A DNA stretch of 64,000 nt, taken from positions 4,892 to 68,891 of the forward strand of contig JBILDC010000012.1 of the NCBI GenBank assembly GCA_044352855.1. Direction: 5' to 3'. This document shows positions 1-64,000 of this stretch, piece by piece. Both the position numbers and the translations under genes were made by a program. Every line of letters starts with the position of its first letter. Positions within the stretch are counted from its first letter, which is position 1. The notes under the pieces were generated by a model, which was not told the DNA's origin, searched no databases, and was given only the letters and a program-made list of their open reading frames with translations. Source of the DNA: Sediminibacterium sp. (GTDB lineage Bacteria; Bacteroidota; Bacteroidia; Chitinophagales; Chitinophagaceae).

Positions 1-2
1 AG

Positions 3-554
3 AACATTAACGATAATGGCATAACAGCCCCCATTAATTATTTATATAATAGTCTTAATAGCAATAGTTATGAAGCTGGCTTTAGTGGTGGTTTTAGAAT
101 TGATGGTATTTACAATGAAAAACACCGCTATTCATTCAATTTTGGTATTAATAGAATTGCAACAGGTAATAATTATAAGAACTTACATAAGTTAACTCCC
201 TTTATTGATGAATTTACTCATTTTAAAGCAGACAATGTATTTACGACTTTCAATATAGCCGCGCATTATAAAAAATTACTACCTATTGGGGATACGAACA
301 AGTATAAGTTCTATGCTATAATAGGCCCCAGCTTTGATTATAAAATTTCAAGCATTAGTGAAGAGAATTTAATTAATGGTGCTGGCAATAGAGCTATTAT
401 CAATGGAGATTTTGGAGCAGAGTTTGATAATAAGGGCTATTATATTTTATTCGCTCATTATAAATATGGTGTGAATATTAAAAGCTCATCAGTACCCATT
501 CAATTAAACCGTTTTGAAATAGGAATGAGCATTAAAACCAAGGATTTATTCTAA
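3..554 (+). CDS. Outer-membrane beta-barrel (porin/PorT-like family) protein, 5'-truncated by window edge
   Basis: Open frame from nt 3 to TAA 552-554 (NINDNG...YEAGFSGGFRIDG...FEIGMSIKTKDLF*). Alternating aromatic/Gly strands and a C-terminal Phe. Not in the ORF track because the start lies outside the window. Confidence 0.7.
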   Translation, partial: NINDNGITAPINYLYNSLNSNSYEAGFSGGFRIDGIYNEKHRYSFNFGINRIATGNNYKNLHKLTPFIDEFTHFKADNVFTTFNIAAHYKKLLPIGDTNKYKFYAIIGPSFDYKISSISEENLINGAGNRAIINGDFGAEFDNKGYYILFAHYKYGVNIKSSSVPIQLNRFEIGMSIKTKDLF

Positions 555-592
555 AATCTTTAATACAATAAGTACATCAATACTAATAGCCA

Positions 593-1021
593 ATGAAACA
601 AATTTATACCCTACTCATAGCAATAAGTGCATTCACCCTGTTTTCATGCAGTAAAGAAACATCTACCACACAGGTTAATGTCATGAATAATTTACTTACC
701 AATAAAAATTGGTACTTAGATTATAGTATTACAGAAGCCACAAATTCAAGTACACCAGTGGTAGTGAAATCATATGTAGGTCAATCCACCTACTTTATAA
801 CTTATTTAAAAAATGGCGACACCAAGGACTCCGATGGTATCACGGGTACTTATACCGTTGAACTTATCAATGGCCAATCTCAAATACATAAGCAACTAAA
901 AACAGGAAATGGTAACCCCTTTGAAGTTATTTATAATATTATTTCAGTAGGGGAGTCTAATATGGTTTTATCTAAAGTAGTATCGGGACCAAATACTAAA
1001 TTATATTTTACTACCAAATAA
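593..1021 (+). CDS. Hypothetical lipoprotein (lipocalin-like beta fold possible)
   Basis: Signal peptide II with lipobox LFSC followed by SKE; beta-rich mature part. Confidence 0.65.
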   Translation: MKQIYTLLIAISAFTLFSCSKETSTTQVNVMNNLLTNKNWYLDYSITEATNSSTPVVVKSYVGQSTYFITYLKNGDTKDSDGITGTYTVELINGQSQIHKQLKTGNGNPFEVIYNIISVGESNMVLSKVVSGPNTKLYFTTK

Positions 1022-1043
1022 ATAATTAAACAATTAGAGAAAA

Positions 1044-1574
1044 ATGAAAAGAATTATTAAATATATCATACTACCTCTGAGTATTTTATTATTTGTGGTA
1101 GCCTTCCCCCAAAGCTTAAAAGCGCAGCAAATTACTGGGACTTTTATTATGAGCAGTGTAGGTGGTATACAAAATGCTTCCAACAACAGCATGGCAATTG
1201 CTTTTAATAGTAGCGCCACTTGTTTGAATGTACAAAACGGAACAGCTGTTTTAACTGGCGACAGAGGAACGGGCAACTTTGCTATTAACTGCGAGGTGAA
1301 TGCTGTTTTTAATAGTTTAGGTATTAAGCTTTATCCTAATCCAGTGGGAGTCAATACCAAGGTTAAGTTTATGAATGCACCTCCTTTAAACGATCAATTT
1401 TCAATCACAATTTGGAACGCTGAAGGCATTCAAGTGGGAACTATAAAAGCTACAGGATTTGAAATATTTCAAGGCAAACAGCTTGATTTTGCTTCATTGT
1501 CTGTAGGTAGTTATGTGATTCAAATAGAATCAGAAAAATATATAGATGCTATAAAATTTATCAAGGCTAATTAA
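1044..1574 (+). CDS. Small T9SS type A sorting-domain (CTD) protein
   Basis: Sec signal, ~65-aa N-domain with 2 Cys, then KLYPNP...LSVGSYVIQI...IKFIKAN, typical of a T9SS CTD. Confidence 0.8.
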   Translation: MKRIIKYIILPLSILLFVVAFPQSLKAQQITGTFIMSSVGGIQNASNNSMAIAFNSSATCLNVQNGTAVLTGDRGTGNFAINCEVNAVFNSLGIKLYPNPVGVNTKVKFMNAPPLNDQFSITIWNAEGIQVGTIKATGFEIFQGKQLDFASLSVGSYVIQIESEKYIDAIKFIKAN

Positions 1575-1605
1575 TAATTAAAATTTACAATTCATCCATT
1601 TCAAT

Positions 1606-4600
1606 ATGAAGACTCAAAAGATTACTATTATAAAAAAAATTCTAATTGTAGCTCTGCTAAGTATATGTACTAGTCAGTCCTTTGCCCAAAGCAGTAATGG
1701 AATATTTTTCCAAGCCGTGGCTAGAGATAATTTTTCTAATCCAGCCAAGGATAGAAATATCTACGTTCAGTCAACCATTATACAAAACACCACAACGGGT
1801 ACTAAAGTATTAATAGAGATACATAAGTCTAGTACCGACGCCATGGGCGTTTTTAATATTACTATTGGTAATGGACAAAGAACCGGCGGTGCTGCTACCA
1901 GTATTGCTGCCATTGATTGGTCTAAGGGCCCTTTTTATTTAAATTTAAAAATTGCCATTACGCCATTTAGTGCTAGTGATAGTTGGGACTACTCTAAAGA
2001 ATTAGTAGACATGGGTACTACAAGTTTTGGTGCTGTGCCATTTGCATTTTATTCAGCAAGTTCTGCTAAAATAGATGATAAGTTAAATGCTAACGATACT
2101 ACTAAGATGTTGGCAGTATACGCCAAGGCCATGTCGGTAAAAACATTAGAAACATCTTTAGCCACTAAGTTAACTGCAGCCGATACACTTACAATGTTAG
2201 CGCCCTATGCAAAGGCTGCTTACACCATTGATTCAAATTTCTTTAGAACACAACTAGCTACCAAATTATCTATAGCAGATAGTGCTAAGTACGTAACTAC
2301 AACACAGTTAGCGAGCTATAATTTTTCAAGTGGAGGAGGCGGAGTCACTGTGGATACCTCAAATTTGTCAAATAGAATTAATCTAAAAGCGAATGCTACT
2401 GAATTAACTAGTTTGACTTCATCTTTAGGGAATAAAATAAACATTGCTGACAGTACCACAAAATATGTTACTCCTACACAGCTTTCAAGATATAACTTTT
2501 CAAGTGGAGGAACTACTATTACTATTGATACCACAAGTTTGTCTAATAGAATTAACCTAAAGGCAAATGTTTTAGATATGAATTCGGCAATAGCTTCCGA
2601 AGCTGCCGTTGCAAGAACTGCTGAATTAGCACTTTCAAATAATATTGCTTCTAATACAACCAACATAGCAACTAACACAACAGCTATTGGCAGTTTGAAT
2701 ACATCTGTAGCTTCTAATACTTCTAATATAGCTACAAATAATTCTGCTATAGCTGCAGAAGCGACAACAGCTAGAGCTGCTGAATTAACGCTTACAAATA
2801 ATCTAGCTTCAAGCACAGCTAGTATAACTGCAAACACTTCTAGCATAAATAGTTTAAATACCAATATTGCTTCAAATACTATAAGTATCACTTCATTAAG
2901 CTCCTTCGTTTTAGGACAAGTTGCAACTTCTAGTTCTTCAGAATTAACAATTACTAATAATTTAAGTGCTAATACTGCTGCGATTAATTCTTTAAATACC
3001 AATGTTGAAAGTAATACTAAAAGTATAACTGCAAATACAAATGCAATCGCATCTGAAGCAACAACTGCAAGAGCTGCTGAATTAACGCTTACAAACAATG
3101 TAGCATCAAATACCTCAAGTATTACATCTAATACAACTTCTATTAATAATCTAAATACGAATGTAGTATCAAATATTTCAAGTATTAACTCATTAAATAC
3201 AACAATTGCTGCTGCTACAAATAGCAATACTGCAAACACTATTGTAAAAAGAGATGCTAGTGGTAATTTCTCAGCTGGAACAATAAATGCAAGTACTATT
3301 AATACACCTATCTATGCATCTACACCACAAGCATTAACAGATGGTGCAATCATTAGTTGGAATCCAGCAAATGGATTAAATGCAAGTGTAACCTTAGCTG
3401 GAAATAGAACTTTAAGTTTTACTTCTACTCCTGTAGCAGGTTCTTATGGTACCTTAGTAGTAACGCAAGATGCTACAGGTGGTAGAACAATTACATTACC
3501 ATCAACTACCAATAAAGTATTGGGTTCTACATCAGGCACAACCATTGCATTATCTACAACAGCAAATGCTAATGACATTTTAAATTTTTATTACGACGGA
3601 ACAAACTGTTATTGGAATATAGGACAAGGATATGGTAGTGCAGCAACAGCGCCATTAACTTTAACTACAACAGGTACGGGTGCTGCTACTTTATCAGGCA
3701 CTACTTTAAATATTCCATCTGTTTCATCTACTGTAAATGCAGGAAGTATATCTGGAACAATTGCTGTGGCTAATGGAGGAACAGGTGCAAGTACGCAACA
3801 AGCATCTATTAATGCTTTGACGGGAACACAATCTTCAGGTAAATACTTAAGAAGTGATGGAACCAATGCAACATTAACTTCTATTCAAGCTGCAGACATT
3901 CCAACATTAAATCAAAATACAACTGGTAATGCTGCAACAGCTACGCTTGCTACTAATGCTACAACAGCCGGAAATATAACAGCAACTAGTAATGGAACAT
4001 TAATTTCTTTATCAAGTTTAAATACGGTTGGAACTATCACAAGTGGAACAATAAGTGTTACAACTGATATTAAAACAAGTGGCATATTAACGGCAGGAAC
4101 AGTTACCTATCCAAAAATACATGGAACAAGTGGTCAAGTATTAAGTACAACGGGCAGTGGAACTTTAACCTGGACAACTACAGCTGCGCAAGGTGTACCT
4201 TATTCAGGTGCAACAGGAGCAGTGAATTTAGGAGGCTATGATTTAACTGTGAATGGGGTAACGGTGGGTCGAGGTAACTTGAAAATGACCAATAACTATG
4301 CATTTGGGTACGCAGTTCTTTCTGCGAATACAACTGGTAATTATAACAATGCATTTGGTCATCAAGCACTTACCGCGAATACTACTGGTACAGAAAATAA
4401 TGCATTTGGTGAATATGTATTGCCCAAAAATATAGGAGGAAGTCAAAATACTGCTGTGGGATCAAATGCTTTAAAAGAAAATACTACAGGAAACGGTAAT
4501 ACAGGATATGGCCGTCAGGCTTTAATTGCTAATACGACTGGTTCATATAACACGGCTATTGGTCATCAGGCTGATGTTGCTTCCAATAACTTAACGAATG

Positions 4601-5220
4601 CGACAGCTATCGGAAATGGTGCAAGTGTGAGTACAAGTAACACTATACAATTAGGTAATACAAGTGTAACCAATGTAAAAACAAGTGGAACAATAACTGC
4701 CAAAGATGTAACCTATCCAAATGCTCATAATGCAACTGCTGGACAGGTGCTTACAATTAATGCTACTGGAACAGCAAGCTGGGCAACGCCTTCGAGCGGC
4801 GGGACAGGTTCTGGACATTATGTTGGGGAAGTATATGGGGGTGGAATAGTTTTTTATGTAACCACTGGGGGTTATCATGGGTTGATTGCATCTTCAACTG
4901 ATATCATGACAAGTCCTATTACAGCTATTGATAGGGCGACTAGCCCTGATTATCATGGATATACCACCAATGGTGAGAATTTGTATATAGATTGGGAAGC
5001 ACCAACATTTAGTCAATTAAAACTTCTCCGTGCTGCTAGAAATACACCTGGATTAAATTTGAATTTAAGTAGTAATGTATCTTATATAAGTACAACAACC
5101 GATTCTGGGGATACATTTAAATTTACGTGTTTAAGGTTTGTAGATAACGTTATTGAGTATCCTAATGGAAACTGGACTAATGATGGAAGGCTTGTTTTAC
5201 GATCAATTCGTACTTTCTAA
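1606..5220 (+). CDS. 1204-aa exported tail-fibre-like adhesin (FQAVARD N-domain, coiled-coil stalk, NTTG beta-repeats, divergent DUF1566-like C-terminus)
   Basis: Sec signal; GIFFQAVARD domain; IxxN heptads; ALTDGAIISW...YYDGT domain; NTTGxxNTAxGxxAL repeats; C-terminal HYVGEVYGGGIVFYV...DWEAPT...LRSIRTF. Confidence 0.75.
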   Translation: MKTQKITIIKKILIVALLSICTSQSFAQSSNGIFFQAVARDNFSNPAKDRNIYVQSTIIQNTTTGTKVLIEIHKSSTDAMGVFNITIGNGQRTGGAATSIAAIDWSKGPFYLNLKIAITPFSASDSWDYSKELVDMGTTSFGAVPFAFYSASSAKIDDKLNANDTTKMLAVYAKAMSVKTLETSLATKLTAADTLTMLAPYAKAAYTIDSNFFRTQLATKLSIADSAKYVTTTQLASYNFSSGGGGVTVDTSNLSNRINLKANATELTSLTSSLGNKINIADSTTKYVTPTQLSRYNFSSGGTTITIDTTSLSNRINLKANVLDMNSAIASEAAVARTAELALSNNIASNTTNIATNTTAIGSLNTSVASNTSNIATNNSAIAAEATTARAAELTLTNNLASSTASITANTSSINSLNTNIASNTISITSLSSFVLGQVATSSSSELTITNNLSANTAAINSLNTNVESNTKSITANTNAIASEATTARAAELTLTNNVASNTSSITSNTTSINNLNTNVVSNISSINSLNTTIAAATNSNTANTIVKRDASGNFSAGTINASTINTPIYASTPQALTDGAIISWNPANGLNASVTLAGNRTLSFTSTPVAGSYGTLVVTQDATGGRTITLPSTTNKVLGSTSGTTIALSTTANANDILNFYYDGTNCYWNIGQGYGSAATAPLTLTTTGTGAATLSGTTLNIPSVSSTVNAGSISGTIAVANGGTGASTQQASINALTGTQSSGKYLRSDGTNATLTSIQAADIPTLNQNTTGNAATATLATNATTAGNITATSNGTLISLSSLNTVGTITSGTISVTTDIKTSGILTAGTVTYPKIHGTSGQVLSTTGSGTLTWTTTAAQGVPYSGATGAVNLGGYDLTVNGVTVGRGNLKMTNNYAFGYAVLSANTTGNYNNAFGHQALTANTTGTENNAFGEYVLPKNIGGSQNTAVGSNALKENTTGNGNTGYGRQALIANTTGSYNTAIGHQADVASNNLTNATAIGNGASVSTSNTIQLGNTSVTNVKTSGTITAKDVTYPNAHNATAGQVLTINATGTASWATPSSGGTGSGHYVGEVYGGGIVFYVTTGGYHGLIASSTDIMTSPITAIDRATSPDYHGYTTNGENLYIDWEAPTFSQLKLLRAARNTPGLNLNLSSNVSYISTTTDSGDTFKFTCLRFVDNVIEYPNGNWTNDGRLVLRSIRTF

Positions 5221-5228
5221 AAATAAGT

Positions 5229-6017
5229 ATGAAAAACCTGCTCACAATATTATTTCTTCTAGTAACATTTATTTCTAATGCGCAACGCACTATGTTTGGT
5301 GGGCAGAATAATTACGTGGCGCTGGTGGATCCTACTGTAGTAACTACCGGATCTAACCCTGTTACAAATGGGTTGATTTTATATTTAAATGCAAGCTCAT
5401 ATAGTGGTTCTGGAAATACTTGGTCGGATTTAAGTACACAAAATAACAATGCATCGCTGACGGGTAACCCAACATTTTCTTCTAGCCCAAAAAGCTTTAC
5501 ACTTTCCAGTAATAAATATGCCTTAACCTCAAATTTAATTAGTTCATTTTCGTCAGCAACATTTATTGCTTGGGTGAATCCATCTCAGACACAGGTAAAC
5601 TATACTGGCGTAATATTTAGTAGGGGTCCAAATGCTGGGGCAACAGCGCCAGCAACAGGTATGAACTTTTTTAGCAATAATTCAGTTGGTTATTCCTGGA
5701 ATGATAATGGAAATACATGGAGCTGGGATTCAAGACTTCAAGTACCCTTAAATGCTTGGTCTATGATTGTTGTTAGCATTAATTCATCAAGCGCAACTGC
5801 CTATCTATTGAATGCTAGTGGAATCGTATCGTCAATTAATTCAGTTTCCCATCCCACTGTATCTGGATTAAAATTTTATGTAGGTACTGATCCTTTAGAT
5901 TTTAACACAAGGGCCATGGTTGGTAAAATAGCAACAGCGATGGTATATAGTACTGCATTGTCGCTGGAAGATATTACTTCAATATATAACGCACAAAAAG
6001 CTTCATTTGGTTTATAA
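5229..6017 (+). CDS. Exported LamG/ConA-like lectin domain protein
   Basis: Signal peptide, QRTMFGGQNNY, LILYLNASSYSGSGNTWSDLS...AWSMIVV...ALSLEDITSIYNAQKASFGL. Confidence 0.75.
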   Translation: MKNLLTILFLLVTFISNAQRTMFGGQNNYVALVDPTVVTTGSNPVTNGLILYLNASSYSGSGNTWSDLSTQNNNASLTGNPTFSSSPKSFTLSSNKYALTSNLISSFSSATFIAWVNPSQTQVNYTGVIFSRGPNAGATAPATGMNFFSNNSVGYSWNDNGNTWSWDSRLQVPLNAWSMIVVSINSSSATAYLLNASGIVSSINSVSHPTVSGLKFYVGTDPLDFNTRAMVGKIATAMVYSTALSLEDITSIYNAQKASFGL

Positions 6018-6026
6018 AATATATAA

Positions 6027-6836
6027 ATGAAAAAACTCTTTACCATACTATTTCTTCTTTCTGCATTTATTTCAAATGCGCAGCGTACTATGTTTGGTGG
6101 GCAGAATAATTATGTTGCACCGGTGGTTGTTGCTCCACCCGCTTTAGTAACGGCTGGCCTAGTCTTGAATTTAGATGCAGGCAATGCTTCAAGTTATAAT
6201 GGCACTGGAACTACTTGGTTGGATTTATCTGACAAACGAAACAATGGTACTCTAGTAAATACAATTACACATAATACTGCTAATCCTGGTTATTTGATAT
6301 TTAATGCGAATGGGAATGGTATTGCACAAGGAGGAATGAATCCCTATGTGAGTTTGCCTCAATCAACTGATTTTGATTTTGGAACGGGAGATTTTACTTT
6401 AGAAATGTGGGCCTACACAACAACTGCAAATGCTCATCCCGATTTTATTACTATTAATGCAAATGCATCCACGTACGCAGCAATACGAATAGAATATTGG
6501 AATAACAACTTAATTGTTTTCCATTCCTATGATGGCAATAGTCATGTAACTGGAGCTAGTGTTCCATTTACTTTGAATTCATGGCAGCAAATTGTGGTAT
6601 CCAGAATATCTGGGTCAGTTAAACTATATCTAAATAGCGATATAAAATCGACTTATTCATTACCGGGTTCTTTATTAGCGCAACAAGAAACACGTATAGG
6701 TGATTTAAGAGGTTCACTAGGCTATTATAGCTTTTCAGGAAATATCTCTATTGTTAAGATGTTTAAAAATAAGGGGTTGACTGATACGGAGGTGACAAAT
6801 CATTTTAATCTTACCAAATCACGTTTCGGTTTATAA
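6027..6836 (+). CDS. Exported LamG/ConA-like lectin domain protein (paralog of 5229-6017)
   Basis: Same N-terminus QRTMFGGQNNY; LVLNLDAGNASSYNGTGTTWLDLS, DFTLEMW, WQQIVVSR, LTDTEVTNHFNLTKSRFGL. Confidence 0.8.
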   Translation: MKKLFTILFLLSAFISNAQRTMFGGQNNYVAPVVVAPPALVTAGLVLNLDAGNASSYNGTGTTWLDLSDKRNNGTLVNTITHNTANPGYLIFNANGNGIAQGGMNPYVSLPQSTDFDFGTGDFTLEMWAYTTTANAHPDFITINANASTYAAIRIEYWNNNLIVFHSYDGNSHVTGASVPFTLNSWQQIVVSRISGSVKLYLNSDIKSTYSLPGSLLAQQETRIGDLRGSLGYYSFSGNISIVKMFKNKGLTDTEVTNHFNLTKSRFGL

Positions 6837-6853
6837 ACTGTAAAAATATTTTT

Positions 6854-7669
6854 ATGAAAAAATACATCACACCTATTATTATAATATTCTCTCTTGCTGC
6901 CTGCATTCCTCCGGGAAAGCTTAATGAGTCATTAGATGCTAATACTTTACTTACTAAAAAGTACGATACATTAAATAATAAATTAAATGATACTGTGGCT
7001 AGTTTTAGTGCAAGCCTAAGTAATTTAAAAAGCAGTATTAATAATTTAAAAGATAGTGTAAGCTATTACCGTGGTTTAGTATCAACCACTCCTGCACAAA
7101 CGCAGGGAGATATTTTTTTAAATCAAATGCTTGGCTATTCTTTATTAAGTAAGTCGGAATTGGCTAACATTAAAGCCGCTAATACATCAAATAATGCAAA
7201 CAATGCTTGGCTAGAAAGCTTCAAAGCCGACGTAAAGAAATATGCAGTAGCTGATGTCGATATTAAATTAAATAAAGGTTTTGTATTTGTAGATATTCCA
7301 TCTAATATCATGTTTGCTAGTGGAAGTGCTTCACTCAATAAAAAATCAATTCAAATGTTAGGCGAAATTGCAAAATTATTAAATACACAACCTTCAATGA
7401 ATTTTTTAATTGAAGGCCATACCGATAATAAAACCTTTAAAGCTAATAAGACGAATGATAACTGGACGCTTAGTGTAAACCGAGCAGCAGCAGTAGCAAA
7501 AGTTTTACAAACTAAATACAAGATTGATCCAAAAAGAATGATTGCTGCAGGAAGAAGTGAGTATTTGCCTATGGGTGACAATAATACAAAAGCGGGTCGT
7601 TCAAACAACCGTCGTATACGTATTGTGTTAATGCCTTCGATGAAACAAATAATGAATTTGAATAATTAA
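6854..7669 (+). CDS. OmpA/MotB-family lipoprotein with peptidoglycan-binding domain
   Basis: Lipobox LAAC; coiled-coil N-part; MFASGSA, IEGHTDN, NWTLSVNRA, GRSEYLP, NRRIRIV motifs. Confidence 0.9.
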   Translation: MKKYITPIIIIFSLAACIPPGKLNESLDANTLLTKKYDTLNNKLNDTVASFSASLSNLKSSINNLKDSVSYYRGLVSTTPAQTQGDIFLNQMLGYSLLSKSELANIKAANTSNNANNAWLESFKADVKKYAVADVDIKLNKGFVFVDIPSNIMFASGSASLNKKSIQMLGEIAKLLNTQPSMNFLIEGHTDNKTFKANKTNDNWTLSVNRAAAVAKVLQTKYKIDPKRMIAAGRSEYLPMGDNNTKAGRSNNRRIRIVLMPSMKQIMNLNN

Positions 7670-7681
7670 TAAATTATAAAA

Positions 7682-7891
7682 ATGGAAATTACAATGAGTA
7701 TTGATCCCATAAAATTATCTAGCAGAGAAACTGAAGTTTGTAATTTATTATTAACTGGTAGCAGTACAAATAAAATTGCAGAGTTATTAAATATAAAGTG
7801 CAATACTGTATCTACTATAAAGAAATCTATTTTTTATAAAACAAAGACTAATAACTTAATTGAATTGTATGAGGTGTATAAACAAGTTTAG
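7682..7891 (+). CDS. Stand-alone LuxR-type HTH protein (69 aa)
   Basis: LSSRETEVCNLLLTGSSTNKIAELLNIKCNTVSTIKKSIFYK matches the LuxR HTH pattern. Confidence 0.8.
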   Translation: MEITMSIDPIKLSSRETEVCNLLLTGSSTNKIAELLNIKCNTVSTIKKSIFYKTKTNNLIELYEVYKQV

Positions 7892-8387
7892 TATAATTAT
7901 ACTGGCTACATTTTTATTTCCCTCTACAACAAATGCTCAATCACTTAGCCCATTTACTTTTAATAATGGTGGGGGGTATAGTAATACTTTGGACTGGAGT
8001 GTAGGAGAATCTGTATCTATTGCTCATTTTACTAGTTTTGGATATTCTTTAAATACAGGTGTATTACAACCTAGCACCACTATTACAACATCAATTGAAG
8101 AATATGGCCCTGTGGTATTTGGCAATCAAATTATAATGGGCCCCAACCCCACTAGCAAACTACTTCATATTAAAGCAAGCTTTAATGAACTGGGAGAAAT
8201 TTCATTTCAAATGTTTAATAGTAAATCAAACAATGTTTTAAACTATAATGGCGGAACCATTTTTAGTAGATACGAAAAAGACCTTTACTTAGAAAATTTA
8301 CCCTCTGGAGCCTACTATATGAGAGTCAATTTCAAACCTAGTACTGGAAATACTAAAACGGGTATTTATAAAATTATTAAACTATAA
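7869..8387 (+). CDS. Small T9SS type A sorting-domain (CTD) protein
   Basis: ATG 7869 (track uses TTG 7860); Sec signal; GGG...LDWSVGE...GVLQP N-domain; GPNP...LPSGAYYMRV...YKIIKL CTD. Confidence 0.8.
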   Translation: MRCINKFSIIILATFLFPSTTNAQSLSPFTFNNGGGYSNTLDWSVGESVSIAHFTSFGYSLNTGVLQPSTTITTSIEEYGPVVFGNQIIMGPNPTSKLLHIKASFNELGEISFQMFNSKSNNVLNYNGGTIFSRYEKDLYLENLPSGAYYMRVNFKPSTGNTKTGIYKIIKL

Positions 8388-8429
8388 ATAATTCTTAAAT
8401 AATGTCAAATACATTATTATAAACATTTT

Positions 8430-10634
8430 ATGAAAAAGTATAAGTTATTAATTAAATATTTATGTATGCTATTATTTGTATTATATATAAATAATGCAAA
8501 TGCGCAAACTGGTTTAAATTTTCAGGGTGTAGCAAGAACAAGTAATAATGTAATTATTGTCTCTCAAGACATTAGTTTAAAATTAAGTATTCTTCAAGGA
8601 AGTGCAACGGGTATACCAGAATATATAGAAGTTAGAAAAGTAAAAACCAATGCACAGGGTTTATTTACTGCCGTTATAGGCGATTCAGAAACAACAATTA
8701 CTTTAGGCAACTTTGCAGATATTGATTGGAAGCTTAGTCCTAAGTTTTTGAAAATTGAAATTGACCCTTTTGCTGGAAATAATTTTATTAGTATGGGTAC
8801 CACACAGTTTCAATACGTTGCTTATGCAAAGTTTGCGAACAGTGTGAACGCTGAAAATATATCAGGTGTTGTTCCAGTAGCCCGGGGGGGCACTGGGGCA
8901 AGCAGCCTTTCAATACTTAAATCTAATTTGTCTTTAGATAAAGTAAACAATACAGCAGATACGCTTAAGCCTATTAGTAAATTAATACAATCGGCTTTAG
9001 ATCTTAAATTAAATATAGTGGATAGCACTAAGGCCTATGTTACACCCACGCAGTTGGCAAGCTATAATTTTTCAAGTGGGGTTGCCACTATTGATACCAC
9101 AGGTTTATCCAACAGAATTAATTTTAAACTAAATATTTCCGATACTGCTCTATTATTAAGAAAGGCCGATACATCTACATTATCGAACCGTATTAATTTA
9201 AAATTAAACATTACAGATACATCTACATTATCGAACCGTATTAATTTAAAACTGAATACTTACGACACTTCTACTTTATCAAATAGAATTAATTTAAAAT
9301 TAAATACTACAGATACTTCTAGTTTACTCAGAAAATCTCAAGTGGGAGCTAATAATGGTGCTGCTAGCTTGGATGCAACAGGGAAAGTGCCTTCCGTTCA
9401 AATTCCTGCTATTTCATTTTCATCGGTAGATGTAGTAAATAGTATGGAAAAGATGTTAAGTTTCACAACTGGAACTAACAAAGCAACCGACAGATTAGTA
9501 GGAAGTATTGTTGTTAGATTAGATTCAAGTAAAAACTTTGTTTTATCAAATTTACCTGCGAGTAATAGAGCCAATTGGATTGAACTAGTCAACCCTGACG
9601 CGCCAGTACAAACCGTTAATGGATTAACAGGCTCTGTCGATTTAAGAAAAGCAAACATATCGGACTTAATCTATATAGACAATACTAGTGATAAGGATAA
9701 GCCGGTTTCAGACGCTACAAAAGATTCATTAAGAACGAAATTATATATAACGGACACTTCGCTTTTATTAAAAAAATCTGATACTGCTTTCTTATTACAA
9801 AAAGTCGACACAGCAGCTATTTTAGCTATGTATGCAAAGAAATTTACGAAAGACGTAGTGGTTAATTTTGGAGGTGGTAGTTTAGGGAAATACGCAAATG
9901 GCACTACCATACCTGCAAAAGGAAAAACCTTAGATGAATTTCTTACAGATTTAGTTTCAAATTCAATTCCCCCAACATTTTATCTTCCATCTGTTTCTAT
10001 AGGAGCAAACCCTGGGTTCGGGAATTATGAAATTGGCTATGTACCAGGCTTAGTTACTTTAAATAATACCTATACTGCAAATAATGGTGGTGCTGTGATC
10101 TCGGCTTTATATTATAAAGATGCATCGTCAACACCATTGACTGGGGGGAACTCAATTACACTTGATACCTTAAAAACAACAGTAAGTTTTAAAGTAGTAG
10201 TGAATTATGCCAAGGGAACTGGAACAAAACCCGATAATTTAGGCACCCAATTCCCAAATACTATAAACGCTGGATCTATCTCTGCAACCAATAACTTTAC
10301 TCCTTATTCAAAAAGATATTGGGGTGGAATTACTTCACCGTTTCTTGAAAATCAAACCTATAAAATCGAAGACTTTAATCCAAGTTCTGATCAAAATGGA
10401 AGTAATAAAGGATTTAGTTTCAACTTCACTCCAAACGGTCGTCAATATATTTTTGTTGCATATCTCGCTTCTAATGCTGCAGATATAACTAAAGTAACCT
10501 GGGGTTCTTTAGACTATACTTTTACTAAATCCCTTGTTTGGTTTGAAAACGCAAGAGGGTATAAACAACTTTACAAAGTATTCACATCGACAGAAACTTA
10601 TGATGCTGGAATTACAGGGATAAGTACTCAATAA
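8430..10634 (+). CDS. 734-aa exported fibre protein (FQGVAR N-domain, DTxxL stalk repeats, ASLDATGKVP/PVQTVNG modules, C-terminal domain X)
   Basis: Sec signal; GLNFQGVARTS; DTSTLSNRINLKLN repeats; tail-fibre-like motifs; C-terminal KFTKDVVVNFGGGS...YKVFTS domain shared with the next gene. Confidence 0.75.
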   Translation: MKKYKLLIKYLCMLLFVLYINNANAQTGLNFQGVARTSNNVIIVSQDISLKLSILQGSATGIPEYIEVRKVKTNAQGLFTAVIGDSETTITLGNFADIDWKLSPKFLKIEIDPFAGNNFISMGTTQFQYVAYAKFANSVNAENISGVVPVARGGTGASSLSILKSNLSLDKVNNTADTLKPISKLIQSALDLKLNIVDSTKAYVTPTQLASYNFSSGVATIDTTGLSNRINFKLNISDTALLLRKADTSTLSNRINLKLNITDTSTLSNRINLKLNTYDTSTLSNRINLKLNTTDTSSLLRKSQVGANNGAASLDATGKVPSVQIPAISFSSVDVVNSMEKMLSFTTGTNKATDRLVGSIVVRLDSSKNFVLSNLPASNRANWIELVNPDAPVQTVNGLTGSVDLRKANISDLIYIDNTSDKDKPVSDATKDSLRTKLYITDTSLLLKKSDTAFLLQKVDTAAILAMYAKKFTKDVVVNFGGGSLGKYANGTTIPAKGKTLDEFLTDLVSNSIPPTFYLPSVSIGANPGFGNYEIGYVPGLVTLNNTYTANNGGAVISALYYKDASSTPLTGGNSITLDTLKTTVSFKVVVNYAKGTGTKPDNLGTQFPNTINAGSISATNNFTPYSKRYWGGITSPFLENQTYKIEDFNPSSDQNGSNKGFSFNFTPNGRQYIFVAYLASNAADITKVTWGSLDYTFTKSLVWFENARGYKQLYKVFTSTETYDAGITGISTQ

Positions 10635-10642
10635 AAAATTAC

Positions 10643-13165
10643 ATGAAATATTTAATCATTTTATTTACAGTGATTGCATTTTTTAATTTAAATGCAAATG
10701 CGCAAGTTAAGTTAGGATCCTATGCTGTAAGAAACAGCCCAGGAGATTTATATCCAACCCATTTAGATAGCTTGGGACAAGGTGGTTTTATGAGTTTACA
10801 AACTATAGCAAATAGAAATGCCATTTTGAGTAGACAAAGAAAAGTGGGGATGATGGTGTATGTGCAAGCTAATGATTCATTGTACAAATTAGCTACAGCA
10901 GATTTAAGTAATAATGGTTGGGTAGCTATGGGATTATTAACCCAACAAAAATTAAGCGACTCTTTGAATACAAGGCTAAAAGGAACAGACACTTTAAGCT
11001 TATCAAGTAGAATAGACTCAAAGGCAAATGTGGGTAATATTACGGATGTTAATAATGAGTTGGTTCTAAAATTAAACATCATTGATACTGCTTTTTTATT
11101 GCAAAAAGCAGATACGGCTTTTTTATTACAAAAAAAAGATACGGCTAGTTTATCAAATAGAATAGATTTAAAAGCCAATACAACCACACTTAATAATATA
11201 AATACGGCTATTAGCAATAAACTTATTGCAGATACTGCCTATTTATTGCAAAAGGCAGATACGGCTTTTTTATTGCAGAAAAAAGATACGGCTTTTTTAT
11301 TACAGAAAAACGATACGGCTAATTTATCCAATAGAATAGATTTAAAAGCTAATACAACGACACTTAATAATATAAATACTGCTATAAACAATAAACTTAT
11401 TGCAGACACTACCTATTTATTGCAGAAAAAAGATACGGCTAGTTTATCTAATAGAATCAATTTAAAAGCCAATACAATAGATGTAAATAATTTATATACA
11501 TCTATAAGCAATAAACTTATTACAGATACAACCTATTTATTACAAAAAAAAGATACAGCTAGTTTATCCAATAGAATTAATCTAAAACTAGATGCAAATA
11601 AATCTGGAGTAGCGAACGGGGTTGCAAGTCTAAATGCATTAGGTAAAATACCTACAGATCAAATACCTGCTATTTCATTTTCTTCGGTAAGAATAGTAAA
11701 TACTGAAGCTGAAATGTTAGGATTGAATTCGGCAGTGGTAGGAAGTGTTGCAGTTAGAACCGATGTGAATAAAAGTTTTATATTGGCTGTAAGTGATCCT
11801 ACTATTTTGACCAATTGGACCATGCTTTTAACGCCAGCCCCGCCAGTACAATCAGTGAATGGATATAGCGGAAATGTTTCCTTAACCAAAGCCGATATTG
11901 GTTTAGGTAATGTAGATAATTACAGTTCGGAAGATTTGCCAGTTTCACTTGCTTCAAGAAATGAATTAGCATTAAAATTAAAAATCACAGACACTTCTTA
12001 TTTATTTAAAAAAACAGACACTTCTTTTCTTTTACAAAAAAAGGATACTACAATTTTATCGAATAGAATTAATTTAAAATTGACTACCACAGATACCTCC
12101 TTCTTATTAAAGAAAACAGACACTTCATATTTATTAAAGAAAACAGACAGTTCTTTTCTTTTACAAAAAAAGGATACTACAAGTTTATCCAATAGGATTA
12201 ATAAAAAATTAAATATAACTGACACTTCGTTCTTATTAAAGAAGACAGATACTTCCTTCTTATTAAAGAAAACTGATACATCATTTTTATTAAAGAAATC
12301 AGATACCACCTATTTATTACAAAAAGTAGATACTACAGCTATATTGTCGATGTATGCAAAAAAATTCACCAAAGATGTGGTCGTTAATTTTGGTGGTGGT
12401 AGTTTTGGTAAATATGCAAATGGGGAAACCGTACCTGCAAAAGGAAAAACTTTAGATGAATTTTTGTACGATGTACTAACTAAATCAGTTCCTCCAAACT
12501 ATGTTGCACCTAGAGTTTCAATAGGTGCTAGTCCAGCATTTGGTGCTTATGAAATTGGGTACAATCCTGGATTGGTTTCCTTATCCAATAGTTATACAAA
12601 AAATGATGGTGGTAATGTGACTTTGACTATATATAATAAAGGTGGAGCCTCTTTGGGAACTGGCGTGAATACCAATACACCAGGTACAATAACAAGTACT
12701 GTTAGTTATAATGTTACAGTTAATTATGGTGCTGGAAATGTGAAAACCGACAATTTAGGCAATCCATATCCTACTGGTCAAATCACTGCTGGATCTACTT
12801 CTTCTGCTTCAGGTGCCTATACGACTTATTCAAAAAGATATTATGGTGGCACAAGTGTCGCATTCACTGAGTCAAATACTTATAATTATGCTTCATTAAG
12901 TCAAGCACTAGGTTCAGATCCAGATGGACATATTAATTCTAAGACTGTAAGTCTTACGCCAACAGGTACCCAAAATGTATTTTTTGCTTATCCCGCAGGT
13001 TTATCTGATCTCAGTTCTATTTTATACAATGGGAATGAATCTATTGATTCATTTACTAAATCAATAATATTAATAACAAATGCGCAAGGTTATACACAAT
13101 CCTATAAAGTGTATGTGTCTAAAGAAGTGTATAGCTCAACGTTAAATAATCTTAACATTAAATAA
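10643..13165 (+). CDS. 840-aa exported fibre protein (N-domain Y, DTAFLLQK repeats, C-terminal domain X)
   Basis: Sec signal; LYPTHLDSLGQGGFMSL...RQRKVGMMVYVQANDSLYKL; two blocks of DTxxLLxK repeats; C-domain homologous to that of 8430-10634. Confidence 0.75.
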   Translation: MKYLIILFTVIAFFNLNANAQVKLGSYAVRNSPGDLYPTHLDSLGQGGFMSLQTIANRNAILSRQRKVGMMVYVQANDSLYKLATADLSNNGWVAMGLLTQQKLSDSLNTRLKGTDTLSLSSRIDSKANVGNITDVNNELVLKLNIIDTAFLLQKADTAFLLQKKDTASLSNRIDLKANTTTLNNINTAISNKLIADTAYLLQKADTAFLLQKKDTAFLLQKNDTANLSNRIDLKANTTTLNNINTAINNKLIADTTYLLQKKDTASLSNRINLKANTIDVNNLYTSISNKLITDTTYLLQKKDTASLSNRINLKLDANKSGVANGVASLNALGKIPTDQIPAISFSSVRIVNTEAEMLGLNSAVVGSVAVRTDVNKSFILAVSDPTILTNWTMLLTPAPPVQSVNGYSGNVSLTKADIGLGNVDNYSSEDLPVSLASRNELALKLKITDTSYLFKKTDTSFLLQKKDTTILSNRINLKLTTTDTSFLLKKTDTSYLLKKTDSSFLLQKKDTTSLSNRINKKLNITDTSFLLKKTDTSFLLKKTDTSFLLKKSDTTYLLQKVDTTAILSMYAKKFTKDVVVNFGGGSFGKYANGETVPAKGKTLDEFLYDVLTKSVPPNYVAPRVSIGASPAFGAYEIGYNPGLVSLSNSYTKNDGGNVTLTIYNKGGASLGTGVNTNTPGTITSTVSYNVTVNYGAGNVKTDNLGNPYPTGQITAGSTSSASGAYTTYSKRYYGGTSVAFTESNTYNYASLSQALGSDPDGHINSKTVSLTPTGTQNVFFAYPAGLSDLSSILYNGNESIDSFTKSIILITNAQGYTQSYKVYVSKEVYSSTLNNLNIK
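11080..12330 (+). repeat. Coding DT(A/T/S)(F/Y)LL(Q/K)K and DTASLSNRI repeats, in two blocks
   Basis: Visible in DNA (gatacggcttttttattacagaaaaa; gacacttcxttxttattaaagaa) and in the protein. Confidence 0.85.
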
Positions 13166-13173
13166 ATATTACA

Positions 13174-16100
13174 ATGAAGTATAAAATATTTTTTTTTATA
13201 ATAATCGCTTTTTTTACTACAAAACTACATGCACAAATTAAATTAAGCTCCTATGCAACTACACAAGACGCTGGTTCATTGTATCCAACCCATTTAGATA
13301 GTTTGGGTCAAGGCGGTTTCATGAGTTTATCAAGTATAGCGTCAAGAGATGCAATAATAACAAGGAGAAGAAAACAAGGTATGTTGGTATATGTGCAAGC
13401 CAATGATTCTTTATATAAATTAACCACTGCCAATTTAAGCAACACAGGATGGGTCGCTGTTGGTCTATTAACATCACAACAATTAAGAAATTTTGTCAAT
13501 AGCTCAGTGAATGGATTAACCAACACTAATTTATCAGGAACTGCAGGCATCACTGATGCTAACTTAGGCACTATATCAACAGCAGGTAAAGTAAGCAATA
13601 GCGCCACTTCTGCAACTGCATCCAATACTTCTTATACAATTGTAGCAAGAGATGATATAGGCAATTTTTCTGCAAATACTATAACAGCCAATTTAAATGG
13701 TACCGCTTTAATAGCAACCAATATAGAAGGCGGTGCCTCAGGATCTATGCCTTATCAATCATCCAATAACACAACAGGCTTATTAGCAGCAGGAACCAAT
13801 GGACAATATTTACAACTAGCAAATGGTTTACCAAGTTGGCAGACATTATCTACAACAGTAAGTGCATCTAATATTACAGGAACAGTTGCTTTAGTAAATG
13901 GAGGAACGGGACAAACAACCATTGCAGGCATACAATCTGCATTAGGCTTGTCTGGAAATAAGATTGCTTTAGGAAGTTTATCGGGTACTTTTTCTCAAAG
14001 TGCAAATGCAGTAGCAATAGGATCTAATGCAGGAAATACGAGTCAAGGTGCTCAATCTGTAGCAATTGGATTTCTTGCTGGCAAAGAAAATCAAGGTAAT
14101 TACACAATTGCCATAGGAAGTGCAGCAGGAGTTACAAGACAATTTGAAGGTTCTGTTGCAATAGGATATGGTTCTGGAAATTTAAATCAAGGAACTAACG
14201 CTGTTGCTTTAGGGCCAGGATCGGGTTCAAGTAATCAAAGTGATTATGCTTTAGCTTTAGGATATAATGCAGGGTATAGTAATCAGGGTGCTAATTCAGT
14301 TGCAATAGGAAGTAATGCAGGAAAAACTACGCAGTCAACAAACTCAGTGGCACTAGGTGCTTATGCTACTTCGGGATATACTAATTCGACAGCCATAGGT
14401 TATGGTGCAGTAACTGCTGCAGCAAATACCATTCAATTAGGTGCAGATGGCTCAAATGTAGATGGAGTTACAACTACAGCCATCGCCAATGTTAAAACTT
14501 CTGGAACATTAACTTTAGGTACTGTTACTTATCCTAGAGCACATGGAACGAATGGTCAATTATTAACGACTAGTGGTAGTGGAACATTAACATGGACTAG
14601 TAATGTTGTTCCGTATACCGGTGCAATTAAAAGTGTTAATCTTGGATATTACGATTTAATGGTTTCTGGTATCACGGTTGGTAGAGGACCTGGAACAGGT
14701 AATTTCGGAAATACCACTTTTGGAGACTCTGCGCTTGCTTATAATAATACAGGATCTAGAAACAATGCATTTGGAAATAACGCACTTCAAAATAATACTT
14801 CAGGTAGTGATAATATTGCCATGGGTACTTCGGCACTTATGCAAAATACAACAGCATCCTCTAATATCGCTATAGGATCACAAGCACTTGGTGCAAATTC
14901 ACCTGGTTCTTACAATGTAGCTATAGGATCTTTTGCACTTGCAAAAGACAGCACAGGTTATAATAATACAGCCATTGGTTATGCATCACTTAGGGCTAAT
15001 ACCACTGGTTTTAATAATACTGCTACTGGTATGTTTTCACTTATCAGTGATACAAGTGGATCTTATAATACTGCCAATGGTTTTCAATCACTCAACTATA
15101 ATACAAATGGTTCTCATAACACTGCTAGTGGAGTTCAATCTTTATATTTTAATTCAATAGGAAATTATAATTCAGCCTTTGGTAATGAGTCGCAATATTT
15201 CAATAAGGGATCTTATAATACATCTATTGGCAGAAAAGCTTTATTAAATAATAGCACAGGCAATCATAATACAGCAGTAGGAAATAAAGCAGATGTCTTA
15301 TCAGATAATTTAGAAAATGCAACTGCTATTGGCGATAGTGCGATTGTGACAGCAAGTAATACCATACAGCTTGGAAATATCAATGTAACCAATGTTAAAA
15401 CTAGTGGAACTGTAACTGCAAATGCAGTTACCTATCCCAATAGTCATGGTACTAGTGGACAATTATTAACGACTACAGGAAGCGGAACTTTAACATGGAC
15501 TACTTCAACAATTACTTTGGTGCCATACACAGGAGCAATTAAAGCTGTCAATCTTGGGGCTTATGATTTAACAGTAAATGGGTTAACGGTTGGAAAAGGC
15601 GTTGGTGCATTTGCATCTAATACTGTTATTGGTAATGGACTATCAAATACAAATAATACTGGCACTAATAATACCGCAATTGGTTTTAATTCGCTTAAGT
15701 CAAATACAACTGGAGTATCCAATACTGCTAATGGAGTATCAGCTCTATTTTCAAATACGACTGGTAATTTCAATACTGCTTATGGTATAAGTGCGCTTTA
15801 TCTTAATGAGAGTGGATATTACAATACAGCAATTGGCATGACATCTTTATTGACGAATACAACAGGCAACCATAATACTGCAATTGGATATAAGGCAAAT
15901 GTAGGTTTCGGTAATTTAGAAAACGCAACAGCCATTGGAGATAGTGCGATTGTTACAGCAAGCAATACCATTCAGCTTGGAAACATCAATGTGATCAATG
16001 TTAAAACCAGTGGAACGCTCACTGCAGGTGCTATTACTTATCCTAAAACACATGGCACCAATGGTCAGTTTTTAACTACAACAGGGACTGGTACTTTATC

Positions 16101-18618
16101 ATGGACAACACTTAATGATGCAACCACCACTATAAAAGGTATTATTCAATTAGCAGGAGATCTAGGAGGAACAGCAACATCACCCACAGTCAATACTGTA
16201 GGAGGAGTGAACTCATCTACCATATCAACTTTTGATACAAGAATAGCATCCAATACAAATAGTATTACTTCTTTAACTACAGCTTTAAGTTCAAATACAA
16301 ATAGCATTACTACATTAACTAGCACTGTAAATACAAATACGGCAAGTATAACTTCACTAAGTACAAATATTTTAGCTTCAACATTAACCGGCACAGTTGC
16401 AGTTGCCAATGGAGGAACAGGTCAAACAAGTATTGTAGGGTTACAAACTGCATTAGGATTATTAGGAACTCAAGTGGCTATAGGAGCAAATGCAGGCACG
16501 AGTACACAAAGTGCCTATTCAGTTGCAATAGGAAATGCTGCAGGACAAATAAGTCAAAACACGAATTCAGTTGCAATAGGCAATGGTGCTGGATACAATA
16601 CCCAAGGAAATGGTTCAACATCTTCTGGTGGAGCTGTTGCAATTGGTGCGAATGCAGGTAACAAATTACAAGCAGTTGGTGCAGTAGCCATTGGAGCCAG
16701 TGCTGGTCAAAATGATCAAAGTGCCTATGCAGTAGCAATAGGGTATGGTTCGGGTGTAACAAGTCAAGCAGGTTATACTGTAGCCATTGGACAAAACGCA
16801 GGAGCAACGAGTCAAGAAATAGGTGCGGTTTCTATGGGACCCAATGCTGGTTATAATGCACAAAAAAATCGTGCTGTTGCAATAGGTGATAATGCAGGAT
16901 ATGATTTGCAAGCACAAAGTGCAGTTGCAGTGGGTAATAAAGCAGGAAGAGAAAATCAACAGGAACTTGCAGTTGCGGTAGGATATGAATCTGGAAGAGT
17001 ATCCCAAGGACAAAATGCAGTTGCTGTGGGAAATCAAGCAGGAAAAACAAGTCAAGGAATTTATGCAGTTGCAGTTGGAGTGAATGCAGGAAACAATACA
17101 CAAGGCAATTATACAGTTGCAATAGGTAATAGTGCAGGTAATGACAGACAAAAAATTGGAGCTATTGCAATAGGTAATAGTGCAGGACAAATTACCCAAG
17201 ATGAAGATGCTATTGCGATTGGGAAAAGCGCAGGATATACTAGTCAAGGTACTTTTTCTGTTGCGATAGGAACTAATGCTGGAAATTCTGGTCAAGAGAG
17301 TCAGTCCATTGCCATTGGAAACAAAGCTGGAAACTCTAGTCAAAAATTTAACTCGGTTGCCATTGGAGCCATGGCAGCAGAAACTTCACAAGGAGATAAT
17401 GCTATTGCAGTTGGATACACTGCAGGAAACAATACACAAAGCAATCATACCGTTGCAATAGGCAATGGTGCGGGTAAAAATACTCAAAAAGAATTCGGCA
17501 TTGCAATAGGTTATGATGCTGGACAAAATACACAGAGTACTAAATCAATAGCTGTTGGAGCTAACGCTGGTCAAACAACGCAAGGGGAAAGTTCAGTTGC
17601 CATAGGAGATCAAGCAGGGAAAACTAGTCAAGGTAATTACACAGTTGCATTAGGAATTAATGCAGGAAATAATACGCAAGGCAATCATGCTGTTGCAATA
17701 GGCAATGGTGCGGGTAAAACTACTCAAAAAGAATTCGGAATTGCAATAGGATATGATGCTGGACAAAATACGCAGAGTACTAATGCGATAGCGATTGGAG
17801 CTAACGCAGGTTTGACAACTCAAGGAGAAAATTCAGTTTCTATTGGTTATGAATCTGGAAAATCAAGGCAAAAAGATTTTTCAGTTGCTATTGGACCCTA
17901 TGCTGGATATTTAGATCAAGCCCGCGCATCAGTTGCAGTAGGTCCAAATGCGGGTAAAGAAAATCAAGGTGTTAGTGCAGTGGCAGTTGGAGATCAAGCA
18001 GCTCAATTTACTCAAAGTAATTATGCTGTTGCAATAGGAGTTAACGCAGGTCAAAATAGTCAAGGTTTGAATGCGGTTGCCATTGGTAGCGGAGCAGGAC
18101 AAACCAATCAAGGTACTAATTCAGTAGCATTAGGTGTTGCTTCAAGTAGTACAGGTAGCACGGCAACTGCATTAGGCGCAATAGCTTCTGCAGCCCATTC
18201 GAATTCAACTGCCATTGGATATCAAGCAGCTACGACTGGAGATAATACTATTCAATTAGGAAATAGTAGTGTAACAAATGTTAACACAAGTGCTGCTATA
18301 AATGCAAAATCATTTTATTTAAATAGTTCAAATTCAATCACAGCAGGGAATACTACTACAATTGATTTATCTAACAATAATATTTTTAAAATAAGTCTAG
18401 GTACAGATATAGCTACACTTAGTTTAAATAATGCTAAACCAGGCACCTATATTATTGAAATTATTCAAGGGGGCACCTATAATGTATCTTTCCCAAGTGC
18501 CTGGAGATGGGCCTCTGGTTTAATTCCTATTATTACACCCACTGCAAATAAAATTGATATAGTCACGCTTGTATATGATGGATCAACCTATTTTGCATCT
18601 ACAGTTCAAAATTTTTAA
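13174..18618 (+). CDS. 1814-aa exported fibre/adhesin (N-domain Y, YadA-head-like 16-aa repeats, 17-aa NTTG repeats, C-terminal domain Z)
   Basis: N-terminus homologous to 10643-13165; QxxxAVAIGxxAGxxx repeats; ends TIDLSNNNIFKISL...IDIVTLVYDGSTYFASTVQNF. Confidence 0.8.
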   Translation: MKYKIFFFIIIAFFTTKLHAQIKLSSYATTQDAGSLYPTHLDSLGQGGFMSLSSIASRDAIITRRRKQGMLVYVQANDSLYKLTTANLSNTGWVAVGLLTSQQLRNFVNSSVNGLTNTNLSGTAGITDANLGTISTAGKVSNSATSATASNTSYTIVARDDIGNFSANTITANLNGTALIATNIEGGASGSMPYQSSNNTTGLLAAGTNGQYLQLANGLPSWQTLSTTVSASNITGTVALVNGGTGQTTIAGIQSALGLSGNKIALGSLSGTFSQSANAVAIGSNAGNTSQGAQSVAIGFLAGKENQGNYTIAIGSAAGVTRQFEGSVAIGYGSGNLNQGTNAVALGPGSGSSNQSDYALALGYNAGYSNQGANSVAIGSNAGKTTQSTNSVALGAYATSGYTNSTAIGYGAVTAAANTIQLGADGSNVDGVTTTAIANVKTSGTLTLGTVTYPRAHGTNGQLLTTSGSGTLTWTSNVVPYTGAIKSVNLGYYDLMVSGITVGRGPGTGNFGNTTFGDSALAYNNTGSRNNAFGNNALQNNTSGSDNIAMGTSALMQNTTASSNIAIGSQALGANSPGSYNVAIGSFALAKDSTGYNNTAIGYASLRANTTGFNNTATGMFSLISDTSGSYNTANGFQSLNYNTNGSHNTASGVQSLYFNSIGNYNSAFGNESQYFNKGSYNTSIGRKALLNNSTGNHNTAVGNKADVLSDNLENATAIGDSAIVTASNTIQLGNINVTNVKTSGTVTANAVTYPNSHGTSGQLLTTTGSGTLTWTTSTITLVPYTGAIKAVNLGAYDLTVNGLTVGKGVGAFASNTVIGNGLSNTNNTGTNNTAIGFNSLKSNTTGVSNTANGVSALFSNTTGNFNTAYGISALYLNESGYYNTAIGMTSLLTNTTGNHNTAIGYKANVGFGNLENATAIGDSAIVTASNTIQLGNINVINVKTSGTLTAGAITYPKTHGTNGQFLTTTGTGTLSWTTLNDATTTIKGIIQLAGDLGGTATSPTVNTVGGVNSSTISTFDTRIASNTNSITSLTTALSSNTNSITTLTSTVNTNTASITSLSTNILASTLTGTVAVANGGTGQTSIVGLQTALGLLGTQVAIGANAGTSTQSAYSVAIGNAAGQISQNTNSVAIGNGAGYNTQGNGSTSSGGAVAIGANAGNKLQAVGAVAIGASAGQNDQSAYAVAIGYGSGVTSQAGYTVAIGQNAGATSQEIGAVSMGPNAGYNAQKNRAVAIGDNAGYDLQAQSAVAVGNKAGRENQQELAVAVGYESGRVSQGQNAVAVGNQAGKTSQGIYAVAVGVNAGNNTQGNYTVAIGNSAGNDRQKIGAIAIGNSAGQITQDEDAIAIGKSAGYTSQGTFSVAIGTNAGNSGQESQSIAIGNKAGNSSQKFNSVAIGAMAAETSQGDNAIAVGYTAGNNTQSNHTVAIGNGAGKNTQKEFGIAIGYDAGQNTQSTKSIAVGANAGQTTQGESSVAIGDQAGKTSQGNYTVALGINAGNNTQGNHAVAIGNGAGKTTQKEFGIAIGYDAGQNTQSTNAIAIGANAGLTTQGENSVSIGYESGKSRQKDFSVAIGPYAGYLDQARASVAVGPNAGKENQGVSAVAVGDQAAQFTQSNYAVAIGVNAGQNSQGLNAVAIGSGAGQTNQGTNSVALGVASSSTGSTATALGAIASAAHSNSTAIGYQAATTGDNTIQLGNSSVTNVNTSAAINAKSFYLNSSNSITAGNTTTIDLSNNNIFKISLGTDIATLSLNNAKPGTYIIEIIQGGTYNVSFPSAWRWASGLIPIITPTANKIDIVTLVYDGSTYFASTVQNF
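13996..14380 (+). repeat. Block of 8 coding 16-aa (48-nt) QxxxAVAIGxxAGxxx repeats
   Basis: Counted by hand in the translation of 13174-18618. Confidence 0.8.
16507..18150 (+). repeat. Block of ~34 coding 16-aa (48-nt) repeats
   Basis: Hand count of QxxxxVAIGxxAGxxx units; near-identical DNA at 17461 and 17701 (240-nt offset = 5 units). Confidence 0.85.
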
Positions 18619-18619
18619 G

Positions 18620-20179
18620 ATGAAATTTTATTTAGTTACACTAAGTTTTTTTTTAATAGGCATAACACATGCGCAAGTAATGCCACAATCATTTATTACT
18701 AATAATAATGCGTATCCAATTAGTACAAGTGGCGCTAATGTAGCATTTAATTTTGAATCCGCTATTTCTACCGTGGTAGCAAATACTTATCCAGCAATAA
18801 AAAGTGATTTTTCATTCAATTTTAGTAACACAACACCATATACGATACAATTTTTTTTTAATAAAGTAGTTAGTAACAATACCAGATTTGGGTTTATTGG
18901 TTTCACAACTGCAACAAATGGATTTTCTTATGACCCTGCGTGCTTTTTATTTTATGAATTTCAGAATGGTGTCATGAGAAATTTTGTAAAAAATGAATAT
19001 TTAGGCGGAAATATTAATGTAAATAGTTTTGTTATTGGACAAACTTATCAAATTACTACAACTTATAATGGTAGTCAATGGAAACACTATGTGAATGGAG
19101 TTTTATTTTCTATAGTCAACAACAATAGTACATGGAGTGGTACTGGAAATTTAATGTTAGGCAATATTGGAGGCTATACCAATATAATTTTAGACGAAGT
19201 AAGATTTTGGGATAGAGCTTTAACGCAAGATGAAATTTCAAATAATTATAAAAAGCCTTTAATAGGAAATGAAAACGGATTAAAACTGTATTATAATTTT
19301 AATAATCAAGGTAATCCATCAGAAAACAATTCAAATATTCAATACCTAAAAGATCTAACATCCAATAATAATAAAGGGACATTTAATAATTTGTCTTTAT
19401 CAGGCACACAAAATAATTTTATACCTAGTATAGCATATTACGATAGTATCGCAATTTCTTTGGATGCAAATGATTTAGATAGTTATCCTGGCACTGGGAA
19501 TGCTTCCTCGCTCATTGCTGGAGGCAATGCTTGGCATGATTTAAGTACTAAGCAAAGTTTATTTTTTTCTAATAATTTGAACTATAATACAAATGCGGCT
19601 CCAATACTTAATGCAGATGGAGGGCGTTCTTTATATATAAAAAATATGTATGGGCGTTCAAATTTAAATACGGGCATTTCAGGTAGTTCTCCAAAATCAA
19701 TTGAAGCTTGGGTTAAATTTAATTCTTTAGACAATATTTCAGTTGCTTCAATTGGTAATTTGTCTGACTATAATCAATTTGAACTGGCAGCTAACAACAA
19801 TAAATTAATTCTAAATATTGGATCAAATTTTTCAAGTAATCTACTTATAAAAAGCACAAGTACATTGGTAATTAATAGATGGTACCATGTTGTAATTACT
19901 TGGTCTCGTAGTTTTGCAAAAACGGCAAATTATAAATACGGTGCTTTTACCATGTATATTAATGGCATAAAAGATAATGACTTCTTTAATAGAGACGGAG
20001 AATACAATCATAGTATTGATATAACATTAGTTAATTCCACAAGTACCCCAGTTTATATAGGAACAAGTCTAAGGCCTTTTAATGGTAAATTAGGAATATT
20101 AAAAGTGTACCGAAAAGAATTACTTGAAACAGAAGTTTTAAATAGGTTTAATGCCACAAAAAGCAGGTTTGGGTATTAA
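18620..20179 (+). CDS. Exported tandem LamG/ConA-like domain protein
   Basis: ATG 18620 just after the upstream stop (track start 18569 overlaps it); signal peptide; LDEVRFWDRALTQDEI; second domain ISLDANDLDSYPGTG...RWYHVVITW...EVLNRFNATKSRFGY. Confidence 0.8.
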   Translation: MKFYLVTLSFFLIGITHAQVMPQSFITNNNAYPISTSGANVAFNFESAISTVVANTYPAIKSDFSFNFSNTTPYTIQFFFNKVVSNNTRFGFIGFTTATNGFSYDPACFLFYEFQNGVMRNFVKNEYLGGNINVNSFVIGQTYQITTTYNGSQWKHYVNGVLFSIVNNNSTWSGTGNLMLGNIGGYTNIILDEVRFWDRALTQDEISNNYKKPLIGNENGLKLYYNFNNQGNPSENNSNIQYLKDLTSNNNKGTFNNLSLSGTQNNFIPSIAYYDSIAISLDANDLDSYPGTGNASSLIAGGNAWHDLSTKQSLFFSNNLNYNTNAAPILNADGGRSLYIKNMYGRSNLNTGISGSSPKSIEAWVKFNSLDNISVASIGNLSDYNQFELAANNNKLILNIGSNFSSNLLIKSTSTLVINRWYHVVITWSRSFAKTANYKYGAFTMYINGIKDNDFFNRDGEYNHSIDITLVNSTSTPVYIGTSLRPFNGKLGILKVYRKELLETEVLNRFNATKSRFGY

Positions 20180-20399
20180 TTTTTTTGAGGGTTAGCATAA
20201 TGTCGCAACTTAGAAAATTTTATAATTATATTTTAATAAAATAATATATTATTAAAATAGTTTAATATTTTTCATTTCGAAGAAAATATTAAAACAGTTT
20301 AACTACAAGCTATTTTTAATAATTGTATTTTTATTTTAATAATTTTAATCACAGGGAAGCCGAAAACTGTATTATAGAGTAGGCGCAAATTTTAATTAT

Positions 20400-20693
20400 A
20401 TGAAAAATAAGTTTGTAACATTCGCTTTATTGTCATTTTTATGTTTAAGTATGGCTTCTTGCTATACTGTATCCTATGCAGTCGGTACTGGTTCTCAGAC
20501 TGGTGAGACTATTATGGAAAAAAATCATTATTTGGTTGCTGGCTTAGCGCCTATTAAAACAGCCAATCCTACTCAAATGGCTGGAGATGCTAAAAACTAT
20601 CAAGTAACTATTTCACATACTGTAGTTGATGGCCTAATAAATATTTTAACAGGTGGGTTATATACGCCTACTACAACTATTGTTAAGAAGTAG
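20400..20693 (+). CDS. Bor/Iss-family small lipoprotein
   Basis: Lipobox MASC; HYLVAGL and HTVVDGLINILTGGLYTPTT resemble the Bor family. Confidence 0.65.
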   Translation: MKNKFVTFALLSFLCLSMASCYTVSYAVGTGSQTGETIMEKNHYLVAGLAPIKTANPTQMAGDAKNYQVTISHTVVDGLINILTGGLYTPTTTIVKK

Positions 20694-20720
20694 TTTTTTA
20701 ATTTATTTTAAATTTTATTC

Positions 20721-20759
20721 TAAGAAAAAGGAGCTTATAATTTAAGTTTCTTTTTCTTA
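20721..20759. terminator. Intrinsic terminator hairpin
   Basis: taagaaaaaggagctta-taatt-taagtttctttttctta: 17-bp stem with G-U pairs and A/T tracts on both sides. Confidence 0.75.
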
Positions 20760-20869
20760 TTTTATTTTACGGCATTCCACACTAGAAAAATTTATATGAA
20801 TGTATTCGATATAAAAAATATTAAATTAGTTTAAGAAGAAATTAATACAATCTGTTGTAAATTTATTTT

Positions 20870-22384
20870 ATGAAAAAAGTATTTCTTTTCTTTTTTATTT
20901 TTTTTTCATCACTACATGTATATGCACAAACTGGAATATTTTTCCAAGCAATTGCAAGAGATAATACTTCCAATCCTGCTAAAGACAGAAAATTATATGT
21001 ACAAACTAATATTATACAATCAACAACAACGGGCACTATAGTTTTAACAGAAGAGCATGAAACCTTTACCGATGCATTTGGCATATTTAGTATAATGGTA
21101 GGCAGCGGAAGAAGAGTAGGAGGTACCGTTACTAGTTTAAGTACTATTGATTGGGCTAAAGGCCCTTACTATTTAAATATTAAAATTGTTATTACACCAG
21201 TGGGAGTAGGTGCTGGCTGGGATTATACAAAAGAGTGGGTAGATATAGGAACCACTATTTTTGGAGCTGTACCATTTGCATTGTATTCAGCTAGTACAGC
21301 AAAAATTGATGAAAAATTAAATTCTTCAGATACAACTAAAATGTTAAACCCTTATGCCAAAGTGCAAGCGGTTCAAACATTATCAACTATCATTGATACA
21401 AAATTAGCGACCAGGGATACTTCAGCTATGTTAGCGCCTTATGCTAAATTGTCTTACAGCTTAGATAGTATTTATTTAAAAAAACAAATAGCTAGTTTAT
21501 TAGGCGCATTGGATACTATAAAATACACCAAACAAACTTATACCGATTCTGCATTACTTTCAAAAATGAACATTTTTGATAAAAGCATATATGCAAAACA
21601 AATTTATACTGATTCTGCTTTGCTTACAAAATTATCAACTACAGGAAGTGCAGCAAGTTTAACTAATTTTCCAATATTCAATCAAAATACAACAGGTAAT
21701 GCTGCTACTGCAGACAATATTACGGCAACTAATAATACAACCTTAACTAGTTTATCTAATTTAAATACAGTCGGGACTATTACAACTGGTGTATGGAGTG
21801 CTACTACTATAGATATAGCACATGGAGGAACTGGTTTAACTAAAGCTGGCTTAGATGGGCAGGTCTTGAGTACAGCATCTGATGGAAGTCTTCAATGGGT
21901 TAGCTTAACTTCATCGACTACTACACATAGAATTGGTGAGAGATTCGGAGGAGGCATTGTATTTTATGTATATGATAATGGTAAACATGGCTTAATAGCA
22001 GCAACTTCTGATCAAGCTTCTTTTGTTAGATGGGGAAATACTAATGCTGTTAATGCTGTAAGAGATGGAATTAATGCAGGTATGGCCAATACTGAAAGAA
22101 TTATTTTAGTACAAGGTTCCGCTGGAGATTATGCAGCACAGATTGCTGCAAATTACCAAGGTGGTGGATTTGGTGACTGGTATTTACCCTCTAAATATGA
22201 ACTAAATCTGCTTTTTCAAAAAAAAGCCTTTGTTGGATTGTTTCCAGGTTTCGGTTATTGGAGTTCTAATGAGTCTGGCAATAGTAATGCATGGGGGCAA
22301 GATTTCGCTGATATATGGGGGACTCAATTTTATACTAATAGAACTCAAAAACATAGTTCTGTCCGCGCTATTAGATCGTTTTAA
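20870..22384 (+). CDS. 504-aa exported FQAIARD-domain fibre protein with DUF1566 (Lcl-like) C-terminus
   Basis: N-domain closely homologous to 1606-5220; C-terminal HRIGERFGGGIVFYV...GDWYLPSKYEL...YWSS...VRAIRSF. Confidence 0.8.
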   Translation: MKKVFLFFFIFFSSLHVYAQTGIFFQAIARDNTSNPAKDRKLYVQTNIIQSTTTGTIVLTEEHETFTDAFGIFSIMVGSGRRVGGTVTSLSTIDWAKGPYYLNIKIVITPVGVGAGWDYTKEWVDIGTTIFGAVPFALYSASTAKIDEKLNSSDTTKMLNPYAKVQAVQTLSTIIDTKLATRDTSAMLAPYAKLSYSLDSIYLKKQIASLLGALDTIKYTKQTYTDSALLSKMNIFDKSIYAKQIYTDSALLTKLSTTGSAASLTNFPIFNQNTTGNAATADNITATNNTTLTSLSNLNTVGTITTGVWSATTIDIAHGGTGLTKAGLDGQVLSTASDGSLQWVSLTSSTTTHRIGERFGGGIVFYVYDNGKHGLIAATSDQASFVRWGNTNAVNAVRDGINAGMANTERIILVQGSAGDYAAQIAANYQGGGFGDWYLPSKYELNLLFQKKAFVGLFPGFGYWSSNESGNSNAWGQDFADIWGTQFYTNRTQKHSSVRAIRSF

Positions 22385-22385
22385 T

Positions 22386-22754
22386 TTATTTCTTTGCTTC
22401 CTGTAATTTATGAAAACTAATATAAGAGGTAAGAAGTAGGCCGAAGAAAATGACAGACATTATACCAAAGGGAATAAAAGCATCACCAACTGCTATATGT
22501 GCAATCAACGCTGTTATATACATGATACCATAACCCACATAGGCCCATTCTTTAAAACGAGCAGGCACAGCTGGTACTATTAAAAGTACTAAACCAATTA
22601 ACTGACCAATACTCACTTCAAGACCAAGGTAACGTGGAATAAGCAAATGGTTTGCGCCATCAATAGCTACTTGAGAATTCATTTGTATCGCACCTAAAGA
22701 GAATAAACAAATAATACCTGTGCTTATCCAGTAAATAATTTTTGTTGTTTTCAT
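22386..22754 (-). CDS. DoxX-like membrane protein
   Basis: Probable start MKTTKIIYWISTG at 22754; RFKEWAYVG motif; 4 TM segments. Confidence 0.8.
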   Translation of the reverse strand: MKTTKIIYWISTGIICLFSLGAIQMNSQVAIDGANHLLIPRYLGLEVSIGQLIGLVLLIVPAVPARFKEWAYVGYGIMYITALIAHIAVGDAFIPFGIMSVIFFGLLLTSYISFHKLQEAKK

Positions 22755-22883
22755 GGTTTGAATTTTGGTTTTACTGATAAATATCATAGGCAAAGTTAAA
22801 GTTATTACAATAAGTCATACTAATTTTTCTTCATTTTTTCTGTTCTTTTTTTCATTTTTTCATGTTCGCATGAAACTGCCGTA

Positions 22884-23834
22884 TTGAATCCATTATTGAC
22901 GAGCAGATTAAATGACACAGTTGCAAAAATACCTTTTGATTCCACTGGAACAACTGGCAGCTGTGATACTATAAAAGTAAATTACATAGAAAATATAAAG
23001 CCTATAATGACCAAGTATTGCACGAGCTGTCATAGTACTGCACTTAATTTAGGTGGCTATGATTTGTCTACCTATGCAGGTACAGTCATTCCGGGTAAGT
23101 CGGGTAAATTATTGGGCTCAGTGATGCATGCTGTGGGCTTTATAGCTATGCCTTCTGCAAGCCAATATATTAGTACTTGTGAAGTCAATGCCATTAAAAG
23201 CTGGATTGCTCAATCTTATCTTCTTGATTCCATTGGAAGTACAGATACTACAAAAATAGTGAATCCTATTCTGACGCCTGCAGGGATAAACACTTGCAAT
23301 CCTGATACTGTATATTTTGCCTCGCAAATTTTGCCACTCCTAGTTTCAACTTGCGCAATGAGCGGATGCCATGATGAAAAAAGTAGGAAAGACGGTGTTG
23401 TAATGACTGATTACGTAAATAGCATGAAAACTGTGAAAGCAGGGGATCCTAAAAATAGTGAATTATACAAATCCTTAATAGATAAAGACCCAGAAGATAG
23501 AATGCCAATGGCACCTATTCCTCCCTTTAACCAAACACAAATTGAATTAGTCAGTAAATGGATAACACAAGGCGCAAAAAACAATGCATGTACAAATACA
23601 ATTGCTAGTAATTGTGTAATTTCGAATATGTCTTTTTCAAAGGATGTGTTACCCATTTTTATATCAAATTGTAATGGATGTCATTTACAAACTTATATAT
23701 CCAATGGAAGCCTAATGAATTCAATATTACAAAATGGCAAAGCGGCACCCATGCCTAAAAACGCCTATAAACTTAATAGTTGCTCTATTGCAACAATACA
23801 GGCATGGATTATTAAAGGGGCTCTTAACAATTAA
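22884..23834 (+). CDS. Multi-domain c-type cytochrome (Planctomycete cytochrome c-like), probable lipoprotein; start uncertain
   Basis: CTSCH, CAMSGCH and CNGCH heme motifs with distal MP motifs; in-frame upstream FFFIFSVLFFIFSC lacks an ATG. Confidence 0.7.
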   Translation: MNPLLTSRLNDTVAKIPFDSTGTTGSCDTIKVNYIENIKPIMTKYCTSCHSTALNLGGYDLSTYAGTVIPGKSGKLLGSVMHAVGFIAMPSASQYISTCEVNAIKSWIAQSYLLDSIGSTDTTKIVNPILTPAGINTCNPDTVYFASQILPLLVSTCAMSGCHDEKSRKDGVVMTDYVNSMKTVKAGDPKNSELYKSLIDKDPEDRMPMAPIPPFNQTQIELVSKWITQGAKNNACTNTIASNCVISNMSFSKDVLPIFISNCNGCHLQTYISNGSLMNSILQNGKAAPMPKNAYKLNSCSIATIQAWIIKGALNN

Positions 23835-23845
23835 ATAAATACCCA

Positions 23846-24382
23846 ATGAAAAATTTATTTTTAAGCATTTTACTTTTCGTAGTTCTTTCTCCATTGAGCG
23901 CCCAGAAATTATATTCCACCAAAAGTGGTCAAATTTCATTTAATGCAACTGGGGACTTGGTCAAAATTATAGGATTAAATAATCAAGTCGATTCTAAGTT
24001 CGCCGAATCAAGTGGACAAATAATTTTTGGTGTACTTATTAAAGGCTTTAAATTTGAGAACCAGTTAATGGAGGACCATTTCAATGAAAACTATATGGAA
24101 TCAACTCAGTTCCCTAAGGCCGATTTTAAAGGGTATATTACTAATATTAAAGAAGTAAATTTTTCTAAAGATGGCGAATACCCCATTCTTGTAGAAGGAA
24201 CGCTTACAATTCATGGGGTAGGAAATAAAACAAGCAATAAAGGGGTATTAATCATAGACAAAGGAATACCCACTATAAAAGGAGAATTCAAAGTATCCCT
24301 AAAACAATATGGCATTAAGGGTTCTTACATTGGAGATAAAATTGCAAGCGATGCTATTATTAAATTAAATTGCAAGTATTAA
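23846..24382 (+). CDS. YceI-family protein
   Basis: Signal peptide; FKFENQLMEDHFNENYMESTQFPKADF, GTLTIHGV. Confidence 0.9.
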   Translation: MKNLFLSILLFVVLSPLSAQKLYSTKSGQISFNATGDLVKIIGLNNQVDSKFAESSGQIIFGVLIKGFKFENQLMEDHFNENYMESTQFPKADFKGYITNIKEVNFSKDGEYPILVEGTLTIHGVGNKTSNKGVLIIDKGIPTIKGEFKVSLKQYGIKGSYIGDKIASDAIIKLNCKY

Positions 24383-24383
24383 T

Positions 24384-25277
24384 ATGAAAAAATTTATTCC
24401 TATTTGTTTATTTGTTTTATCAAGTCTTTCTTCGAAAGCGCAAGAAATTGATTTATTCAAAATAAAAGATGAAAAAACAAAAGATATTACTACCGCTACT
24501 TTTAAAGCATCCAGAGTGGTTAATGGGCAATCTATTGAAAACGTAGGAAATGGCGTTTTGGATTTAAAAATATTACATCGTTTTGGAAATATAAGTACAG
24601 GTGCTTATGAATTATTTGGATTAGATCAAGCCTCCATGAGAATGGGATTAGATTATGGCGTGAATAAACGTCTTATGGTGGGTATTGGAAGAAGCACATT
24701 TGAAAAACAATACGATGCTTTTTTTAAATATAAATTAATACAACAACAAACCGGTTTAAAAGAAATACCTGTTTCAGTTAGTATGGTGAGCACTATTATT
24801 TATAAGTCTTTAAAATCTAATCCTAATGCAGAATATATTACCTATAACTCAGACAGATATTCTTATGCACACCAACTACTTATTGCTAGAAAATTTAATG
24901 ATTATTTTTCATTACAGCTAAGCCCTACACTTATTCATTATAATATTGTTGCCAGTTCTACTATCCCAAATGATTTTACATCCTTAGGTATTAGTTTTAG
25001 GCAGCGTATTAGTAAGCGTGTAAATTTTACAACTGAATATTTTTATAGAATAGATAAATTAGATGGGTATTATGACCCATTAACACTAGGCGTTGATATT
25101 GAAACGGGAGGCCATGTGTTTCAATTACATGTCACTAATTCTACAGGTATGACAGAACGAACATTTATCAATGAAACAACTGGTAGCTGGGGCAATGGGG
25201 CACTTCGTTTTGGGTTCAATTTAACGCGTGCATTTACTTTGAAAAAACCTAAGGAACTTAAAAATGTAAAGTGGTAA
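24384..25277 (+). CDS. DUF5777-like outer-membrane beta-barrel
   Basis: TFKASRVVNGQSIE, LHRFG, LFGLDQA, GVDIETGGHVFQLH, GFNLTRAF. Confidence 0.75.
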   Translation: MKKFIPICLFVLSSLSSKAQEIDLFKIKDEKTKDITTATFKASRVVNGQSIENVGNGVLDLKILHRFGNISTGAYELFGLDQASMRMGLDYGVNKRLMVGIGRSTFEKQYDAFFKYKLIQQQTGLKEIPVSVSMVSTIIYKSLKSNPNAEYITYNSDRYSYAHQLLIARKFNDYFSLQLSPTLIHYNIVASSTIPNDFTSLGISFRQRISKRVNFTTEYFYRIDKLDGYYDPLTLGVDIETGGHVFQLHVTNSTGMTERTFINETTGSWGNGALRFGFNLTRAFTLKKPKELKNVKW

Positions 25278-25280
25278 TAT

Positions 25281-25700
25281 ATGATTAAGCGCCTACTTGT
25301 TCCGGTCTTATTGTTTCTACTTATTACCATTGCTGCCGTGTATTATTATGTATTTGTTTATTCTGTTCAAAATCATAGAAATATAAATAAAGAAACAGCT
25401 ATTACTATTATTGCTGATGATTTAATTCAACAATATACAGATAACGAAATAAATGCTAATACTACCTATTTAAATAAAGTATTAATGATTAAAGGTGTTT
25501 TAATTGATACAGCAACCAATCAACAGGGTAATCTCACAGTTACAATAGGTAATCCTATGAGCCTATCTAATGTATATATAACATTAAATGAACGCCCAAA
25601 TTATAAGCTTATAATAAATGACTCCATACAAATTAAAGGAGTCTGTACTGGCCTTTTAAGTGATGTAATAATTAATGAAGCGCAAGTAATTAAAAATTAA
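25281..25700 (+). CDS. OB-fold (tRNA_anti-like) membrane-anchored protein
   Basis: N-terminal TM; ADDLIQQY...ANTTYLNKVLMIKG...IQIKGVCTGLLSDVII. Confidence 0.7.
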   Translation: MIKRLLVPVLLFLLITIAAVYYYVFVYSVQNHRNINKETAITIIADDLIQQYTDNEINANTTYLNKVLMIKGVLIDTATNQQGNLTVTIGNPMSLSNVYITLNERPNYKLIINDSIQIKGVCTGLLSDVIINEAQVIKN

Positions 25701-26311
25701 TTCTCCATCTTCGAATTTCTTTTTCTCATTCGAATAAGCTTGGGTCCGTACCATAACCAGAAGCCTGTTGCACAAAACATAAATAGAGAAACACTCATTA
25801 TAAGTGTGTAGGTAAGTTTTATAGGTTCGCCTTTGGTTTTGAAATAAAAATCCAGAAAGGAAGCGTCATGTATATCTTCTATAAAATCGGATTTCCTAAG
25901 ATTGGTTTGTAGCGCTTTTCCAGTACTGCCATCTAATTGAATTTCCCAGTAATGATTTTTATATATAAATTTTACAATACCTTTTTCTTTTCTAATATCA
26001 ATTCTATCAATTTCAGTAGACAAGGTAGCGTCAACCGAATGTATTAAAACACTATCTGCTATTTTATGTAATTCCTTGATTGGTTTCCAGGTATCAAAAT
26101 TTGACGAGGTTCCTTCTGCTGTTGCTGGTAATATCCAACCATTTGAGTTTTTCTTCCAGCCTAGTAAAAAACCAGTAATTGCAACCACAAAAAATAAAAT
26201 AAATAATAAAGCACCCATTGTCCTGTGCACTTTTCTAAAAGTTCTTAAAACTGACACTTTATCTGATTTAGCGTTATTCATTAGATATGAAATTACGCAT
26301 TTTTTTAGCAT
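25697..26311 (-). CDS. PepSY-associated TM helix domain protein
   Basis: RKVHRTMG...ITGFLL, IEDIHD, TGFWLWY; true start may be MNNAK at 26281. Confidence 0.8.
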   Translation of the reverse strand: MLKKCVISYLMNNAKSDKVSVLRTFRKVHRTMGALLFILFFVVAITGFLLGWKKNSNGWILPATAEGTSSNFDTWKPIKELHKIADSVLIHSVDATLSTEIDRIDIRKEKGIVKFIYKNHYWEIQLDGSTGKALQTNLRKSDFIEDIHDASFLDFYFKTKGEPIKLTYTLIMSVSLFMFCATGFWLWYGPKLIRMRKRNSKMEN

Positions 26312-26429
26312 CTACTGCAGTAAATCTTTCCTAGTGTCGAGACTAAAGCGGGTCGCTTAAGCTATTTTATTATTTACCTAAATTTTAATTTCTGTTAAGA
26401 AATTTTTATATCAGATATATGTTTTAATA

Positions 26430-26858
26430 TTATAACAACTGTAGCCCAAAATAACCAATAGCTGTAAATAGGGCACATCTTAATAATACGCCTAGGCTGC
26501 ACCAAAATACCATTTTGTTGGTGGGCACATTAAAGCCCACGCCAATACCAATACTAATAGGAGCACCAACAGTCATCGTACCCAATAAGCCTAAACCCAC
26601 AACACCATATTTCTGCCAAATTTTTAAGGCAAATCCTGGCTCTTTGGCAACTTTTTCGACTTTATTTTTTCTGAATGTACTTATCCATTTTTTAATGATG
26701 TCACCTAAGTAGGCTGCTACAAAGACACCTATTAAACCTCCAATGAGACTGTATGAAAAAATGGCAATTGGATTTAGTTTGAAAGCAAAGCCTGCAGGAA
26801 TTGCAGCATATATTTCAAAAGTGGCTAAGCCAATTACAGTAAGTATTTTATAAATCAT
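26430..26858 (-). CDS. Small multidrug-export-like membrane protein
   Basis: EIYAAIPAG; KYGVVGLGLLG; hydrophobic throughout. Confidence 0.55.
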   Translation of the reverse strand: MIYKILTVIGLATFEIYAAIPAGFAFKLNPIAIFSYSLIGGLIGVFVAAYLGDIIKKWISTFRKNKVEKVAKEPGFALKIWQKYGVVGLGLLGTMTVGAPISIGIGVGFNVPTNKMVFWCSLGVLLRCALFTAIGYFGLQLL

Positions 26859-26866
26859 TTTAAGTT

Positions 26867-27205
26867 CTACTTTTTAATTAATTCGAAATAAGTGGCTTCG
26901 AACCTGCCCTTCACAATACTGCCTTGCACTTTTGCTTTTTTAATGGCATTGCAAAAACCTTCTGTGTCATGTGCATCGCCATGATCATCAATATTTGTTC
27001 CATCTACAAAGTAGTTCTTGCCTTTTAGTTTAACAGCTAAATTGCAGCCATCGCCTTTCATTTTATACATACAATTGCCACAGGTAGCTTCCACCTCATA
27101 GGTTGGACTTTTTGGGTTGAATACTAATTTTTTCTTATTAGTGTCTTGAGCATAAGTAAATGAAAAAGAAACTAACATAATAACTAAGAATAATAATTTT
27201 TTCAT
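26867..27205 (-). CDS. Exported Cys/His-rich protein (DUF6370-like)
   Basis: Signal peptide; EATCGNC, GCNLAV, DDHGDAH...GFCNA. Confidence 0.65.
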   Translation of the reverse strand: MKKLLFLVIMLVSFSFTYAQDTNKKKLVFNPKSPTYEVEATCGNCMYKMKGDGCNLAVKLKGKNYFVDGTNIDDHGDAHDTEGFCNAIKKAKVQGSIVKGRFEATYFELIKK

Positions 27206-27362
27206 AAAATTTATTTTAAAATGTAAACTAATATTTTTCGGATTTTCTAATGCTGAAATTAGGTTAAAATTGGCTTAAATAGAGGTAAATAACTGTTATA
27301 AGAAGTATAAAATGCCTAATTTTGTGTATTCATTCATAAGGTTAACAATAATATAAAACAAA

Positions 27363-27875
27363 ATGAAAAAATTATTCATACTTACAGTTATACTATTTGT
27401 TTCAGTAGCAGTAAATGCCCAAATTTTGAAGGCAGAATTAACGGCTACAGGACTTACCTGTTCTATGTGTTCTAAAGCCACTTATAAGCAGCTAATTTCT
27501 ATAGAAGCTATAGAAAAAGTAGAACCCGATTTAAACAATACAGCCTTCTTACTTTATTTTAAAAATGGCAGTGCTGTGAATATTGGTGACGTTAAAAAGA
27601 AAGTAGAAGATGCAGGCTTTTCAGTGGGCGAATTAGTGGTGGTGTTTAATTTTAAAGATCAGCAGGCAGCTAATAACAGCTCATTTACTTTAGATAATAA
27701 CAAGTATACTTTTATGGATACCAAGGCCGGTACTTTAAGCGGAGAGGTAAAAGTAAAAATTTTAGATAAAGGTTTTATCGTAGATAAAGAGTACAAACAA
27801 ATTGCAAAGACGGCAAAGCAATATCCTACTTACGCTAGCAATAGTAAAAATGTATACCATATTAAGGTATTGTAA
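27363..27875 (+). CDS. Exported heavy-metal-associated (HMA) domain protein
   Basis: Signal peptide; GLTCSMCSKA (CxxC); VEDAGFSV. Confidence 0.85.
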   Translation: MKKLFILTVILFVSVAVNAQILKAELTATGLTCSMCSKATYKQLISIEAIEKVEPDLNNTAFLLYFKNGSAVNIGDVKKKVEDAGFSVGELVVVFNFKDQQAANNSSFTLDNNKYTFMDTKAGTLSGEVKVKILDKGFIVDKEYKQIAKTAKQYPTYASNSKNVYHIKVL

Positions 27876-27876
27876 T

Positions 27877-28686
27877 ATGCATAAAATTTTTCTTTTCATT
27901 TCCCTTTTTATTTTCTCTACCGCATTTTCTCAAGAGCTATTTGTATTTACAGAGCCTGCTAGTAATATGCCTGCAAAGTCATTGGGTTTTAGAAATATGA
28001 ATGGTTTCTTTTTGGAGAAAGATAATAAATTGAATTATCATAATATGCCAGAGCTTATGTGGGGCATTAATAAAAAATGGATGGTGCATGCGCAAGGGTT
28101 TATAAGTAACCGACAAGAAGGTGGTTTTGAAACAGAAGGCGGAAGTTTATATGCGAAGTATAGGTTCTTTAGTGAAGATGCAAAACAAAGTCATTTTAGA
28201 ATGGCCTTATTTGCGCGTGCCAGTAAAAATAGAGCCGATATACACCAGGATGAAATTGAGACAATGGGACATAACACAGGCTACGAGGCGGGGTTTATTG
28301 CTACTAAATTATTGCATAAAGTGGCTATTAATACTACTATTAGTTATGAAAGGGCATATGATAATAAACCCAATTATAAGTTCCCTCCAACGCAGTCTAA
28401 TAGTGCAATGAATTATACTTTATCTCTGGGTAAGCTAATGCTACCTAAAATATATACAAGTTATAATCAAACGAATGTGAATCTAATGTTTGAACTCATT
28501 GGTCAGCGTTTGAACGGGAATCAAAAATCGTTTTTAGATATGGGTCCTTCCATACAATTTATAGTGAAAAGCCAGGCTAGGTTTGATATTGGTTACCGCC
28601 AGCAATTATATTCTACCATGGAAAGAACAGCACCCAATGGTATGGTATTTAAATTTGAGTACTTATTTTTTAATGTTTTTAAGTAG
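27877..28686 (+). CDS. Hypothetical outer-membrane beta-barrel protein
   Basis: ATG 27877 (MHKIFLF); QELFVFTEPASNMP; amphipathic strands; aromatic C-terminus. Confidence 0.6.
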   Translation: MHKIFLFISLFIFSTAFSQELFVFTEPASNMPAKSLGFRNMNGFFLEKDNKLNYHNMPELMWGINKKWMVHAQGFISNRQEGGFETEGGSLYAKYRFFSEDAKQSHFRMALFARASKNRADIHQDEIETMGHNTGYEAGFIATKLLHKVAINTTISYERAYDNKPNYKFPPTQSNSAMNYTLSLGKLMLPKIYTSYNQTNVNLMFELIGQRLNGNQKSFLDMGPSIQFIVKSQARFDIGYRQQLYSTMERTAPNGMVFKFEYLFFNVFK

Positions 28687-28722
28687 TTAGTTGACTACTT
28701 AAAGTATTTTCTTTTAAACTTC

Positions 28723-29289
28723 TTAATTCATTTTTTTAGCAAGCGTAGCAACGCGGCTGCCAAGTGCAAATCCTTTTTGTAAAAATAGTTTGTCTAGTTT
28801 TTCTGTTTTGAAAATACCTTCATTCGTAATGGCAGAGGCTCCAAATGCAGAGGTCCACTGATCTCCGCCCACCACAATCATTCCAAAAATTAACATAGAG
28901 TGTAATATATTAACCTGCGCGAGTTCCTCCCCAGCAGATATACCACCAGCGGTAACAAATGCAGCACCTATTTTATCTTTTAATGGGTTTCCCTCAAATG
29001 GCCATTCACTCATAAACTGAACCACTTCGGGTGCGAGGTTCGCATTGTAAACAGGGCTGCCAATTATAATTGCATCTGCATCCAATAAATCCTTCGTTGT
29101 TGTTTGTTGAATACTTTTAAGTACCACGTGAACGCCTGGTATAGATTGCGCTCCTTTTGCTACTTCTTCGGCTAAGGATTGCGTATTGGCTGTTTTACTA
29201 TAATAGGTAATAAGTACATTTTTTGACTTTAGCTGTCCGTAACTAAGTTGACTGATAAAAAATAAAGAGACGATTAGATATAGTTTCAT
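28723..29289 (-). CDS. WrbA-like flavodoxin / NAD(P)H:quinone oxidoreductase with signal peptide
   Basis: YYSKTANT, DAIIIGSPVY, KIGAAFVTAGG. Confidence 0.85.
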   Translation of the reverse strand: MKLYLIVSLFFISQLSYGQLKSKNVLITYYSKTANTQSLAEEVAKGAQSIPGVHVVLKSIQQTTTKDLLDADAIIIGSPVYNANLAPEVVQFMSEWPFEGNPLKDKIGAAFVTAGGISAGEELAQVNILHSMLIFGMIVVGGDQWTSAFGASAITNEGIFKTEKLDKLFLQKGFALGSRVATLAKKMN

Positions 29290-29437
29290 ATTTCGATTAC
29301 TAATATTTTAAAGATAGCTAGTATAAATATATTACATAAATTAATATGATTTAATGTAATTAGGCTATAGCGCTATTGGGAGAAAGGATTATTTAAGTAT
29401 ATTTAAGGTAGTATTTACCAAAGCCCATTGCCTTAAG

Positions 29438-31006
29438 ATGAATTACTTAAAATCAATTTTACTGAGCTTTATTTTTTTAGCTAGCCATTCTAGTCAGTTG
29501 TTGGCTCAAATCTCCACTAAAGCCAAACAGCCCAATATTGTTTTCATTATTTCCGATGACCACGCTTTTCAAGCCATTGGTGCTTATGGAGGTAAATTAA
29601 TGCCTACCCCGAATATTGATCGAATAGCGAAAGAAGGTGCTATTTTTCAAAATTCGTTTGTGACTAATTCAATCTGCGGGCCAAGCAGAGCTACTTTATT
29701 AACTGGAAAGTACAGTCATCAAAATGGATATACTATAAATGAAAAAAAGTTTGATGTAAATCAATTTCTTTTTTCACGCTTGTTACAGGAAAATAATTAT
29801 CAAACAGCATGGGTGGGTAAATGGCATTTAGGAAATCTACCGCAAGGCTTTGATTATTTTAACATACTAAGAGGGCAGGGGAATTATTACAATCCAGATT
29901 TTATTAGCAGCAATAAAGATACGATTAAGCAAAATGGATACGTCACTAATATTATCACTGATAAATCTTTAGATTGGCTAAATACAAGAGACCCAAATAA
30001 GCCCTTTTGTTTAGTGATAGGAGAAAAAGCTACCCATAGGGAATGGATACCAGATTTGCCCGATTTAGGCGTTTATGATGACATTGATTTTCCCCTACCT
30101 TCTAATTTTTTTGATACCTATGAAGGAAGAGAAGCGGCCATGCATCAGGATATGACTGTGGAAAAAACCATGCGTATGAATGAGGATGTAAAAGTACATA
30201 TGGATTATATCACTGGCGATTTTAAAAGACTTAATGATGAACAACGCGCAGTTTTAAAAAAATATTATGATGGAGTGACCAAAGAATTTGACGAAAAGAA
30301 GTTAAGTGGGAAAGAATTATCTAAATGGAAATTTCAACGCTACATGAAGGATTATTTAGCAGTAGCAAAATCGATGGATCGAAATATTGGGAAAATTCTT
30401 GATTACTTGGATAAGAATAATTTGGTTGAAAATACAGTGCTGGTGTATGTTTCAGATCAGGGCTTTTATCTGGGAGAACATGGTTGGTTTGATAAAAGAT
30501 TTATGTATGAAGAATCATTGAAGACGCCTTTCTTAATAAGATATCCTACACTCATAAAACCAGGTACCCATATTACTAGGTTTGCTTCTAATATAGATTG
30601 GGCACCCACTATTTTAGATTTAGCACAAGTAAAGATACCAGCAGAAGTGCAGGGTGTATCATTAGTGCCTGTATTAAAAAACAATCAAGTCAAGCAATGG
30701 AAGGATGAGCTTTACTATCATTATTATGAATATCCAGAGCCCCATCATGTGAGCCCGCATTTTGGTATACGTACCCCACAATATAAATTAATTCGTTTCT
30801 ATAACGCAAAAACGACTTGGGAGTTTTATGATTTAAAAAATGATCCAAGTGAAATAAAAAATTCGATTCATGATAAAAATTATCAATCTACCATTAGCAA
30901 TTTAAAAACTAAGCTTGCTATTTTAATATATAAATATCAGGATAAGGAAGCGAAAGCTATTTTAGAAAAAGAAACATCTTCCACAAAAAATTCTTCCAAA
31001 AAATAA
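29438..31006 (+). CDS. Cys-type sulfatase (family S1)
   Basis: PNIVFIISDDH, CGPSRATLLTGKYSH, GKWHL, SDQG. Confidence 0.95.
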   Translation: MNYLKSILLSFIFLASHSSQLLAQISTKAKQPNIVFIISDDHAFQAIGAYGGKLMPTPNIDRIAKEGAIFQNSFVTNSICGPSRATLLTGKYSHQNGYTINEKKFDVNQFLFSRLLQENNYQTAWVGKWHLGNLPQGFDYFNILRGQGNYYNPDFISSNKDTIKQNGYVTNIITDKSLDWLNTRDPNKPFCLVIGEKATHREWIPDLPDLGVYDDIDFPLPSNFFDTYEGREAAMHQDMTVEKTMRMNEDVKVHMDYITGDFKRLNDEQRAVLKKYYDGVTKEFDEKKLSGKELSKWKFQRYMKDYLAVAKSMDRNIGKILDYLDKNNLVENTVLVYVSDQGFYLGEHGWFDKRFMYEESLKTPFLIRYPTLIKPGTHITRFASNIDWAPTILDLAQVKIPAEVQGVSLVPVLKNNQVKQWKDELYYHYYEYPEPHHVSPHFGIRTPQYKLIRFYNAKTTWEFYDLKNDPSEIKNSIHDKNYQSTISNLKTKLAILIYKYQDKEAKAILEKETSSTKNSSKK

Positions 31007-31021
31007 TCTTCCAAAAAATAA
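30977..31021 (+). repeat. Three tandem 15-nt units (tcttccacaaaaaat, tcttccaaaaaataa x2)
   Basis: Read directly; spans the sulfatase stop codon. Confidence 0.8.
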
Positions 31022-31032
31022 TTTTATAAAAT

Positions 31033-32502
31033 ATGATGTATTTAAATAAAATAAAATTCGTTTTTATATTTTGCATGATCCTAATGTTTTCTGTTGGGTT
31101 TTCGCAAAACAAAGAACAAACACCAAATATTGTTTTAGTGTTGATGGACGATTTAGGCTATGGAGATTTATCTTGTTATGGTGCTTTGGATATTCGAACT
31201 CCAAATATTGATCAAATTGCATTAGACGGCATCCGTTTTACAAACTATTTAACACCTCAAGCTGTTTGTAGTGCATCAAGGGCAGCATTGCTTACAGGAT
31301 GTTACGCCAATAGAGTGGGTATGGCAGGGGCATTAGGCCCAAGAAGTGAAACAGGTTTAGCGCATTCAGAAGTGACCATTGCAGAGATGATGAAGCAAAA
31401 AAATTATGCCACTGCTATTATTGGAAAGTGGCATTTAGGAGACAATAAAGCCTTTCTACCTTTATCTCAAGGCTTTGATGAATACTTAGGCATTCCTTAT
31501 TCAAACGATATGTGGCCAATGGACTACGATGGGTCGCCTGCCAAACCTGAAAATTATAAATCTAAACATCCGATTTTGCCTTTAATTAAAGGCAATGATA
31601 AAATAGCAGAGATAAAAACCTTAGAAGATCAATCTACTTTAACTGGCATATATACAGATGCAGCCATTTCTTTCATCAAGCGAAATAAAAACAAGCCTTT
31701 CTTCTTATACCTTGCACACAGTATGCCACATGTTCCTATCAATGCCTCTAAAAAATTTAGAGGAACCAGCAAGCAAGGATTATTTGGAGATGTAATACAG
31801 GAAATAGATGATGGAATTGGTCGCATTATGGAAACTCTAAAATCAAATGGTTTAGATAAAAATACCATTGTCATTTTTACCAGTGATAACGGGCCTTGGT
31901 TGAACTATGGTAATCATGCAGGTAATCCAGGTGGATTTAGAGAAGGCAAGGGCACTACCTATGAAGGAGGTCATAGAGTTCCATTTATTGTAAGATGGAA
32001 AGGGAATATACAATCAGGTCAAATTTGTAATCAATTGGTTTCTGCTATAGATATAATGCCATCCATAGCGAGTATTTGTAAATTAGAATTACCTGAAAAT
32101 AAAATTGATGGAGTAAGCTTACTTTCAATTTTTAAAGGAGATATGAATGCAACACCTCGTAAGAATTTCCTTTATTATTACAGAAACAATTCTTTGGAAG
32201 CGGTAAGAAGAGATAATTGGAAATTAGTATTTGAGCATCCATCTAGGTCTTATTTAAATCAGGCCCCAGGAAAAGACGGCTACCCAGGAAATGCACCTGA
32301 AAATATAATGATGCCATATGCCTTATATGATTTAAGAAGAGATCCGTCGGAAGCCTATGATGTAAAAAATCAAAATCCATTAATCGTAAGCGAATTAAAT
32401 AAATTAGCCGAGGAGGCAAGAAAGGATTTAGGAGATGATATACAAAATAGAAAAGGAGAGCACGTAAGACCAGTTGGAAAATTGACAAATAAAATTAATT
32501 AA
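31033..32502 (+). CDS. Cys-type arylsulfatase (family S1)
   Basis: PNIVLVLMDDLGYGD, CSASRAALLTG, GKWHLG, SDNGP. Confidence 0.95.
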   Translation: MMYLNKIKFVFIFCMILMFSVGFSQNKEQTPNIVLVLMDDLGYGDLSCYGALDIRTPNIDQIALDGIRFTNYLTPQAVCSASRAALLTGCYANRVGMAGALGPRSETGLAHSEVTIAEMMKQKNYATAIIGKWHLGDNKAFLPLSQGFDEYLGIPYSNDMWPMDYDGSPAKPENYKSKHPILPLIKGNDKIAEIKTLEDQSTLTGIYTDAAISFIKRNKNKPFFLYLAHSMPHVPINASKKFRGTSKQGLFGDVIQEIDDGIGRIMETLKSNGLDKNTIVIFTSDNGPWLNYGNHAGNPGGFREGKGTTYEGGHRVPFIVRWKGNIQSGQICNQLVSAIDIMPSIASICKLELPENKIDGVSLLSIFKGDMNATPRKNFLYYYRNNSLEAVRRDNWKLVFEHPSRSYLNQAPGKDGYPGNAPENIMMPYALYDLRRDPSEAYDVKNQNPLIVSELNKLAEEARKDLGDDIQNRKGEHVRPVGKLTNKIN

Positions 32503-32503
32503 G

Positions 32504-33649
32504 TTGATGTTATTTTTAAATCATAGAATAACTAATAAAGTAGTGGTAGTAAGTGTATTACTAATATATACTAGCTTATCAGTTACATTAGTGGCTGCGC
32601 AAAAGGCTACAAAAATAGATACGCTTCCATCTTGTTGTATGAAAATACCCTCTAGATTTTCTACTAATACACATGACAGCATTCATTTTCATCTTACTGC
32701 AGAAAAGTCAATCAATGGAATGGTATTGATACCAGGAGGAGCATTTAATATGGGAGGAGACAATGAACAAGCCGATAGAGATGAATTTCCGAAACACAAA
32801 GTAAGTGTTGATTCATTTTTTATGGATATAACAGAAGTAACCAATGCGCAATTCAAAAAATTTGTTGAGGCAACAGGTTATGTAACTACTGCAGAAAGAA
32901 AACCTGATTGGGAAGAATTAAAAAAATCGGTACCGCCGGGCACGCCTAAACCGCCAGCTGAATTGTTGATTGCAGCTTCATTAGTTTTTAAACAAGCAAA
33001 AGGCCCAGTAGACTTAAATAATTACAATCAATGGTGGGAATGGATGGCTGGTGCAGATTGGCAACATCCTGATGGACCCAATTCTACTATAATAGGAAAA
33101 GAATTTTTCCCCGTTGTGCAAGTAAGTTGGGATGATGTGAATGCTTATTGTAAATGGGCCGGAAAAAGATTGCCAACAGAAGCGGAATGGGAATACGCAT
33201 CAAGAGGTGGAAAATTAGATCAGGTGTATCCTTGGGGGAACGAACCTATTAATGAAGGAAAGCCTAAAGCAAATACCTGGGAAGGAAAGTTTCCTTATCT
33301 GAATCTGAAAAAAGATGGCTATGAACTTTTAGCTCCAGTAAAATCTTATTTGCCCAACGGATATGGTTTGTATGATATGGCGGGCAATGTTTGGGAGTGG
33401 TGCAGTGATTGGTATAAACATGATTACTATACCTCTTTAAAAGATTCAGCATCAAAAAATCCGCTGGGTCCAAATACAAGCTATGATCCGGATGAACCTT
33501 ATACCCAAAAAAGAGTTTTACGTGGAGGGAGTTTTTTATGCAATGATGCGTATTGCTCAGGCTATAGAGTATCAAGAAGAATGAAAAGCAGTCCAGATAC
33601 AAGTTTGCAGCACACAGGATTTAGATGTGTTCAAGATATTTCGAAATAA
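32504..33649 (+). CDS. Formylglycine-generating enzyme (SUMF1/FGE)
   Basis: EVTNAQF, RLPTEAEWEYA, NGYGLYDMAGNVWEW, RGGSFLCNDAYCSGYR (catalytic Cys pair). Confidence 0.9.
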   Translation: MMLFLNHRITNKVVVVSVLLIYTSLSVTLVAAQKATKIDTLPSCCMKIPSRFSTNTHDSIHFHLTAEKSINGMVLIPGGAFNMGGDNEQADRDEFPKHKVSVDSFFMDITEVTNAQFKKFVEATGYVTTAERKPDWEELKKSVPPGTPKPPAELLIAASLVFKQAKGPVDLNNYNQWWEWMAGADWQHPDGPNSTIIGKEFFPVVQVSWDDVNAYCKWAGKRLPTEAEWEYASRGGKLDQVYPWGNEPINEGKPKANTWEGKFPYLNLKKDGYELLAPVKSYLPNGYGLYDMAGNVWEWCSDWYKHDYYTSLKDSASKNPLGPNTSYDPDEPYTQKRVLRGGSFLCNDAYCSGYRVSRRMKSSPDTSLQHTGFRCVQDISK

Positions 33650-33673
33650 TTATTTATATTTTTACTTTTAAAT

Positions 33674-35245
33674 ATGCAAAATATTCCTGTTGTTGATTTG
33701 ACAATCGTATTCATTTACCTCTTTGCAATGATTGGTATCGGGTATTATTTTTCAAGAAAAAATAAAAATACGGATCAGTTTACAAAAGCTTCTGGACAAG
33801 TACCAGGATGGGCCATTGGTATTTCTATCTATGCTACTTTTTTAAGCAGCAATACTTTTTTAGGAGTGCCTGGAAAGGCTTTTGGTAGTAATTGGAATGC
33901 ATTTGTTTTCAGCATCTCTATGCCTTTCGCCGCTTGGGTAGCGTCTAAATATTTCGTTCCCTTTTATAGAAATACAGGAGAGATTTCGGCTTATACCAAT
34001 TTAGAAAAACGATTTGGTGCATGGGCTAGAACCTATGCCGTAATCTGTTTTTTATTAACCCAATTTGCGCGTATGGGTTCGGTCTTTTTTGGAATGGCAT
34101 TAACGCTTCAGGCATTGCTGGGTTTTTCTATGTCTTCAATTATGATAGTGATGGGTATTTGTATTATTATTTATACTGTTTTAGGGGGAATTGAAGCTGT
34201 TATCTGGACAGAAGTGGTACAGGGTATACTTAAAACACTTGGGGCCATATTAATTCTGGTGTTAATTATTTGGGAGATCCCTGGTGGCCTCAGTACTGTT
34301 TATGATATTGCCAAATCAGAGCATAAATTTAGTTTGGGGACAGCCGCATTGAATTTTAAAGAAAGTAGTTTTTGGGTAGTTCTTTTTTATGGCTTTTTTA
34401 TAAATCTCAATAATTTTGGAATGGACCAAAATTATGTACAACGTTATCACACGGCTATTTCTGATAAACAAGCACGCAAGTCGGTTTGGTTATCTGTTTT
34501 TATATACGTACCTGCTTCCTTATTATTTTTTATTATTGGAACCTCTTTATTTGCCTATTACCAAATCAATCCGGCTATTGCAGATTCTTTGAAACAAGGA
34601 ATGGCAATACAAAAACTAGGCGTAAATGCGAGTGCGCTAGATATTTCTAATTTTATGCATCAACTTACTCCCGAAGATTATGCCGATAAAGTCTTGCCTC
34701 ATTTTATGGTTAATAAAGTACCTACTATTTGTTTAGGGTTATTGGTAGCAGCTATATTATCTGCAGCCATGAGTACTATTAGTTCTGGTATGAATGCTTC
34801 GGCTACTGTTTTTACAAAAGATATTTATAAAAGATATTTTTACCCACAATTATCGGATAAAAAGGAATTTGTGACGCTCTACGGAGCAACTATTATAGTG
34901 GGTATCATTGGATTATTAGTGGGGTTATCTATGATAGGTATCAAAAGTATTTTAGATCTTTGGTGGGAGCTATCTGGTATTTTTTCAGGAGGCATGTTAG
35001 GCTTATTTTTATTAGGCATTATTAGTAAACAAACAAAAAATACAGAAGCATTAATAGCAGTAATTGTTGGTGTGATTGTGATAATATGGTTTAGTTTTTC
35101 AGACAAACTGGGCCCTGAGTTATTTTATTTAAAAATTGCACTGCATAAAAATATGATCATTGTAGTGGGCACGCTAACTATTTTTTTTACTGGATTATTA
35201 TTCACTAAAATAAAACAATTAAATAAAAAAAATAATCAATTATAA
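33674..35245 (+). CDS. Sodium:solute symporter (SSS family)
   Basis: Polytopic; YTVLGGIEAVIWTE, DQNYVQRY, AAMSTISSGMNA. Confidence 0.95.
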   Translation: MQNIPVVDLTIVFIYLFAMIGIGYYFSRKNKNTDQFTKASGQVPGWAIGISIYATFLSSNTFLGVPGKAFGSNWNAFVFSISMPFAAWVASKYFVPFYRNTGEISAYTNLEKRFGAWARTYAVICFLLTQFARMGSVFFGMALTLQALLGFSMSSIMIVMGICIIIYTVLGGIEAVIWTEVVQGILKTLGAILILVLIIWEIPGGLSTVYDIAKSEHKFSLGTAALNFKESSFWVVLFYGFFINLNNFGMDQNYVQRYHTAISDKQARKSVWLSVFIYVPASLLFFIIGTSLFAYYQINPAIADSLKQGMAIQKLGVNASALDISNFMHQLTPEDYADKVLPHFMVNKVPTICLGLLVAAILSAAMSTISSGMNASATVFTKDIYKRYFYPQLSDKKEFVTLYGATIIVGIIGLLVGLSMIGIKSILDLWWELSGIFSGGMLGLFLLGIISKQTKNTEALIAVIVGVIVIIWFSFSDKLGPELFYLKIALHKNMIIVVGTLTIFFTGLLFTKIKQLNKKNNQL

Positions 35246-35249
35246 AAAG

Positions 35250-36206
35250 ATGGAAAATAAATTTGTACCGGTAATGATTACGCCATTTAATTTAAAGGCA
35301 AAAGTTGATTTTGATGCCATTTCTGCATTGATTGAATTTTATTTAGCAGCAGGTGTTAAGGGGTTTTTCGCTAATTGTTTAAGTAGCGAGATGTATAGCT
35401 TAACTGAAGATGAGCGATTAGAGCTCACCAGTTTTATTGTAAAATCTGTGGATGGAAGAGTGCCCATTGTAGCAACTGGTTCATTTGGTTTAACCATTGA
35501 AGACAAAGCCATTTTCGCAAAAAAAATATATGAAACAGGCATTGATGCGGTCATTTTAATTACTGGACATTTTGCTAATATAGAGGATAGCGATGAAATT
35601 TTAATACAAAATTTTAATCGAATACTTGCACTTTGTCCTGATATTCCATTTGGATTATATGAATGCCCAGCTCCCTATAAACGCATTCTTTCTGCAAATG
35701 TTTTTAAAACATTAGTAGCATCTGGTAGATTTATTTATCATAAAGATACCTCCATTGAACAGGAACAAGTAAAAGAGAAACTTGCTATTTTGAAAGAAAG
35801 TGGCAATACTAATTTTGAATTTTTCGATGCCCATACGCCTAATACATCCTTTGTGATGCGAAATAATGGAAAAGGAATGAGTGCAATCTCTGGAAATTTC
35901 TATCCTGAAATTCTAGTTTGGATGGTTAATAATGCAGCGAATCCTGCTTTAAAGCAGCAAGTAGACTGGTTGCAGAATGAGTTGATACAAGTGGATCCTT
36001 TAATTCATGTAGCCTATCCTATGAGTGCTAAATATTTTTTGACAAAAAGAGGATTACCCATTAGAACAATAAGTCGTGCGCATGTGCTAGAATTAACTCC
36101 TTCACAAAAAGAAACACTAAATGAAATTTATGAAAGATTTTTAGGATGGTGTGATAAATTAGGAATTGAAAAAGTAAACATCGAGTCTATTGCAGCTCCA
36201 AAATAA
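35250..36206 (+). CDS. DHDPS/NAL-family aldolase-like protein
   Basis: VPVMITPF, GLYECP, YHKDTS (Schiff-base Lys); NCLSSE in place of the usual GTTGE. Confidence 0.85.
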   Translation: MENKFVPVMITPFNLKAKVDFDAISALIEFYLAAGVKGFFANCLSSEMYSLTEDERLELTSFIVKSVDGRVPIVATGSFGLTIEDKAIFAKKIYETGIDAVILITGHFANIEDSDEILIQNFNRILALCPDIPFGLYECPAPYKRILSANVFKTLVASGRFIYHKDTSIEQEQVKEKLAILKESGNTNFEFFDAHTPNTSFVMRNNGKGMSAISGNFYPEILVWMVNNAANPALKQQVDWLQNELIQVDPLIHVAYPMSAKYFLTKRGLPIRTISRAHVLELTPSQKETLNEIYERFLGWCDKLGIEKVNIESIAAPK

Positions 36207-36238
36207 AATATATACCTTGAGAAAAATCAATTATACCT

Positions 36239-37252
36239 ATGAATAAATTTATAAAAATAGTAGCCTTATGTGCGCTAACAAGTCCCATTTTTGGTCAACA
36301 AATGACTGCTGAGTTTATTTATGAAACTGCGCCTTTTCCCTCTTGTCATGCAGCTACGATAGAAGAAACACCGCGTGGTATTATCGCTGCTTGGTTTGGA
36401 GGCACAGAAGAGCGAAATAAAGATGTAGGAATTTGGGCTAGTCGTTTAGAAAATGGAAAATGGACTGTACCAATGGAAATAGCCAATGGGGTTCAAAATG
36501 AAGAACTGCGTTATCCAACTTGGAATCCCGTTTTATTTAAAATGCCTGATGCCGATTTAATTTTATTTTATAAAGTGGGCCCTTCTCCCTCTACCTGGTG
36601 GGGAATGCTAAAACGATCGAAAGATAATGGGCTAACTTGGTCAGAGGCTGAAAAGTTACCAGATGGTATATATGGACCTATCAAAAACAAACCTGTTTTA
36701 CTTAATAATGGCACTTTATTATGTCCTACCTCCTCTGAAGACAAAGGGTGGCGTGTGCATTTTGAAATGACTAAAGATGCTGGAAAGACATGGACCCGAT
36801 CGGAGGCAATCAATGATGGTAAAGAGTTTTCAGCAATTCAACCTAGTGTGCTATTTTTAAAAGATGGCAAACTGCAATTACTTTGTCGTAGTAAAAATGG
36901 AGTATTGTTAGAAGCGTTCTCTAATGACCTTGGTATTAGTTGGTCCGCATTAAAGGCCACTTCGCTACCTAATCCAAATTCTGGTACCGACGCCGTTACC
37001 TTAAAAGATGGCCGACATATTCTAGTCTATAACCATGTGACAAAAAAATCTAGTGCATGGGGAGGAAGTAGATCCCCTCTAAATGTGGTTATTTCTAATG
37101 ACGGTCAAAATTGGAATGAAATTGCGATTTTAGAGAACACCCCCAAAGAAGAATTTTCCTACCCTGCCGTAATTCAGACAAAAGATGGTAAAATTCATAT
37201 TGTATATACTTGGAATCGTAAGAAAATCAAACATGTGGCTATTCAACTATAA
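36239..37252 (+). CDS. BNR/Asp-box sialidase-like protein
   Basis: CHAATI, SKDNGLTW, TKDAGKTW, SNDLGISW, SNDGQNW Asp-boxes; FSYP. Confidence 0.85.
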   Translation: MNKFIKIVALCALTSPIFGQQMTAEFIYETAPFPSCHAATIEETPRGIIAAWFGGTEERNKDVGIWASRLENGKWTVPMEIANGVQNEELRYPTWNPVLFKMPDADLILFYKVGPSPSTWWGMLKRSKDNGLTWSEAEKLPDGIYGPIKNKPVLLNNGTLLCPTSSEDKGWRVHFEMTKDAGKTWTRSEAINDGKEFSAIQPSVLFLKDGKLQLLCRSKNGVLLEAFSNDLGISWSALKATSLPNPNSGTDAVTLKDGRHILVYNHVTKKSSAWGGSRSPLNVVISNDGQNWNEIAILENTPKEEFSYPAVIQTKDGKIHIVYTWNRKKIKHVAIQL

Positions 37253-37284
37253 TAGATGAATTGGGCAGATGCTTATAAAATTAA

Positions 37285-38088
37285 CTATGGATTTAAAATT
37301 TTACCAATTTCTTGATACATCAAATGAATCCCAGGAAGATTCATGCTACCATGACTAAATCCCTGCAATTCAAATAGTGAAATTTTTTTATTCCCTGCTA
37401 ATTTCATCATTCTTACAAAATAAGCATTCTCTTCATATCTACCTAGTAATTCTAGTTCTCTATCTCCTGTAATATCAATAATGATTGGAGTATTTGCTTT
37501 TATAAAATTCATTGGGGCATATTCGTCTATTACTGGCTGTATGTCTTTGATTTTATTTTCTGCTCTTATGGTAAAGTGCGTAATTACTTGAGGACTTAAA
37601 GGAATGCAGGCTTTGATTTTGTTGTTAGAAATATTTTGCTTTGCCAACCAGGATTCATCCATAGTTAACATCATCGCTAAATAGCCGCCTGCGGAATGCC
37701 CCGATAAAAATAGTTTACTAGTATCCCCACCATATTGCTGGATATTATTGAACACCCATGCTACAGAAGCTGCTGCATCTTCTATAAATGTGGGGGATTG
37801 TACTTTAGGGCTTAATCTATATTCTGCGGAGACAATTATAAATTTATCATTTTTTAATTCCTCGGGAATTGCTTTAGTTCCAGCTGTTAAACCTCCTCCA
37901 TGAAACCAAACAATTACTGGCAAAGATTTACTACTATTATTAGGGATATAAATATCCAATTTACATTGACTTTGTTTATAAGGGTCGTTGTCATTTTGAA
38001 TGTAATAGGGAACATTTAATACTTCCCTTTTTTGTGCAATAGTTATATTGCTATATAATACACACAAACAAATTAATAGATACTTCAT
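37285..38088 (-). CDS. Alpha/beta hydrolase (esterase)
   Basis: WFHGGG, GHSAGG. Confidence 0.9.
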   Translation of the reverse strand: MKYLLICLCVLYSNITIAQKREVLNVPYYIQNDNDPYKQSQCKLDIYIPNNSSKSLPVIVWFHGGGLTAGTKAIPEELKNDKFIIVSAEYRLSPKVQSPTFIEDAAASVAWVFNNIQQYGGDTSKLFLSGHSAGGYLAMMLTMDESWLAKQNISNNKIKACIPLSPQVITHFTIRAENKIKDIQPVIDEYAPMNFIKANTPIIIDITGDRELELLGRYEENAYFVRMMKLAGNKKISLFELQGFSHGSMNLPGIHLMYQEIGKILNP

Positions 38089-38098
38089 ACTTATTCTT

Positions 38099-38872
38099 TT
38101 ACTTTTTTAAATAGATTCTCAATAAATATAATAATTCATGACATTGCTTTTGGGCAGGCTCAACTCTTATTTCATTAGAACGTTTAATTACATTATTCAT
38201 TCCTCCGGTGATATTGATAAAAGAGGACTCACTAAATGTATTTTCTTCTAATAGAAAAATACGATTCGGTAATTTTTTTAATGGTTTTGTATAAACAGAA
38301 TCTCCACTAATAATGGCATTGTCGTAATTAACTGCATATAAAATAGATTGATCAAAATATTTAAACCTGATAGGGTCTATGAATTGACTTAAAAAGTTTT
38401 CTTCCCTTAATTCTCTCGATTCTAATATTTTAGTAAAGTGACTATAGTTCTGTATGGCATTTATTAAATTATCATCCTCTATAAAGTTAAGCCTACCTGT
38501 ATTTTTAACCTCGTCAAGCGCCATATTATTAATATTTGGTATTGAACGATTAGAAATCTGACCTAGTAAAACATAGCTTTCTATTAAATGGCTCTTTAAT
38601 TCTCCTTTTACATAATGCTTTGAAATTATTTCGAATAAACTATCTACTTTTTTTCTTTTAGGTAATACGGTAGAAAAAAGAACCGAATCTTTTTGGATAT
38701 TAAGGTATAAAGTGTTTAAACTTTTTTCTGTTTTCTGAATTTCAACTTGATGCTCTCTTATATTTTCTGCAAAAAAACCTAATGTTACCGCGGTAAATAA
38801 AAGTAAAAATTCAAGAATGTATTCAGACCATTTCTTTTTATGTGTCGGGTGGTGTGGGTGATGTACTTCCAT
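38099..38872 (-). CDS. Hypothetical single-TM protein, MEVHHPHH paralog 1
   Basis: MEVHHPHHPTHKKKWSEY...TM...GFFAENIREH, then a helical domain. Confidence 0.75.
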   Translation of the reverse strand: MEVHHPHHPTHKKKWSEYILEFLLLFTAVTLGFFAENIREHQVEIQKTEKSLNTLYLNIQKDSVLFSTVLPKRKKVDSLFEIISKHYVKGELKSHLIESYVLLGQISNRSIPNINNMALDEVKNTGRLNFIEDDNLINAIQNYSHFTKILESRELREENFLSQFIDPIRFKYFDQSILYAVNYDNAIISGDSVYTKPLKKLPNRIFLLEENTFSESSFINITGGMNNVIKRSNEIRVEPAQKQCHELLYLLRIYLKK

Positions 38873-38896
38873 ATTTAATTAGAATTGATAATAGTT

Positions 38897-39664
38897 TTAG
38901 TTTTCGTTTAAATCTTCATTTAACAATTTAGTAAGTTCTTTGTTTTTTTCTTCAAATAATTTCATTAAATATAAATATATACCTACTCTGTCAATTGCTT
39001 TTTGATTGTAAATAATAAAATCTTTGGTTAATAATGATTTTTCAAAAAGTCCATTTGATACGTATAATTTTTTTAAAATAGTTATTTTATCTGATTCAGC
39101 TCTTTCAATTATACTTGTAAGTCGTCCTCCAGGTTTTGGCAATGTGTTTACTGTATAATATTCTACAACATCGTCAAGTATTTTATTATTATCGATTAAT
39201 TTAGCTCCGAACACTTCATAATAGTTTGATATAGTACGTTTTAATTCTATAGAGTTTATATTACTAAAGCTACCACTTGCAATTGTGTTTTTATAGGAAG
39301 AATTATTTATATAGAATGAAGTTCCAAATGTAATGCTATCACTTAGTAATAATGCTTTTTCTAAATATTCATTTTTTGATATTTTATTGAGCTGAAAGTC
39401 TACAAAAACTTCATTCAATCTATTTAAATAAATAAAAGCATACTTATACTCTAGAATTCTTTCTTGCAGTAATACTGAGTCTTTCTTTAAATCAAGTACA
39501 ACTGATTGTAGGTTTTGGTGTGTTTTGTGTTCAATTATTTGATGCTCTCTAACATTCTCTGCAAAAAATCCAAGTGTAACCGCAGCAAACAACATTACAA
39601 ACTCAATTATGTATTCTGACCACTTCTTTTTATGAGTTGGATGGTGTGGGTGATGTACTTCCAT
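38897..39664 (-). CDS. MEVHHPHH paralog 2
   Basis: Same N-terminal ~42 aa. Confidence 0.75.
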   Translation of the reverse strand: MEVHHPHHPTHKKKWSEYIIEFVMLFAAVTLGFFAENVREHQIIEHKTHQNLQSVVLDLKKDSVLLQERILEYKYAFIYLNRLNEVFVDFQLNKISKNEYLEKALLLSDSITFGTSFYINNSSYKNTIASGSFSNINSIELKRTISNYYEVFGAKLIDNNKILDDVVEYYTVNTLPKPGGRLTSIIERAESDKITILKKLYVSNGLFEKSLLTKDFIIYNQKAIDRVGIYLYLMKLFEEKNKELTKLLNEDLNEN

Positions 39665-39673
39665 ATAGTATAA

Positions 39674-40435
39674 TTAAAATTCTTTTTTATTCAATTGAGA
39701 AAGAAGTCTTGTGTTCAGCTCCTTAGCTGTTTGCATTACATATAGATAATAGCCACATCTACCCTCAATTTTATTTACTAATAATCTAAATTCTGGATCA
39801 ATAATTCTTTTTCTTAAAGCAGGAATAGATTTAAAATCTTCTACCTGCATAGAACTTGATCTTGTCTGGAAGGGGAATTTTTCATTTGAATTAATAACAA
39901 ATCCAAATCCAAAAGTTTTGCCAACAAATTCATTATAGTCATTGTCTAATAATGTATTGTTCACAACTAATTTGCCATATAAAGCTTCATAATACTCTGC
40001 AATAAGCTTTTTGGTTTCTTTATTTTTAATAAAACTTAAACTACCAGAGGAAATTGTATTTTTATATGAAGCATTGTTAATAAAGAGGGCTACACTAATT
40101 GTAGTATTTAAATATGCATTAAGTACTGAATCTATTAGCTTATTTTCATTCATTTCTTGATGACTAAATGCAAAAGACAAGTCTTTCATTTTCTCAAACT
40201 TTACCAAAGAATTACTGTGTTCATATATTCTTTTATTAATTTGAACTGAATCTTGTTTTAAATCATCAATCATAGCGATCAAATTCTGATTCTTATGATT
40301 ATCAATAATTTGATGTTCTCGTAAGTTCTCTGCGAAAAATCCAAGTGTAACAGCCGCAAATAACATTACAAATTCAATTATGTATTCTGACCACTTCTTT
40401 TTATGAGATGGATGGTGTGGATGATGTACTTCCAT
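39674..40435 (-). CDS. MEVHHPHH paralog 3
   Basis: Same N-terminal ~42 aa. Confidence 0.75.
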   Translation of the reverse strand: MEVHHPHHPSHKKKWSEYIIEFVMLFAAVTLGFFAENLREHQIIDNHKNQNLIAMIDDLKQDSVQINKRIYEHSNSLVKFEKMKDLSFAFSHQEMNENKLIDSVLNAYLNTTISVALFINNASYKNTISSGSLSFIKNKETKKLIAEYYEALYGKLVVNNTLLDNDYNEFVGKTFGFGFVINSNEKFPFQTRSSSMQVEDFKSIPALRKRIIDPEFRLLVNKIEGRCGYYLYVMQTAKELNTRLLSQLNKKEF

Positions 40436-40522
40436 TGATTAATTTATTATTATAGTTGAAAATAAGCTAATGTTTGCAATTTTACAATACCCTTAGAATT
40501 AAGGGTATATTATGCTTTAGTA

Positions 40523-41041
40523 TTAGTTTTCCACTTCCACTATCATCTCAATTTCCACTGCCATATTCAAGGGTAGTGCTACCATTCCAACGGCTGATCT
40601 CGCATGCTTACCCTTTTCTCCAAATACTGCTACCATTAAGTCCGAAAATCCATTGATTACCTTTGGTTGATCCGTAAAGCTTTCGGTACTATTGACCATA
40701 CCCAATACCTTCACAATTCTTTTTACTTTATTCAAATCCCCAACAGCATTCTTCAAATTTGCAATCATATTGATCCCTGTAATTCTTGCTGCTTCTTTGC
40801 CTTGTTCAATTGTCATGTCTTTTCCTAATTTCCCTCTAACATATCCTCCATCCTCTACCGCTGGTCCTGAACCTGAAAAATAAATCAAGTTCCCAGTTCT
40901 AACATAAGTCACATAATTCGCAATAGGAGCCGATTGCTTGGGAAGGATGATGCCAAGCGCTTTTAAATTGTCTTCTGGGCTTTGTGCTTCACTGTATATG
41001 TTAAACAATAAGAAAGCAAAGAGTAGGTAGTATTTTTTCAT
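40523..41041 (-). CDS. RidA/YjgF-family protein with signal peptide
   Basis: ANYVTYVRTGNLIYFSG, INGFSDL...GKHARSAVG, AVEIEMIVE. Confidence 0.9.
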   Translation of the reverse strand: MKKYYLLFAFLLFNIYSEAQSPEDNLKALGIILPKQSAPIANYVTYVRTGNLIYFSGSGPAVEDGGYVRGKLGKDMTIEQGKEAARITGINMIANLKNAVGDLNKVKRIVKVLGMVNSTESFTDQPKVINGFSDLMVAVFGEKGKHARSAVGMVALPLNMAVEIEMIVEVEN

Positions 41042-41118
41042 CAGTATTTTTATTTATCCATAAATTTATAATATATTTTTATTTTATTTGCTTTAGTTAT
41101 ACCATTTAAATTTTTTCT

Positions 41119-41589
41119 ATGCTTGAATCCTTACAAATTGTTGAATACAGTCCTGAGTATCGTTCTGCTTTTTCTAATTTAAATAAAGAGTGGATTTCCA
41201 AATATTTCGTAAAGGAGGAAACTGATTATAAGGCTTTAGATCACCCAGACACCTATATCATTGACAAAGGAGGCTATATCTTGGTGGCATTATATAATCA
41301 AGCGCCCATAGGTGTTTGCGCTTTAATCAAGATGAACGATTCAGACTATGATTATGAATTATCTAAGATGGCTGTTTCGACAGTAGCGCAAGGAAAAAAA
41401 ATTGGATGGAAGCTAGCAGAAGCAATTATAGAAAAGGCAAGAAAACTAGGCGCTAAAAAGCTTTATTTAGAAAGTAATACCATTTTAGAACCTGCAATAA
41501 ATTTATATCGAAAATTAGGTTTTACAGAAGTGGTTGGCAGACAATCTGCTTATGAAAGGGCCAATATAAAAATGGAACTAATTTTATAA
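41119..41589 (+). CDS. GNAT N-acetyltransferase
   Basis: ELSKMAV...AQGKKIG, AINLYRKLGF. Confidence 0.9.
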   Translation: MLESLQIVEYSPEYRSAFSNLNKEWISKYFVKEETDYKALDHPDTYIIDKGGYILVALYNQAPIGVCALIKMNDSDYDYELSKMAVSTVAQGKKIGWKLAEAIIEKARKLGAKKLYLESNTILEPAINLYRKLGFTEVVGRQSAYERANIKMELIL

Positions 41590-41648
41590 CTTCAATCATA
41601 AGTAGCCATTTGAGCCTACTTATTTGTAATTTTAAAAAAACCAAATTC

Positions 41649-42935
41649 ATGAAAAAATCAATTTTAACGCTGGCTGTTTTTATAAGCTTGATGGGAAATG
41701 CACAAGAGTTACCTAAAAACTTTAATGAACTAGTTAAAAATATTGAACCTCAGCTAATTGGCTGGCGTCATCATTTTCATGAATTTCCAGAACTATCTAA
41801 TAGAGAATTTAACACTGGTAAATATATCGCAGACTACTTACGCTCTGTTGGTTTAGAAGTAAAGTATCCTATTGCTAAAACGGGCGTAGTCGCAATTTTA
41901 AAAGGAAATAAGCCAGGTCCAGTGATTGGATTGAGAGCAGACATTGATGCTTTACCCGTTACAGAGAGGGCCCCAATCCCTTTTGCATCGAAGGTAAAGG
42001 CTGAATACAATGGCCAACAAGTGAGTGTCATGCATGCTTGTGGACATGATGCCCACACAGCTATATTAATGGCGACTGCTAAAGCTTTAAAAGAAATGCA
42101 AAAGGACCTCGCAGGTACAGTTGTTTTTTTATTCCAACCAGCCGAGGAAGGTGCTCCAAATAATGAAGAAGGTGGCGCCCCATTGATGATTAAAGAAGGC
42201 GCAATGGACGCTCCAAAATTAGAAGTGGTATTTGGCTTACACATGGCTGCACAATTACCTACCGGGATGCTAGCTTATAAGTCTGGTGCTGCACAAGCAT
42301 CTTCTGATTTATTTAAAATTGTAGTAAATGGAAAGGGAAGTCATGGCGCCATGCCTTGGGGAAGTATTGATCCAATTGTTGTGTCTGCTCAAATTATTGA
42401 AGGCTTGCAACATATTGTAAGTAGACAGTCCGATTTAACAAAAGCACCATTGGTGATTTCAGTGGGTTCTTTACATAGTGGTGTTAGAGCGAATATCATA
42501 CCGGAAACTGCTCAAATGGAAGGCACCATTCGTTCCTTAGATGCGACTATGCGCAAGGAGACCCATGAAAAGATTCGCCAAACAGCGAAGTCAATAGCAG
42601 CAGCCTCTGGCGCAACTGCAGAAGTTGAAATTAAAACGCAAACATTGGTGAACTACAATGATCCTATATTAGCTAAAAAATCAGTTTTATCTTTAAATAA
42701 AGTGGCAGGTCCAGATAATGTGTATGAAGCAAATTGGACAACTGCAGCAGAGGATTTTTCTTTTTATGGCGAAAAAACACCTACTTTCTTTTTTAGTTTA
42801 GGTGGCATGGAGAAAGGTAAAAAAGCAAGTGAAGTAGGTGGTCATCATACGCCAGATTTTTATTTAGATGAATCTGGTTTTATCAATGGCGTGAAAGCAT
42901 TTTGTAATTTAGTATTTGATTACAATAAGAAATAA
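41649..42935 (+). CDS. M20D amidohydrolase/peptidase
   Basis: HEFPELS, RADIDALP, MHACGHD, FQPAEEG, EDFSFY; ATG at 41649. Confidence 0.92.
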   Translation: MKKSILTLAVFISLMGNAQELPKNFNELVKNIEPQLIGWRHHFHEFPELSNREFNTGKYIADYLRSVGLEVKYPIAKTGVVAILKGNKPGPVIGLRADIDALPVTERAPIPFASKVKAEYNGQQVSVMHACGHDAHTAILMATAKALKEMQKDLAGTVVFLFQPAEEGAPNNEEGGAPLMIKEGAMDAPKLEVVFGLHMAAQLPTGMLAYKSGAAQASSDLFKIVVNGKGSHGAMPWGSIDPIVVSAQIIEGLQHIVSRQSDLTKAPLVISVGSLHSGVRANIIPETAQMEGTIRSLDATMRKETHEKIRQTAKSIAAASGATAEVEIKTQTLVNYNDPILAKKSVLSLNKVAGPDNVYEANWTTAAEDFSFYGEKTPTFFFSLGGMEKGKKASEVGGHHTPDFYLDESGFINGVKAFCNLVFDYNKK

Positions 42936-42968
42936 AATAAAATGAATTGCATAGACAACTTAGTTTGG

Positions 42969-44105
42969 CTAGTCTCTTGATTGTATTAATGTAAATTTTC
43001 TTTTTAGTTTCAAAAACGGTTGTTCAAAAAAGTGGTAAGATAAAGTAGCAAATATTACTGTGAATATAAATGCTATGATAATACCCAATTCATTTTTCCA
43101 TTCATATAATCCAATCGTTTTACTAAAGTCAGACAATTCAACTTTAAATATGCTAAAGATTATCCAATACATAGTAATATGAGAAACGTACATTCCATAA
43201 GAAATACGTCCAAGATAAACCAGGGGTTTGGGCATAAACTTTGCAGAGGACCCATAAAAGGATATAAAGAAACATATTACTCCAACGAGTATTAAAAGCC
43301 AACCCATGATTGATTTTGTCGTTGATGCAAGATGAGGAGCGTCTGCATTTATTTCACAAACCATCGATGCTATTAACCAACAAGCATAGCCTATAAAAAA
43401 TAATACAATACGTGAAAAGAAATTGTATTTGGGTTCCCAACCTTTTACAAAAATTGAAAATAATATTCCTGCTGAGAAAAATTGAAATTGAACAAAACTG
43501 TTTGTCCACTGTCCGCTAAATTTTTCTGTAGGACTTTGTGCATAATAGATAATAGCAATGTATGCAAATATAAATGCACAAAAAGAGAAAACTTTTAATC
43601 CTTTCTTACCAGTATAATATAAGACTAAGGGTAGCAAAATATAAAGTTGTTCTTCAACAGATACACTCCATAGTGGATTGATACAATAGGATTGCCATTT
43701 ATTAAATGTTATGTACCAGTTACCTGAAAAAAAAGTGAATGCTAATTGAGCGTTCAACGGAATAGGTGTTCCAAAAATACTAGTAGTAGATGTTAGTAAT
43801 ACTATTGAAAAAAAGAAAACGAAATATAAAGGCCAGATACGTAGCATTCGTCTAATGTAAAATGATTTAATACTTATTGTGCCAAATTTTTGCTGCTCTC
43901 GATTAAGAAGTTCAGTAATTAAAAATGCACTCAAAAAAAAGAATAAGGGCACACCATAATTACCTACTAAGCTAAAATGATAAGCCCAATAATATTCTGC
44001 AGGGTTAATGGAAGCGAGGTCTAGTCTATGAACAAAGAATACAAAAAGAAATGCACAAAGACGAAGTACATCTAACTCAGGTTTGTAATAACGTTCTGTT
44101 TTCAA
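42969..44105 (-). CDS. Acyltransferase family 3 (OafA-like)
   Basis: LDVLRLCA, FFFLSAFLIT, RRMLRIWPLY, WSVSVEEQ, LGRISYGMY, FFEQP. Confidence 0.9.
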   Translation of the reverse strand: MKTERYYKPELDVLRLCAFLFVFFVHRLDLASINPAEYYWAYHFSLVGNYGVPLFFFLSAFLITELLNREQQKFGTISIKSFYIRRMLRIWPLYFVFFFSIVLLTSTTSIFGTPIPLNAQLAFTFFSGNWYITFNKWQSYCINPLWSVSVEEQLYILLPLVLYYTGKKGLKVFSFCAFIFAYIAIIYYAQSPTEKFSGQWTNSFVQFQFFSAGILFSIFVKGWEPKYNFFSRIVLFFIGYACWLIASMVCEINADAPHLASTTKSIMGWLLILVGVICFFISFYGSSAKFMPKPLVYLGRISYGMYVSHITMYWIIFSIFKVELSDFSKTIGLYEWKNELGIIIAFIFTVIFATLSYHFFEQPFLKLKRKFTLIQSRD

Positions 44106-44310
44106 AGGTTTAGTTTTAAAGTTTATTTTACTAGATTTTGTAATGCTATATTTTTAATTAGTTATAAATATAATAAACACGGCCCGGAACCTAGCCGAGA
44201 TTATTGTTACTATAATACTAAATTTACATCTAAGTCTGTAGATAATTCTAAGTTATCCAAGTAGTGAAGGGTAGTGGTACGAGGGTAAAGGGTAATTTCA
44301 ATTTTTATCA

Positions 44311-45081
44311 TCAATGCATCTCTGATCTTAATAATTTTAACAGTTTATCATTATTCTTTTTGGCATTTAATAAACTAATACGATAAATGAATATCCAATT
44401 ATAATATTTTTGTACTTCATAGATAAATTCATCTGATTGTAAAATATTTTTTGTTTTATTTAGGCTCATCATAAAATCTTGATAACCTTCCTTACTGTTA
44501 GTTAAGTACTCTTTTGAGAAATTTTCATTTTTTCTAATTAATTTTCCAACACCAATGGGTAAGTAATTATTAAATGCAGTACCAACTTGATCAAAAAATT
44601 CATTTGCAGCCTCTATTCCTTTGAAGTTTACTTCGTAGTAGGATGCTAATGTATTTTTTAACTCACCTTCATCCAAATAACTTAGTAGGCCACTTGACTG
44701 CATATTTTTAAATGAACTATTATTCACATAAAGTGTAGTAGAATAGGCAATTAAATTATCAAACTTTTTTATCGAATCAATTAATTGATTTTGATTAATT
44801 TTATTTGTTTTGGCCAGATACAAGATATTATTCAATCTATTAAATGTATAAATACATGAGTCTTCTATTGCAAGTGCACTTGAAATATTAATAGAATCTG
44901 CTTGTAAATCTTTTAGAATAGTAATCTTATTTTGCTCTACCCGATGGCTCATAATCTGATGCTCTCTTATATTTTCTGCGAGAAATCCTAAGGTAACAGC
45001 AGTAAAAAGCATTACAAACTCAATAATATATTCTGACCATTTCTTTTTGTGCGTTGGATGATGTGGGTGATGTACTTCCAT
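44311..45081 (-). CDS. MEVHHPHH paralog 4
   Basis: Same N-terminus; shares upstream attatagttgaaaataag(c/a)taatgtt with paralog 3. Confidence 0.75.
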   Translation of the reverse strand: MEVHHPHHPTHKKKWSEYIIEFVMLFTAVTLGFLAENIREHQIMSHRVEQNKITILKDLQADSINISSALAIEDSCIYTFNRLNNILYLAKTNKINQNQLIDSIKKFDNLIAYSTTLYVNNSSFKNMQSSGLLSYLDEGELKNTLASYYEVNFKGIEAANEFFDQVGTAFNNYLPIGVGKLIRKNENFSKEYLTNSKEGYQDFMMSLNKTKNILQSDEFIYEVQKYYNWIFIYRISLLNAKKNNDKLLKLLRSEMH

Positions 45082-45201
45082 GTTTTTATATTATAGTTGA
45101 AAATAAGATAATGTTCTCAATTCCACACCTTCACCTCCATTCACACCTGTTTTCCTTTTAAAAACACAAAACCTGGCCCGAACTTGGCCAAGAATTACCC
45201 C

Positions 45202-45240
45202 AAACAAAAAGGGTCTACGCTTTTGACAGCATAAACCCTT
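45202..45240 (-). terminator. Intrinsic terminator downstream of tRNA(CAU)
   Basis: On minus strand: aagggtttatgc-loop-gcgtagaccctt followed by a T-rich run. Confidence 0.7.
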
Positions 45241-45261
45241 GAAAATCTTGCCTTTCGGCTG

Positions 45262-45335
45262 TGGGCCCACCTGGGCATGATCCAGGGACCCCCTGATTAT
45301 GAGTCAGGTGCTCTAACCAACTGAGCTATAGGCCC
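45262..45335 (-). tRNA. tRNA with CAT anticodon, most likely tRNA-Ile2 (lysidine-modified)
   Basis: GGGCCTA/TGGGCCC acceptor stem, D-arm GCTCAGTTGGTTAGAGC, anticodon arm CCTGA-CTCATAA-TCAGG, T-stem CCTGG/CCAGG with atypical loop ATCATGC. Ile2 versus Met is inferred from the acceptor stem. Confidence 0.9.
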
Positions 45336-45355
45336 GCATCTTTCGATGTAGGCGG

Positions 45356-45363
45356 CAAAAGTA
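45356..45363 (-). promoter_or_regulatory. Bacteroidota -7 promoter element for tRNA(CAU)
   Basis: TACTTTTG on minus strand matches TAnnTTTG. Confidence 0.6.
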
Positions 45364-45407
45364 CTAATTTTTAACCTTTTTTAAAGGTATCTACCCTTTT
45401 TTTCTGC

Positions 45408-45415
45408 TATTTTTG
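45408..45415 (+). promoter_or_regulatory. -7 promoter element immediately before ATG 45420
   Basis: TATTTTTG matches TAnnTTTG. Confidence 0.55.
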
Positions 45416-45419
45416 CGGG

Positions 45420-46160
45420 ATGAAGAAAGTTATTTTATCAGTCGTTTCCATTTTATTCTTTGGCATGTTTTTAAATGCCCAAACAGCCGCAACTACAGGG
45501 AGTAAAAAATTAGACCTTACAGGCCGCCCAGCCGATCATTTCATGTTCCAATTTGGTACCGATATTTGGACAAACCGTCCAGACAGTGTTAATGTAGGAG
45601 GTGGTTTAAGCCGTCACTTCAATTTGTACTTTATGTACGATAAACCTTTTGCTACAAATCCTAAGTATTCTGTGGCCTTCGGAGCAGGTATAGGAACTAC
45701 TAATATTTTCTTTGATAACCGCACTTTTGTAGATGTAAAATCTCCAGCGAACACTTTACCTTTTCGTAAAATAGATGCAGTTTCGAATCACTTTTCTAAA
45801 TTTAAAGTAACTACTGTTTATTTTGAAATACCGGTAGAGTTAAGATATTTTAGCAATCCTGCACATCCGGGTAAATCTTGGAAAGCCGCTGCAGGCTTTA
45901 AGTTGGGAACTTTATTAAAGTCTTACTCTAAAGGTAAAAATATGGTAAACAGTAATGGCAACTCTATTAATGGTAAAGCCTATATTCAAAAAGATCAAAA
46001 CAAACGCTTTTTTAATGCAACCGATATTGCATTAACAGCAAGAGGGGGTTATGGTATATTTTCATTAGATCTAGGCTATCAAGTAAACGGAGTTTTGCGC
46101 GATGGTTATGGCCCGCTTATGAATAAGTTCTCTGTAGGTTTCACGATTAGTGGCTTATAG
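45420..46160 (+). CDS. Outer-membrane beta-barrel (porin/PorT-like family) protein
   Basis: Signal peptide; YFEIPVELRY, GFKLGTLL, FSVGFTISGL. Confidence 0.8.
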   Translation: MKKVILSVVSILFFGMFLNAQTAATTGSKKLDLTGRPADHFMFQFGTDIWTNRPDSVNVGGGLSRHFNLYFMYDKPFATNPKYSVAFGAGIGTTNIFFDNRTFVDVKSPANTLPFRKIDAVSNHFSKFKVTTVYFEIPVELRYFSNPAHPGKSWKAAAGFKLGTLLKSYSKGKNMVNSNGNSINGKAYIQKDQNKRFFNATDIALTARGGYGIFSLDLGYQVNGVLRDGYGPLMNKFSVGFTISGL

Positions 46161-46180
46161 TAATTAATATAATATTTACG

Positions 46181-46208
46181 AAACCCTCTATAACGGAGGG
46201 TTTTTTTA
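46181..46208 (+). terminator. Intrinsic terminator
   Basis: aaaccctc-tataacg-gagggttt followed by a T-run. Confidence 0.8.
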
Positions 46209-46227
46209 TGGACCTAATGGATTAACC

Positions 46228-46235
46228 TATCTTTG
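46228..46235 (+). promoter_or_regulatory. -7 promoter element of hflX
   Basis: TATCTTTG, 15 nt before TTG 46251. Confidence 0.6.
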
Positions 46236-46250
46236 TAAAAACAAGTAAAG

Positions 46251-47441
46251 TTGATAGAGAAAAAGAAAATATTTAAGAAGGAAGAGAAGTCGGTACTAGT
46301 GAGTGTCATACAGAAAGATCAAACTGAAGCACAGGTAGATGAATATTTAGATGAGTTAGCTTTTTTAGCAGAAACAGCAGGGGCTACTACTTTAAAATCG
46401 TTCAAGCAAAGACTACCGCATCCCGACTCTAGAACTTTTGTGGGCAAGGGAAAGCTAGAAGAAATAAAACAATATGTTGCGCAAAAAGATATCGACGTAG
46501 TTATTTTTGATGATGAATTATCAGGCTCTCAAATTACCAATATTGAAAAAGAAGTAAAGTGCAGGGTCATTGATAGAAGTGATTTAATCTTAGACATATT
46601 TGCGGCGCGTGCAAGAACGGCGCAAGCTAAAGTGCAAGTAGAGTTAGCACAGTATCAATATATATTACCCCGCTTAAAAGGTATGTGGACGCATTTGGAA
46701 AGACAAGGTGCGGGTATTGGATCGAGAGGTCCGGGAGAAACAGAAATTGAAACGGATCGTCGTATCGTAAAAGATAAAATTTCTTTACTACGCAAACGCT
46801 TACTTGAAATTGATAAGCAAGCCTTCACACAAAGAAAAGAAAGAGGAGAGTTTATACGCGTGGCGCTAGTGGGCTATACCAATGTGGGTAAGAGTACCAT
46901 TATGAATTTAGTTAGCAAGAGTGATGTGTTTGCTGAAAATAAATTATTCGCCACCCTTGATACCACTACGCGTAAAGTAGTTTTTGAGAACACGCCTTTT
47001 TTATTAAGTGACACAGTTGGGTTTATTAGAAAATTGCCACATCATTTAGTAGAAAGTTTTAAAAGTACTTTAGATGAAGTAAGAGAGGCCGATGTATTAT
47101 TACATGTAGTAGATGTTTCTCATGCGCAGTATGAAGACCAAATAGGTGTGGTGAATAAAACTTTGCAAGAATTAAAAGCATTTGATAAACCTATCATTAC
47201 CATTTTCAATAAAATGGATTTATACAAAGAAAAATATTTTGATGAGTGGATATCGGATGAAGTCAAACAAGATTTACTCATTGAATTAAAAGATAAGTGG
47301 AACGGCATTACCAATAACCAAGCTGTTTTTATTAGCGCTATAGAAAAACAAAATATTGAAGAATTAAGAACTGTTATTTTACATAAAGTAAGAGACATGT
47401 ATCAAATAAGATTCCCTTATAAAACTGTTTATTATACCTAA
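46251..47441 (+). CDS. hflX: Ribosome-splitting GTPase HflX
   Basis: GPGETEIETDRR, VGYTNVGKST, LFATLDTT, DTVGFIRKLPH, NKMD. Confidence 0.97.
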   Translation: MIEKKKIFKKEEKSVLVSVIQKDQTEAQVDEYLDELAFLAETAGATTLKSFKQRLPHPDSRTFVGKGKLEEIKQYVAQKDIDVVIFDDELSGSQITNIEKEVKCRVIDRSDLILDIFAARARTAQAKVQVELAQYQYILPRLKGMWTHLERQGAGIGSRGPGETEIETDRRIVKDKISLLRKRLLEIDKQAFTQRKERGEFIRVALVGYTNVGKSTIMNLVSKSDVFAENKLFATLDTTTRKVVFENTPFLLSDTVGFIRKLPHHLVESFKSTLDEVREADVLLHVVDVSHAQYEDQIGVVNKTLQELKAFDKPIITIFNKMDLYKEKYFDEWISDEVKQDLLIELKDKWNGITNNQAVFISAIEKQNIEELRTVILHKVRDMYQIRFPYKTVYYT

Positions 47442-47782
47442 TGAGTAAGTTGGACTGGAAATTAATTACCGATGCGCCATTAAGCTTGAACTGGGCTGAA
47501 AATAATATGGTAGAATTGGAGGTAGAAGGCAAGCAATTTACCCTAGCAAAATGGAAGGAAGGATACTTAGCTTTTGCAAGCAAATGTCCACATGCCAGTG
47601 GTCGCATGTCACAGGGCTATATTAACCCTTTGGGCCAGGTGGTTTGTCCATTACATAGATATTGTTTTGATATGAAAAATGGCCGAAATACAAGCGGCGA
47701 GGGCTATTTTTTGAAAACCTACCCCATTGAGTTAAGAGAAGAGGGTCTTTTTATTGGTTTTCAGTCATTTTCTTTGTTTTAA
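47441..47782 (+). CDS. Rieske 2Fe-2S ferredoxin
   Basis: CPH...CPLH ligands; TAATG overlap with the hflX stop. Confidence 0.9.
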   Translation: MSKLDWKLITDAPLSLNWAENNMVELEVEGKQFTLAKWKEGYLAFASKCPHASGRMSQGYINPLGQVVCPLHRYCFDMKNGRNTSGEGYFLKTYPIELREEGLFIGFQSFSLF

Positions 47783-47807
47783 TGTTTTGTTCTTAACTAA
47801 ATTTTAT

Positions 47808-47815
47808 TATTTTTG
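47808..47815 (+). promoter_or_regulatory. -7 element of tRNA-Asn promoter (with TTTG -33 at 47786-47789)
   Basis: TATTTTTG plus an upstream TTTG. Confidence 0.65.
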
Positions 47816-47834
47816 CCACCCTTAAAAGGAACAC

Positions 47835-47908
47835 TCCTCCTTAGCTCAGTTGGTTAGAGCACATCACTGTTAATGATGGGGTCCTCCGTTCAAGTCGGAG
47901 AGGGGGAG
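47835..47908 (+). tRNA. tRNA-Asn(GTT)
   Basis: TCCTCCT/AGGGGGA acceptor stem, CATCA-CTGTTAA-TGATG anticodon arm, CTCCG-TTCAAGT-CGGAG T-arm. Confidence 0.97.
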
Positions 47909-47980
47909 CAAGAGTGCACAAGGCGACAGAAATGTCGCCTTTTTTGTTGTCCGTCAATGAGTTAGGCTAGCTGCATCTTT
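47903..47980 (+). repeat. Junction J0: tRNA 3' end + terminator + tgtccgtcaatgagttagg + tagctgcatc
   Basis: 47903-47966 is identical (64 nt) to 49275-49338. Confidence 0.9.
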
Positions 47981-47988
47981 GTAAAAAA

Positions 47989-48351
47989 TCAAGCAAATTC
48001 TTTTATAATCTTCTTTGCAGTATGGGTTTTACCCCAATTGGCAAGTTCGTGTAATAAAGGAAGTAGTGATTTCCCTGCATTTGTTAAAGAGTATTCAACT
48101 CTTGGTGGCATTTCGGTGAATTCAATTCGATGAACCAATCCAAATTGTTCTAATTCTTTCAGTTCCCCAGCCAATACTTTGTTCGAGATTGAAGGAATGA
48201 TTTGATTGAGTTTACCAAATCGAATGGTTCTGTCTCCGATACAGTTCAATATAATTGGTTTCCATTTACCGCCAATGATACTCATTGTTCGGGTTACAGG
48301 ACAATTTAATGGGTTATCGATGAATTTATTACTCATATTTCTGGTTACCAT
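47989..48351 (-). CDS. HxlR-family winged-helix transcriptional regulator
   Basis: CPVTRTMSIIGGKWK, RFGKL, LKELE, PPRVEYSLT. Confidence 0.93.
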   Translation of the reverse strand: MVTRNMSNKFIDNPLNCPVTRTMSIIGGKWKPIILNCIGDRTIRFGKLNQIIPSISNKVLAGELKELEQFGLVHRIEFTEMPPRVEYSLTNAGKSLLPLLHELANWGKTHTAKKIIKEFA

Positions 48352-48422
48352 TTGGTTACTTGTATTTACTAAATCAGTTACAAATGTAAACCATTGAATC
48401 TATTTTTGTAAAAAAATAAATT

Positions 48423-49184
48423 ATGAAAAGGTATATACAAATTGTCGGTGTAGTTTTAATTCAATTAGTTGTTGTTTCTTCAACTCTTGCTCAAACGAAA
48501 TTAAAGTTGGGAAAACAGGAGTTTGAATTACATAATGTAACAGGCTCTATCATTAAGTTCCAAGGTGAAAATGTCCTGAAAATAGAAAGAGATTTGCAGT
48601 CATTACCATTTGATGTGAATAGACTAGAAGCAACAGTTGACGAAAAGCATTATGCAAAATTGGTAGGATTAGATGATTTTGAAAATGGGACGATTGAGAT
48701 TAAGATGTATAGTCAAATCCAAGACCCATCTCCATTTGCAGGAGCTGCTGGTTTTATTGGTTTATATTATCGAATAGCACCAAATGATTCTGCATTTGAA
48801 TCCATCTATTTGCGACCTAAAGTGGGAAGAGCATCTAATCAAATGTTTAGAAACCATGCTGTTCAATATTTTTCATATCCTCATGCAAAGTTCGAAACTT
48901 TGAGAAAGAATTATCCTCCGGGTTCTTATGAAGGGTCTGCTCCTGTTGCACTTAAAGAGTGGATCACCATGAGAATTGAAGTGAATGGTGAAACTGCTGA
49001 AATGTTCATTAACAATATGAAATACTCTTCTTTTATCGTTGATAAAATGTTGGGGAATGTTAAAAAAGGAGGAGTTGGACTTTATGTTGATATTGCGACC
49101 ATTGGATATTTTAAGGACTTGAAAGTAATTAAAAGAGCATACAAAGCTCCAGCGAAGAAAGAGGATAATCAGGATGGAATTTAA
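48423..49184 (+). CDS. Exported hypothetical protein (ConA-like/DUF1080-like)
   Basis: Signal peptide; FENGTIEI, FESIYLRP, WITMRIEVNG, GGVGLYV. Confidence 0.6.
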   Translation: MKRYIQIVGVVLIQLVVVSSTLAQTKLKLGKQEFELHNVTGSIIKFQGENVLKIERDLQSLPFDVNRLEATVDEKHYAKLVGLDDFENGTIEIKMYSQIQDPSPFAGAAGFIGLYYRIAPNDSAFESIYLRPKVGRASNQMFRNHAVQYFSYPHAKFETLRKNYPPGSYEGSAPVALKEWITMRIEVNGETAEMFINNMKYSSFIVDKMLGNVKKGGVGLYVDIATIGYFKDLKVIKRAYKAPAKKEDNQDGI

Positions 49185-49214
49185 CTTCTTGTAATCTTGC
49201 CGGAAGTTAAGTGT

Positions 49215-49350
49215 TTAAATTCCATATAGTTACGTAAAAAATAAGAGGTTGATAGCTGCATCTTTTGTCGAAAAGGGGAGCAAGAGTGCACAAGGCGACA
49301 GAAATGTCGCCTTTTTTGTTGTCCGTCAATGAGTTAGGTTAGTTGCATCT
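49215..49350 (+). repeat. Junction J1: degenerate A element + GGGGAGCA + terminator + B element
   Basis: tagctgcatcttttgtcgaaaaggggagcaagagtgcacaaggcgacagaaatgtcgcctttttt...gagttaggttagttgcatc. Confidence 0.9.
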
Positions 49351-49403
49351 ATTTGTTTTTCTTTGATTAACTTCAGTACTTAAATAATCAAACTTATATA
49401 AAA

Positions 49404-49886
49404 ATGAAAAGAATTGCCCTACTATCGCTTTTACTTCTACCATTTCTTGGTTTTGCACAAAACACCCAATATACGGTTACCTCTTTTTTACCTGATGGGC
49501 CATTGGCTCCTAATACACATTATATTGGGGAGGCTTGGTTAAGTAGTGTACTTCAGGGGGATACTGAATTGAATTATAATATTACCAAAGCAACATTTAG
49601 AAAAAATTCCACGCTCGATTGGCACAAACACTCCACACCTCAAGTACTTATTATTTTGGAAGGAGAAGGCTATTATCAAGAAAAGGGTAAAGAACCAATT
49701 ATCATTAAAAAGGGTGACGTTGTTAGATGTCCAAAAGATATAGAGCATTGGCATACAGCAAGTAAAGAAAGTTTAGTTACTTATCTAGCTTTATATGATG
49801 GTTCAAAACCAACTATTTGGACAGATAAACTAACTCAAGCGTATTATGATGATGTCGCTCAGAAACTGAAGGGAGATAAAAAGTAA
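49404..49886 (+). CDS. Cupin-domain protein with signal peptide
   Basis: WHKHSTPQVLIILEGEG, GDVVRCPKDIEHWH. Confidence 0.9.
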   Translation: MKRIALLSLLLLPFLGFAQNTQYTVTSFLPDGPLAPNTHYIGEAWLSSVLQGDTELNYNITKATFRKNSTLDWHKHSTPQVLIILEGEGYYQEKGKEPIIIKKGDVVRCPKDIEHWHTASKESLVTYLALYDGSKPTIWTDKLTQAYYDDVAQKLKGDKK

Positions 49887-49891
49887 AGATA

Positions 49892-50035
49892 TTCAACCTT
49901 TCAATTTCCCGATAGTAACATACTCAATCATCGAATTATAGTTGCATCTTTCGTCGAAAAGGGGAGCAAAACTGGACAAGCCATCAGAAATGATGGCTTT
50001 TTCTTTGTCCATCAATGAGTTAGGGTAGTTGCATT
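49892..50035 (+). repeat. Junction J2: A element + GGGGAGCA (49961-49968) + terminator + B element
   Basis: ttcaatttcccgatagtaacatactcaatcatcgaattatagttgcatctttcgtcgaaaaggggagca; aagccatcagaaatgatggcttttt; tgtccatcaatgagttaggg. Confidence 0.9.
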
Positions 50036-50133
50036 TTTTTTATTTATAGAGGTTTATATTTTTTGAAAAGCTACAACTCAATATCTTTGTTTTTATAGTG
50101 GGATTTCCAATAAATCAACTCATCTCCCTAAAT

Positions 50134-50661
50134 ATGACAAACTATTTAATTGTACCTGGTCTGGGGAATTCTGGTCCAGAACATTGGCAAACTTATTTCC
50201 AAAACTCCGATCCCAATTTTTTTCGAATCGAACAGGCCGATTGGGATACGCCCATTTGTGAAGATTGGATTAAGAATATAGATGCAATGGTAACATCATA
50301 TGACCTATCATCTGTTGTTTTAATTGGACATAGTTTAGGATGTTCAACCATTGCGCATTGGTCAGCTAAGTTTAAAAGAAATATTAAAGGGGCAATGCTA
50401 GTAGCACCTAGTGACCTTGAAGCACCAAATTACACTTTCCCGACAAAAGGATTTTCACCGATACCACTTGATAAATTAAATTTCAATTCTATTGTTATAG
50501 CAAGCTCAAATGATATTTGGGTTTCTTTGGAGAGAGCAAAATTTTTTGCAGAAAATTGGGGCAGTGAATTTATAAACATTGGCGATGCCGGTCATATAAA
50601 TGCATCTTCCGGACACACTAATTGGGAAGAAGGATTAACGATATTGAAAAAACTGGGATAG
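50134..50661 (+). CDS. RBBP9/YdeN-family alpha/beta hydrolase
   Basis: VPGLGNSGPEHWQ, GHSLGC, GDAGHIN; ATG at 50134. Confidence 0.9.
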   Translation: MTNYLIVPGLGNSGPEHWQTYFQNSDPNFFRIEQADWDTPICEDWIKNIDAMVTSYDLSSVVLIGHSLGCSTIAHWSAKFKRNIKGAMLVAPSDLEAPNYTFPTKGFSPIPLDKLNFNSIVIASSNDIWVSLERAKFFAENWGSEFINIGDAGHINASSGHTNWEEGLTILKKLG

Positions 50662-50785
50662 TTTACCCCTTTAATTTCCTGATAGATACCTACTCAATCA
50701 TAGCATTATAGTTGCATCTTTCGTTGGAAAGGGGAGCAGATATAAAATATAAAAGGGTTATACTTTAATTGTATGATCCTTTTTT
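50662..50785 (+). repeat. Junction J3: A element + GGGGAGCA (50731-50738) + terminator hairpin (50751-50785)
   Basis: aatttcctgatagatacctactcaatcatagcattatagttgcatctttcgttggaaaggggagca. Confidence 0.9.
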
Positions 50786-50788
50786 AAT

Positions 50789-51505
50789 TCATACTCTTTT
50801 GAGAATTGAAAATGGCATTATTCTTAATAAGAGGGCAATTAACCTCCACCTCTTAGTGATATAAACCACCTTCTTTTTTTGTTTGATGGCTTGAAGTATT
50901 TGTTCAGCAGCCTTTTGAACAGGGGCTACCCAAAAGAGACCTTCACCCTTCGCCATTGCGGTGTCAACAAATCCTGGTCGAACATCTGTAATGTAGACAG
51001 GTAAATTAGATTTATGGGCATTCAACCTTAACCCTTCCAAATAATTGATTTGATATGCCTTTGTCGCATTGTATGATGGGGCAATACCATTTCCCCTGAT
51101 TCCTGCAATAGAGCTAATGTTGACGAGATGACCATAACCTTGTTCTTTAAAATACCGTACAGCCCAATCAGCAATGCACGTAAATCCTTGAATATTCGTT
51201 TTGATTACACTATGCTCAACATCAAAATTTAAGTTTTTATTCTCCTCGCCGATTCCTGCTGAAATAATCAATAAATCCAATCCACCCATCTGACTCACCA
51301 ATTCATTACAGATTGCCTCTAAAGTTGATAAATCCTGAACATCCATTTTTTTAAAGACAATTCTATTTATCTCTTGCGTCTGTATGGATTGGAATAATCC
51401 ATCACGTCTGCCAGTTACTCCAACTACAAAACCATGTCGCAAAAGTAACTCAGCCAATGATTTGCCGATTCCACTTGTTGCTCCTATGATGATAGCTTTT
51501 TTCAT
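50789..51505 (-). CDS. Short-chain dehydrogenase/reductase (SDR)
   Basis: GATSGIG, NISS, YNATK; start MKKAII at 51505. Confidence 0.93.
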   Translation of the reverse strand: MKKAIIIGATSGIGKSLAELLLRHGFVVGVTGRRDGLFQSIQTQEINRIVFKKMDVQDLSTLEAICNELVSQMGGLDLLIISAGIGEENKNLNFDVEHSVIKTNIQGFTCIADWAVRYFKEQGYGHLVNISSIAGIRGNGIAPSYNATKAYQINYLEGLRLNAHKSNLPVYITDVRPGFVDTAMAKGEGLFWVAPVQKAAEQILQAIKQKKKVVYITKRWRLIALLLRIMPFSILKRV

Positions 51506-51563
51506 TTTTATAAAAGTAGATAAACTAAGTATGAATGCCAACTTCCTGCAAATTGACACGAAG

Positions 51564-51675
51564 TTTAACCCTTCAATTTCCTAATAGTCACATACTCAAT
51601 CATCGCATTATAGTTGCATCTTTCGTCTGTAAGGGGAGCACTCAAGAAAAGCCATCAGCAATGATGGCTTTTTTG
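51564..51675 (+). repeat. Junction J4: A element + GGGGAGCA (51633-51640) + terminator
   Basis: ttcaatttcctaatagtcacatactcaatcatcgcattatagttgcatctttcgtctgtaaggggagca; aaaagccatcagcaatgatggctttttt. Confidence 0.9.
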
Positions 51676-51694
51676 CTAAATAAAGAGATCCTGT

Positions 51695-53299
51695 TTATGG
51701 CTGACTTAAGAATGCTTTGGAATAATTAATCTTCAAAGCATCCATCGAAGGCATGTGTCCTTTCAAACGCTTTTTGAAATCCTCATAATTTTTTGATCCT
51801 TTGGGAGACCAAGAAACTTCTGATAAAGCCAAAGCTCTTGGATAGGTCATATACTCCGCATAAGGTAAATTACTGACATATTCGGTCCATAAGTTGGCCT
51901 GAATGCCCACCACATGTTTCGCTTCCTCAGCCGTCAATTCAGGTAAATCTGGTTCAAAAGAATAGCATTTGCTTAAAGGTAAAAATCCACCGATGGCGAT
52001 GGGTTCTGTTTTAGCCTCCGCTTGGTAATAATCGATGTAGAAATAGGAGTTAGGCGACATCACAACATCGTGATTTTGTTTCGCAGCTTCGATACCACCT
52101 TTAGTTCCCCTCCAAGACATGACCATCGCATTTGGCGATAAACCACCTTCTAAAATTTCGTCCCAACCTAATAATTTTTTTCCTTTGGACGTAATAAATT
52201 TATCAATCCGACGAATGAAATAACTTTGTAATTCATTTTCATCCTTCAGGCCTAATTTTTTAATTAAGTCTTGGCAAAAACGACTTTCCTTCCATTGAGT
52301 TTTGGGACATTCATCCCCTCCAATGTGGATGTATTGGCCTGGAAATAATGCCATCACTTCGGTTAGCACATCTTCTAAAAAAGTAAAAGTTTCTTCACGT
52401 GGAAATAAGACGTCTTCAGCCACGCCCCATTTTGTTTTTACTTGTAATATTTTATCCCCATTAGCACCAAATTGTGGATAGGCTGCCAATACAGCCGTCG
52501 AATGACCTGGCATTTCAATTTCAGGAATTACCTGAATATATTTAGAAGTGGCGTAAGCAACTACTTCCTTAATTTGCTCTTGTGTATAAAATCCGCCATG
52601 TGGCTTTCCGTCGTATTTTTGGTCCTGGTAATGGCCCAACATACTTTCCTTTCGCACCGAAGATATAGAGGTCAACAAAGGATATTTTTTTATTTCAATA
52701 CGCCAGCCCTGATCTTCAGTCAAATGCCAATGAAACGTATTTAATTTATAAATAGCCATCAAATCGATGTAGCGTTTTACCGCATCCACTGAGAAAAAAT
52801 AACGGCCTACGTCTAGCATTAAACCGCGGTAGCTAAAACGTGGAGCATCTTCGATCAAACAATTAGGAACTGTTAAAGCAACCGTCGACAACTCATTTCC
52901 GTAAATAGGCGCAGGCATCAATTGGAGCAAAGTTTGTAAACCATAAAAAGCACCTTTTCCAGTTTTTGCTTGAATTTCTACTTTTTTAGACGTCACTTGT
53001 AAACGATATTCCTCATCTCCTAAAGCATCATTTTTGCTAAATACTATTCCTGAAGTGGCGGACTTAGCGATTTTAACAGGAACTGTTTGACCCGACGCAT
53101 TTTTAATTTGCAAGGCTAGTAAATTAGCCGATGGACTAAATTCATCTGAATTTATGTACACTGAAATTCCTTTCTTGATCGTAAAAGTACCCTCAGCAGG
53201 TTTTAAAGATTTAGGCAAAGGGATAATGTTGTATGCATTTTGGGCTAAAGAACTCCAAGCTATACACAAGCATAAAATAATGAATTGGATTTTTTTCAT
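51695..53299 (-). CDS. GH20 beta-N-acetylhexosaminidase
   Basis: DAPRFSYRGLMLDVGR, HWHLTEDQGWR, EIEMPGH, HIGGDE, YPRALAL. Confidence 0.96.
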   Translation of the reverse strand: MKKIQFIILCLCIAWSSLAQNAYNIIPLPKSLKPAEGTFTIKKGISVYINSDEFSPSANLLALQIKNASGQTVPVKIAKSATSGIVFSKNDALGDEEYRLQVTSKKVEIQAKTGKGAFYGLQTLLQLMPAPIYGNELSTVALTVPNCLIEDAPRFSYRGLMLDVGRYFFSVDAVKRYIDLMAIYKLNTFHWHLTEDQGWRIEIKKYPLLTSISSVRKESMLGHYQDQKYDGKPHGGFYTQEQIKEVVAYATSKYIQVIPEIEMPGHSTAVLAAYPQFGANGDKILQVKTKWGVAEDVLFPREETFTFLEDVLTEVMALFPGQYIHIGGDECPKTQWKESRFCQDLIKKLGLKDENELQSYFIRRIDKFITSKGKKLLGWDEILEGGLSPNAMVMSWRGTKGGIEAAKQNHDVVMSPNSYFYIDYYQAEAKTEPIAIGGFLPLSKCYSFEPDLPELTAEEAKHVVGIQANLWTEYVSNLPYAEYMTYPRALALSEVSWSPKGSKNYEDFKKRLKGHMPSMDALKINYSKAFLSQP

Positions 53300-53569
53300 A
53301 GTTCTATTGGATTGAATCGTAAAGATATTGGATCGAATTTAAAATCACTGTAATAAATAATTATAAATTTTAAAAGAAAAGCACAGAGGTCGCAACCTTT
53401 AAATTGTAATAATTCAATGTAATTTTTTAGCAGGTATTTTATGCGGTATTGATAAAGCAATCCATATTCATTAAAGTCCTAATTACAAGGTATGGTTTTG
53501 TACAAAATGGTATTTTCGTTTGTATTCGACTGGAGTTAGGCCCTGATTCTTTTAAAATTTCCCACAAAG

Positions 53570-53600
53570 GGCTTTTTCTTTGTCCGTCAGTGACTTAGGG
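53570..53600 (+). repeat. Junction J5: isolated B element
   Basis: ggctttttctttgtccgtcagtgacttaggg matches 49995-50025 at 28 of 31 positions. Confidence 0.75.
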
Positions 53601-53726
53601 CTTTCTTGTTCGCGTATAAATACGCTGTTTTCTTTTCATTTTCCTTCAGATATTTATTTTCAATAAAGTAGTTAAAATATTTTATTAAAGTTCCATTTTA
53701 AGTTAACTTTGTAAACGAGGAATTCA

Positions 53727-53951
53727 ATGAATCAAGTAAGAGAGCTGGTTTTTTATAGAAATCATTTTCATGACTTTTTTGATAAGCAATCAGAGAAAGC
53801 TAAAGAAAAAATTGATTAAGTTTTATTCTTACTAACTCATATCGATAAAGTTCCAGAGAAGTTTTTAAAACATATAGAAGGACAAAAAGGATTGTATGAA
53901 ATAAGAGTTGAACATGGCAGCAATATTTTAGTACGACTAAATAAACAAGTA
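53727..53951 (+). pseudogene. Disrupted RelE/HigB (gp49-like) toxin
   Basis: MNQVRELVFYRNHFHDFF...KID* (TAA 53817-53819), then VLFLL...KFLKHIEGQKGLYEIRV...GSNI. The C-terminal third is missing and the frame runs into the antitoxin. Confidence 0.8.
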
Positions 53952-54254
53952 ATGGCAAAGAAAGAAAATAAGAGTACAAATTTTAATGAGCATTTAACTC
54001 GACGTTATGGTATAAAAGGTTCAGAGAGGAGAACTGAGTTTGAAATAAAGGCTAAAGCCTATCTTATAGGAGAGTTAATAAAAGAAGAAAGAAAAAATGC
54101 AAAAATGACTCAGGAGCAATTAGCGGATAAGATTGGCGCCAAAAAAAGTTTTATCTCTAGAATTGAAAATGGTAAAACAGATATTCAACTTTCTACTTTA
54201 TACAGGCTGCTTGAATTTGGACTAGGAAAAAATGTTGAGGTTTCTGTTAATTAA
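53952..54254 (+). CDS. HigA-like XRE HTH antitoxin
   Basis: ATG 53952; MTQEQLADKIGAKKSFISRIENG...DIQLSTL. Confidence 0.85.
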   Translation: MAKKENKSTNFNEHLTRRYGIKGSERRTEFEIKAKAYLIGELIKEERKNAKMTQEQLADKIGAKKSFISRIENGKTDIQLSTLYRLLEFGLGKNVEVSVN

Positions 54255-54305
54255 TTTCAATTCTTTTCCTTTCTAAAAAGGAATTAATTTTGCTCTAAAT
54301 CAAAC

Positions 54306-54557
54306 ATGCTCAAAATGAACGCACCTTTCAGCAAGTATCTTTATATTGGTTTTTTACTATTAGGCTCATACCAAGCCATTTTCTCTAAAGACTATGTTCA
54401 AGCAGCAGCTTCAATGGGTATAGGATTGGCATTTGATCCATTCAATCCAGACCAAAAATGGAATGACCGACCTACATGGCAAAAGGCAGTTTTAATTATT
54501 CACCTAGCCTTAGTCGCAGCAATGTTCGGATTGGGCGTTGGCTTGAATGATAAGTAA
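54306..54557 (+). CDS. Small hypothetical membrane protein
   Basis: TM segments; GIGLAFDPFNPDQKWNDRP. Confidence 0.6.
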   Translation: MLKMNAPFSKYLYIGFLLLGSYQAIFSKDYVQAAASMGIGLAFDPFNPDQKWNDRPTWQKAVLIIHLALVAAMFGLGVGLNDK

Positions 54558-54581
54558 ACCTGCTTCAATATATATTTCATC

Positions 54582-55229
54582 ATGAAGATTAAAGTAAAAA
54601 TTTGTTGCATTAGTAGTATTGAAGAGGCTTCACTAGCAATTGTGCACGGCGCCGCAGCTATTGGCTTGGTGGGAAGAATGCCCAGTGGCCCTGGCATTAT
54701 CACAGATGACCTTATTCATAGTATAGCTAAAACCGTACTTCCTCCCATTGATAGTTTTTTATTAACCAGTGAAACAACAGCTGAAGCAATTATTGAACAC
54801 CACAATAAAGTCAATACAACTACTATTCAAATGGTTGATGCCTTAAGTGGCCGTGAATATCATAAAATAAGAGAAGCCATACCTCATGTTAAACTGGTTC
54901 AAGTAATTCATGTGTTGGATGAAAAGGCTGTTCAAGAAGCTATTGAAATAGCAGAATGGGTAGATGCTATTTTACTAGACAGTGGTAATCCTAATTTGTC
55001 TACCAAGGTATTGGGAGGAACAGGCAAAACACATAACTGGGATTTAAGTAAAAAAATTAGAGAAAACATTAGTATTCCTACCTATTTAGCTGGAGGCATT
55101 AATAAAGACAATATTAGAAAGGCCATTGATCATGTGCAACCATATGGCATTGACTTATGCAGTAGTGTAAGAACCAATGGACAATTAGATGAGCGTAAAT
55201 TAGAAGAATTATTTAAAGCCTTGCAATAG
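54582..55229 (+). CDS. Phosphoribosylanthranilate isomerase-like (TrpF-like) TIM barrel
   Basis: VKICCISS, AILLDSG, GGTG, LAGGI, DLCSSV; not within a trp operon. Confidence 0.8.
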   Translation: MKIKVKICCISSIEEASLAIVHGAAAIGLVGRMPSGPGIITDDLIHSIAKTVLPPIDSFLLTSETTAEAIIEHHNKVNTTTIQMVDALSGREYHKIREAIPHVKLVQVIHVLDEKAVQEAIEIAEWVDAILLDSGNPNLSTKVLGGTGKTHNWDLSKKIRENISIPTYLAGGINKDNIRKAIDHVQPYGIDLCSSVRTNGQLDERKLEELFKALQ

Positions 55230-55284
55230 GTTTTTTATAATGCTAGTTTCATCATAATATCGGTTTGCTTTTCATTACCTAATT

Positions 55285-55334
55285 CATTAATCTCCTAATA
55301 GTTACATACTCAATCATCTTATTGTAGCTGCATC
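55285..55334 (+). repeat. Junction J6: degenerate A element lacking the tRNA core
   Basis: tctcctaatagttacatactcaatcatcttattgtagctgcatc aligns to J2-J4. Confidence 0.75.
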
Positions 55335-55527
55335 CATAAAGTAATTTTAGGAGGGTAAAACCATAGCTTAGACCGAACCTGCGAATTCAAATACAGGAAC
55401 TGGTGTGGGCGGGGTTAAAAATTAAAATTGCCTCAGATGCAAAAACTTTATAACTTGTATAGACTAAATTGGATAGATTAATAAATTCATGGCATCTTAT
55501 AATTAATTTTTAACACAAAACTTATTT

Positions 55528-56427
55528 ATGAAAAAAACTATTTTCTTTTTATCGTTTTTACTTATTGGATTATCTGCTTCTGCACAAGGTCCGAAAGTAT
55601 TGGTAATTACTGCACATCCAGATGATGAGAGTTCCATTTCTGTTGCAATGTTTAAAATAGCCAAAGAATTGAAAGGCACTGTTGATATGGCTGTAATGAC
55701 TGATGGTGCTGGGGGTTTTGCGGATGCACAACTAGGCGCAATATATTATGGCATAAACTTGACCGATTCTATTGTAGCTAGAACCCATATTTCAATTATT
55801 AGAAAACAAGAAATATTAAATGTTGCTAAAATACTTGGGGTAAGAAATATCTATTTTATGGAACAACCAGATGACCTTTATTCTACTAATTATGAGCCTT
55901 ATTTATATGGTAAAAATTGGGATATTGGTTTCATTGAAAAAAGATTAGACAAATTACTTGCAGAAAGAGAGTATGATTTTATTATTACTATGTCTCCAAG
56001 AACAGGACAACATGGCCATCATATTACTTCTGTTATAATGGGCCTAAGAGCAGTTGAGCGTTATAAAGGGAATAATAAGCCAATCATTATTGCAGGAGCC
56101 TCTAAGGTGAAAGGTAATGCCGACCCTGTTTTGACAGGAATACCAGGTATTGACGTAAGTAAAATCAATACGAATGTCCCTCCATTTAGATTAAACAGGG
56201 CCTATAGATTTGCTGAAAACGATAAATTAAGCTACAAAATTGTAGCAGACTGGACAATTGCAGAATATAAATCACAAGGAGCTATTCAAGAAAATGCCAT
56301 GCATAGAACCGATGAAGAATTATATTTTTACTATGAAATAAATCCTTTAAACGGTACAGAAAAAGTAAAGAAATTATTTGAAGACCTAAGTAAGAGTGGT
56401 TTTCTCCCATCACCCACAAAAAAGTAA
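55528..56427 (+). CDS. PIG-L/LmbE-family deacetylase
   Basis: AHPDDE, TDGAGG, HGHH. Confidence 0.9.
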   Translation: MKKTIFFLSFLLIGLSASAQGPKVLVITAHPDDESSISVAMFKIAKELKGTVDMAVMTDGAGGFADAQLGAIYYGINLTDSIVARTHISIIRKQEILNVAKILGVRNIYFMEQPDDLYSTNYEPYLYGKNWDIGFIEKRLDKLLAEREYDFIITMSPRTGQHGHHITSVIMGLRAVERYKGNNKPIIIAGASKVKGNADPVLTGIPGIDVSKINTNVPPFRLNRAYRFAENDKLSYKIVADWTIAEYKSQGAIQENAMHRTDEELYFYYEINPLNGTEKVKKLFEDLSKSGFLPSPTKK

Positions 56428-56468
56428 GATAGACAATCTTAAAATACTATACTAATAAAATACTACTT

Positions 56469-57872
56469 ATGAAAAACGACAGTTTAAATTCAAGAAGAAA
56501 ATTTCTACAACAAATTGGTGTAACTAGTTTTTTAGCAGCCGCTTCGCCCCTTTCTTCTTTGGCAGCATCTGCGCATGCGGAAGAACGTATGCTAATATAT
56601 AATAGAAAAATTTCATCAAACGATAAGATACGAATTGGCGTGATAGGATATGGCATACAAGGTCACAACGATTTAAGAACTGCACTAAAAGTTCCAGGTG
56701 TTGAATTAGCAGGTATTTGTGATCTATATACTGGAAGGTTAGAAAATGCAAAAGAAGAATTTGGAAAAGAATTGTATACCACTATTAATTATAAGGATTT
56801 ACTCGACAAAAAAGATATTGACGCAGTATTAATTTGCACAACTGATGTTTGGCATGCACGTATTACAATAGACGCCTTAGCAAAAGGGAAGCATGTGTAT
56901 TGTGAAAAACCAATGGTTTATAAAATTAGCGAAGGTTATCCAGTGATAGAAGCTGTAAAAAAATCGGGTAAAGTATTACAAGTAGGAAGCCAAAGAGTAA
57001 GCAGTATTGGTTATGCAAAAGCAAAAGAATTATTGGCTGCAGGAGAAATTGGAGAATTGAATATGGTCAATGCAGTATATGACAGACAAAGTTCTATTGG
57101 TGCATGGGAGTATACCATACCTAAAGATGCAGATGCCATGACCACCAATTGGGACACCTTTATTGAGGCTACCGCTAAAATGGAATTTGATGCCAAAAAA
57201 TTCTTCTGGTGGAGAGCGTATAAAGAAGTGGGCACAGGTGTGGCAGGAGATTTATTTGTGCATTTATTAAGTGGGTCACATTTCATAACCAATTCTTATG
57301 GCCCTGAAAATATTTATAGCACAGGTCAATTTAGTTACTGGAATGATGGTAGAAATTTACCAGATGTAATGACAGGTGTCCTACAATATCCAAAAACTAA
57401 AGAGCATGCTGCTTTCTTAATGACATTACAAGTGAATTTTATTAGTGGTACTGGTGGTCAAGAAGTAATAAGATTAGTGGGTTCTGAAGGGCTTATAGAA
57501 GTAGCTGGTAGTAATCTTACTATAAAACATAGCATAATGCCTGAGGCGCCTGGTTTTGGCGGAGGTGGCGATTCTTTATTTACTTTCTCAAAAAGCATAC
57601 AAGAAGAAATGCAAAAAGACTATGATGCAAAATGGACTTTAGATCAAAGAAAAAGAAAAACAAAAGAAGATATTATTTTCAAAGCACCTATTGGCTATAA
57701 TGCTAATTTAGATCATTTTACAAATTTCTTTGATTCAATTAGAACTGGTAAGCCAGTAATAGAAGATGCGGTGTTTGGATTTAGAGCAGCAGCTCCTGCC
57801 TTAGCATGTAATGAGAGTTATTTTACTAAAAAAATTATCAAATGGGACCCCGTAAATATGAAATTAAGGTAG
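56469..57872 (+). CDS. Tat-exported Gfo/Idh/MocA oxidoreductase
   Basis: SRRKFL, IGVIGYGIQG, KHVYCEKP, DLFVH. Confidence 0.92.
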   Translation: MKNDSLNSRRKFLQQIGVTSFLAAASPLSSLAASAHAEERMLIYNRKISSNDKIRIGVIGYGIQGHNDLRTALKVPGVELAGICDLYTGRLENAKEEFGKELYTTINYKDLLDKKDIDAVLICTTDVWHARITIDALAKGKHVYCEKPMVYKISEGYPVIEAVKKSGKVLQVGSQRVSSIGYAKAKELLAAGEIGELNMVNAVYDRQSSIGAWEYTIPKDADAMTTNWDTFIEATAKMEFDAKKFFWWRAYKEVGTGVAGDLFVHLLSGSHFITNSYGPENIYSTGQFSYWNDGRNLPDVMTGVLQYPKTKEHAAFLMTLQVNFISGTGGQEVIRLVGSEGLIEVAGSNLTIKHSIMPEAPGFGGGGDSLFTFSKSIQEEMQKDYDAKWTLDQRKRKTKEDIIFKAPIGYNANLDHFTNFFDSIRTGKPVIEDAVFGFRAAAPALACNESYFTKKIIKWDPVNMKLR

Positions 57873-57883
57873 CCTTACCTTCT

Positions 57884-59650
57884 ATGAAATTCATTTTTTC
57901 TATTGGCTTACTGTTTCTTTTTTACACCATCAGTATTGCGCAACCATACGCGACTCAACCCCCGAATATAGTTGTCATACTTGCTGATGACCAAGGCTGG
58001 GGCGATCTTGGTCTTACTGGAAATCAGGCGGCATCTACACCGAACATAGATCAAATGGCAAAGCGTGGTGCTTTTTTTAACCACTTTTATGTAAGCCCCG
58101 TTTGCTCTCCAACCCGGGCAGAGTTCCTTACGGGTAGATACCATCTAAGGGGCGGGGTGAATGGAGTAGCTTCTGGTAAAGAAAGATTAAACTTGGATGA
58201 AGTTACCATAGCTGATATTTTTAAAAAGCGTGGCTATGCAACAGGGCTATTTGGAAAATGGCATAATGGTGCGCAAGGACCTTATCATCCAAATGCAAGA
58301 GGGTTTCAAGAATTTTACGGATTTACGATTGGGCATTTAGGAAACTATTTTGATCCTCAATTGCAAATGAATGGAAAAATAGTTCAAGCAAAGGGGTTTA
58401 TCACAGATAATTTAACACAACATGGATTAGATTTTATAGAACAAAACCAAAAAAAACCTTTCCTTGCTTATTTCGCATTTAATACACCACACAGCCCCAT
58501 GCAGGTTCCAGATGAATACTGGCAAAAGTATAAAGATAAAATGCTGGTACAAAAAGGAACATTACCTAATAAAGAAGATATTGAACACACAAAGGCTGGT
58601 TTAGCAATGAATGAAAATTTAGATTGGAATGTAGGTAAGATTATACAATTGCTAGAAAAATTGAATTTAATTGAAAACACCATCATCGTTTATTTTTCTG
58701 ATAACGGCCCTAATGGTAATAGATGGAATGCAGGTATGAAAGGTATCAAAGGTAGCACTGATGAAGGGGGCATAAGATCGCCGTTGATTATCCAATGGAA
58801 AAATACCATCAAAGCATCTCAAAAAATAGAGAACCTATCTGGCAGCATTGACTTATTACCTACTTTACTTGGCTTGTCTGGCGTAGAATACAAAACAATA
58901 AAATCTTTTGATGGAGTTAACTTAACGCCCTTATTAATGGGCCAAAATCCTAGCGCTTTACAAAACAGATTTATACCCACTTATTGGAATGGCAAAACCA
59001 GTATTCGCACAACACAATATCGATTAGATGCCAGCAATCAACTCTATGATATGATTCGTGATACCGCGCAAACAACTGATGTAGCAAAAATATATCCTGC
59101 ATCATACAATGATATTTTATTTAAAAAGAAACAATGGGAAAATGAGGTGGTTGCAGCACTACCTCTCAAAGATGAAAGACCTTTACTCGTTGGTGACCCA
59201 CTATTTATCAATGATGTTTTACCCGCCTCAGAAGCCAATGCGAGAGGTAATATTGTCCGTTCAAGCATTCATCCTAATGATAGTTATTATAAGCAATGGC
59301 GCAGTACAGAGGATAGTATATTATGGGATATAGAAGTACTAGAAAAAGGGGAATTCGAAATTGAATTTTACTACGCTTGTTCCGAAAAAAATATTGGTAC
59401 AAAAATTGAATTAAGTTTTCAAAACAGTTCTGTCACCAAGCCCATTATTGTAGCAAATGATGTGCCTCTTCTTGGTGTCCAAAAAGATAGAGTTAAAAGA
59501 GATGAATCTTTTCTAAAAGATTTTAAACCCTTAAACTTGGGGCGCATTATACTGCCAAAAGGAAAGGGAGTAATGAGTGCAAAAGCAACTATTTTAAATG
59601 CAGCTGATGATTTAGAATTTTATATGATACGATTGCAGCGCATTAAATAA
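57884..59650 (+). CDS. Cys-type arylsulfatase (family S1)
   Basis: PNIVVILADDQGWGD, CSPTRAEFLTG, GKWHNG, SDNGP; ATG at 57884. Confidence 0.93.
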   Translation: MKFIFSIGLLFLFYTISIAQPYATQPPNIVVILADDQGWGDLGLTGNQAASTPNIDQMAKRGAFFNHFYVSPVCSPTRAEFLTGRYHLRGGVNGVASGKERLNLDEVTIADIFKKRGYATGLFGKWHNGAQGPYHPNARGFQEFYGFTIGHLGNYFDPQLQMNGKIVQAKGFITDNLTQHGLDFIEQNQKKPFLAYFAFNTPHSPMQVPDEYWQKYKDKMLVQKGTLPNKEDIEHTKAGLAMNENLDWNVGKIIQLLEKLNLIENTIIVYFSDNGPNGNRWNAGMKGIKGSTDEGGIRSPLIIQWKNTIKASQKIENLSGSIDLLPTLLGLSGVEYKTIKSFDGVNLTPLLMGQNPSALQNRFIPTYWNGKTSIRTTQYRLDASNQLYDMIRDTAQTTDVAKIYPASYNDILFKKKQWENEVVAALPLKDERPLLVGDPLFINDVLPASEANARGNIVRSSIHPNDSYYKQWRSTEDSILWDIEVLEKGEFEIEFYYACSEKNIGTKIELSFQNSSVTKPIIVANDVPLLGVQKDRVKRDESFLKDFKPLNLGRIILPKGKGVMSAKATILNAADDLEFYMIRLQRIK

Positions 59651-59700
59651 AATAGTATTGCACGAACTAAAACTCAAAACTACTTCTTCTTTTGAGTCAT

Positions 59701-60792
59701 CTATTTTTTAAAAGTCGTATTAATCGTTTGTACCAAACCATTTTTTGAATAGTCATGCCCTAGTTGCCAAAACATAATGCCTCCCAACTTATGTTTTATA
59801 ACATAATTCGATTTTGCTTTTATGGATTCTTTGTCATCAAAAGTGGCATAGCTTTTTTCAGTTGCATTATAGGCATAAGGGGCTTGCGCTTCATTGTCCC
59901 AATAAAACTTATATCCAGTATTTTCAGAAATACGATTCGGAAACTCATTGTAGCCAATGAAGTGTTTAAATTTTCCCTTTTGGTATAAACCATTATTTTC
60001 ATCAATTACGCCCTCCCAGGTTCTAGCATAAAATGCCGCACCTATAATTAATTTTTTGGCAGGTACCCCCAAGGATAATAAATATTGAATACAATTATCG
60101 GCCGACTCTTTTTGTTTAGATGTACTAAATAAAGCAGAATGATGTCCAGTGGTGGTTGCATATCCGCTAACCAAATCATAGGTCATCAAATTAACATAAT
60201 CCACATAGGGCATTATATCGCTCCAATTTACCGCATCATTTGCAAATTTTTGAAAACCTCCCGCAGCAAAAGTGATGGTCATTTTTTTACCCAATTCCTT
60301 TCTCAAGGATTTTACTAGTTCAGTAAAATTAGGTTTGTCCTCAGGTGTAAATTTATGATTCGGAAATCCAGCAATAGCGGGGTATTCCCAGTCTAAGTCA
60401 ATGCCGTCAGTACCAAAATAGTCCGTTAAGGATTTAATAGATTTTGAAAAATTAACACGTCCTGCATTAGTACTAAATACGTCCGAACAAGGCTCACATC
60501 CGCCCCATCCACCCAAAGACAATAGTACTTTTAAATCCTTGTTTTGGGATTTCATGGATACCATTTTTTGAATAATGGCGGTATCGTTTGCCCCTCTTAA
60601 TTTTAATTGATCGCCTTGCAAGTGTCCAAAACAATAAATAATATGTGTGAAATTACGCGCGTCAAATGAATCTAGTTTTTCTAAGCTTCCTGCATAATAA
60701 GCAATGACAGCTTTCTTTTGCGCAATACTTGATAAAGAAATAAATAGCAATAAAAATATGGGTAAACCTAAATAAAATAAATTTTTTTTCAT
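59701..60792 (-). CDS. GH18 chitinase
   Basis: SLGGWG, DGIDLDWEYP (DxxDxDxE), NLMTYD, GGIMFW. Confidence 0.95.
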   Translation of the reverse strand: MKKNLFYLGLPIFLLLFISLSSIAQKKAVIAYYAGSLEKLDSFDARNFTHIIYCFGHLQGDQLKLRGANDTAIIQKMVSMKSQNKDLKVLLSLGGWGGCEPCSDVFSTNAGRVNFSKSIKSLTDYFGTDGIDLDWEYPAIAGFPNHKFTPEDKPNFTELVKSLRKELGKKMTITFAAGGFQKFANDAVNWSDIMPYVDYVNLMTYDLVSGYATTTGHHSALFSTSKQKESADNCIQYLLSLGVPAKKLIIGAAFYARTWEGVIDENNGLYQKGKFKHFIGYNEFPNRISENTGYKFYWDNEAQAPYAYNATEKSYATFDDKESIKAKSNYVIKHKLGGIMFWQLGHDYSKNGLVQTINTTFKK

Positions 60793-60875
60793 TAAATCGT
60801 AGAATTTTAGTGATGTTCTTTAATATTAGTGATCTTCATTAATAAAGATAGCTAAGTAGTTGCTTGGTTAAAAAA

Positions 60876-61805
60876 TTATCCCATTGCCTTTCTCAATAGG
60901 TCCACACTTTTTTTCACTCCAGTATGTGGATCTTCTTTGCCTTCAAATTCAATAGATATATAACCATGGTAGTTAACTTTTTTGAGTATTTCAATAATTC
61001 TAGGATAATCAAGTTCGAGTGAATACCACTCCCCGCCTCCATAATATGTTTTCGCTTGAACAAAGCTTGTTTTTGAGGCAATTTTTTCAAGTTTATCATA
61101 TGGGTCTTCAAGAAAATTACCCGTATCCATTAGCAGTCCAAGCCATGGTGAGTTTACCGTGTCGTGCAATTTTAGCATTCCTTCCGGCGTAGATCCAAGT
61201 CCCCAGTGGTTTTCTAGTGCTAATAGAATTCCACATTCCTCGGCTTTTTTAAGACATTGTTGGATACCATCAACACACCATTTGTAGCCATCTTCTTCAG
61301 CGTAGCCTGGTAGCACTGGTTCAATGCCTTTATTTTTCATTAAATCATCGAAAGATTTGATGGTATTCCAGCGTCCTGTATTCAACCTCATGCAGGGTAT
61401 TCCCATTTTGTAGGCCAATTCAATGCAATGGATTGTGTGCGCTACATTCTTTTTTAATTCTTCCTTATCAGGGGTAACAAAACCTTGATGAATAGAAAGA
61501 CAGGTCATGGCAATGCCATTAACAAAAGCATGTTTTTTTAGCATTTGAAGATAGGCATTGTCTTCGCTCTCCATTTGGCGATGCAATACATCAATGCCTT
61601 CTAATCCTAACAAAGCGGCTTGATCTATTACTTTTTGAATAGGGTATTTTTCACCTTTGAAATGCCAATAAGAATAGCTAGAAACGCTAAGCTTAATTTT
61701 TGAAGCATTTTTTGGGGTACTAATATTGTTATCTGATGAATGTAGAGGCATGAACCCCATGGCAGGTAATAGTGTAGCTGCTTGAACAAAATTTCTTCTA
61801 TCCAT
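60876..61805 (-). CDS. Tat-exported sugar-phosphate isomerase/epimerase (xylose-isomerase-like TIM barrel)
   Basis: MDRRNF, LALENHWG, LMDTGNF, ISIEFEG. Confidence 0.88.
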   Translation of the reverse strand: MDRRNFVQAATLLPAMGFMPLHSSDNNISTPKNASKIKLSVSSYSYWHFKGEKYPIQKVIDQAALLGLEGIDVLHRQMESEDNAYLQMLKKHAFVNGIAMTCLSIHQGFVTPDKEELKKNVAHTIHCIELAYKMGIPCMRLNTGRWNTIKSFDDLMKNKGIEPVLPGYAEEDGYKWCVDGIQQCLKKAEECGILLALENHWGLGSTPEGMLKLHDTVNSPWLGLLMDTGNFLEDPYDKLEKIASKTSFVQAKTYYGGGEWYSLELDYPRIIEILKKVNYHGYISIEFEGKEDPHTGVKKSVDLLRKAMG

Positions 61806-62020
61806 AATATATAGTTTTAGTACTTAAATATACTAAATAAATGCAACTAATTTGGTAGAAGATAGTCTATGAAAAAGCAGTTTTTGCGTTTATTAACCCC
61901 CTTTTGTTTAAGAACTGAGGAGGGGGGATAAAACACAATTTTTTGTTAATAATTTATTTGGTTTATATTACAATTTAATTTAAGTTGTGTTTGTAAATTT
62001 TTTAACTAAAACAAAATTAT

Positions 62021-64000
62021 ATGCGAAACAAATTACCTTTCTCAAGGTTAATTAGACTGTTTAGTTTAACTTTTGTACTAACTCTATTTTCAGTGTTTGC
62101 TATGGCTCAGCAAGCTGTAAGTGGTAAAGTCACAGATGCTGAAACTAAATTACCTTTATCCGGAGTGTCAGTATTAATCAAAGGTTCTAATCTTGGAACT
62201 ACAACAGACGCTGAAGGAAATTTTAAATTAACTTTAAATGCCAACCAAAAAACTTTGGCATTCTATTACAATGGTTACCTTGGAAAAGATGTAACAGCTA
62301 CCACTGGAACGCTAAATGTAGCGCTTGACGTGGACGTTAACATGCTACAATCGGTCGTGGTTACAGGTTATTCTGCACAAAGAAAAAAGGATATCACCGG
62401 TGCCGTTGCAGTAGTTTCTGCTAAAGAGCTTCAAGCTACCCCTACAGCAAGTGTAACGCAAATGTTACAAGGAAAAGCTGCTGGTGTGGTGGTTGGTAAT
62501 GACAACTCTCCAGGTGGTGGAACCATGGTTCGTATTAGAGGATTTGGTACGATCAATAATAATAGTCCCTTATATGTAATTGATGGAGTTCCTACGCAAG
62601 GCAACCTCAATCAAATCAACCCTTATGATATAGAGTCAATGCAAGTATTAAAAGACGCTTCTGCTGCCTCTATCTATGGTGCTCGTGCTGCAAATGGAGT
62701 AATCATTATTACTACCAAAAAAGGTAAGGCTGGAGACCCTAAAATTACTTTTGAAATGTATTCGGGTACACAAACCCCCGGTAAGATGCTAGACATGCTT
62801 AACGCAGAAGAACTAGGTAAATATCTATTTAAATCAAATGTGGGAGCAGGCAATAAGCCATGGATTAGTTCTCCATCGGCTCAATATCGCTTCACTGAAA
62901 GTGGAGGAGTGACCATGGCGGACTATATTTTCCCTAACCTTTTTGGTTCAGAACCTGATCCAGCTTCATACACAAATGATATTAATAATCCTGAATTAGG
63001 AAAAACAAGATTTAACATCAATAAAGCTAATAAAGCAGGTACCGATTGGCAGGATGTGATTTTTGATCCCGCTTCTATAACTAATTATCAAATTGGTGCT
63101 TCTGGTGCTACAAGCAAAGCAAAGTATTCCTTTTCGGGAAACTATTTTAAACAAAATGGTATACTTCGTTATACTGATTATGAGCGTTATTCAATTCGTG
63201 CTAATACCGAATTCACACAAGGAAAGTTTACAGTTGGTCAAAACCTAACTTTTTCTTATGACAAAAGAACTGGTATTACTAATAACCAAGAGTCAAACCC
63301 TATAATGCTTGCCCTTCGTATTCATCCAATAATTCCTGTTTATGACGTAACTGGTGGCCCACCAGCACTTGGCGGAACTAATCTTTCTGCTTATAATGGC
63401 TTTGGTGGACCTAGAGGTTTAAATCTGGGAAATGCTACTAATCCATTGGCAGGCTTGTACAGAGACAAGGACAACAATACACAGGGGACCCATGTATTTG
63501 GCAATGCATTTGCTGAAGTGGCCATTTTAAAAAACTTAAAGGCGCGTTCTAGTATTGGAGTTGAGTATAATAATTTTAACCGCTCAGAATACTTCATTAG
63601 AAATATTGAAGCAGCAGAACCAAGAAATACCAATGGTCTGAATGTATTCAATAATTTTGATAACTCATGGACATGGTTTAATACATTAAACTACAATACC
63701 ACCTTAAAGGATGCACACAATTTTAATGTGCTTGTAGGAACGGAAGCGGTGAGTACTTATGCATTTGGTTTTAGTGCTAGCAGAAGTAACTTCGCATTCG
63801 ATGATCTGGGTTATCGTTATCTTAACGCAGGTTCTGCTGCAGGTCTAGCCAATGCTGGTACCGGCGCAATTAGAACTAGATTGTTTTCTCAATTCGCAAA
63901 AGTGAATTATGATTATAACAATTTCTTGTTAGGTGACTTCACCCTTCGTAGAGATGGTACTTCTCGTTTGGCTGAAGCAAATCGCTACGGAGTTTTCCCT
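62021..64000 (+). CDS. SusC/RagA TonB-dependent receptor, 3'-truncated
   Basis: ATG 62021; VSGKVTDAET...LSGVSVLIKGSNLGTTTDAEG; VVVTGYS; PLYVIDG; LKDASAASIYGARAANGVIIITTKKG. Absent from the ORF track because there is no stop in the window. Confidence 0.95.
   Translation, partial: MRNKLPFSRLIRLFSLTFVLTLFSVFAMAQQAVSGKVTDAETKLPLSGVSVLIKGSNLGTTTDAEGNFKLTLNANQKTLAFYYNGYLGKDVTATTGTLNVALDVDVNMLQSVVVTGYSAQRKKDITGAVAVVSAKELQATPTASVTQMLQGKAAGVVVGNDNSPGGGTMVRIRGFGTINNNSPLYVIDGVPTQGNLNQINPYDIESMQVLKDASAASIYGARAANGVIIITTKKGKAGDPKITFEMYSGTQTPGKMLDMLNAEELGKYLFKSNVGAGNKPWISSPSAQYRFTESGGVTMADYIFPNLFGSEPDPASYTNDINNPELGKTRFNINKANKAGTDWQDVIFDPASITNYQIGASGATSKAKYSFSGNYFKQNGILRYTDYERYSIRANTEFTQGKFTVGQNLTFSYDKRTGITNNQESNPIMLALRIHPIIPVYDVTGGPPALGGTNLSAYNGFGGPRGLNLGNATNPLAGLYRDKDNNTQGTHVFGNAFAEVAILKNLKARSSIGVEYNNFNRSEYFIRNIEAAEPRNTNGLNVFNNFDNSWTWFNTLNYNTTLKDAHNFNVLVGTEAVSTYAFGFSASRSNFAFDDLGYRYLNAGSAAGLANAGTGAIRTRLFSQFAKVNYDYNNFLLGDFTLRRDGTSRLAEANRYGVFP

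Follow-up and report, generated by a model that had tools for sequence, protein, structure and literature searches.

A chromosomal array of exported phage-module fibres, resembling the MAT adhesins of Bdellovibrio, in a Sediminibacterium-like bacterium

The window (the whole stretch of 64,000 nucleotides of Sediminibacterium sp. DNA that was analysed) carries a co-oriented array of ~22 kb on the + strand, which encodes five fibres with signal peptides (1204, 734, 840, 1814, and 504 aa), three LamG proteins, two small proteins with a T9SS CTD, and one OmpA lipoprotein. The genes and features, in order, are the following:

3..554, + strand: gene O, 3′ part of the gene for a 261-aa signal-peptide protein, outer-membrane beta-barrel-like, with a C-terminal Phe
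593..1021, + strand: gene A, 142-aa lipoprotein with lipobox LFSC, in the same tightly spaced array as O
1044..1574, + strand: gene B, small T9SS type-A CTD protein
1606..5220, + strand: gene C, 1204-aa fibre
5229..6017, + strand: gene D, secreted LamG (Laminin_G_3) protein
6027..6836, + strand: gene E, secreted LamG (Laminin_G_3) protein
6854..7669, + strand: gene F, OmpA/MotB-like peptidoglycan-binding lipoprotein with a coiled N-part
7682..7891, + strand: GerE/LuxR gene, 69-aa helix-turn-helix protein (PF00196, E 1.6e-11)
7869..8387, + strand: gene G, 172-aa signal-peptide protein with a T9SS CTD
8430..10634, + strand: gene H, 734-aa proximal fibre
10643..13165, + strand: gene I, 840-aa middle fibre
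13174..18618, + strand: gene J, 1814-aa distal fibre
18620..20179, + strand: gene K, secreted protein with two LamG domains
20400..20693, + strand: Bor-family outer-membrane lipoprotein gene, 97 aa (PF06291, E 6e-22)
20721-20759: terminator-like hairpin, 3′ of the Bor-family gene
20870..22384, + strand: gene L, 504-aa short fibre

Every gene listed in the initial annotation was found in its place on the + strand, but that list was incomplete, as the 69-aa GerE/LuxR gene (7682-7891) and the Bor lipoprotein gene (20400-20693) had been overlooked. O is the first gene of the tightly spaced array and is complete in loci L063 and L001; a Pfam search returned no match for O or A. The two genes adjoin each other ahead of the GerE gene and G in L005 and L127, and A is conserved together with O. 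Start and stop codons of neighbouring genes often overlap, which suggests coupled translation, while L probably forms its own transcription unit. Long antisense ORFs within the fibre genes fall in repeat DNA, and we take them to be spurious. The host is a freshwater, Sediminibacterium-like member of the Chitinophagaceae that does not look predatory, and a MAG contig of 1.5 Mb and numerous lake metagenomes contain the same operon. Genomes carry many fibre paralogues, and the length of C differs between near-identical strains (1204, 1217, or 2073 aa).

Signal peptides were judged from the n-region, the Kyte-Doolittle h-region, and the cleavage site, all read off the sequence. Every listed product has a K/R-rich n-region, a hydrophobic h-region (best 10-residue mean of 2.4-3.4), and an ‘AQ’-type cleavage site, except A, F, and the small Bor gene, which have lipoboxes instead; the signal peptides proposed earlier are thus borne out, as are the LamG domains of D, E, and K (two LamG_3 copies in K) and the OmpA domain of F. 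D and E are 32% identical and vary between related loci. K starts 1 nt past the stop codon of J and is kept after it in orthologous loci, and F is missing from most related loci, whereas G is always there. The GerE/LuxR gene overlaps the start of G and precedes it in 14/14 loci, and its product is a candidate regulator; the Bor-family gene lies ahead of L-type fibres in 4/4 loci. A domain search of the large fibres found no T9SS CTD, autotransporter barrel, or other Pfam domain, in agreement with the initial annotation, and no recognisable outer-membrane export signal in the fibres. No PorP/SprF-like gene was found at the locus.

Each fibre is a mosaic of phage tail-fibre modules. C comprises a MAT-like N-domain (1699-2061), a repetitive stalk with units of 14 aa, a beta-sandwich module that resembles the tip of J, a beta-roll/tail-spike module, and, from about 4768, a Lcl-CTD-like (DUF1566) tip, whose C-terminus matches the solved Lcl-CTD structure 8Q4E (E 1.4e-6). 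L is built more simply, with an N-domain of the same type (nC-type, 20933-21295), a short stalk, and a Lcl_C/DUF1566-like tip from about 22007. H begins with the MAT-like N-domain nH (8511-8843); its stalk consists of 16-aa and 9-aa repeats and leads to a phage ‘minor tail protein’ module and then to a C-terminal domain that we call cHI (about 9837-10631). This last domain also ends I (about 12359-13162), which starts with a different N-terminal domain, nIJ (about 10700-10957). J shares nIJ (about 13231-13488), continues with tail-spike-like modules and a beta-roll of >27 units of 16 aa (13962-14357, 16473-18134), and ends in a beta-sandwich tip (about 18244-18615). The likeness to phage tail fibres noticed at first is real: J matches PHROG 4636 ‘tail spike’ with E 3e-55, H and I match ‘minor tail protein’ PHROGs with E 1e-16 to 1e-20, and BFVD fold matches include phage tail fibre proteins. 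The structure model of H was poor (mean pLDDT 49) and gave no significant PDB fold match.

The best-conserved part of C, H, and L is the beta-rich N-domain of ~111-121 aa with which they start; among H orthologues it is 83-95% identical, vs. 57-60% for the C-terminal domain. All 17 signal-peptide-free N-domains analysed matched the NCBIfam model NF053851 Bdello_MAT_N (best E 1.2e-6), while other families were each matched by at most one of them. The window's fibres all score below the curated cut-off of this model, and the match spans only about its first half; we consider the N-domain of C, H, and L to be distantly related, as judged by sequence, to that of the Bdellovibrio MAT fibres. A profile search with the N-domain recovered 23,368 cluster representatives; among the best 150, nearly all have it directly after the signal peptide, and the proteins are 159 to 2290 aa long. 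NF053851 was matched by 20 of 50 representatives, only one of which exceeded the cut-off (65.7 vs. 60 bits), with part of its score coming from its signal peptide. Tips among these 50 included Lcl_C (14), Fib_succ_major (6), and Peptidase_S74 (5), and the family, by its sequences, has the MAT architecture of a conserved N-domain with variable tips. The N-domain is also found repeated in tandem and within a protein of the BlaR1 type, which shows that it need not be a terminal anchor. A MAT-type N-domain is missing from I and J, and nH found no match in 50,697 phage records.

The two small T9SS proteins, which had been described as CTD-only, do carry CTDs, but each also has a conserved N-part of ~45-65 aa. 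The CTD of B lies above both curated cut-offs (TIGR04183, 31.7 vs. 23 bits; PF18962, 31.8 vs. 27 bits), and that of G falls slightly short (26.4 vs. 27 bits), although many G homologues carry PF18962. In G, the N-part of ~45 aa reads NNGGG..(D/E)WS(V/I)GESVSIA.F..LNTGVLQP, with 16 invariant residues between positions 32 and 68, and is followed by a linker and the CTD; in the structure model the CTD reaches a pLDDT of about 80-89 and the N-part 28-46, so the latter is not predicted to fold alone. B belongs to the G family as a divergent member; in L001, L007, and L129-L143, nC/nL-type fibres are preceded by B-like genes. In 54 pairs from fibre-selected loci, -1 to 61 nt separate a G gene from the nH-type fibre gene downstream of it, and in loci selected by G the G gene is directly upstream of such a fibre in 40/40 testable cases, down to 25% identity. 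On this genomic evidence G appears to be an obligate upstream partner of nH-type fibres and B the partner of C, that is, specific partners rather than bystanders. The divergence of G correlates with that of the N-domain (r = 0.83), but not above the correlation between the two halves of G itself, so this shows co-inheritance and not contact. No G-family gene adjoins L, and in some loci a single G accompanies several fibres. A limited literature search found no CTD-bearing adaptor for a CTD-less cargo, and the rule of a small T9SS-CTD protein ahead of each fibre set seems to be new.

A further regularity concerns the order of the fibre genes. In loci that include an independent nIJ-selected set, all 37 unique nIJ genes are preceded by an ORF ending in cHI, and an nIJ ORF comes after each of the 36 cHI domains. 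The gene order thus follows a strict rule: G or B comes before an N-domain fibre and, if this fibre ends in cHI, at least one nIJ-starting fibre comes next. Chains consist of 2-5 fibres, duplicated middle fibres always retain both nIJ and cHI, and a tip of another kind closes the last fibre. Two isolated phages likewise have a cHI gene followed by an nIJ gene among their tail-fibre genes, in both cases lacking signal peptides: gp28 and gp29 of Tunturiibacter phage Tunturi_5, and genes 87 and 88 of Bacteroides phage DAC19. The cHI/nIJ matches score 36-56 bits (with Z set to 1e6, E 3e-7 to 2e-13). Phages are known to build fibres from several genes: in the long tail fibre of T4 (gp34-gp37) the segments come from consecutive genes and each C-terminal domain joins the next N-terminal domain, and in G7C and CBA120 multi-gene tail fibres form branched receptor-binding complexes. 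The array has no sequence similarity to gp34-37 and its joint is inferred; in addition, no virion is involved, each segment carries a signal peptide of its own, and at the head of the chain stands a cell-specific N-domain absent from phages. A phage-type joint that seems, from these gene orders, to link successive fibres is apparently an undescribed rule. The multi-subunit assembly suggested in the initial annotation is therefore supported by the succession of cHI and nIJ, but the locus is not a single filament: it consists of at least three fibre units (B and C; G with H-I-J; and L).

The B. bacteriovorus fibres known as MATs start with a signal peptide and a conserved N-domain, continue as a trimeric stalk of phage-like character, and end in a tip that can be exchanged (Caulton et al. 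2024, PMC10769870), and Supplementary Table S3 of the same paper already includes members of the Bacteroidota (FCB group). Calling the present system undescribed was thus too strong: MAT fibres are of the same kind, with a beta-rich N-domain right after a Sec signal peptide, a long phage-like stalk, swappable tips that include Peptidase_S74, many paralogues per genome, and no known outer-membrane export signal. The array differs in its weak N-domain likeness, in the obligate T9SS-CTD partner gene of each fibre set, in its non-predatory-looking freshwater host, and in I and J, which lack a MAT-type N-domain and come after a cHI-ending fibre, an order that would imply hetero-assembly. The tips of C and L match that of Legionella Lcl, a trimeric ‘lollipop’ adhesin whose DUF1566-containing tip binds sulfated glycans (glycosaminoglycans) (Rehman et al. 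2024, PMC11162425; PDB 8Q4E), but Lcl leaves the cell by type II secretion and is anchored N-terminally by an amphipathic helix, and the stalks described here have no collagen repeats. Among T9SS-dependent surface proteins of Bacteroidota, type A CTD cargo is linked to anionic LPS, while SprB-type adhesins, very long filaments exported by the T9SS, combine type B CTDs with PorP/SprF partners (PMC9143113); B and G are typical of the small proteins with a type A CTD, but the fibres carry neither type. With the trimeric autotransporters of the YadA family the fibres share repetitive beta-roll ‘head’ units and coiled stalk segments, and J weakly matches YadA and C a fragment of SadA; however, there is no C-terminal membrane-anchor barrel and the polarity is reversed, the conserved end being N-terminal.

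Could the array instead belong to a prophage remnant, a tailocin, or another phage-like particle, with the fibres as receptor-binding proteins? The PHROG and BFVD matches would fit, but we find this hardly credible: no capsid, terminase, portal, sheath, tube, baseplate, integrase, or lysis gene was found in 10 kb upstream and 40 kb downstream, there is no GC island, the sole tRNA genes are >20 kb away, signal peptides are present in every subunit and in none of the phage homologues, and nH is unmatched among phages. Prophage identity is contradicted by the metabolic and regulatory genes on both flanks, and the locus is chromosomal, as originally proposed. It is also highly improbable that the fibres form an envelope scaffold that lies in the periplasm or lines the outer membrane from within, with F as its link to peptidoglycan. 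Such a role would agree with their lack of an export signal and with the OmpA-like lipoprotein in the array, but F, unlike G, is missing from most related loci, the adhesin domains of the tips are familiar from surface proteins, and Bdellovibrio MATs are surface-exposed although equally devoid of a signal.

Two other readings accept exported fibres. According to one, which we consider unlikely, these are independent MAT-like adhesins: separate homotrimers in which cHI is merely a tip, the gene order is synteny from a phage ancestor, and G and B are unrelated co-transcribed surface proteins. MATs have indeed been described as independent homotrimers, co-inheritance accounts for the co-divergence of G and the N-domain, and L stands without G while one G can precede several fibres. 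Against this, the rules hold without exception across wide divergence (40/40, 37/37, and 36/36), middle fibres of the 2-5-fibre chains always keep both domains when duplicated, the cHI-nIJ pair persists in two unrelated phages, and the codon overlaps suggest coupled translation. The other assigns the fibres to a protective coat or decoy (blocking phage adsorption or deterring grazers) or to prey capture rather than to general glycan adhesion; their great length, repetitiveness, and length polymorphism are in line with it, as are the many paralogues and the discovery of MATs in predators, with Table S3 tying FCB-group members to predatory lifestyles (PMC10769870). We think it quite unlikely, as the sequence holds no coat feature such as a lattice-forming domain, the tips have lectin-like or Lcl-like adhesin folds, and the window contains no predation machinery.

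The reading that we favour, and hold to be rather probable, is that the products of the locus are adhesin fibres on the cell surface, of the same kind as MATs (mosaic adhesive trimers), the surface exposure being inferred from sequence. Gene order and homology suggest that the fibres would be homotrimers, that the ~65-aa mature part of G (or B) would act as a surface peg binding the fibre N-domain, and that cHI would be a docking platform for nIJ. G (or B) would be exported by the T9SS, lose its CTD, and be linked to anionic LPS, and it may also ferry the fibre, which has no CTD, across the T9SS translocon. H, I, and J would connect serially or by branching to give a single long fibre of several segments, much as the T4 long tail fibre is built from consecutive genes, and the small GerE/LuxR protein may regulate the G-H-I-J-K unit. 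Glycans on particles, algae, or other cells would be the targets of the secreted LamG proteins and of the fibre tips, which are Lcl-CTD-like in C and L and a beta-sandwich in J. What stands of the first interpretation is a chromosomal set of exported phage-module fibres that lack a CTD or autotransporter barrel of their own, together with the idea of a multi-subunit assembly, but not its full novelty or its single filament. As far as the sequence tells, the locus resembles the MAT adhesins of Bdellovibrio, with two features that are apparently new: the T9SS partner and the putative fibre joint.

The first 22,400 nt of the window hold a densely packed array in which every gene lies on the plus strand; its members are named here by letter or by protein family:

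ends at 554, + strand: O, partial gene, product outer-membrane-protein-like
593-1021, + strand: A, lipoprotein
1044-1574, + strand: B, small T9SS-CTD protein
1606-5220, + strand: C, fibre of 1204 aa
5229-6017, + strand: D, LamG protein
6027-6836, + strand: E, LamG protein
6854-7669, + strand: F, OmpA lipoprotein
7682-7891, + strand: GerE/LuxR protein of 69 aa
7869-8387, + strand: G, small T9SS-CTD protein
8430-10634, + strand: H, fibre of 734 aa
10643-13165, + strand: I, fibre of 840 aa
13174-18618, + strand: J, fibre of 1814 aa
18620-20179, + strand: K, protein with two LamG domains
20400-20693, + strand: Bor-family lipoprotein
20870-22384, + strand: L, fibre of 504 aa

From O to K the intergenic gaps are each 42 nt or less, and the Bor gene and L are set apart from the array by wider gaps and by a terminator-like hairpin at 20721-20759. 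Every product of the array has a signal peptide or a lipobox, as called with a hydrophobicity script and inspection by eye, and each of the five fibres shows a Sec n-region and h-region followed by an AQ-type cleavage site. Domain scans with Pfam and NCBIfam recovered LamG_3, OmpA, Por_Secre_tail, Bor and GerE in the array and returned almost no matches for the whole fibres; no Pfam domain was found in C, H, I, J or L, the match of L to PF07603 being a near miss. PHROG profiles matched J to a tail-spike family (E 3e-55), H and I to minor-tail-protein families (E 1e-16 to 1e-20), and the LamG proteins to baseplate or virion proteins of phages. In-frame repeats with unit lengths of 27, 42 and 48 nt build up the stalks; among them are the beta-roll units of J, each 16 aa long and over 27 in number. 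The initial annotation had described a ~21-kb array of fibre, LamG, T9SS and OmpA genes, and both the gene set and its domains were recovered by gene calls, Pfam, NCBIfam and PHROG. Its inventory holds overall, with two small genes overlooked (those of the 69-aa GerE/LuxR protein and the Bor lipoprotein), and it had wrongly taken B and G for "CTD-only" proteins. The array is real, and chance falls far short of explaining it.

The GerE gene (7682-7891) overlaps the start of G by 23 nt and precedes G in 14 of 14 related loci; its product is a candidate regulator. Two genes for cNMP-binding (Crp-like) regulators lie just 5′ of it in contigs with the same operon (7587-8942 in the related locus L063). 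A scan for sigma-70 promoters gave no signal above background, and a search for RNA-seq runs or protein data gave none. The Bor-family gene between K and L (PF06291, E 6e-22), a family best known from phage lambda, is followed by the hairpin ending at 20759, which has 17 pairs, and the gene is kept upstream of L-type fibres in 4/4 loci. Antisense ORFs of up to 307 aa run on the minus strand within the fibre genes (2316-3239, 10720-11217 and 16666-17343); they are probably not genes, since they lie in repeat DNA and their translations are of low complexity. Fibre C differs in length among near-identical or related strains, with 1204 aa in the window (1606-5220), 1217 aa in L063 (11014-14667) and 2073 aa in locus L001 (2197-8418), and orthologues range from 727 to 851 aa for H and from 1547 to 2328 aa for J. 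This variation probably comes from the gain and loss of in-frame stalk repeats.

A prophage or tailocin was also considered. The scanned flanks hold no capsid, terminase, tail tube or sheath, baseplate, integrase or lysis genes, and we rejected this reading on the absence of phage morphogenesis, integrase and lysis functions. Upstream, as seen in contigs with an identical protein A, are a racemase, a permease, hydrolases, an HxlR protein and the two cNMP-binding (Crp-type) regulators; downstream are cytochrome c, YceI, DUF5777 and PepSY proteins, sulfatases, FGE, a symporter, a BNR sialidase-like protein and glycosidases of families GH20 and GH18. These are ordinary chromosomal genes, no GC island was seen, and the nearest tRNA genes, with no others found, are more than 20 kb from the array, so that the view of the initial annotation that this is not part of a prophage withstood the check. 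Near relatives of the entire operon occur in freshwater Chitinophagales and Sediminibacterium MAGs, in one case on a contig of 1.5 Mb, and in many lake metagenomes.

The surrounding genes merit a brief description of their own. Directly 3′ of the fibre locus, at 22884-26311, are genes for a multi-haem-like cytochrome c, YceI, a DUF5777 membrane beta-barrel and PepSY-TM. The cluster at 29438-37252 seems to serve the use of sulfated or sialylated glycans: its products are a formylglycine-generating enzyme, two sulfatases, a DHDPS-family lyase, a sodium:solute symporter and a BNR sialidase-like protein. Another sulfatase gene is found together with GH20 and GH18 genes at 51.7-60.8 kb. On the minus strand, at 37285-40435, four consecutive genes encode products of ~253-267 aa, the first a BD-FAE/esterase and the last a DUF6090 protein; the middle two may be tandem paralogues.

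Pairwise comparison of the fibres revealed a mosaic. C and L have in common their N-terminal 225 aa and a tip resembling that of the collagen-like adhesin Lcl (56% identity), and the N-domain of C recurs in H (35% identity). H and I have the stalk, the phage module and the C-terminal domain in common (42% over about 600 aa), I and J a separate type of N-domain (60% over 117 aa), and C and J their beta-roll modules (55% identity). The initial annotation had found neither a T9SS CTD of their own nor an autotransporter barrel on the large fibres, and the model searches agree: in C, H, I, J and L no Pfam or NCBIfam model of a type A or type B CTD matched at E <= 0.01, and we rejected an SprB-like reading because neither type of CTD is present. 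No Pfam match to a YadA-type C-terminal anchor barrel was obtained, only a weak head-repeat match (17 bits against a cut-off of 750), and the trimeric autotransporter reading was rejected for want of such a membrane anchor. A type V pilus was considered and rejected as well. The likeness to Lcl-family adhesins is confined to the DUF1566-type tip, which scores 32.5 against 34.9 bits for PF07603 and E 8.5e-19 for NF046116 in L, and matches 8Q4E at E 1.4e-6 in C; the Lcl stalk is built of collagen GXY repeats, of which the sequences here contain none. Nor do the fibres appear to be targets of a diversity-generating retroelement, a candidate rejected because the array shows no pair of template and variable repeats and the scanned flank genes include no reverse transcriptase; the direct repeats in the array are in-frame stalk and beta-roll units only.

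A sequence search of the PDB gave only the Lcl-CTD for C, a weak TAA fragment, an insignificant match for J and nothing for I, and a search with the N-domain profile gave no match there. The AlphaFold2 monomer of H has a mean pLDDT of 49 and is confident only at residues 630-734; Foldseek found no match to it in the PDB at E <= 0.001, and its 14 BFVD matches to phage fibre-like proteins are taken as support only, owing to the low quality of the model.

The N-domain of C, H and L provides a link to a known kind of fibre. Mosaic adhesive trimers (MATs) are surface fibres of Bdellovibrio with a signal peptide, a conserved, beta-rich N-domain of ~130 aa and a phage-like stalk that is trimeric; their tips vary, some being S74 and others different adhesin folds (PMC10769870). 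Homologues in the FCB group are given in Supplementary Table S3 of Caulton et al. 2024 (PMC10769870). In the NCBIfam scan, H and L matched weakly to NF053851 (Bdello_MAT_N, mosaic adhesive trimer family chimeric fiber protein). When 17 diverse N-domains of the C/H/L type were freed of their signal peptides, all 17 matched this model, with a best E of 1.2e-6, scores of at most ~22 bits against a cut-off of 60 and coverage of model positions ~16-80 only; no other family recurred. The domain is predicted to form seven beta-strands (pLDDT 56-71). It is absent from I and J, which have a different N-domain, and in orthologues of H it is by far the best-conserved part.

A profile built from the window sequences and their search matches retrieved 23,368 cluster representatives at 50% identity, 17,646 of them at E <= 1e-10. 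Among the best 150 matches, which are 159-2290 aa long, the domain begins at residues 9-46 in nearly all. Of 50 family representatives, 20 match NF053851 at E <= 1e-3; one scores above the curated cut-off, to which its signal peptide contributes. Among the tips of the 50 are Lcl_C (14), Fib_succ_major (6) and Peptidase_S74 (5), as well as Big_1, fn3 and YadA_head, so the family shows the variable tip on a conserved base, including S74-ended members, that characterizes MATs. The H-type domain (nH) matched none of 50,697 phage records. C, H and L would work like MATs and, judging from their sequences, are probably distant members of that group; for strict membership they are candidates only, because their scores do not reach the cut-off, the match covers no more than half of the model and the domain also occurs in tandem or internally. 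Thus, P0241 carries six tandem copies followed by a FlgD_ig-like C-terminus, P0315 two copies behind a BlaR1 M56 peptidase sensor, and P0326 two copies ahead of a Fib_succ_major tip, architectures that mark the N-domain as a reusable module and not only a terminal anchor. Modules of known trimeric kind (the Lcl-CTD, S74 in relatives and the phage fibre modules) lend indirect support to a MAT-type homotrimer.

If the large fibres have no CTD, the small proteins encoded before them do. B has T9SS type A features (31.7 against 23 bits for TIGR04183, 31.8 against 27 bits for PF18962); G is borderline at 26.4 against 27 bits for the CTD, and many of its homologues carry PF18962. CTD-typical motifs, PNP and a terminal KIIKL, are present. 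G consists of a signal peptide, a strongly conserved segment of ~45 aa, a linker and the type A CTD. Its family comprises at least 1,240 proteins, from Chitinophagaceae, Cytophagales (Aquirufa) and one Flavobacterium MAG, and the 120 matches listed are named "hypothetical protein" or not at all; likewise, the source names seen for the N-domain family are all "hypothetical" or "uncharacterized", and cluster look-ups brought no informative name. Aquirufa antheringensis 30S-ANTBAC, which can be cultured, carries a G-fibre pair (locus L055). In loci selected for their fibres, a G-like gene of ~168-176 aa lies directly 5′ of the fibre gene in 54 pairs, with a gap of -1 to 61 nt and, in some, overlapping stop and start codons. 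Conversely, in loci selected for G, an nH-type domain follows in 40/40 cases with downstream sequence, and this order is kept in G relatives at 25-39% identity and in paralogous pairs of one genome. B, a divergent G, pairs with the nC-type fibre C (nC and nL being the N-domains of C and L), and B-like genes head nC/nL-type fibres at other loci. We found no description of this pairing in the literature searched. Divergence of G and of the N-domain is correlated (r = 0.83), a value equal to that between the two halves of G and one that indicates co-inheritance only, as a mirror-tree cannot separate contact from co-inheritance. The AlphaFold model of G, whose fold matches are generic Ig-like sandwiches only, has a CTD that forms a confident beta-sandwich, with pLDDT of about 80-89, and a conserved segment at 28-46, a pattern that would fit a segment folding on a partner.

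Type A CTD cargo of the T9SS leaves the cell, loses its CTD by cleavage and becomes attached to anionic LPS. From this fate, mature G or B would be a surface peg for the fibre N-domain, and might also carry the fibre through the T9SS translocon.

How the other fibres would be joined is suggested by the order of their domains. H and I share a C-terminal domain, cHI; I and J share an N-terminal one, nIJ; and J has a tip of another kind. A separate collection of loci was gathered with nIJ as the sole query, and iterated HMMs served to annotate this and the other loci. Of the unique nIJ genes with 1 kb or more of sequence before them, 37 of 37 directly follow an ORF ending in cHI, and an nIJ ORF comes after all 36 unique cHI domains with downstream sequence. 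Of the cHI-bearing ORFs, 22 begin with nH or nC and 14 with nIJ, and chains reach four to five fibres. The same order is found in two isolated phages, in both cases in proteins without signal peptides: in Tunturiibacter phage Tunturi_5, the "tail fiber protein" gp28 (cHI-like C-terminus, 41 bits) is followed by the "tail fiber protein" gp29 (nIJ, 42 bits), and in Bacteroides phage DAC19 gene 87 (36 bits) is followed by gene 88 (56 bits). For a notional database of a million sequences, such scores equal E values from 3e-7 to 2e-13, and conservation of the motifs is visible; the phage homologues were seen only by iterated HMM, a tblastn search of the H C-terminal domain against phages having given no match. 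Three IMG/VR contigs catalogued as viral (L149-L151) also encode cHI-nIJ fibre pairs, with signal peptides and with neighbours that have no PHROG matches. Such loci were not counted as phage evidence for these two reasons, and the contigs may be bacterial or may belong to phages encoding exported fibres.

We propose that cHI and nIJ form a phage-derived joint, through which H, I and J would assemble in series or as a branch, much as in the T4 long tail fibre; every assembly step is read from gene order and homology. Joining both halves, a possible but still tentative model for Bacteroidota is that a small LPS-linked T9SS cargo anchors a CTD-less MAT-type fibre, perhaps also as its piggyback carrier, and that further fibres are added end to end through the cHI-nIJ joint. 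If true, the G family would supply the MAT N-domain with its missing surface partner, and adaptor-mediated ("hitch-hiker") secretion via T9SS would be revealed.

As to function, Legionella Lcl ends in a trimeric DUF1566-containing domain of solved structure that binds sulfated glycosaminoglycans, and the tips of C and L are similar to it. Moreover, D, E and K are secreted lectin-fold proteins, K always following J in orthologous operons, and many sulfatases and glycosidases are encoded elsewhere in the window. The fibres most likely serve as adhesins for glycans, borne by particles, algae or other cells; alternatively, they may serve predation or protection.

Finally, the initial annotation had put the fibre system forward as a candidate for an undescribed one, an interpretation that is right in part. 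The system is not categorically new, as in function, and probably by descent, it is of the MAT kind, first published in 2024. What does seem new are the cHI-nIJ chain grammar and the obligate T9SS-CTD partner, neither of which was found in the literature searched; they give testable hypotheses on MAT-type anchoring and export and on heteromeric fibres made from phage connectors. MAT fibres were described only in 2024, and their export route and the way in which the N-domain is held at the surface were posed as questions (PMC10769870); the gene order in Bacteroidota, with a tiny T9SS substrate always before the fibre gene, may give the answer. To judge from the chain grammar, bacteria may, like phages, assemble long heteromeric fibres out of exchangeable segments; this would be a principle new to bacterial adhesins and would offer protein engineering a set of connectors. 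The N-domain family is very large, with about 23,000 clusters at 50% identity, and, being common in freshwater Chitinophagaceae that are themselves abundant, it probably influences how lake bacteria attach to particles, algae or other cells.

Follow-up and report, generated by a model that had tools for sequence, protein, structure and literature searches.

Small T9SS-tagged proteins paired with mosaic fibre genes in Bacteroidota: candidate adaptors or anchors acting in trans

Very small proteins that end in a T9SS sorting domain (CTD) are encoded directly upstream of genes for CTD-less fibres in Bacteroidota, an arrangement repeated in many genomes from two orders and far too often to be due to chance. 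Its conservation suggests a role for the small protein in exporting or anchoring the fibre. Our best reading, to which we give a probability of roughly one half, is an in-trans T9SS adaptor or anchor for mosaic fibres attached by their N-terminus; the binding, co-export and anchoring in it are what we infer. The survey covers this freshwater Bacteroidota genome and about 200 related loci. The window, meaning the whole 64-kb stretch of DNA analyzed, includes the following genes, among which P1 and P2 are the small proteins, here called adaptors.

593 to 1021, + strand: lipoprotein, 142 aa, with a signal peptide ending in ...LFSC
1044 to 1574, + strand: adaptor P1, 176 aa, made up of Sec signal peptide, N-module (about 65 aa) and T9SS type A CTD
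1606 to 5220, + strand: fibre 1, 1204 aa, with a signal peptide, then GIFFQAVARD, an FQAVARD-type MAT_N-like N-domain and a repetitive shaft
7682 to 7891, + strand: LuxR/GerE-type HTH protein, 69 aa (PF00196, 44.1 bits)
7869 to 8387, + strand: adaptor P2, 172 aa, made up of signal peptide, N-module (about 65 aa) and T9SS type A CTD
8430 to 10634, + strand: fibre 2, 734 aa, with a signal peptide, then GLNFQGVART, an FQGVAR-type MAT_N-like N-domain and a repeat shaft
10643 to 18618 (10643 to 13165 and 13174 to 18618), + strand: two more fibres, 840 and 1814 aa, with a different N-domain (YPTHLDSLGQGGF...)
20870 to 22384, + strand: fibre 3, 504 aa, with a GIFFQAIARD start, of FQAIARD type, without a partner and with an Lcl_C-like tip

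The initial annotation had pointed out that a small CTD gene precedes an FQxVAR fibre twice, at 1044-1574 before 1606 and at 7869-8387 before 8430, and the coordinates and gene content are confirmed. Fibre 1 begins 31 nt 3' of P1 and fibre 2 begins 42 nt 3' of P2, with no terminator-like site in either short gap. A promoter scan found fewer sites than in shuffles, its sigma-70 consensus being uninformative here, and one metatranscriptome yielded only four short contigs, about 90% alike. The description of each small protein as a short N-domain plus a CTD with no catalytic cargo also holds, as there is just a module of about 65 residues and the T9SS sorting domain. In P1, a hydrophobic signal peptide ending in ...LKA/QQ (read by eye from the sequence, as was that of P2) is followed by a mature N-module with two Cys, C60 and C83, that are invariant in the family alignment. 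The Por_Secre_tail domain occupies residues 96-166 and scores 31.8 bits for PF18962 and 31.7 bits for TIGR04183, both above the curated cutoffs of 27 and 23 bits. The P1 family has 910 homologues, all of about 176 aa. In P2, the ATG at 7869 agrees with the starts of the homologues, the hydrophobic signal peptide ends in ...TNA/QS, and the N-module contains LDWSVGE...TGVLQP; its family has 1240 homologues of about 172 aa. The P2 sorting domain scores 26.4 bits for PF18962, marginally under the cutoff of 27. The call is upheld because 57 of 76 family members match Por_Secre_tail at E<=0.001 and because the family profile, in its CTD region, matches solved T9SS CTDs, namely the NucA CTD 8glk_D and also 8glj_D, CTDs solved inside the T9SS translocon.

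In 28 of 30 P1 loci, the gene of the 142-aa lipoprotein precedes P1 by 5-31 nt, and counting from the fibre side it is present at 39 of 41 P1-paired fibres. It matches no Pfam or NCBIfam family, and its conservation makes it the third component of the P1 module. The HTH gene overlaps the start of P2 by 23 nt and is kept beside P2 only in 10 close relatives; its product is possibly a local regulator.

The pairing had been offered for checking by co-occurrence, and it is conserved from whichever side it is counted. Over all loci fetched, 147 of 149 adaptors are followed by an FQxVAR-type fibre, and in the census 150 of 157 evaluable fibres have an adaptor directly upstream. Where downstream DNA is available, a fibre follows P2-type adaptors in 46/46 loci and an FQAVARD fibre follows P1-type adaptors in 26/26. 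Counted from the fibre side, about 79 of 81 FQGVAR/YQGxAR fibres have an adaptor, including those of cultured Terrimonas, Flavisolibacter, Ferruginibacter, Flavihumibacter, Pseudoflavitalea and Pedobacter, as do 41 of 53 FQAxARD fibres. The gaps between the two genes range from -4 to about 60 nt, and no gene fusion of adaptor and fibre occurs among 150 representatives. Adaptor subtype tracks the subtype of the fibre N-domain, while the fibre shafts and tips are mosaic.

Such a pattern might also arise if the adaptor had nothing to do with the fibre, being a small surface protein secreted by T9SS whose gene is only inherited and transcribed together with the fibre gene as one cassette. A global mirror-tree seemed to show a signal specific to the N-module (partial r 0.71 versus 0.19), but the module-specific difference vanishes within subfamilies. 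We rejected the mirror-tree as evidence of interaction; it shows only common inheritance of the cassette, and co-inheritance without module-specific co-evolution is what an independent cargo would produce. Against this explanation, the adjacency persists when adaptors are down to about 20-25% identity, when the CTD class is swapped and when fibre shafts and tips have turned over completely, and the sole constant neighbour of the adaptor is the fibre N-domain. We consider an independent cargo improbable.

The adaptors fall into two families. The initial annotation had assumed a single 'LDWSVGE...QP' CTD family, which does not stand: BLASTP finds no similarity between P1 and P2, and what the two share in a profile-profile comparison (96%, E 4.7e-9) comes from the CTD. 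In the P2 type, the motif of the N-module is N..G...WSxGE...GxLQP, with positions 91-100% conserved among 124 family members. The best-conserved adaptor residues lie in this module (E47, G64 and Q67 at 100%; N32, G35, W43, S44 and L66 at >90%), and 97% of adaptors have Gln at +1. The sorting domain that follows is not always of the same class. In addition to the 57 with Por_Secre_tail, 17-18 of the 76 adaptors examined in the P2 family carry a CHU_C/type B domain. The latter are found in Sphingobacteriales homologues, in which the same N-module is joined to a type B CTD (TIGR04131/PF13585 CHU_C, best E 1.4e-27). PorP/SprF genes (TIGR03519) lie beside type B loci, with scores of 178.7, 165.1 and 114.5 bits in L112, L158 and L137, respectively. 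The Sphingobacteriales homologues thus combine a C-terminal type B domain with a nearby PorP/SprF gene, and the adaptors of the window are type A. Since the same N-module occurs with a type A or a type B CTD, the conserved unit is the module plus any T9SS tag. The type B variants and their adjoining PorP/SprF genes argue that the anchor differs between lineages.

The module could instead belong to a secreted assembly or capping factor, one that blocks premature aggregation of trimers or primes N-terminal assembly and leaves no lasting anchor. The adaptor is encoded just upstream and hence made first, the matching of subtypes is compatible with such a role, and the tiny module is not confidently folded alone by AF2. 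In the P2 model, the CTD has pLDDT 70-82 and the N-module <50, which may simply reflect a shallow alignment. However, a chaperone needs no T9SS sorting domain, yet one is retained in 75 of 76 adaptors across two CTD classes, and a chaperone would need no PorP/SprF partners. We find this account quite doubtful. The adaptor profile matches PDB entries through the CTD only, and Foldseek with the P2 model returns generic Ig-like sandwiches only.

The fibres had been described as lacking a CTD, and this is borne out. PF18962 is found in 0 of 38 complete fibres, fibres 1 and 2 have no CTD, and a CTD-like tail is present in 0 of the 150 best fibre representatives. The fibres carry Sec signal peptides. 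A search with their N-domain, about 105-125 residues long, finds 22,081 cluster representatives at E<=0.001. The N-domains of fibres 1, 2 and 3 are mutually alignable. AF2 models residues 1-103 of the fibre 2 N-domain as a seven-strand beta-sandwich with pLDDT 75-93. This fold has no match in the PDB at E<0.001, Foldseek again giving generic Ig-like sandwiches only, and the fibre N-domain profile has no PDB match either. The widest fibre alignment has no conserved stretch usable as a search pattern.

A relationship was found to the MAT (mosaic adhesive trimer) fibres of Bdellovibrio bacteriovorus. All of 41 fibre N-domains match the Bdello_MAT_N profile NF053851 at E<=0.01 (best 6.8e-14), collinearly, and in 10/10 the match persists without the signal peptide. 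Fibre 1, for example, scores 23.2 bits over profile positions 15-155 with its signal peptide removed. The scores of 13.7-43.2 bits are under the curated cutoff of 60, as appropriate to relatives that are not members of the Bdellovibrio subfamily. By this profile evidence, the fibre N-domain is a distant homologue of the Bdellovibrio MAT fibre N-domain, outside that subfamily. The architecture agrees, with a signal peptide, a beta-rich N-domain, mosaic shafts and S74 or non-S74 tips. Among 38 fibres, the tips are Lcl_C in 14, Peptidase_S74 in 5 and Fib_succ_major in 3. The fibres are presumably trimeric. The MAT fibres, described as chimeric (Caulton et al. 2024, PMC10769870; NCBIfam NF053851 Bdello_MAT_N), likewise begin with a signal peptide, right after which comes a conserved N-domain (about 130 aa) that is beta-rich and has no PDB fold relative. 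In their length and mosaic build they are similar too; their tips have been exchanged, some being S74 self-cleaving chaperones and others non-S74 heads, and there are many paralogues per genome. They differ in that here the host is a non-predatory-looking Bacteroidota and a T9SS-tagged adaptor gene precedes the fibre gene, whereas Bdellovibrio itself is without T9SS. The MAT fibre N-domain presumably binds an unidentified surface element (PMC10769870).

With such tips, the fibres might be tail fibres of a prophage or tailocin, with the small protein as an accessory. The tips are phage-like, with Peptidase_S74 in 5/38 and one BppL_N match, and the best PDB fold match, which is non-significant, is a phage neck protein. 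However, all partners have Sec signal peptides, there is no relative among the 2.9 million viral contigs of IMG/VR, and no phage genes flank the loci, which sit in a chromosomal context (pdxA, sulfatases, sialidase). The chromosomal flanks and the absence of IMG/VR relatives rule against a prophage origin, and we regard it as extremely improbable.

The remaining fibres of the window show how the parts are exchanged. The two fibres within 10643-18618 have no adaptor of their own; their shaft and tip modules also occur in fibres 2 and 1. Fibre 2 and the next gene (10643-13165) have a tip in common and are 42% identical over 628 aa, and the 13174-18618 gene has shaft modules in common with fibre 1. 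Since these fibres combine another N-domain with shared shafts and tips, N-domains have been swapped independently of shafts and tips. The C-terminus of fibre 1, ...LRSIRTF, resembles the VRAIRSF ending of Lcl_C-tipped fibres. The 13174-18618 gene has a weak match to YadA head repeats (17.4 bits against a cutoff of 750), and the fibres have no anchor domain such as the C-terminal beta-barrel membrane anchor of YadA-type trimeric autotransporters. None of the T9SS core genes (SprA, PorV, GldKLMN, PorU) lies inside the 64-kb window.

Fibre 3 had been singled out as an FQAIARD gene without an adjacent partner, and indeed no CTD gene adjoins it; a 97-aa Bor-like lipoprotein is encoded upstream instead. 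Its N-domain is 60% identical to that of fibre 1, its Lcl_C tip scores 32.5 bits, and its context (LamG, Bor-like lipoprotein) is the same in 21 contigs of the same population and in related MAGs. Partner-less fibres number 7 of 157 in the census and 12 of 53 in the P1 class. Their share is about 2-4% among P2-class fibres and about 23% among those of the P1 class, and in N-domain subtype they do not differ from fibres with a partner. Since such fibres exist, an adjoining adaptor in cis is not obligatory. It is plausible that fibre 3 would borrow an adaptor, as the initial annotation had suggested.

Conserved pairing, minimal adaptors, CTD-less fibres, the swap between type A and type B and the tracking of subtypes are as a dedicated adaptor would predict. 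In the in-trans adaptor reading, adaptor and fibre would both reach the periplasm via Sec, where the adaptor module would bind the fibre N-domain. The adaptor CTD would then take the adaptor through T9SS, the fibre being either co-exported or docking afterwards, and the adaptor would hold the fibre base at the cell surface. For type A, the holding would follow CTD removal and attachment to lipid or LPS; for type B, it would be through the cognate PorP/SprF outer-membrane protein. Because T9SS tags and anchors are C-terminal and the tips at the C-terminus of these fibres (Lcl_C heads, self-cleaving S74 chaperones) have to stay free, the fibres must be held by the N-terminus, and an adaptor in trans would solve this conflict. 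A trimeric fibre would bring up to three adaptors and three CTDs, which counts against co-export. The reading can be generalized to a CTD in trans, in which a module of about 65 residues with any T9SS sorting domain would bind MAT_N-like N-domains, export CTD-less fibres and anchor their N-terminus with the tips free. We advance this wider version tentatively, as one that may apply but that we would not count on.

The role might also be confined to docking, with the adaptor exported and anchored alone by T9SS and the fibre surfacing by vesicles, lysis or another exporter before it docks on the module. All of the synteny and domain evidence fits this equally well, no trimer with three CTDs would have to pass through one translocon, and the existence of partner-less fibres means that an adaptor in cis can be dispensed with in some cases. 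On the other side, there is no other evident way across the outer membrane for fibres of 500-2000 aa that are exported by Sec, are not lipoproteins and have no CTD, and no such exporter gene is conserved across the loci. We judge docking only to be rather unlikely.

The dedicated carriers or anchors of the initial annotation thus gain from the conserved pairing, the CTD-less fibres, the A/B swap and the subtype tracking. The idea of one family is lost, and the proposal was incomplete in lacking the third gene of the P1 module and the MAT kinship. What the present analysis adds is two adaptor families and the lipoprotein, the type A/B swap with PorP/SprF and the MAT homology.

Several known systems resemble parts of this arrangement. 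Classical T9SS type A cargo (gingipains, RemA, NucA) is exported by its own CTD and in some species is anchored to A-LPS by the PorU sortase. The adaptors are like it in having a signal peptide and a Por_Secre_tail CTD resembling translocon-bound CTDs; they are unlike it in that their 'cargo' is just about 65 residues and the large functional protein is a separate CTD-less polypeptide. In SprB/SprF of Flavobacterium johnsoniae, a type B CTD adhesin works with its cognate PorP/SprF, and the Sphingobacteriales adaptors are likewise type B with PorP/SprF adjoining, but the SprB filament bears the CTD itself, whereas in the present loci the CTD belongs to a distinct mini-protein. Mfa5 of Porphyromonas gingivalis is a CTD protein that depends on T9SS and joins a fimbria of CTD-less subunits. 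The Mfa fimbrial subunits surface as lipoproteins, not via the CTD protein. Mfa5 is likewise exported by T9SS and built into a filamentous surface structure made otherwise of CTD-less parts, but it is a large tip adhesin and not a minimal adaptor. It is listed as T9SS cargo (PMC5445135). In Tat 'hitchhiker' and peroxisomal 'piggyback' transport, a signal-bearing subunit carries a signal-less folded partner through a translocon that accepts folded proteins (PMC9251779), which is alike in concept and unlike in machinery. In the literature searched, there is no precedent for piggyback, hitchhiker, in-trans or adaptor transport of a CTD-less partner by T9SS.

The current view is that a T9SS substrate requires a C-terminal sorting domain of its own. 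If the adaptor reading is true, a mini-protein that gives the sorting domain in trans would extend this rule. It would explain the surface route of thousands of tag-less fibre proteins, given the 22,081 N-domain cluster representatives, and give a role to the many very small proteins described as 'T9SS sorting domain-containing hypothetical proteins'. The wider version, if true, would be the first case of hitchhiker export by T9SS and, through the homology, would hint at the kind of partner by which Bdellovibrio MAT fibres are held. The adaptor idea is directly testable in several carriers available in culture (Pedobacter, Ferruginibacter, Flavihumibacter, Terrimonas), and the adaptor module could become a two-part surface-display tool. 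The finding links abundant fibres of freshwater and soil Bacteroidota to the prey-recognition MAT fibres of Bdellovibrio.

Positions 593–22384 of the window form a single long run of secreted-protein genes on the forward strand. In it, two small proteins, P1 and P2, each consisting of a signal peptide, a short N-module and a T9SS type A C-terminal domain (CTD), stand directly before long fibres. Elsewhere in the window, the genes are ordinary chromosomal ones, such as those for sulfatases, a sialidase, GH20 and transporters. The G+C content is 33%, the nearest relatives are freshwater Sediminibacterium-like Chitinophagaceae MAGs, and the sequence is present in lake-water metagenomes. The genes of the run are as follows.

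593–1021, +, 142-aa lipoprotein
1044–1574, +, small CTD protein P1 (176 aa)
1606–5220, +, fibre 1
5229–6836, +, two LamG proteins
6854–7669, +, OmpA-like lipoprotein
7682–7891, +, LuxR-type HTH protein (69 aa)
7869–8387, +, small CTD protein P2 (172 aa)
8430–10634, +, fibre 2
10643–18618, +, two fibres with a different N-domain
18569–20179, +, LamG protein
20400–20693, +, Bor-like lipoprotein
20870–22384, +, fibre 3

Neither the 31-nt gap from P1 to fibre 1 nor the 42-nt gap from P2 to fibre 2 contains a terminator-like site. The initial annotation had described this pairing, and had given both small proteins a CTD and no cargo beyond a short N-domain; all of this stands. P1 exceeds both curated cutoffs for Por_Secre_tail. 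P2, at 26.4 bits, falls just short of the cutoff of 27, but its assignment is sound since PF18962 is matched by 57 of 76 members of the P2 family, the family profile matches 8glk_D and 8glj_D (CTDs solved inside the T9SS translocon), and AF2 models the C-terminal half as an Ig-like sandwich (pLDDT 70–82). Before the CTD, the mature part is only ~65 residues in either protein. The LDWSVGE...QP motif, taken earlier to define one family for both, is confined to P2, and outside the CTD, no relatedness between P1 and P2 is detectable. The best-conserved N-module residues of the P2 superfamily are N32, G35, W43, S44, G46, E47, G64, L66, Q67 and P68; AF2 confidence for the P2 N-module is low, which may be an effect of alignment depth. 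The P1-class module is distinct and disulfide-capable, with invariant C60 and C83. The gene of the 142-aa lipoprotein, which has no known family, lies immediately upstream of P1 in 28 of 30 P1 loci, and the P1 module therefore comprises three genes: lipoprotein, P1 and fibre. The lipoprotein might act as an outer-membrane anchor, as a chaperone or in some other role.

The pairing is conserved in other genomes. Profile patterns for P2 found 55 loci. Of these, 46 extend far enough downstream to judge, and every one has next, at a gap of −1 to 62 nt, a gene whose product begins with a signal peptide and (F/Y)QG(V/I)(A/S)R. This pairing persists at adaptor identities as low as 25–39%. P1 was found in 28 loci, with a GIFFQAVARD fibre next in 26 of the 26 with room for one. 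From the fibre side, FQGVAR/YQGxAR gave 507 genomic stretches; 80 were kept, and about 79 of their 81 fibres follow a gene for 167–188 aa with WSxGE and GxLQP motifs. An HMM census of the window and related loci L001–L162 places an adaptor immediately upstream of 150 of 163 fibre N-domains (six others are at contig edges and seven are true orphans) and a fibre next after 147 of 149 adaptors. P1 precedes 41 of 53 FQAxARD-class fibres, the other 12 being orphans. The subtypes match without exception, P1 with FQA(V/I/L)ARD and P2-type adaptors with (F/Y)QG. Cultured carriers of the FQGVAR/YQGxAR-type pair include Terrimonas, Flavisolibacter, Ferruginibacter, Flavihumibacter, Pseudoflavitalea and several Pedobacter.

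Related locus L011 has two adaptors for one fibre, a P1-like one (5241–5807) directly before a P2 adaptor (6001–6519) and its FQGVAR fibre. The most frequent gene immediately before a P2-superfamily adaptor encodes a membrane protein of ~380–400 aa with a C-terminal AraC-type HTH. It is present in 34 of the 97 loci where an ORF lies upstream (L004 and 33 other P2-type loci; also L108 2061–3197 and L147 2086–3264), and may act as a dedicated regulator.

In Pedobacter and other Sphingobacteriales, the P2-type WSxGE...GxLQP module is joined to a type B sorting domain (CHU_C/TIGR04131). These fusions occur in L108, L111, L112, L124, L125, L129, L132, L133, L137, L140, L142, L147, L148, L151, L156 and L158; PorP/SprF family genes adjoin the type B adaptors of L112, L137 and L158. 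Tandem adaptor–fibre pairs are seen in L148 and L158. Because the sorting domain is type A in 57 of 76 adaptors and type B in 17–18, the constant architecture is the module plus any T9SS sorting domain. That the module is joined to either CTD class is difficult to account for unless what matters is its export by the T9SS.

Fibres 1, 2 and 3 share an N-domain that immediately follows the signal peptide, is marked by FQAVAR, FQGVAR and FQAIAR, respectively, and is covered by no Pfam family. At E ≤ 0.001, its profile matches 22,081 cluster representatives, of which 13,437 remain at E ≤ 1e-10; nearly all of the best 150 have the domain at residues ~30–155, in proteins of up to ~3,300 aa. That the fibres lack a CTD, as first proposed, is borne out by its absence from all 38 complete fibres examined, and no CTD-like tail occurs in those 150 representatives. 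The tips of the 38 are Lcl_C (14), Peptidase_S74 (5), Fib_succ_major (3), LamG, FN3 and others, and fibre paralogues have shaft and tip modules in common, with N-domains that sometimes differ. All 41 fibre N-termini tested match NF053851 (Bdello_MAT_N, NCBIfam), the N-domain model of the mosaic adhesive trimer (MAT) fibres of Bdellovibrio bacteriovorus (best E 6.8e-14, with no score reaching the 60-bit subfamily cutoff), and the match stays collinear without the signal peptide in 10 of 10 fibres tested. Residues 1–103 are modelled by AF2 as a confident seven-strand beta-sandwich, with no significant fold match in the PDB. By homology, the fibres are Bacteroidota relatives of MAT fibres. A prophage origin is rejected in view of the signal peptides, the chromosomal context and the lack of any relatives in 2.9 million viral contigs.

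The FQxVAR-like domain is also used in other architectures, as in protein P0305, with about six tandem copies, and protein P0281, where it follows a BlaR1/M56-like membrane domain (HELTHVQQIH) with no signal peptide there. Two large fibres (10643–13165 and 13174–18618), without an adaptor of their own, directly follow fibre 2 and have shaft and tip modules in common with fibres 2 and 1; their other conserved N-domain (…YPTHLDSLGQGGF…VYVQANDSLYKL…GW) occurs elsewhere among the fetched loci only in L011. Within the second, at 14000–18000, G+C rises to 37–40% and both GC skew and AT skew are strongly positive, coinciding with long AVAIG/NTAIG YadA-head-like repeat runs. The three secreted LamG (Laminin_G_3) proteins among the fibre genes (5229–6017, 6027–6836 and 18569–20179) all end in K(A/S)(S/R)FG(L/Y), and in related locus L194 such a gene lies between lipoprotein and fibre, the usual place of P1. 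Between the two adaptor–fibre modules, the lipoprotein at 6854–7669, kept in 11 related loci, has a coiled coil and a C-terminal OmpA/MotB peptidoglycan-binding domain. The stand-alone LuxR/GerE HTH gene at 7682–7891 overlaps the P2 start by 23 nt and is kept only in close relatives (10 loci). Farther along, 29438–37252 and 57842–59650 encode three sulfatases, a formylglycine-generating enzyme, a sodium:solute symporter, a DHDPS-family lyase and a BNR sialidase, a cluster that resembles a utilisation locus for sialylated or sulfated glycans.

The reading with the most support, about as likely as not, is that the small protein would serve the fibre N-domain as an in-trans T9SS adaptor or anchor. 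In Bacteroidota, the T9SS is how very large surface proteins are known to reach the cell exterior. The fibres are of the Sec-exported type, are not lipoproteins and carry no T9SS signal. Fibres that work through their C-terminal tip could not also be tagged and anchored at the C-terminus, and in some of them a self-cleaving S74 chaperone even releases the tip. With a separate adaptor at the fibre N-terminus, this conflict would disappear. The fibre might cross the outer membrane bound to its adaptor, a true piggyback, or dock afterwards; docking only, with no carriage by the adaptor, seems to us unlikely. Within subfamilies, the module co-varies with the fibre N-domain no more strongly than the CTD does, which falls short as evidence for the adaptor reading. 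We give little credence to the small protein being independent cargo that is co-inherited with the fibre. A role as an assembly factor is just as improbable. With regard to the adaptor or anchor reading, the N-domains of fibres 3 and 1 share 60% identity, and fibre 3 orthologues likewise have no partner; its orphan status and this likeness would be compatible with use of P1 in trans, without proving it. A true orphan YQAVAR-type fibre with collagen-like GPTGP repeats occurs in related locus L153 (3941–5923), with no adaptor within 3.9 kb upstream.

In the literature, with not all journals covered, we found no T9SS case of a dedicated CTD mini-protein carrying or anchoring a CTD-less partner. 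Among the nearest known parallels, MAT fibres have the homologous N-domain, which the paper on them (PMC10769870) presumes to bind a surface element. In SprB/SprF, a type B CTD is on the filament itself rather than on a separate adaptor, and Mfa5 is a CTD protein that becomes part of a fimbria. Tat or peroxisomal hitchhiking is alike in concept only. The genomic pairing is a robust observation, and the mechanism is directly testable in cultured carriers.

Follow-up and report, generated by a model that had tools for sequence, protein, structure and literature searches.

Three neighbouring genes of a freshwater Chitinophagales bacterium, Sediminibacterium sp., probably encode consecutive segments of one long surface fibre that resembles phage tail fibres, and sequence comparisons suggest that the C-terminal domain of one segment (X) is joined to the N-terminal domain of the next (Y). 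The two domains lie side by side in related bacteria and many phages, and one phage has them fused, which makes their end-to-end docking the most likely explanation of this arrangement.

Gene layout and export of the segments

The genes lie in a 64,000-nucleotide stretch of DNA, which we refer to as the window. Open reading frame coordinates and domain searches confirmed the layout given in the first-pass annotation: an N..X protein (base subunit), a Y..X protein (extender) and a Y..Z protein (terminal subunit), followed by a gene for a double-LamG protein. The features are as follows.

7860..8387, plus strand: small protein T, 175 aa; signal peptide, ~70-aa domain and T9SS C-terminal sorting domain (CTD; Por_Secre_tail, E 8.7e-6)
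8430..10634, plus strand: base subunit, 734 aa; signal peptide, N (FQGVAR) at aa 26-131, repeat shaft, K module at aa 306-438, X at aa 470-734
9837..10631, plus strand: X of the base subunit, proposed socket for the Y of the 840-aa protein (X HMM, E 3.6e-100)
10643..13165, plus strand: extender subunit, 840 aa; signal peptide, Y at aa 20-98, nonapeptide-repeat shaft, K module at aa 322-446, X at aa 573-840
10700..10936, plus strand: Y of the extender, proposed plug for the base X (Y HMM, E 8e-37; phrog_23630, E 2e-7, at N-terminal profile positions)
12359..13162, plus strand: X of the extender, proposed socket for the Y of the 1814-aa protein (X HMM, E 1.3e-111); sequence used for the AF2 model
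13174..18618, plus strand: terminal subunit, 1814 aa; signal peptide, Y at aa 20-98, long YadA-like/tail-spike-like repeat body, Z at aa 1701-1814
13231..13467, plus strand: Y of the terminal subunit (Y HMM, E 6.5e-38)
18274..18615, plus strand: Z, C-terminal domain of the terminal subunit; Z HMM matches in 8 cellular loci, always C-terminal
18620..20179, plus strand: secreted double-LamG protein, 519 aa; two Laminin_G_3 matches (Pfam, E 2.6e-25)

As had been stated earlier, each X-ending gene in the window is followed directly by a Y-starting gene, with a gap of 8 nt at both junctions. The LamG start codon (ATG, 18620) lies 1 nt behind the stop codon of the 1814-aa gene (TAA, 18616-18618), again as annotated. 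Independent contigs from four lake-water metagenome runs cover the two X–Y junctions as well as the one between Z and LamG with zero differences, so these junctions are not assembly artefacts. The shaft of the extender is encoded by 27-nt tandem repeats. A promoter and terminator scan of the region performed no better than on shuffled sequences, and a search for transcript and proteome data came up empty, with no RNA run containing the region.

The 734-, 840- and 1814-aa proteins and the LamG protein each begin with a Sec-type signal peptide (..NAQ/HAQ), a feature absent from the first-pass annotation, which shows that they are exported cell proteins, put together outside the cytoplasm, rather than parts of a virion. 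We did not find the CTD that marks T9SS cargo (Por_Secre_tail or type B) in any of these four proteins; its only carriers were the small upstream proteins at 7860-8387 (T) and 1044-1574. In 14 loci, the N-starting base gene has a T homologue 4-42 nt upstream of it, and the T gene always adjoins the base gene; T could conceivably act as an anchor or export adaptor. At the other end of the gene set, all loci in which the Y..Z gene is complete (8/8) have a LamG gene directly behind it, placed as in the window. The gene for the Lcl_C-ending 1204-aa fibre is also followed by LamG genes, and LamG is thus not specific to Z. The LamG protein is a plausible candidate for the fibre tip, a distal lectin or a partner.

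Properties of the X, Y and Z domains

The X domains of the base and the extender share ~49% identity over ~265 aa (whole-protein BLASTP, E 3e-123). An AF2 monomer model of the extender X (pLDDT 90) predicts an all-beta domain of two Ig-like sandwiches. The family is unannotated and comprises 3340 clusters at 50% identity, and in essentially every one of the 147 representatives listed for these clusters X stood at the C-terminus. Pfam contained no model for X and gave no match, also none to Peptidase_S74. A fold search of BFVD with the X model matched phage tail and tail-fibre proteins with E down to 1e-19, and Foldseek of the same model against the PDB returned antibody Fabs alone (E >= 3e-3) and no S74 structure. 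PDB searches with the X and Y sequences yielded nothing real, a PPR match being a repeat artefact, and we found no solved structure of any X relative. Among isolated phages, matches came only from Salisaeta phage SSIP-1 and from the Faecalibacterium phage FP_Brigit, and the matching part is unannotated in both.

The two Y domains are 60% identical over 117 aa (E 2e-38). An AF2 model of Y built from 9 sequences reached a pLDDT of 39.6, and a word-indexed Y search recovered 7 fragments only. The K module contains an internal knob (SSVRIVNTEAEML..VGSVAVRTD..W); homology of Y to this knob was considered and not supported (hhalign, E 0.097). The 1814-aa protein matched the PHROG tail spike family phrog_4636 with E 2.7e-55, and Z is also C-terminal in the Y..Z tail-fibre proteins of phages (L027, L029, L033). 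A stretch inside the 1204-aa protein that resembled Z was dropped after the Z HMM gave no confirmation.

Abutment of X and Y in cellular loci and phages

The comparison covered 15 non-redundant Chitinophagales/Sediminibacterium loci. The locus search used a narrow X alignment, and a metagenome scan added 3 loci only. Co-occurrence and abutment of X and Y in other genomes, the check proposed in the first-pass annotation, held without exception: we counted 21 junctions supported by the Y HMM in the 15 loci, with gaps of -1 to +13 nt and, in several cases, an overlapping TAATG or ATGA. Every X gene with visible downstream DNA was followed by Y, and every Y gene was preceded by X. A 22nd junction, in which a Y gene follows the C-half of X, was found in L002, a distant lineage (~33% identity) that has a different N-terminus yet keeps the succession of an X-ending gene, a Y..X(C-half) gene and a Y-starting gene. 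Because all cellular loci come from one order, part of the synteny conservation reflects shared descent.

The number of Y..X genes differed between genomes, as had been predicted: there were none in L001, L010, L012, L013, L014 and L017, one in the window, L007, L015 and L021, and two in L016 (L020 was left out of this count because its Y gene is cut). The N domain was confined to the first gene of each set, and the Y-starting proteins lack it. Where the extender is missing, the extender and terminal protein of other loci are collinear with a single long terminal protein; in L013, this protein aligns to the L007 extender through aa 1-766 and to the L007 terminal protein through aa 560-1993. 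If a locus has an extender, the K module is located there, and otherwise in the terminal protein. X paralogues inside one genome were 31-49% identical, whereas orthologous joints between genomes were 80-96% identical. The terminal Y of L010 is 89% identical to the extender Y of L007 but just 62% to the L007 terminal Y, and the X upstream of the L007 extender Y is 90% identical to the L010 X. That X varies together with the Y behind it has another possible explanation, the physical linkage of neighbouring DNA.

Phage X–Y gene pairs (IMG/VR L027-L059; phrog_23630, phrog_24134) contain true homologues of both joint domains in the gene order and with the spacing seen in the window, and some of the partners (L027, L029) have a Y..Z layout like that of the 1814-aa protein. 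In 32/33 IMG/VR loci, Y was at residues 3-17 of its protein and there was no signal peptide. The gene directly upstream of Y ended in the X C-terminal Ig domain in 22/32 loci as judged by HMM, and in 2 more at a relaxed threshold, compared with a background rate of 9.8% of genes (P = 1.6e-15 by locus for the 22 HMM-supported cases, P = 7.7e-9 by lineage). By lineage, abutment was observed in 11 of 15, the contig with the fusion not counted. That contig, L046, has an ORF (3235-7551, 1438 aa) in which X, a linker and Y occur twice in one chain. For the Y genes of two phage lineages no X-ending gene was found in the locus, and in two further lineages one gene lies between the X gene and Y. Starting from X, the pattern does not hold in all phages: the genes after the X-ending genes of L005 and SSIP-1 have N-termini that are not detectably Y. 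N-termini after X that looked Y-like by eye, in L005/L023 (Firmicutes-type) and SSIP-1 gp57, were rejected (hhalign, E 0.014; broadened HMM negative). Phage versions lack signal peptides and are much shorter, in contrast to the window proteins, and their X-ending partner is a small protein of ~230-390 aa, which in L029 follows a head-decoration gene. Our searches found no experimental study of phage X–Y pairs.

Other readings of the arrangement can be weighed against these data. It seems unlikely that the plugs are interchangeable, such that either of the two Y proteins (840 or 1814 aa) could sit on the base, or one on each X of a trimer, and mixed or branched fibres would result. The Y domains of the two proteins share 73% identity in the core domain, in L051 one X-ending gene has three short Y-starting genes in a row behind it, and the X model is a per-chain tandem of Ig-like domains, so that a trimer would present three copies; all of this would suit exchangeable plugs. 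The low identity of X paralogues next to the high identity of each type of orthologous joint is, however, the pattern expected of orthogonal joints, and the collinearity of extender plus terminal subunit with single long terminal proteins fits a linear order. A self-polymerising extender is one form of the interchangeable-plug reading. The first-pass annotation had proposed that X binds Y and that the extender could polymerise to set the length of the fibre; abutment, varying extender number, the L046 fusion and collinearity argue for the binding, but the identity pattern fits specific, ordered joints and makes self-polymerisation unlikely.

We regard as quite improbable a reading in which the three proteins form independent fibres, X being an adhesive Ig-like tip and Y an alternative cell-proximal domain, with a pattern that reflects tandem genes inherited together. 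It would account for the C-terminal position of X, for the own signal peptide of each protein, for the many short phage proteins made of a small N-terminal domain and X, and for the phage X-ending genes that precede genes not starting with Y; Ig-like modules are also common as adhesin tips. Yet the Y proteins lack the N anchor domain present in every other fibre of these loci, and adjacency is without exception in 15 loci despite varying gene number. X is also strongly enriched upstream of Y in unrelated phage lineages, split and fused forms are collinear, and X cannot be a tip where it is fused mid-chain to Y, as it is twice in L046. Least probable is that X takes no part in any joint and acts as a C-terminal folding or trimerisation chaperone, removed after assembly, in the manner of the intramolecular S74 chaperone known from tailspikes and from S74-type MAT fibres. 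In its favour, X occupies the extreme C-terminus of cellular proteins without exception, and one subfamily of the related MAT family carries S74 chaperone-protease domains at the C-terminus (PMC10769870). Against this, X matches neither Peptidase_S74 nor any other Pfam family, its model consists of two Ig-like sandwiches that matched no S74 structure in the PDB, and X is internal in L046 and triplicated in P0061.

Known fibre systems and the proposed assembly

The closest known relatives are the mosaic adhesive trimer (MAT) fibres of Bdellovibrio bacteriovorus (Caulton et al. 2024, PMC10769870), which are made of a single chain. Both are cell-encoded and phage-tail-fibre-like, presumably with a surface location in the case of the window fibres, and both have a Sec signal peptide followed by a conserved, possibly corresponding beta-rich N domain of ~110-130 aa, a long shaft and variable distal domains. 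The 734-, 1204- and 504-aa proteins of the window each have a signal peptide and the conserved ~110-aa N (FQGVAR) domain. Bdello_MAT_N (NCBIfam NF053851) weakly matched the N domains of the 734-aa (E 0.0095, 15.7 bits) and 504-aa proteins (E 1.4e-4, 21.7 bits), both far below the cut-off of 60 bits. The 1204- and 504-aa proteins have the single-chain MAT-like layout, from N anchor to tip. MAT fibres are one polypeptide, whereas the N anchor, shaft and distal Z of what appears to be one fibre are here spread over three genes. The window host further differs from Bdellovibrio in belonging to the Bacteroidota and to non-predatory lake bacteria, and its fibres differ in having no S74 domain (no C-terminal Peptidase_S74 match in Pfam; the X model is tandem Ig-like) and in being accompanied by a conserved T9SS-CTD gene and LamG genes.

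The likeness to the T4 long tail fibre, drawn in the first-pass annotation, stands as an analogy and not as homology. The products of the adjacent T4 genes gp34-gp35-gp36-gp37 are joined head to tail in proximal to distal order, and in T2-type phages a small separate gene after the distal subunit encodes the tip adhesin gp38 (PMC5537660, PMC3004832, PMC3157838). No sequence or family match to gp34-38 came out of scans with Pfam, NCBIfam and PHROG; what PHROG matched were minor tail, tail fibre and tail spike families from other phages. T4 also has a monomeric hinge protein, gp35, and junction domains unlike X and Y, and its fibres assemble in the cytoplasm on the virion, whereas each window segment has a signal peptide. 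The features that recall a T4-like head-to-tail gene order, namely adjacency, varying segment number, fusion and collinearity, are here read from sequences, and on these grounds gene order plausibly mirrors assembly order. The 1814-aa body contains 'NSVAIG..A' repeats like those of the YadA head (trimeric autotransporter adhesins), a likeness at the repeat level only, with a weak YadA NCBIfam match (E 0.0017, 17 bits vs a cut-off of 750). We found no Pfam match to the C-terminal beta-barrel translocator YadA_anchor in this protein, which ends in Z.

In the fibre that we infer, each segment would be exported separately through Sec and would presumably trimerise, as its phage and MAT relatives suggest. 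The base subunit would hold the fibre to the cell via its N domain, a putative weak relative of the MAT N domain, and its X module would be the socket that binds the Y of the next gene's product. The extender would repeat this joining once, the terminal subunit would close the chain, and the co-translated, secreted LamG protein would probably join its distal end. X–Y may be an old phage joint that can be covalent, within one chain, or non-covalent, between the products of two adjacent, translationally coupled genes. The divergence of joints inside one genome suggests that each X recognises its own Y, which would give a defined order and length instead of open-ended polymerisation. There is about an even chance that X–Y is a general, portable and so far undescribed non-covalent connector of fibrous proteins. 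On that reading it would have arisen in phage tail and head fibres, as a link between a small adaptor that ends in X and a fibre that starts with Y, and Chitinophagales would have taken it over for building multi-segment adhesive fibres, outside the cytoplasm, from pieces exported one by one through Sec; orthogonal joints would fix the order, and Y..X cassettes, gained or lost, would tune length over evolution.

Literature searches returned no account of a system like this from the Bacteroidota. To our knowledge, the building of a fibre from several segments is known for T4 fibres, which are made in the cytoplasm, and not for cell-surface adhesins. If X and Y dock, bacteria are able to put long fibres together on their surface from several trimeric segments, once these have been exported. 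Docking would give a function to the large unannotated X family and its unannotated partner Y, and would explain the recurring two-gene pattern of phages, where the gene of a Y-starting fibre comes after that of a small protein with X at its end. Orthogonal pairs of X and Y could be natural connectors for swapping receptor-binding modules between fibres, in the engineering of phages or proteins in the laboratory. Finally, the T9SS-CTD gene that always precedes the base gene may offer a concrete candidate for how phage-like fibres cross the outer membrane.

Genes and domains of the proposed three-gene fibre

Three consecutive genes encode a 734-aa base protein, an 840-aa extender and an 1814-aa terminal subunit, and their reading frames match those of the first-pass annotation exactly. 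The base starts with an FQGVAR-type N-terminal domain (N), the terminal subunit ends in domain Z, and the two domains of interest lie at the proposed joints: X, the C-terminal ~265 residues common to the 734- and 840-aa proteins (about 49% identity by BLASTP), and Y, residues ~20–100 common to the 840- and 1814-aa proteins (60% identity, E 2e-38, BLASTP).

8430–10634, + strand: base gene, 734 aa, ORF, N..X
9345–9743, + strand: internal module K of the base (residues 306–438 of 734 aa)
10643–13165, + strand: extender gene, 840 aa, ORF, Y..X
11606–11980, + strand: internal module K of the extender (residues 322–446 of 840 aa)
13174–18618, + strand: terminal-subunit gene, 1814 aa, ORF, Y..Z

The gene placed 1 nt beyond the 1814-aa stop is indeed there (TAA 18616–18618, next ATG 18620), and its product has two Laminin_G_3 domains. 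A typical Sec signal peptide, with NAQ or HAQ at its end, opens each of the four proteins. Both X|Y junctions and the Z|LamG junction are spanned, with zero differences, by independent contigs of four lake-water metagenome runs, which excludes misassembly of the repetitive shafts as the source of this arrangement. These carry 27-nt and 48-nt tandem repeats (9168–9321, 11084–11587 and 11978–12333) encoding DTSFLLKKx and LSNRINLKLN units. In run X6, from one lake population, the 734-aa gene is without one 48-nt unit (joint 9167->9216), and shaft length thus varies in nature. The repeat composition of the Ala/Gly-rich region of the 1814-aa gene raises GC up to 0.40 at 16000–18000, and an antisense 225-aa ORF within these repeats (16666–17343, − strand) is almost certainly spurious.

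In a scan of the window proteins, none of the four domains N, X, Y and Z had a Pfam model. Against PHROG profiles, the shafts match families of phage tail fibre, tail spike and minor tail proteins, and K, with the pattern ..LDxxGKIPxxQIP.. small knob ..VNGxxGxVxLxKxDIGLGNVDNTSDxDKPVS, gives E values down to 2e-20 against families of the phage "minor tail protein". The Y core aligns with the N-terminal part of the profiles phrog_23630 and phrog_24134. The AF2 monomer prediction of Y has low confidence (pLDDT 39.6). X is modelled (pLDDT 90) as two Ig-like beta-sandwiches with a short element on their N-terminal side; neither fold nor sequence gave a significant match in the PDB, and fold matches in BFVD are to phage tail, tail-fibre and "hyaluronidase" proteins (E down to 1e-19). 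The X family is large, with 3340 clusters at E <= 1e-3 and 495 at E <= 1e-30, and its representatives include N..X and Y..X proteins as well as many phage-like ones that lack a signal peptide. X occupies the extreme C-terminus in 53/53 word-index matches and is C-terminal in essentially all representatives listed from the 3340 clusters. One representative, P0061 (640 aa, Y..X), carries the last Ig-like subdomain of X three times in tandem, which indicates that this C-terminal subdomain (XC) acts as an independent, repeatable unit.

Adjacency of X and Y in cellular and phage genomes

Hidden Markov models of N, X, Y, Z, LamG, the Lcl_C-like domain, K and T, a small protein with a T9SS C-terminal sorting domain (CTD), were built, and every ORF was scanned with them in loci obtained from GTDB genomes, from metagenomes and by encoding-contig look-ups.

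Gene architectures in cellular loci (L-numbers denote compared loci; slashes separate genes)
Window, L007: N..X / Y..X / Y..Z
L001, L010, L012, L013, L014, L017: N..X / Y..Z
L015, L021: N..X / Y..X / Y.. (contig ends)
L016: N..X / Y..X / Y..X / Y..
L009, L011, L020: ..X / Y.. (contig ends)
L002 (distant lineage, ~33% identity, different N-terminus): ..X / Y..X(C-half) / Y..

The Y model supports 21 X|Y junctions in 15 non-redundant loci; at a 22nd, in L002, a Y gene follows the C-half of X. Wherever DNA downstream of an X-ending gene is visible, a gene encoding a signal peptide and Y comes next at a gap of −1 to +13 nt, with overlapping TAATG or ATGA at several junctions. Conversely, every Y gene in the 15 cellular loci has an X gene upstream, and N is restricted to the first gene of each set. 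The prediction that X and Y would co-occur and abut in other genomes thus holds in all 15 loci without exception, and the number of Y..X genes differs between genomes (0, 1 or 2), in line with the model of the first-pass annotation.

Scanning IMG/VR with the Y alignment recovered 33 phage loci. Y lies at residues 3–17, without a signal peptide, in 32 of the 33, in proteins of 120 to 2069 aa, some of them Y..Z. By iterated HMM, the gene directly upstream of Y (gap −4 to +13 nt) ends in XC in 22 loci, and a relaxed threshold adds two further loci, against a background of only 27 XC genes among about 275 in these phage loci (P = 1.6e-15 by locus). When Y lineages were defined as clusters at 70% identity, the arrangement was present in 11 of 15 (P = 7.7e-9). 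In two lineages with Y genes, no X-ending gene was found in the locus, and in two others a single gene intervenes between the X and Y genes; in L005 and Salisaeta phage SSIP-1, genes that follow an X-ending gene have N-termini that are not detectably Y. So a Y gene almost always has an X upstream of it, but the X family is the broader of the two. Separately, the genes before Y in L044 (5439–5924) and L048 (5104–5889) are not X-ending; the former carries a Z domain and the latter has a LamG-like end. It seems that X, Y, Z and LamG are all parts of a single fibre toolkit shared among phages.

The phage loci differ in setting. In L029 (IMG/VR 3300044971_001435, high-GC, 1380–8813), an X-ending 232-aa gene lies right after the genes for portal, capsid protease and head decoration. 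The Y gene paired with it encodes a collagen-like "tail fiber protein" that has Z at its end, and the fibre attached by this joint may belong to the head or neck rather than to the baseplate. In the tail-less, membrane-containing Salisaeta icosahedral phage 1 (L025, NC_017983, 4953–7961), ORF56 (266 aa) is essentially bare X, and the gene for structural protein gp57, whose N-terminus consists of several repeated small knob motifs, starts 3 nt after it. The pair may form a spike assembly with the same socket, a relationship between gp57 and Y being without statistical support.

A probable segmented fibre and its alternatives

Less probably, the three genes encode three independent fibres, one per gene, or X is a chaperone-like domain. 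The comparison of gene sets bears on the former. Loci without an extender have a longer terminal protein that contains K, whereas in loci with an extender K is found there and is missing from the terminal protein. The terminal protein of L013 (1993 aa) aligns over residues 1–766 with the L007 extender (54% identity) and over residues 560–1993 with the L007 terminal protein (44% identity). Extender and terminal subunit together therefore correspond to the same fibre as a single long terminal protein, with one X|Y joint added. As to the role of X, the phage locus L046 contains one 1438-aa ORF with X-XC, a linker of about 17 residues and Y, a unit present twice (XC 381–485 and Y 503–564; XC 789–892 and Y 911–972). 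This is a Rosetta-stone fusion in which X and Y are direct neighbours in one chain, and X is clearly no tip there.

A further alternative, also less likely, is a branched fibre, or one taking alternative Y plugs. In L051 (5953–7741; also in L053), three consecutive short Y genes (186, 205 and 193 aa) follow an X-ending and an intervening gene, which may mean that one socket takes several plugs or alternative ones. Within one genome, paralogous X domains are 31–49% identical and Y domains 52–73%, whereas the orthologues of each joint in other genomes are 80–96% identical. Y tracks its upstream X and not its own protein body: the terminal Y of L010 is 89% identical to the Y of the L007 extender and only 62% to that of the L007 terminal protein, and the X domains upstream of the two former are 90% identical. 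The same joint is base-to-extender in L015 and extender-to-extender in L016. This pattern argues against a promiscuous extender and against the self-polymerisation suggested earlier. The identity matrix of X is correlated with that of the downstream Y (r = 0.79), which is not independent proof of binding specificity because adjacent DNA is co-inherited.

Neighbouring genes and related fibres

The window, at about 33% GC, is cellular DNA with genes for cytochrome c, YceI, DUF5777 and OmpA and two tRNA genes, and the nearest genomes are freshwater Chitinophagales/Sediminibacterium MAGs. Around the three genes lie:

1044–1574: small T9SS-CTD protein, first gene of a parallel upstream cluster
1606–5220: 1204-aa single-chain fibre with FQGVAR-type N, YadA-like repeats and Lcl_C-like C-terminus
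7860–8387, + strand: second small T9SS-CTD protein (T), directly 5′ of the 734-aa gene
20400–20693: Bor-like lipoprotein gene (Pfam Lambda_Bor, E 6e-22)
20721–20759: hairpin with 17-bp stem, 3′ of the Bor-like gene
20870–22384: 504-aa fibre with N domain and Lcl_C end, 3′ of the hairpin

A double-LamG gene lies 1 nt after the Y..Z gene in 8/8 complete loci, and in L007 (3–4007) LamG is fused to the C-terminus of a large repeat protein and so can be a covalent C-terminal domain. Together, these make a role as distal lectin plausible. A specific Z:LamG contact is conjectural, since the 1204-aa gene, which ends in Lcl_C, likewise has LamG genes downstream.

The parallel cluster (1044–7669), which also holds two single-LamG genes and an OmpA-family lipoprotein gene, is the MAT-like single-chain counterpart of the three-gene fibre; the mature N-termini of its two single-LamG proteins have QRTMFGGQNNYVA in common. 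T (~175 aa, secreted) is always 4–42 nt 5′ of an N-domain fibre gene, with homologues in L001, L007, L009, L010, L013–L019 and L021 and two copies in L014 and L019. No T9SS CTD was found in the fibre proteins; T could, speculatively, be a surface anchor for N or a T9SS export adaptor. The 504-aa gene is kept downstream of the locus in L007, L010, L012, L013, L014 and L017. In other MAGs the upstream gene (L007 3–4007, L013 3–3986) encodes a very long protein in which some 10 Fn3-like repeats occur along with a Fibrobacter-type paralogous domain; the L013 protein has a fibre shaft with a K module.

The closest system by descent and setting is the Bdellovibrio "mosaic adhesive trimer" (MAT) fibres, which are signal-peptide-bearing, surface-located, phage-like single chains with a conserved N domain that is proposed to attach to some element of the surface (PMC10769870). 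Matches of our N domain to NCBIfam Bdello_MAT_N are weak and sub-threshold, and the single chain that defines MAT is replaced here by three genes. The likeness to the T4 long tail fibre is functional, in that adjacent genes would be ordered as their products assemble (PMC5537660, PMC3004832), but no homology was found and the fibre proposed here would be assembled after export. We found no description of an X|Y joint or of a segmented Bacteroidota surface fibre in literature or databases. Physical X–Y binding, the specificity of the joints, trimerisation, display on the surface and the route of export are inferred. The three proteins are probably consecutive segments of one fibre, running from the proximal 734-aa through the 840-aa to the distal 1814-aa protein, with X|Y joints inherited from phage fibres and each segment exported alone.
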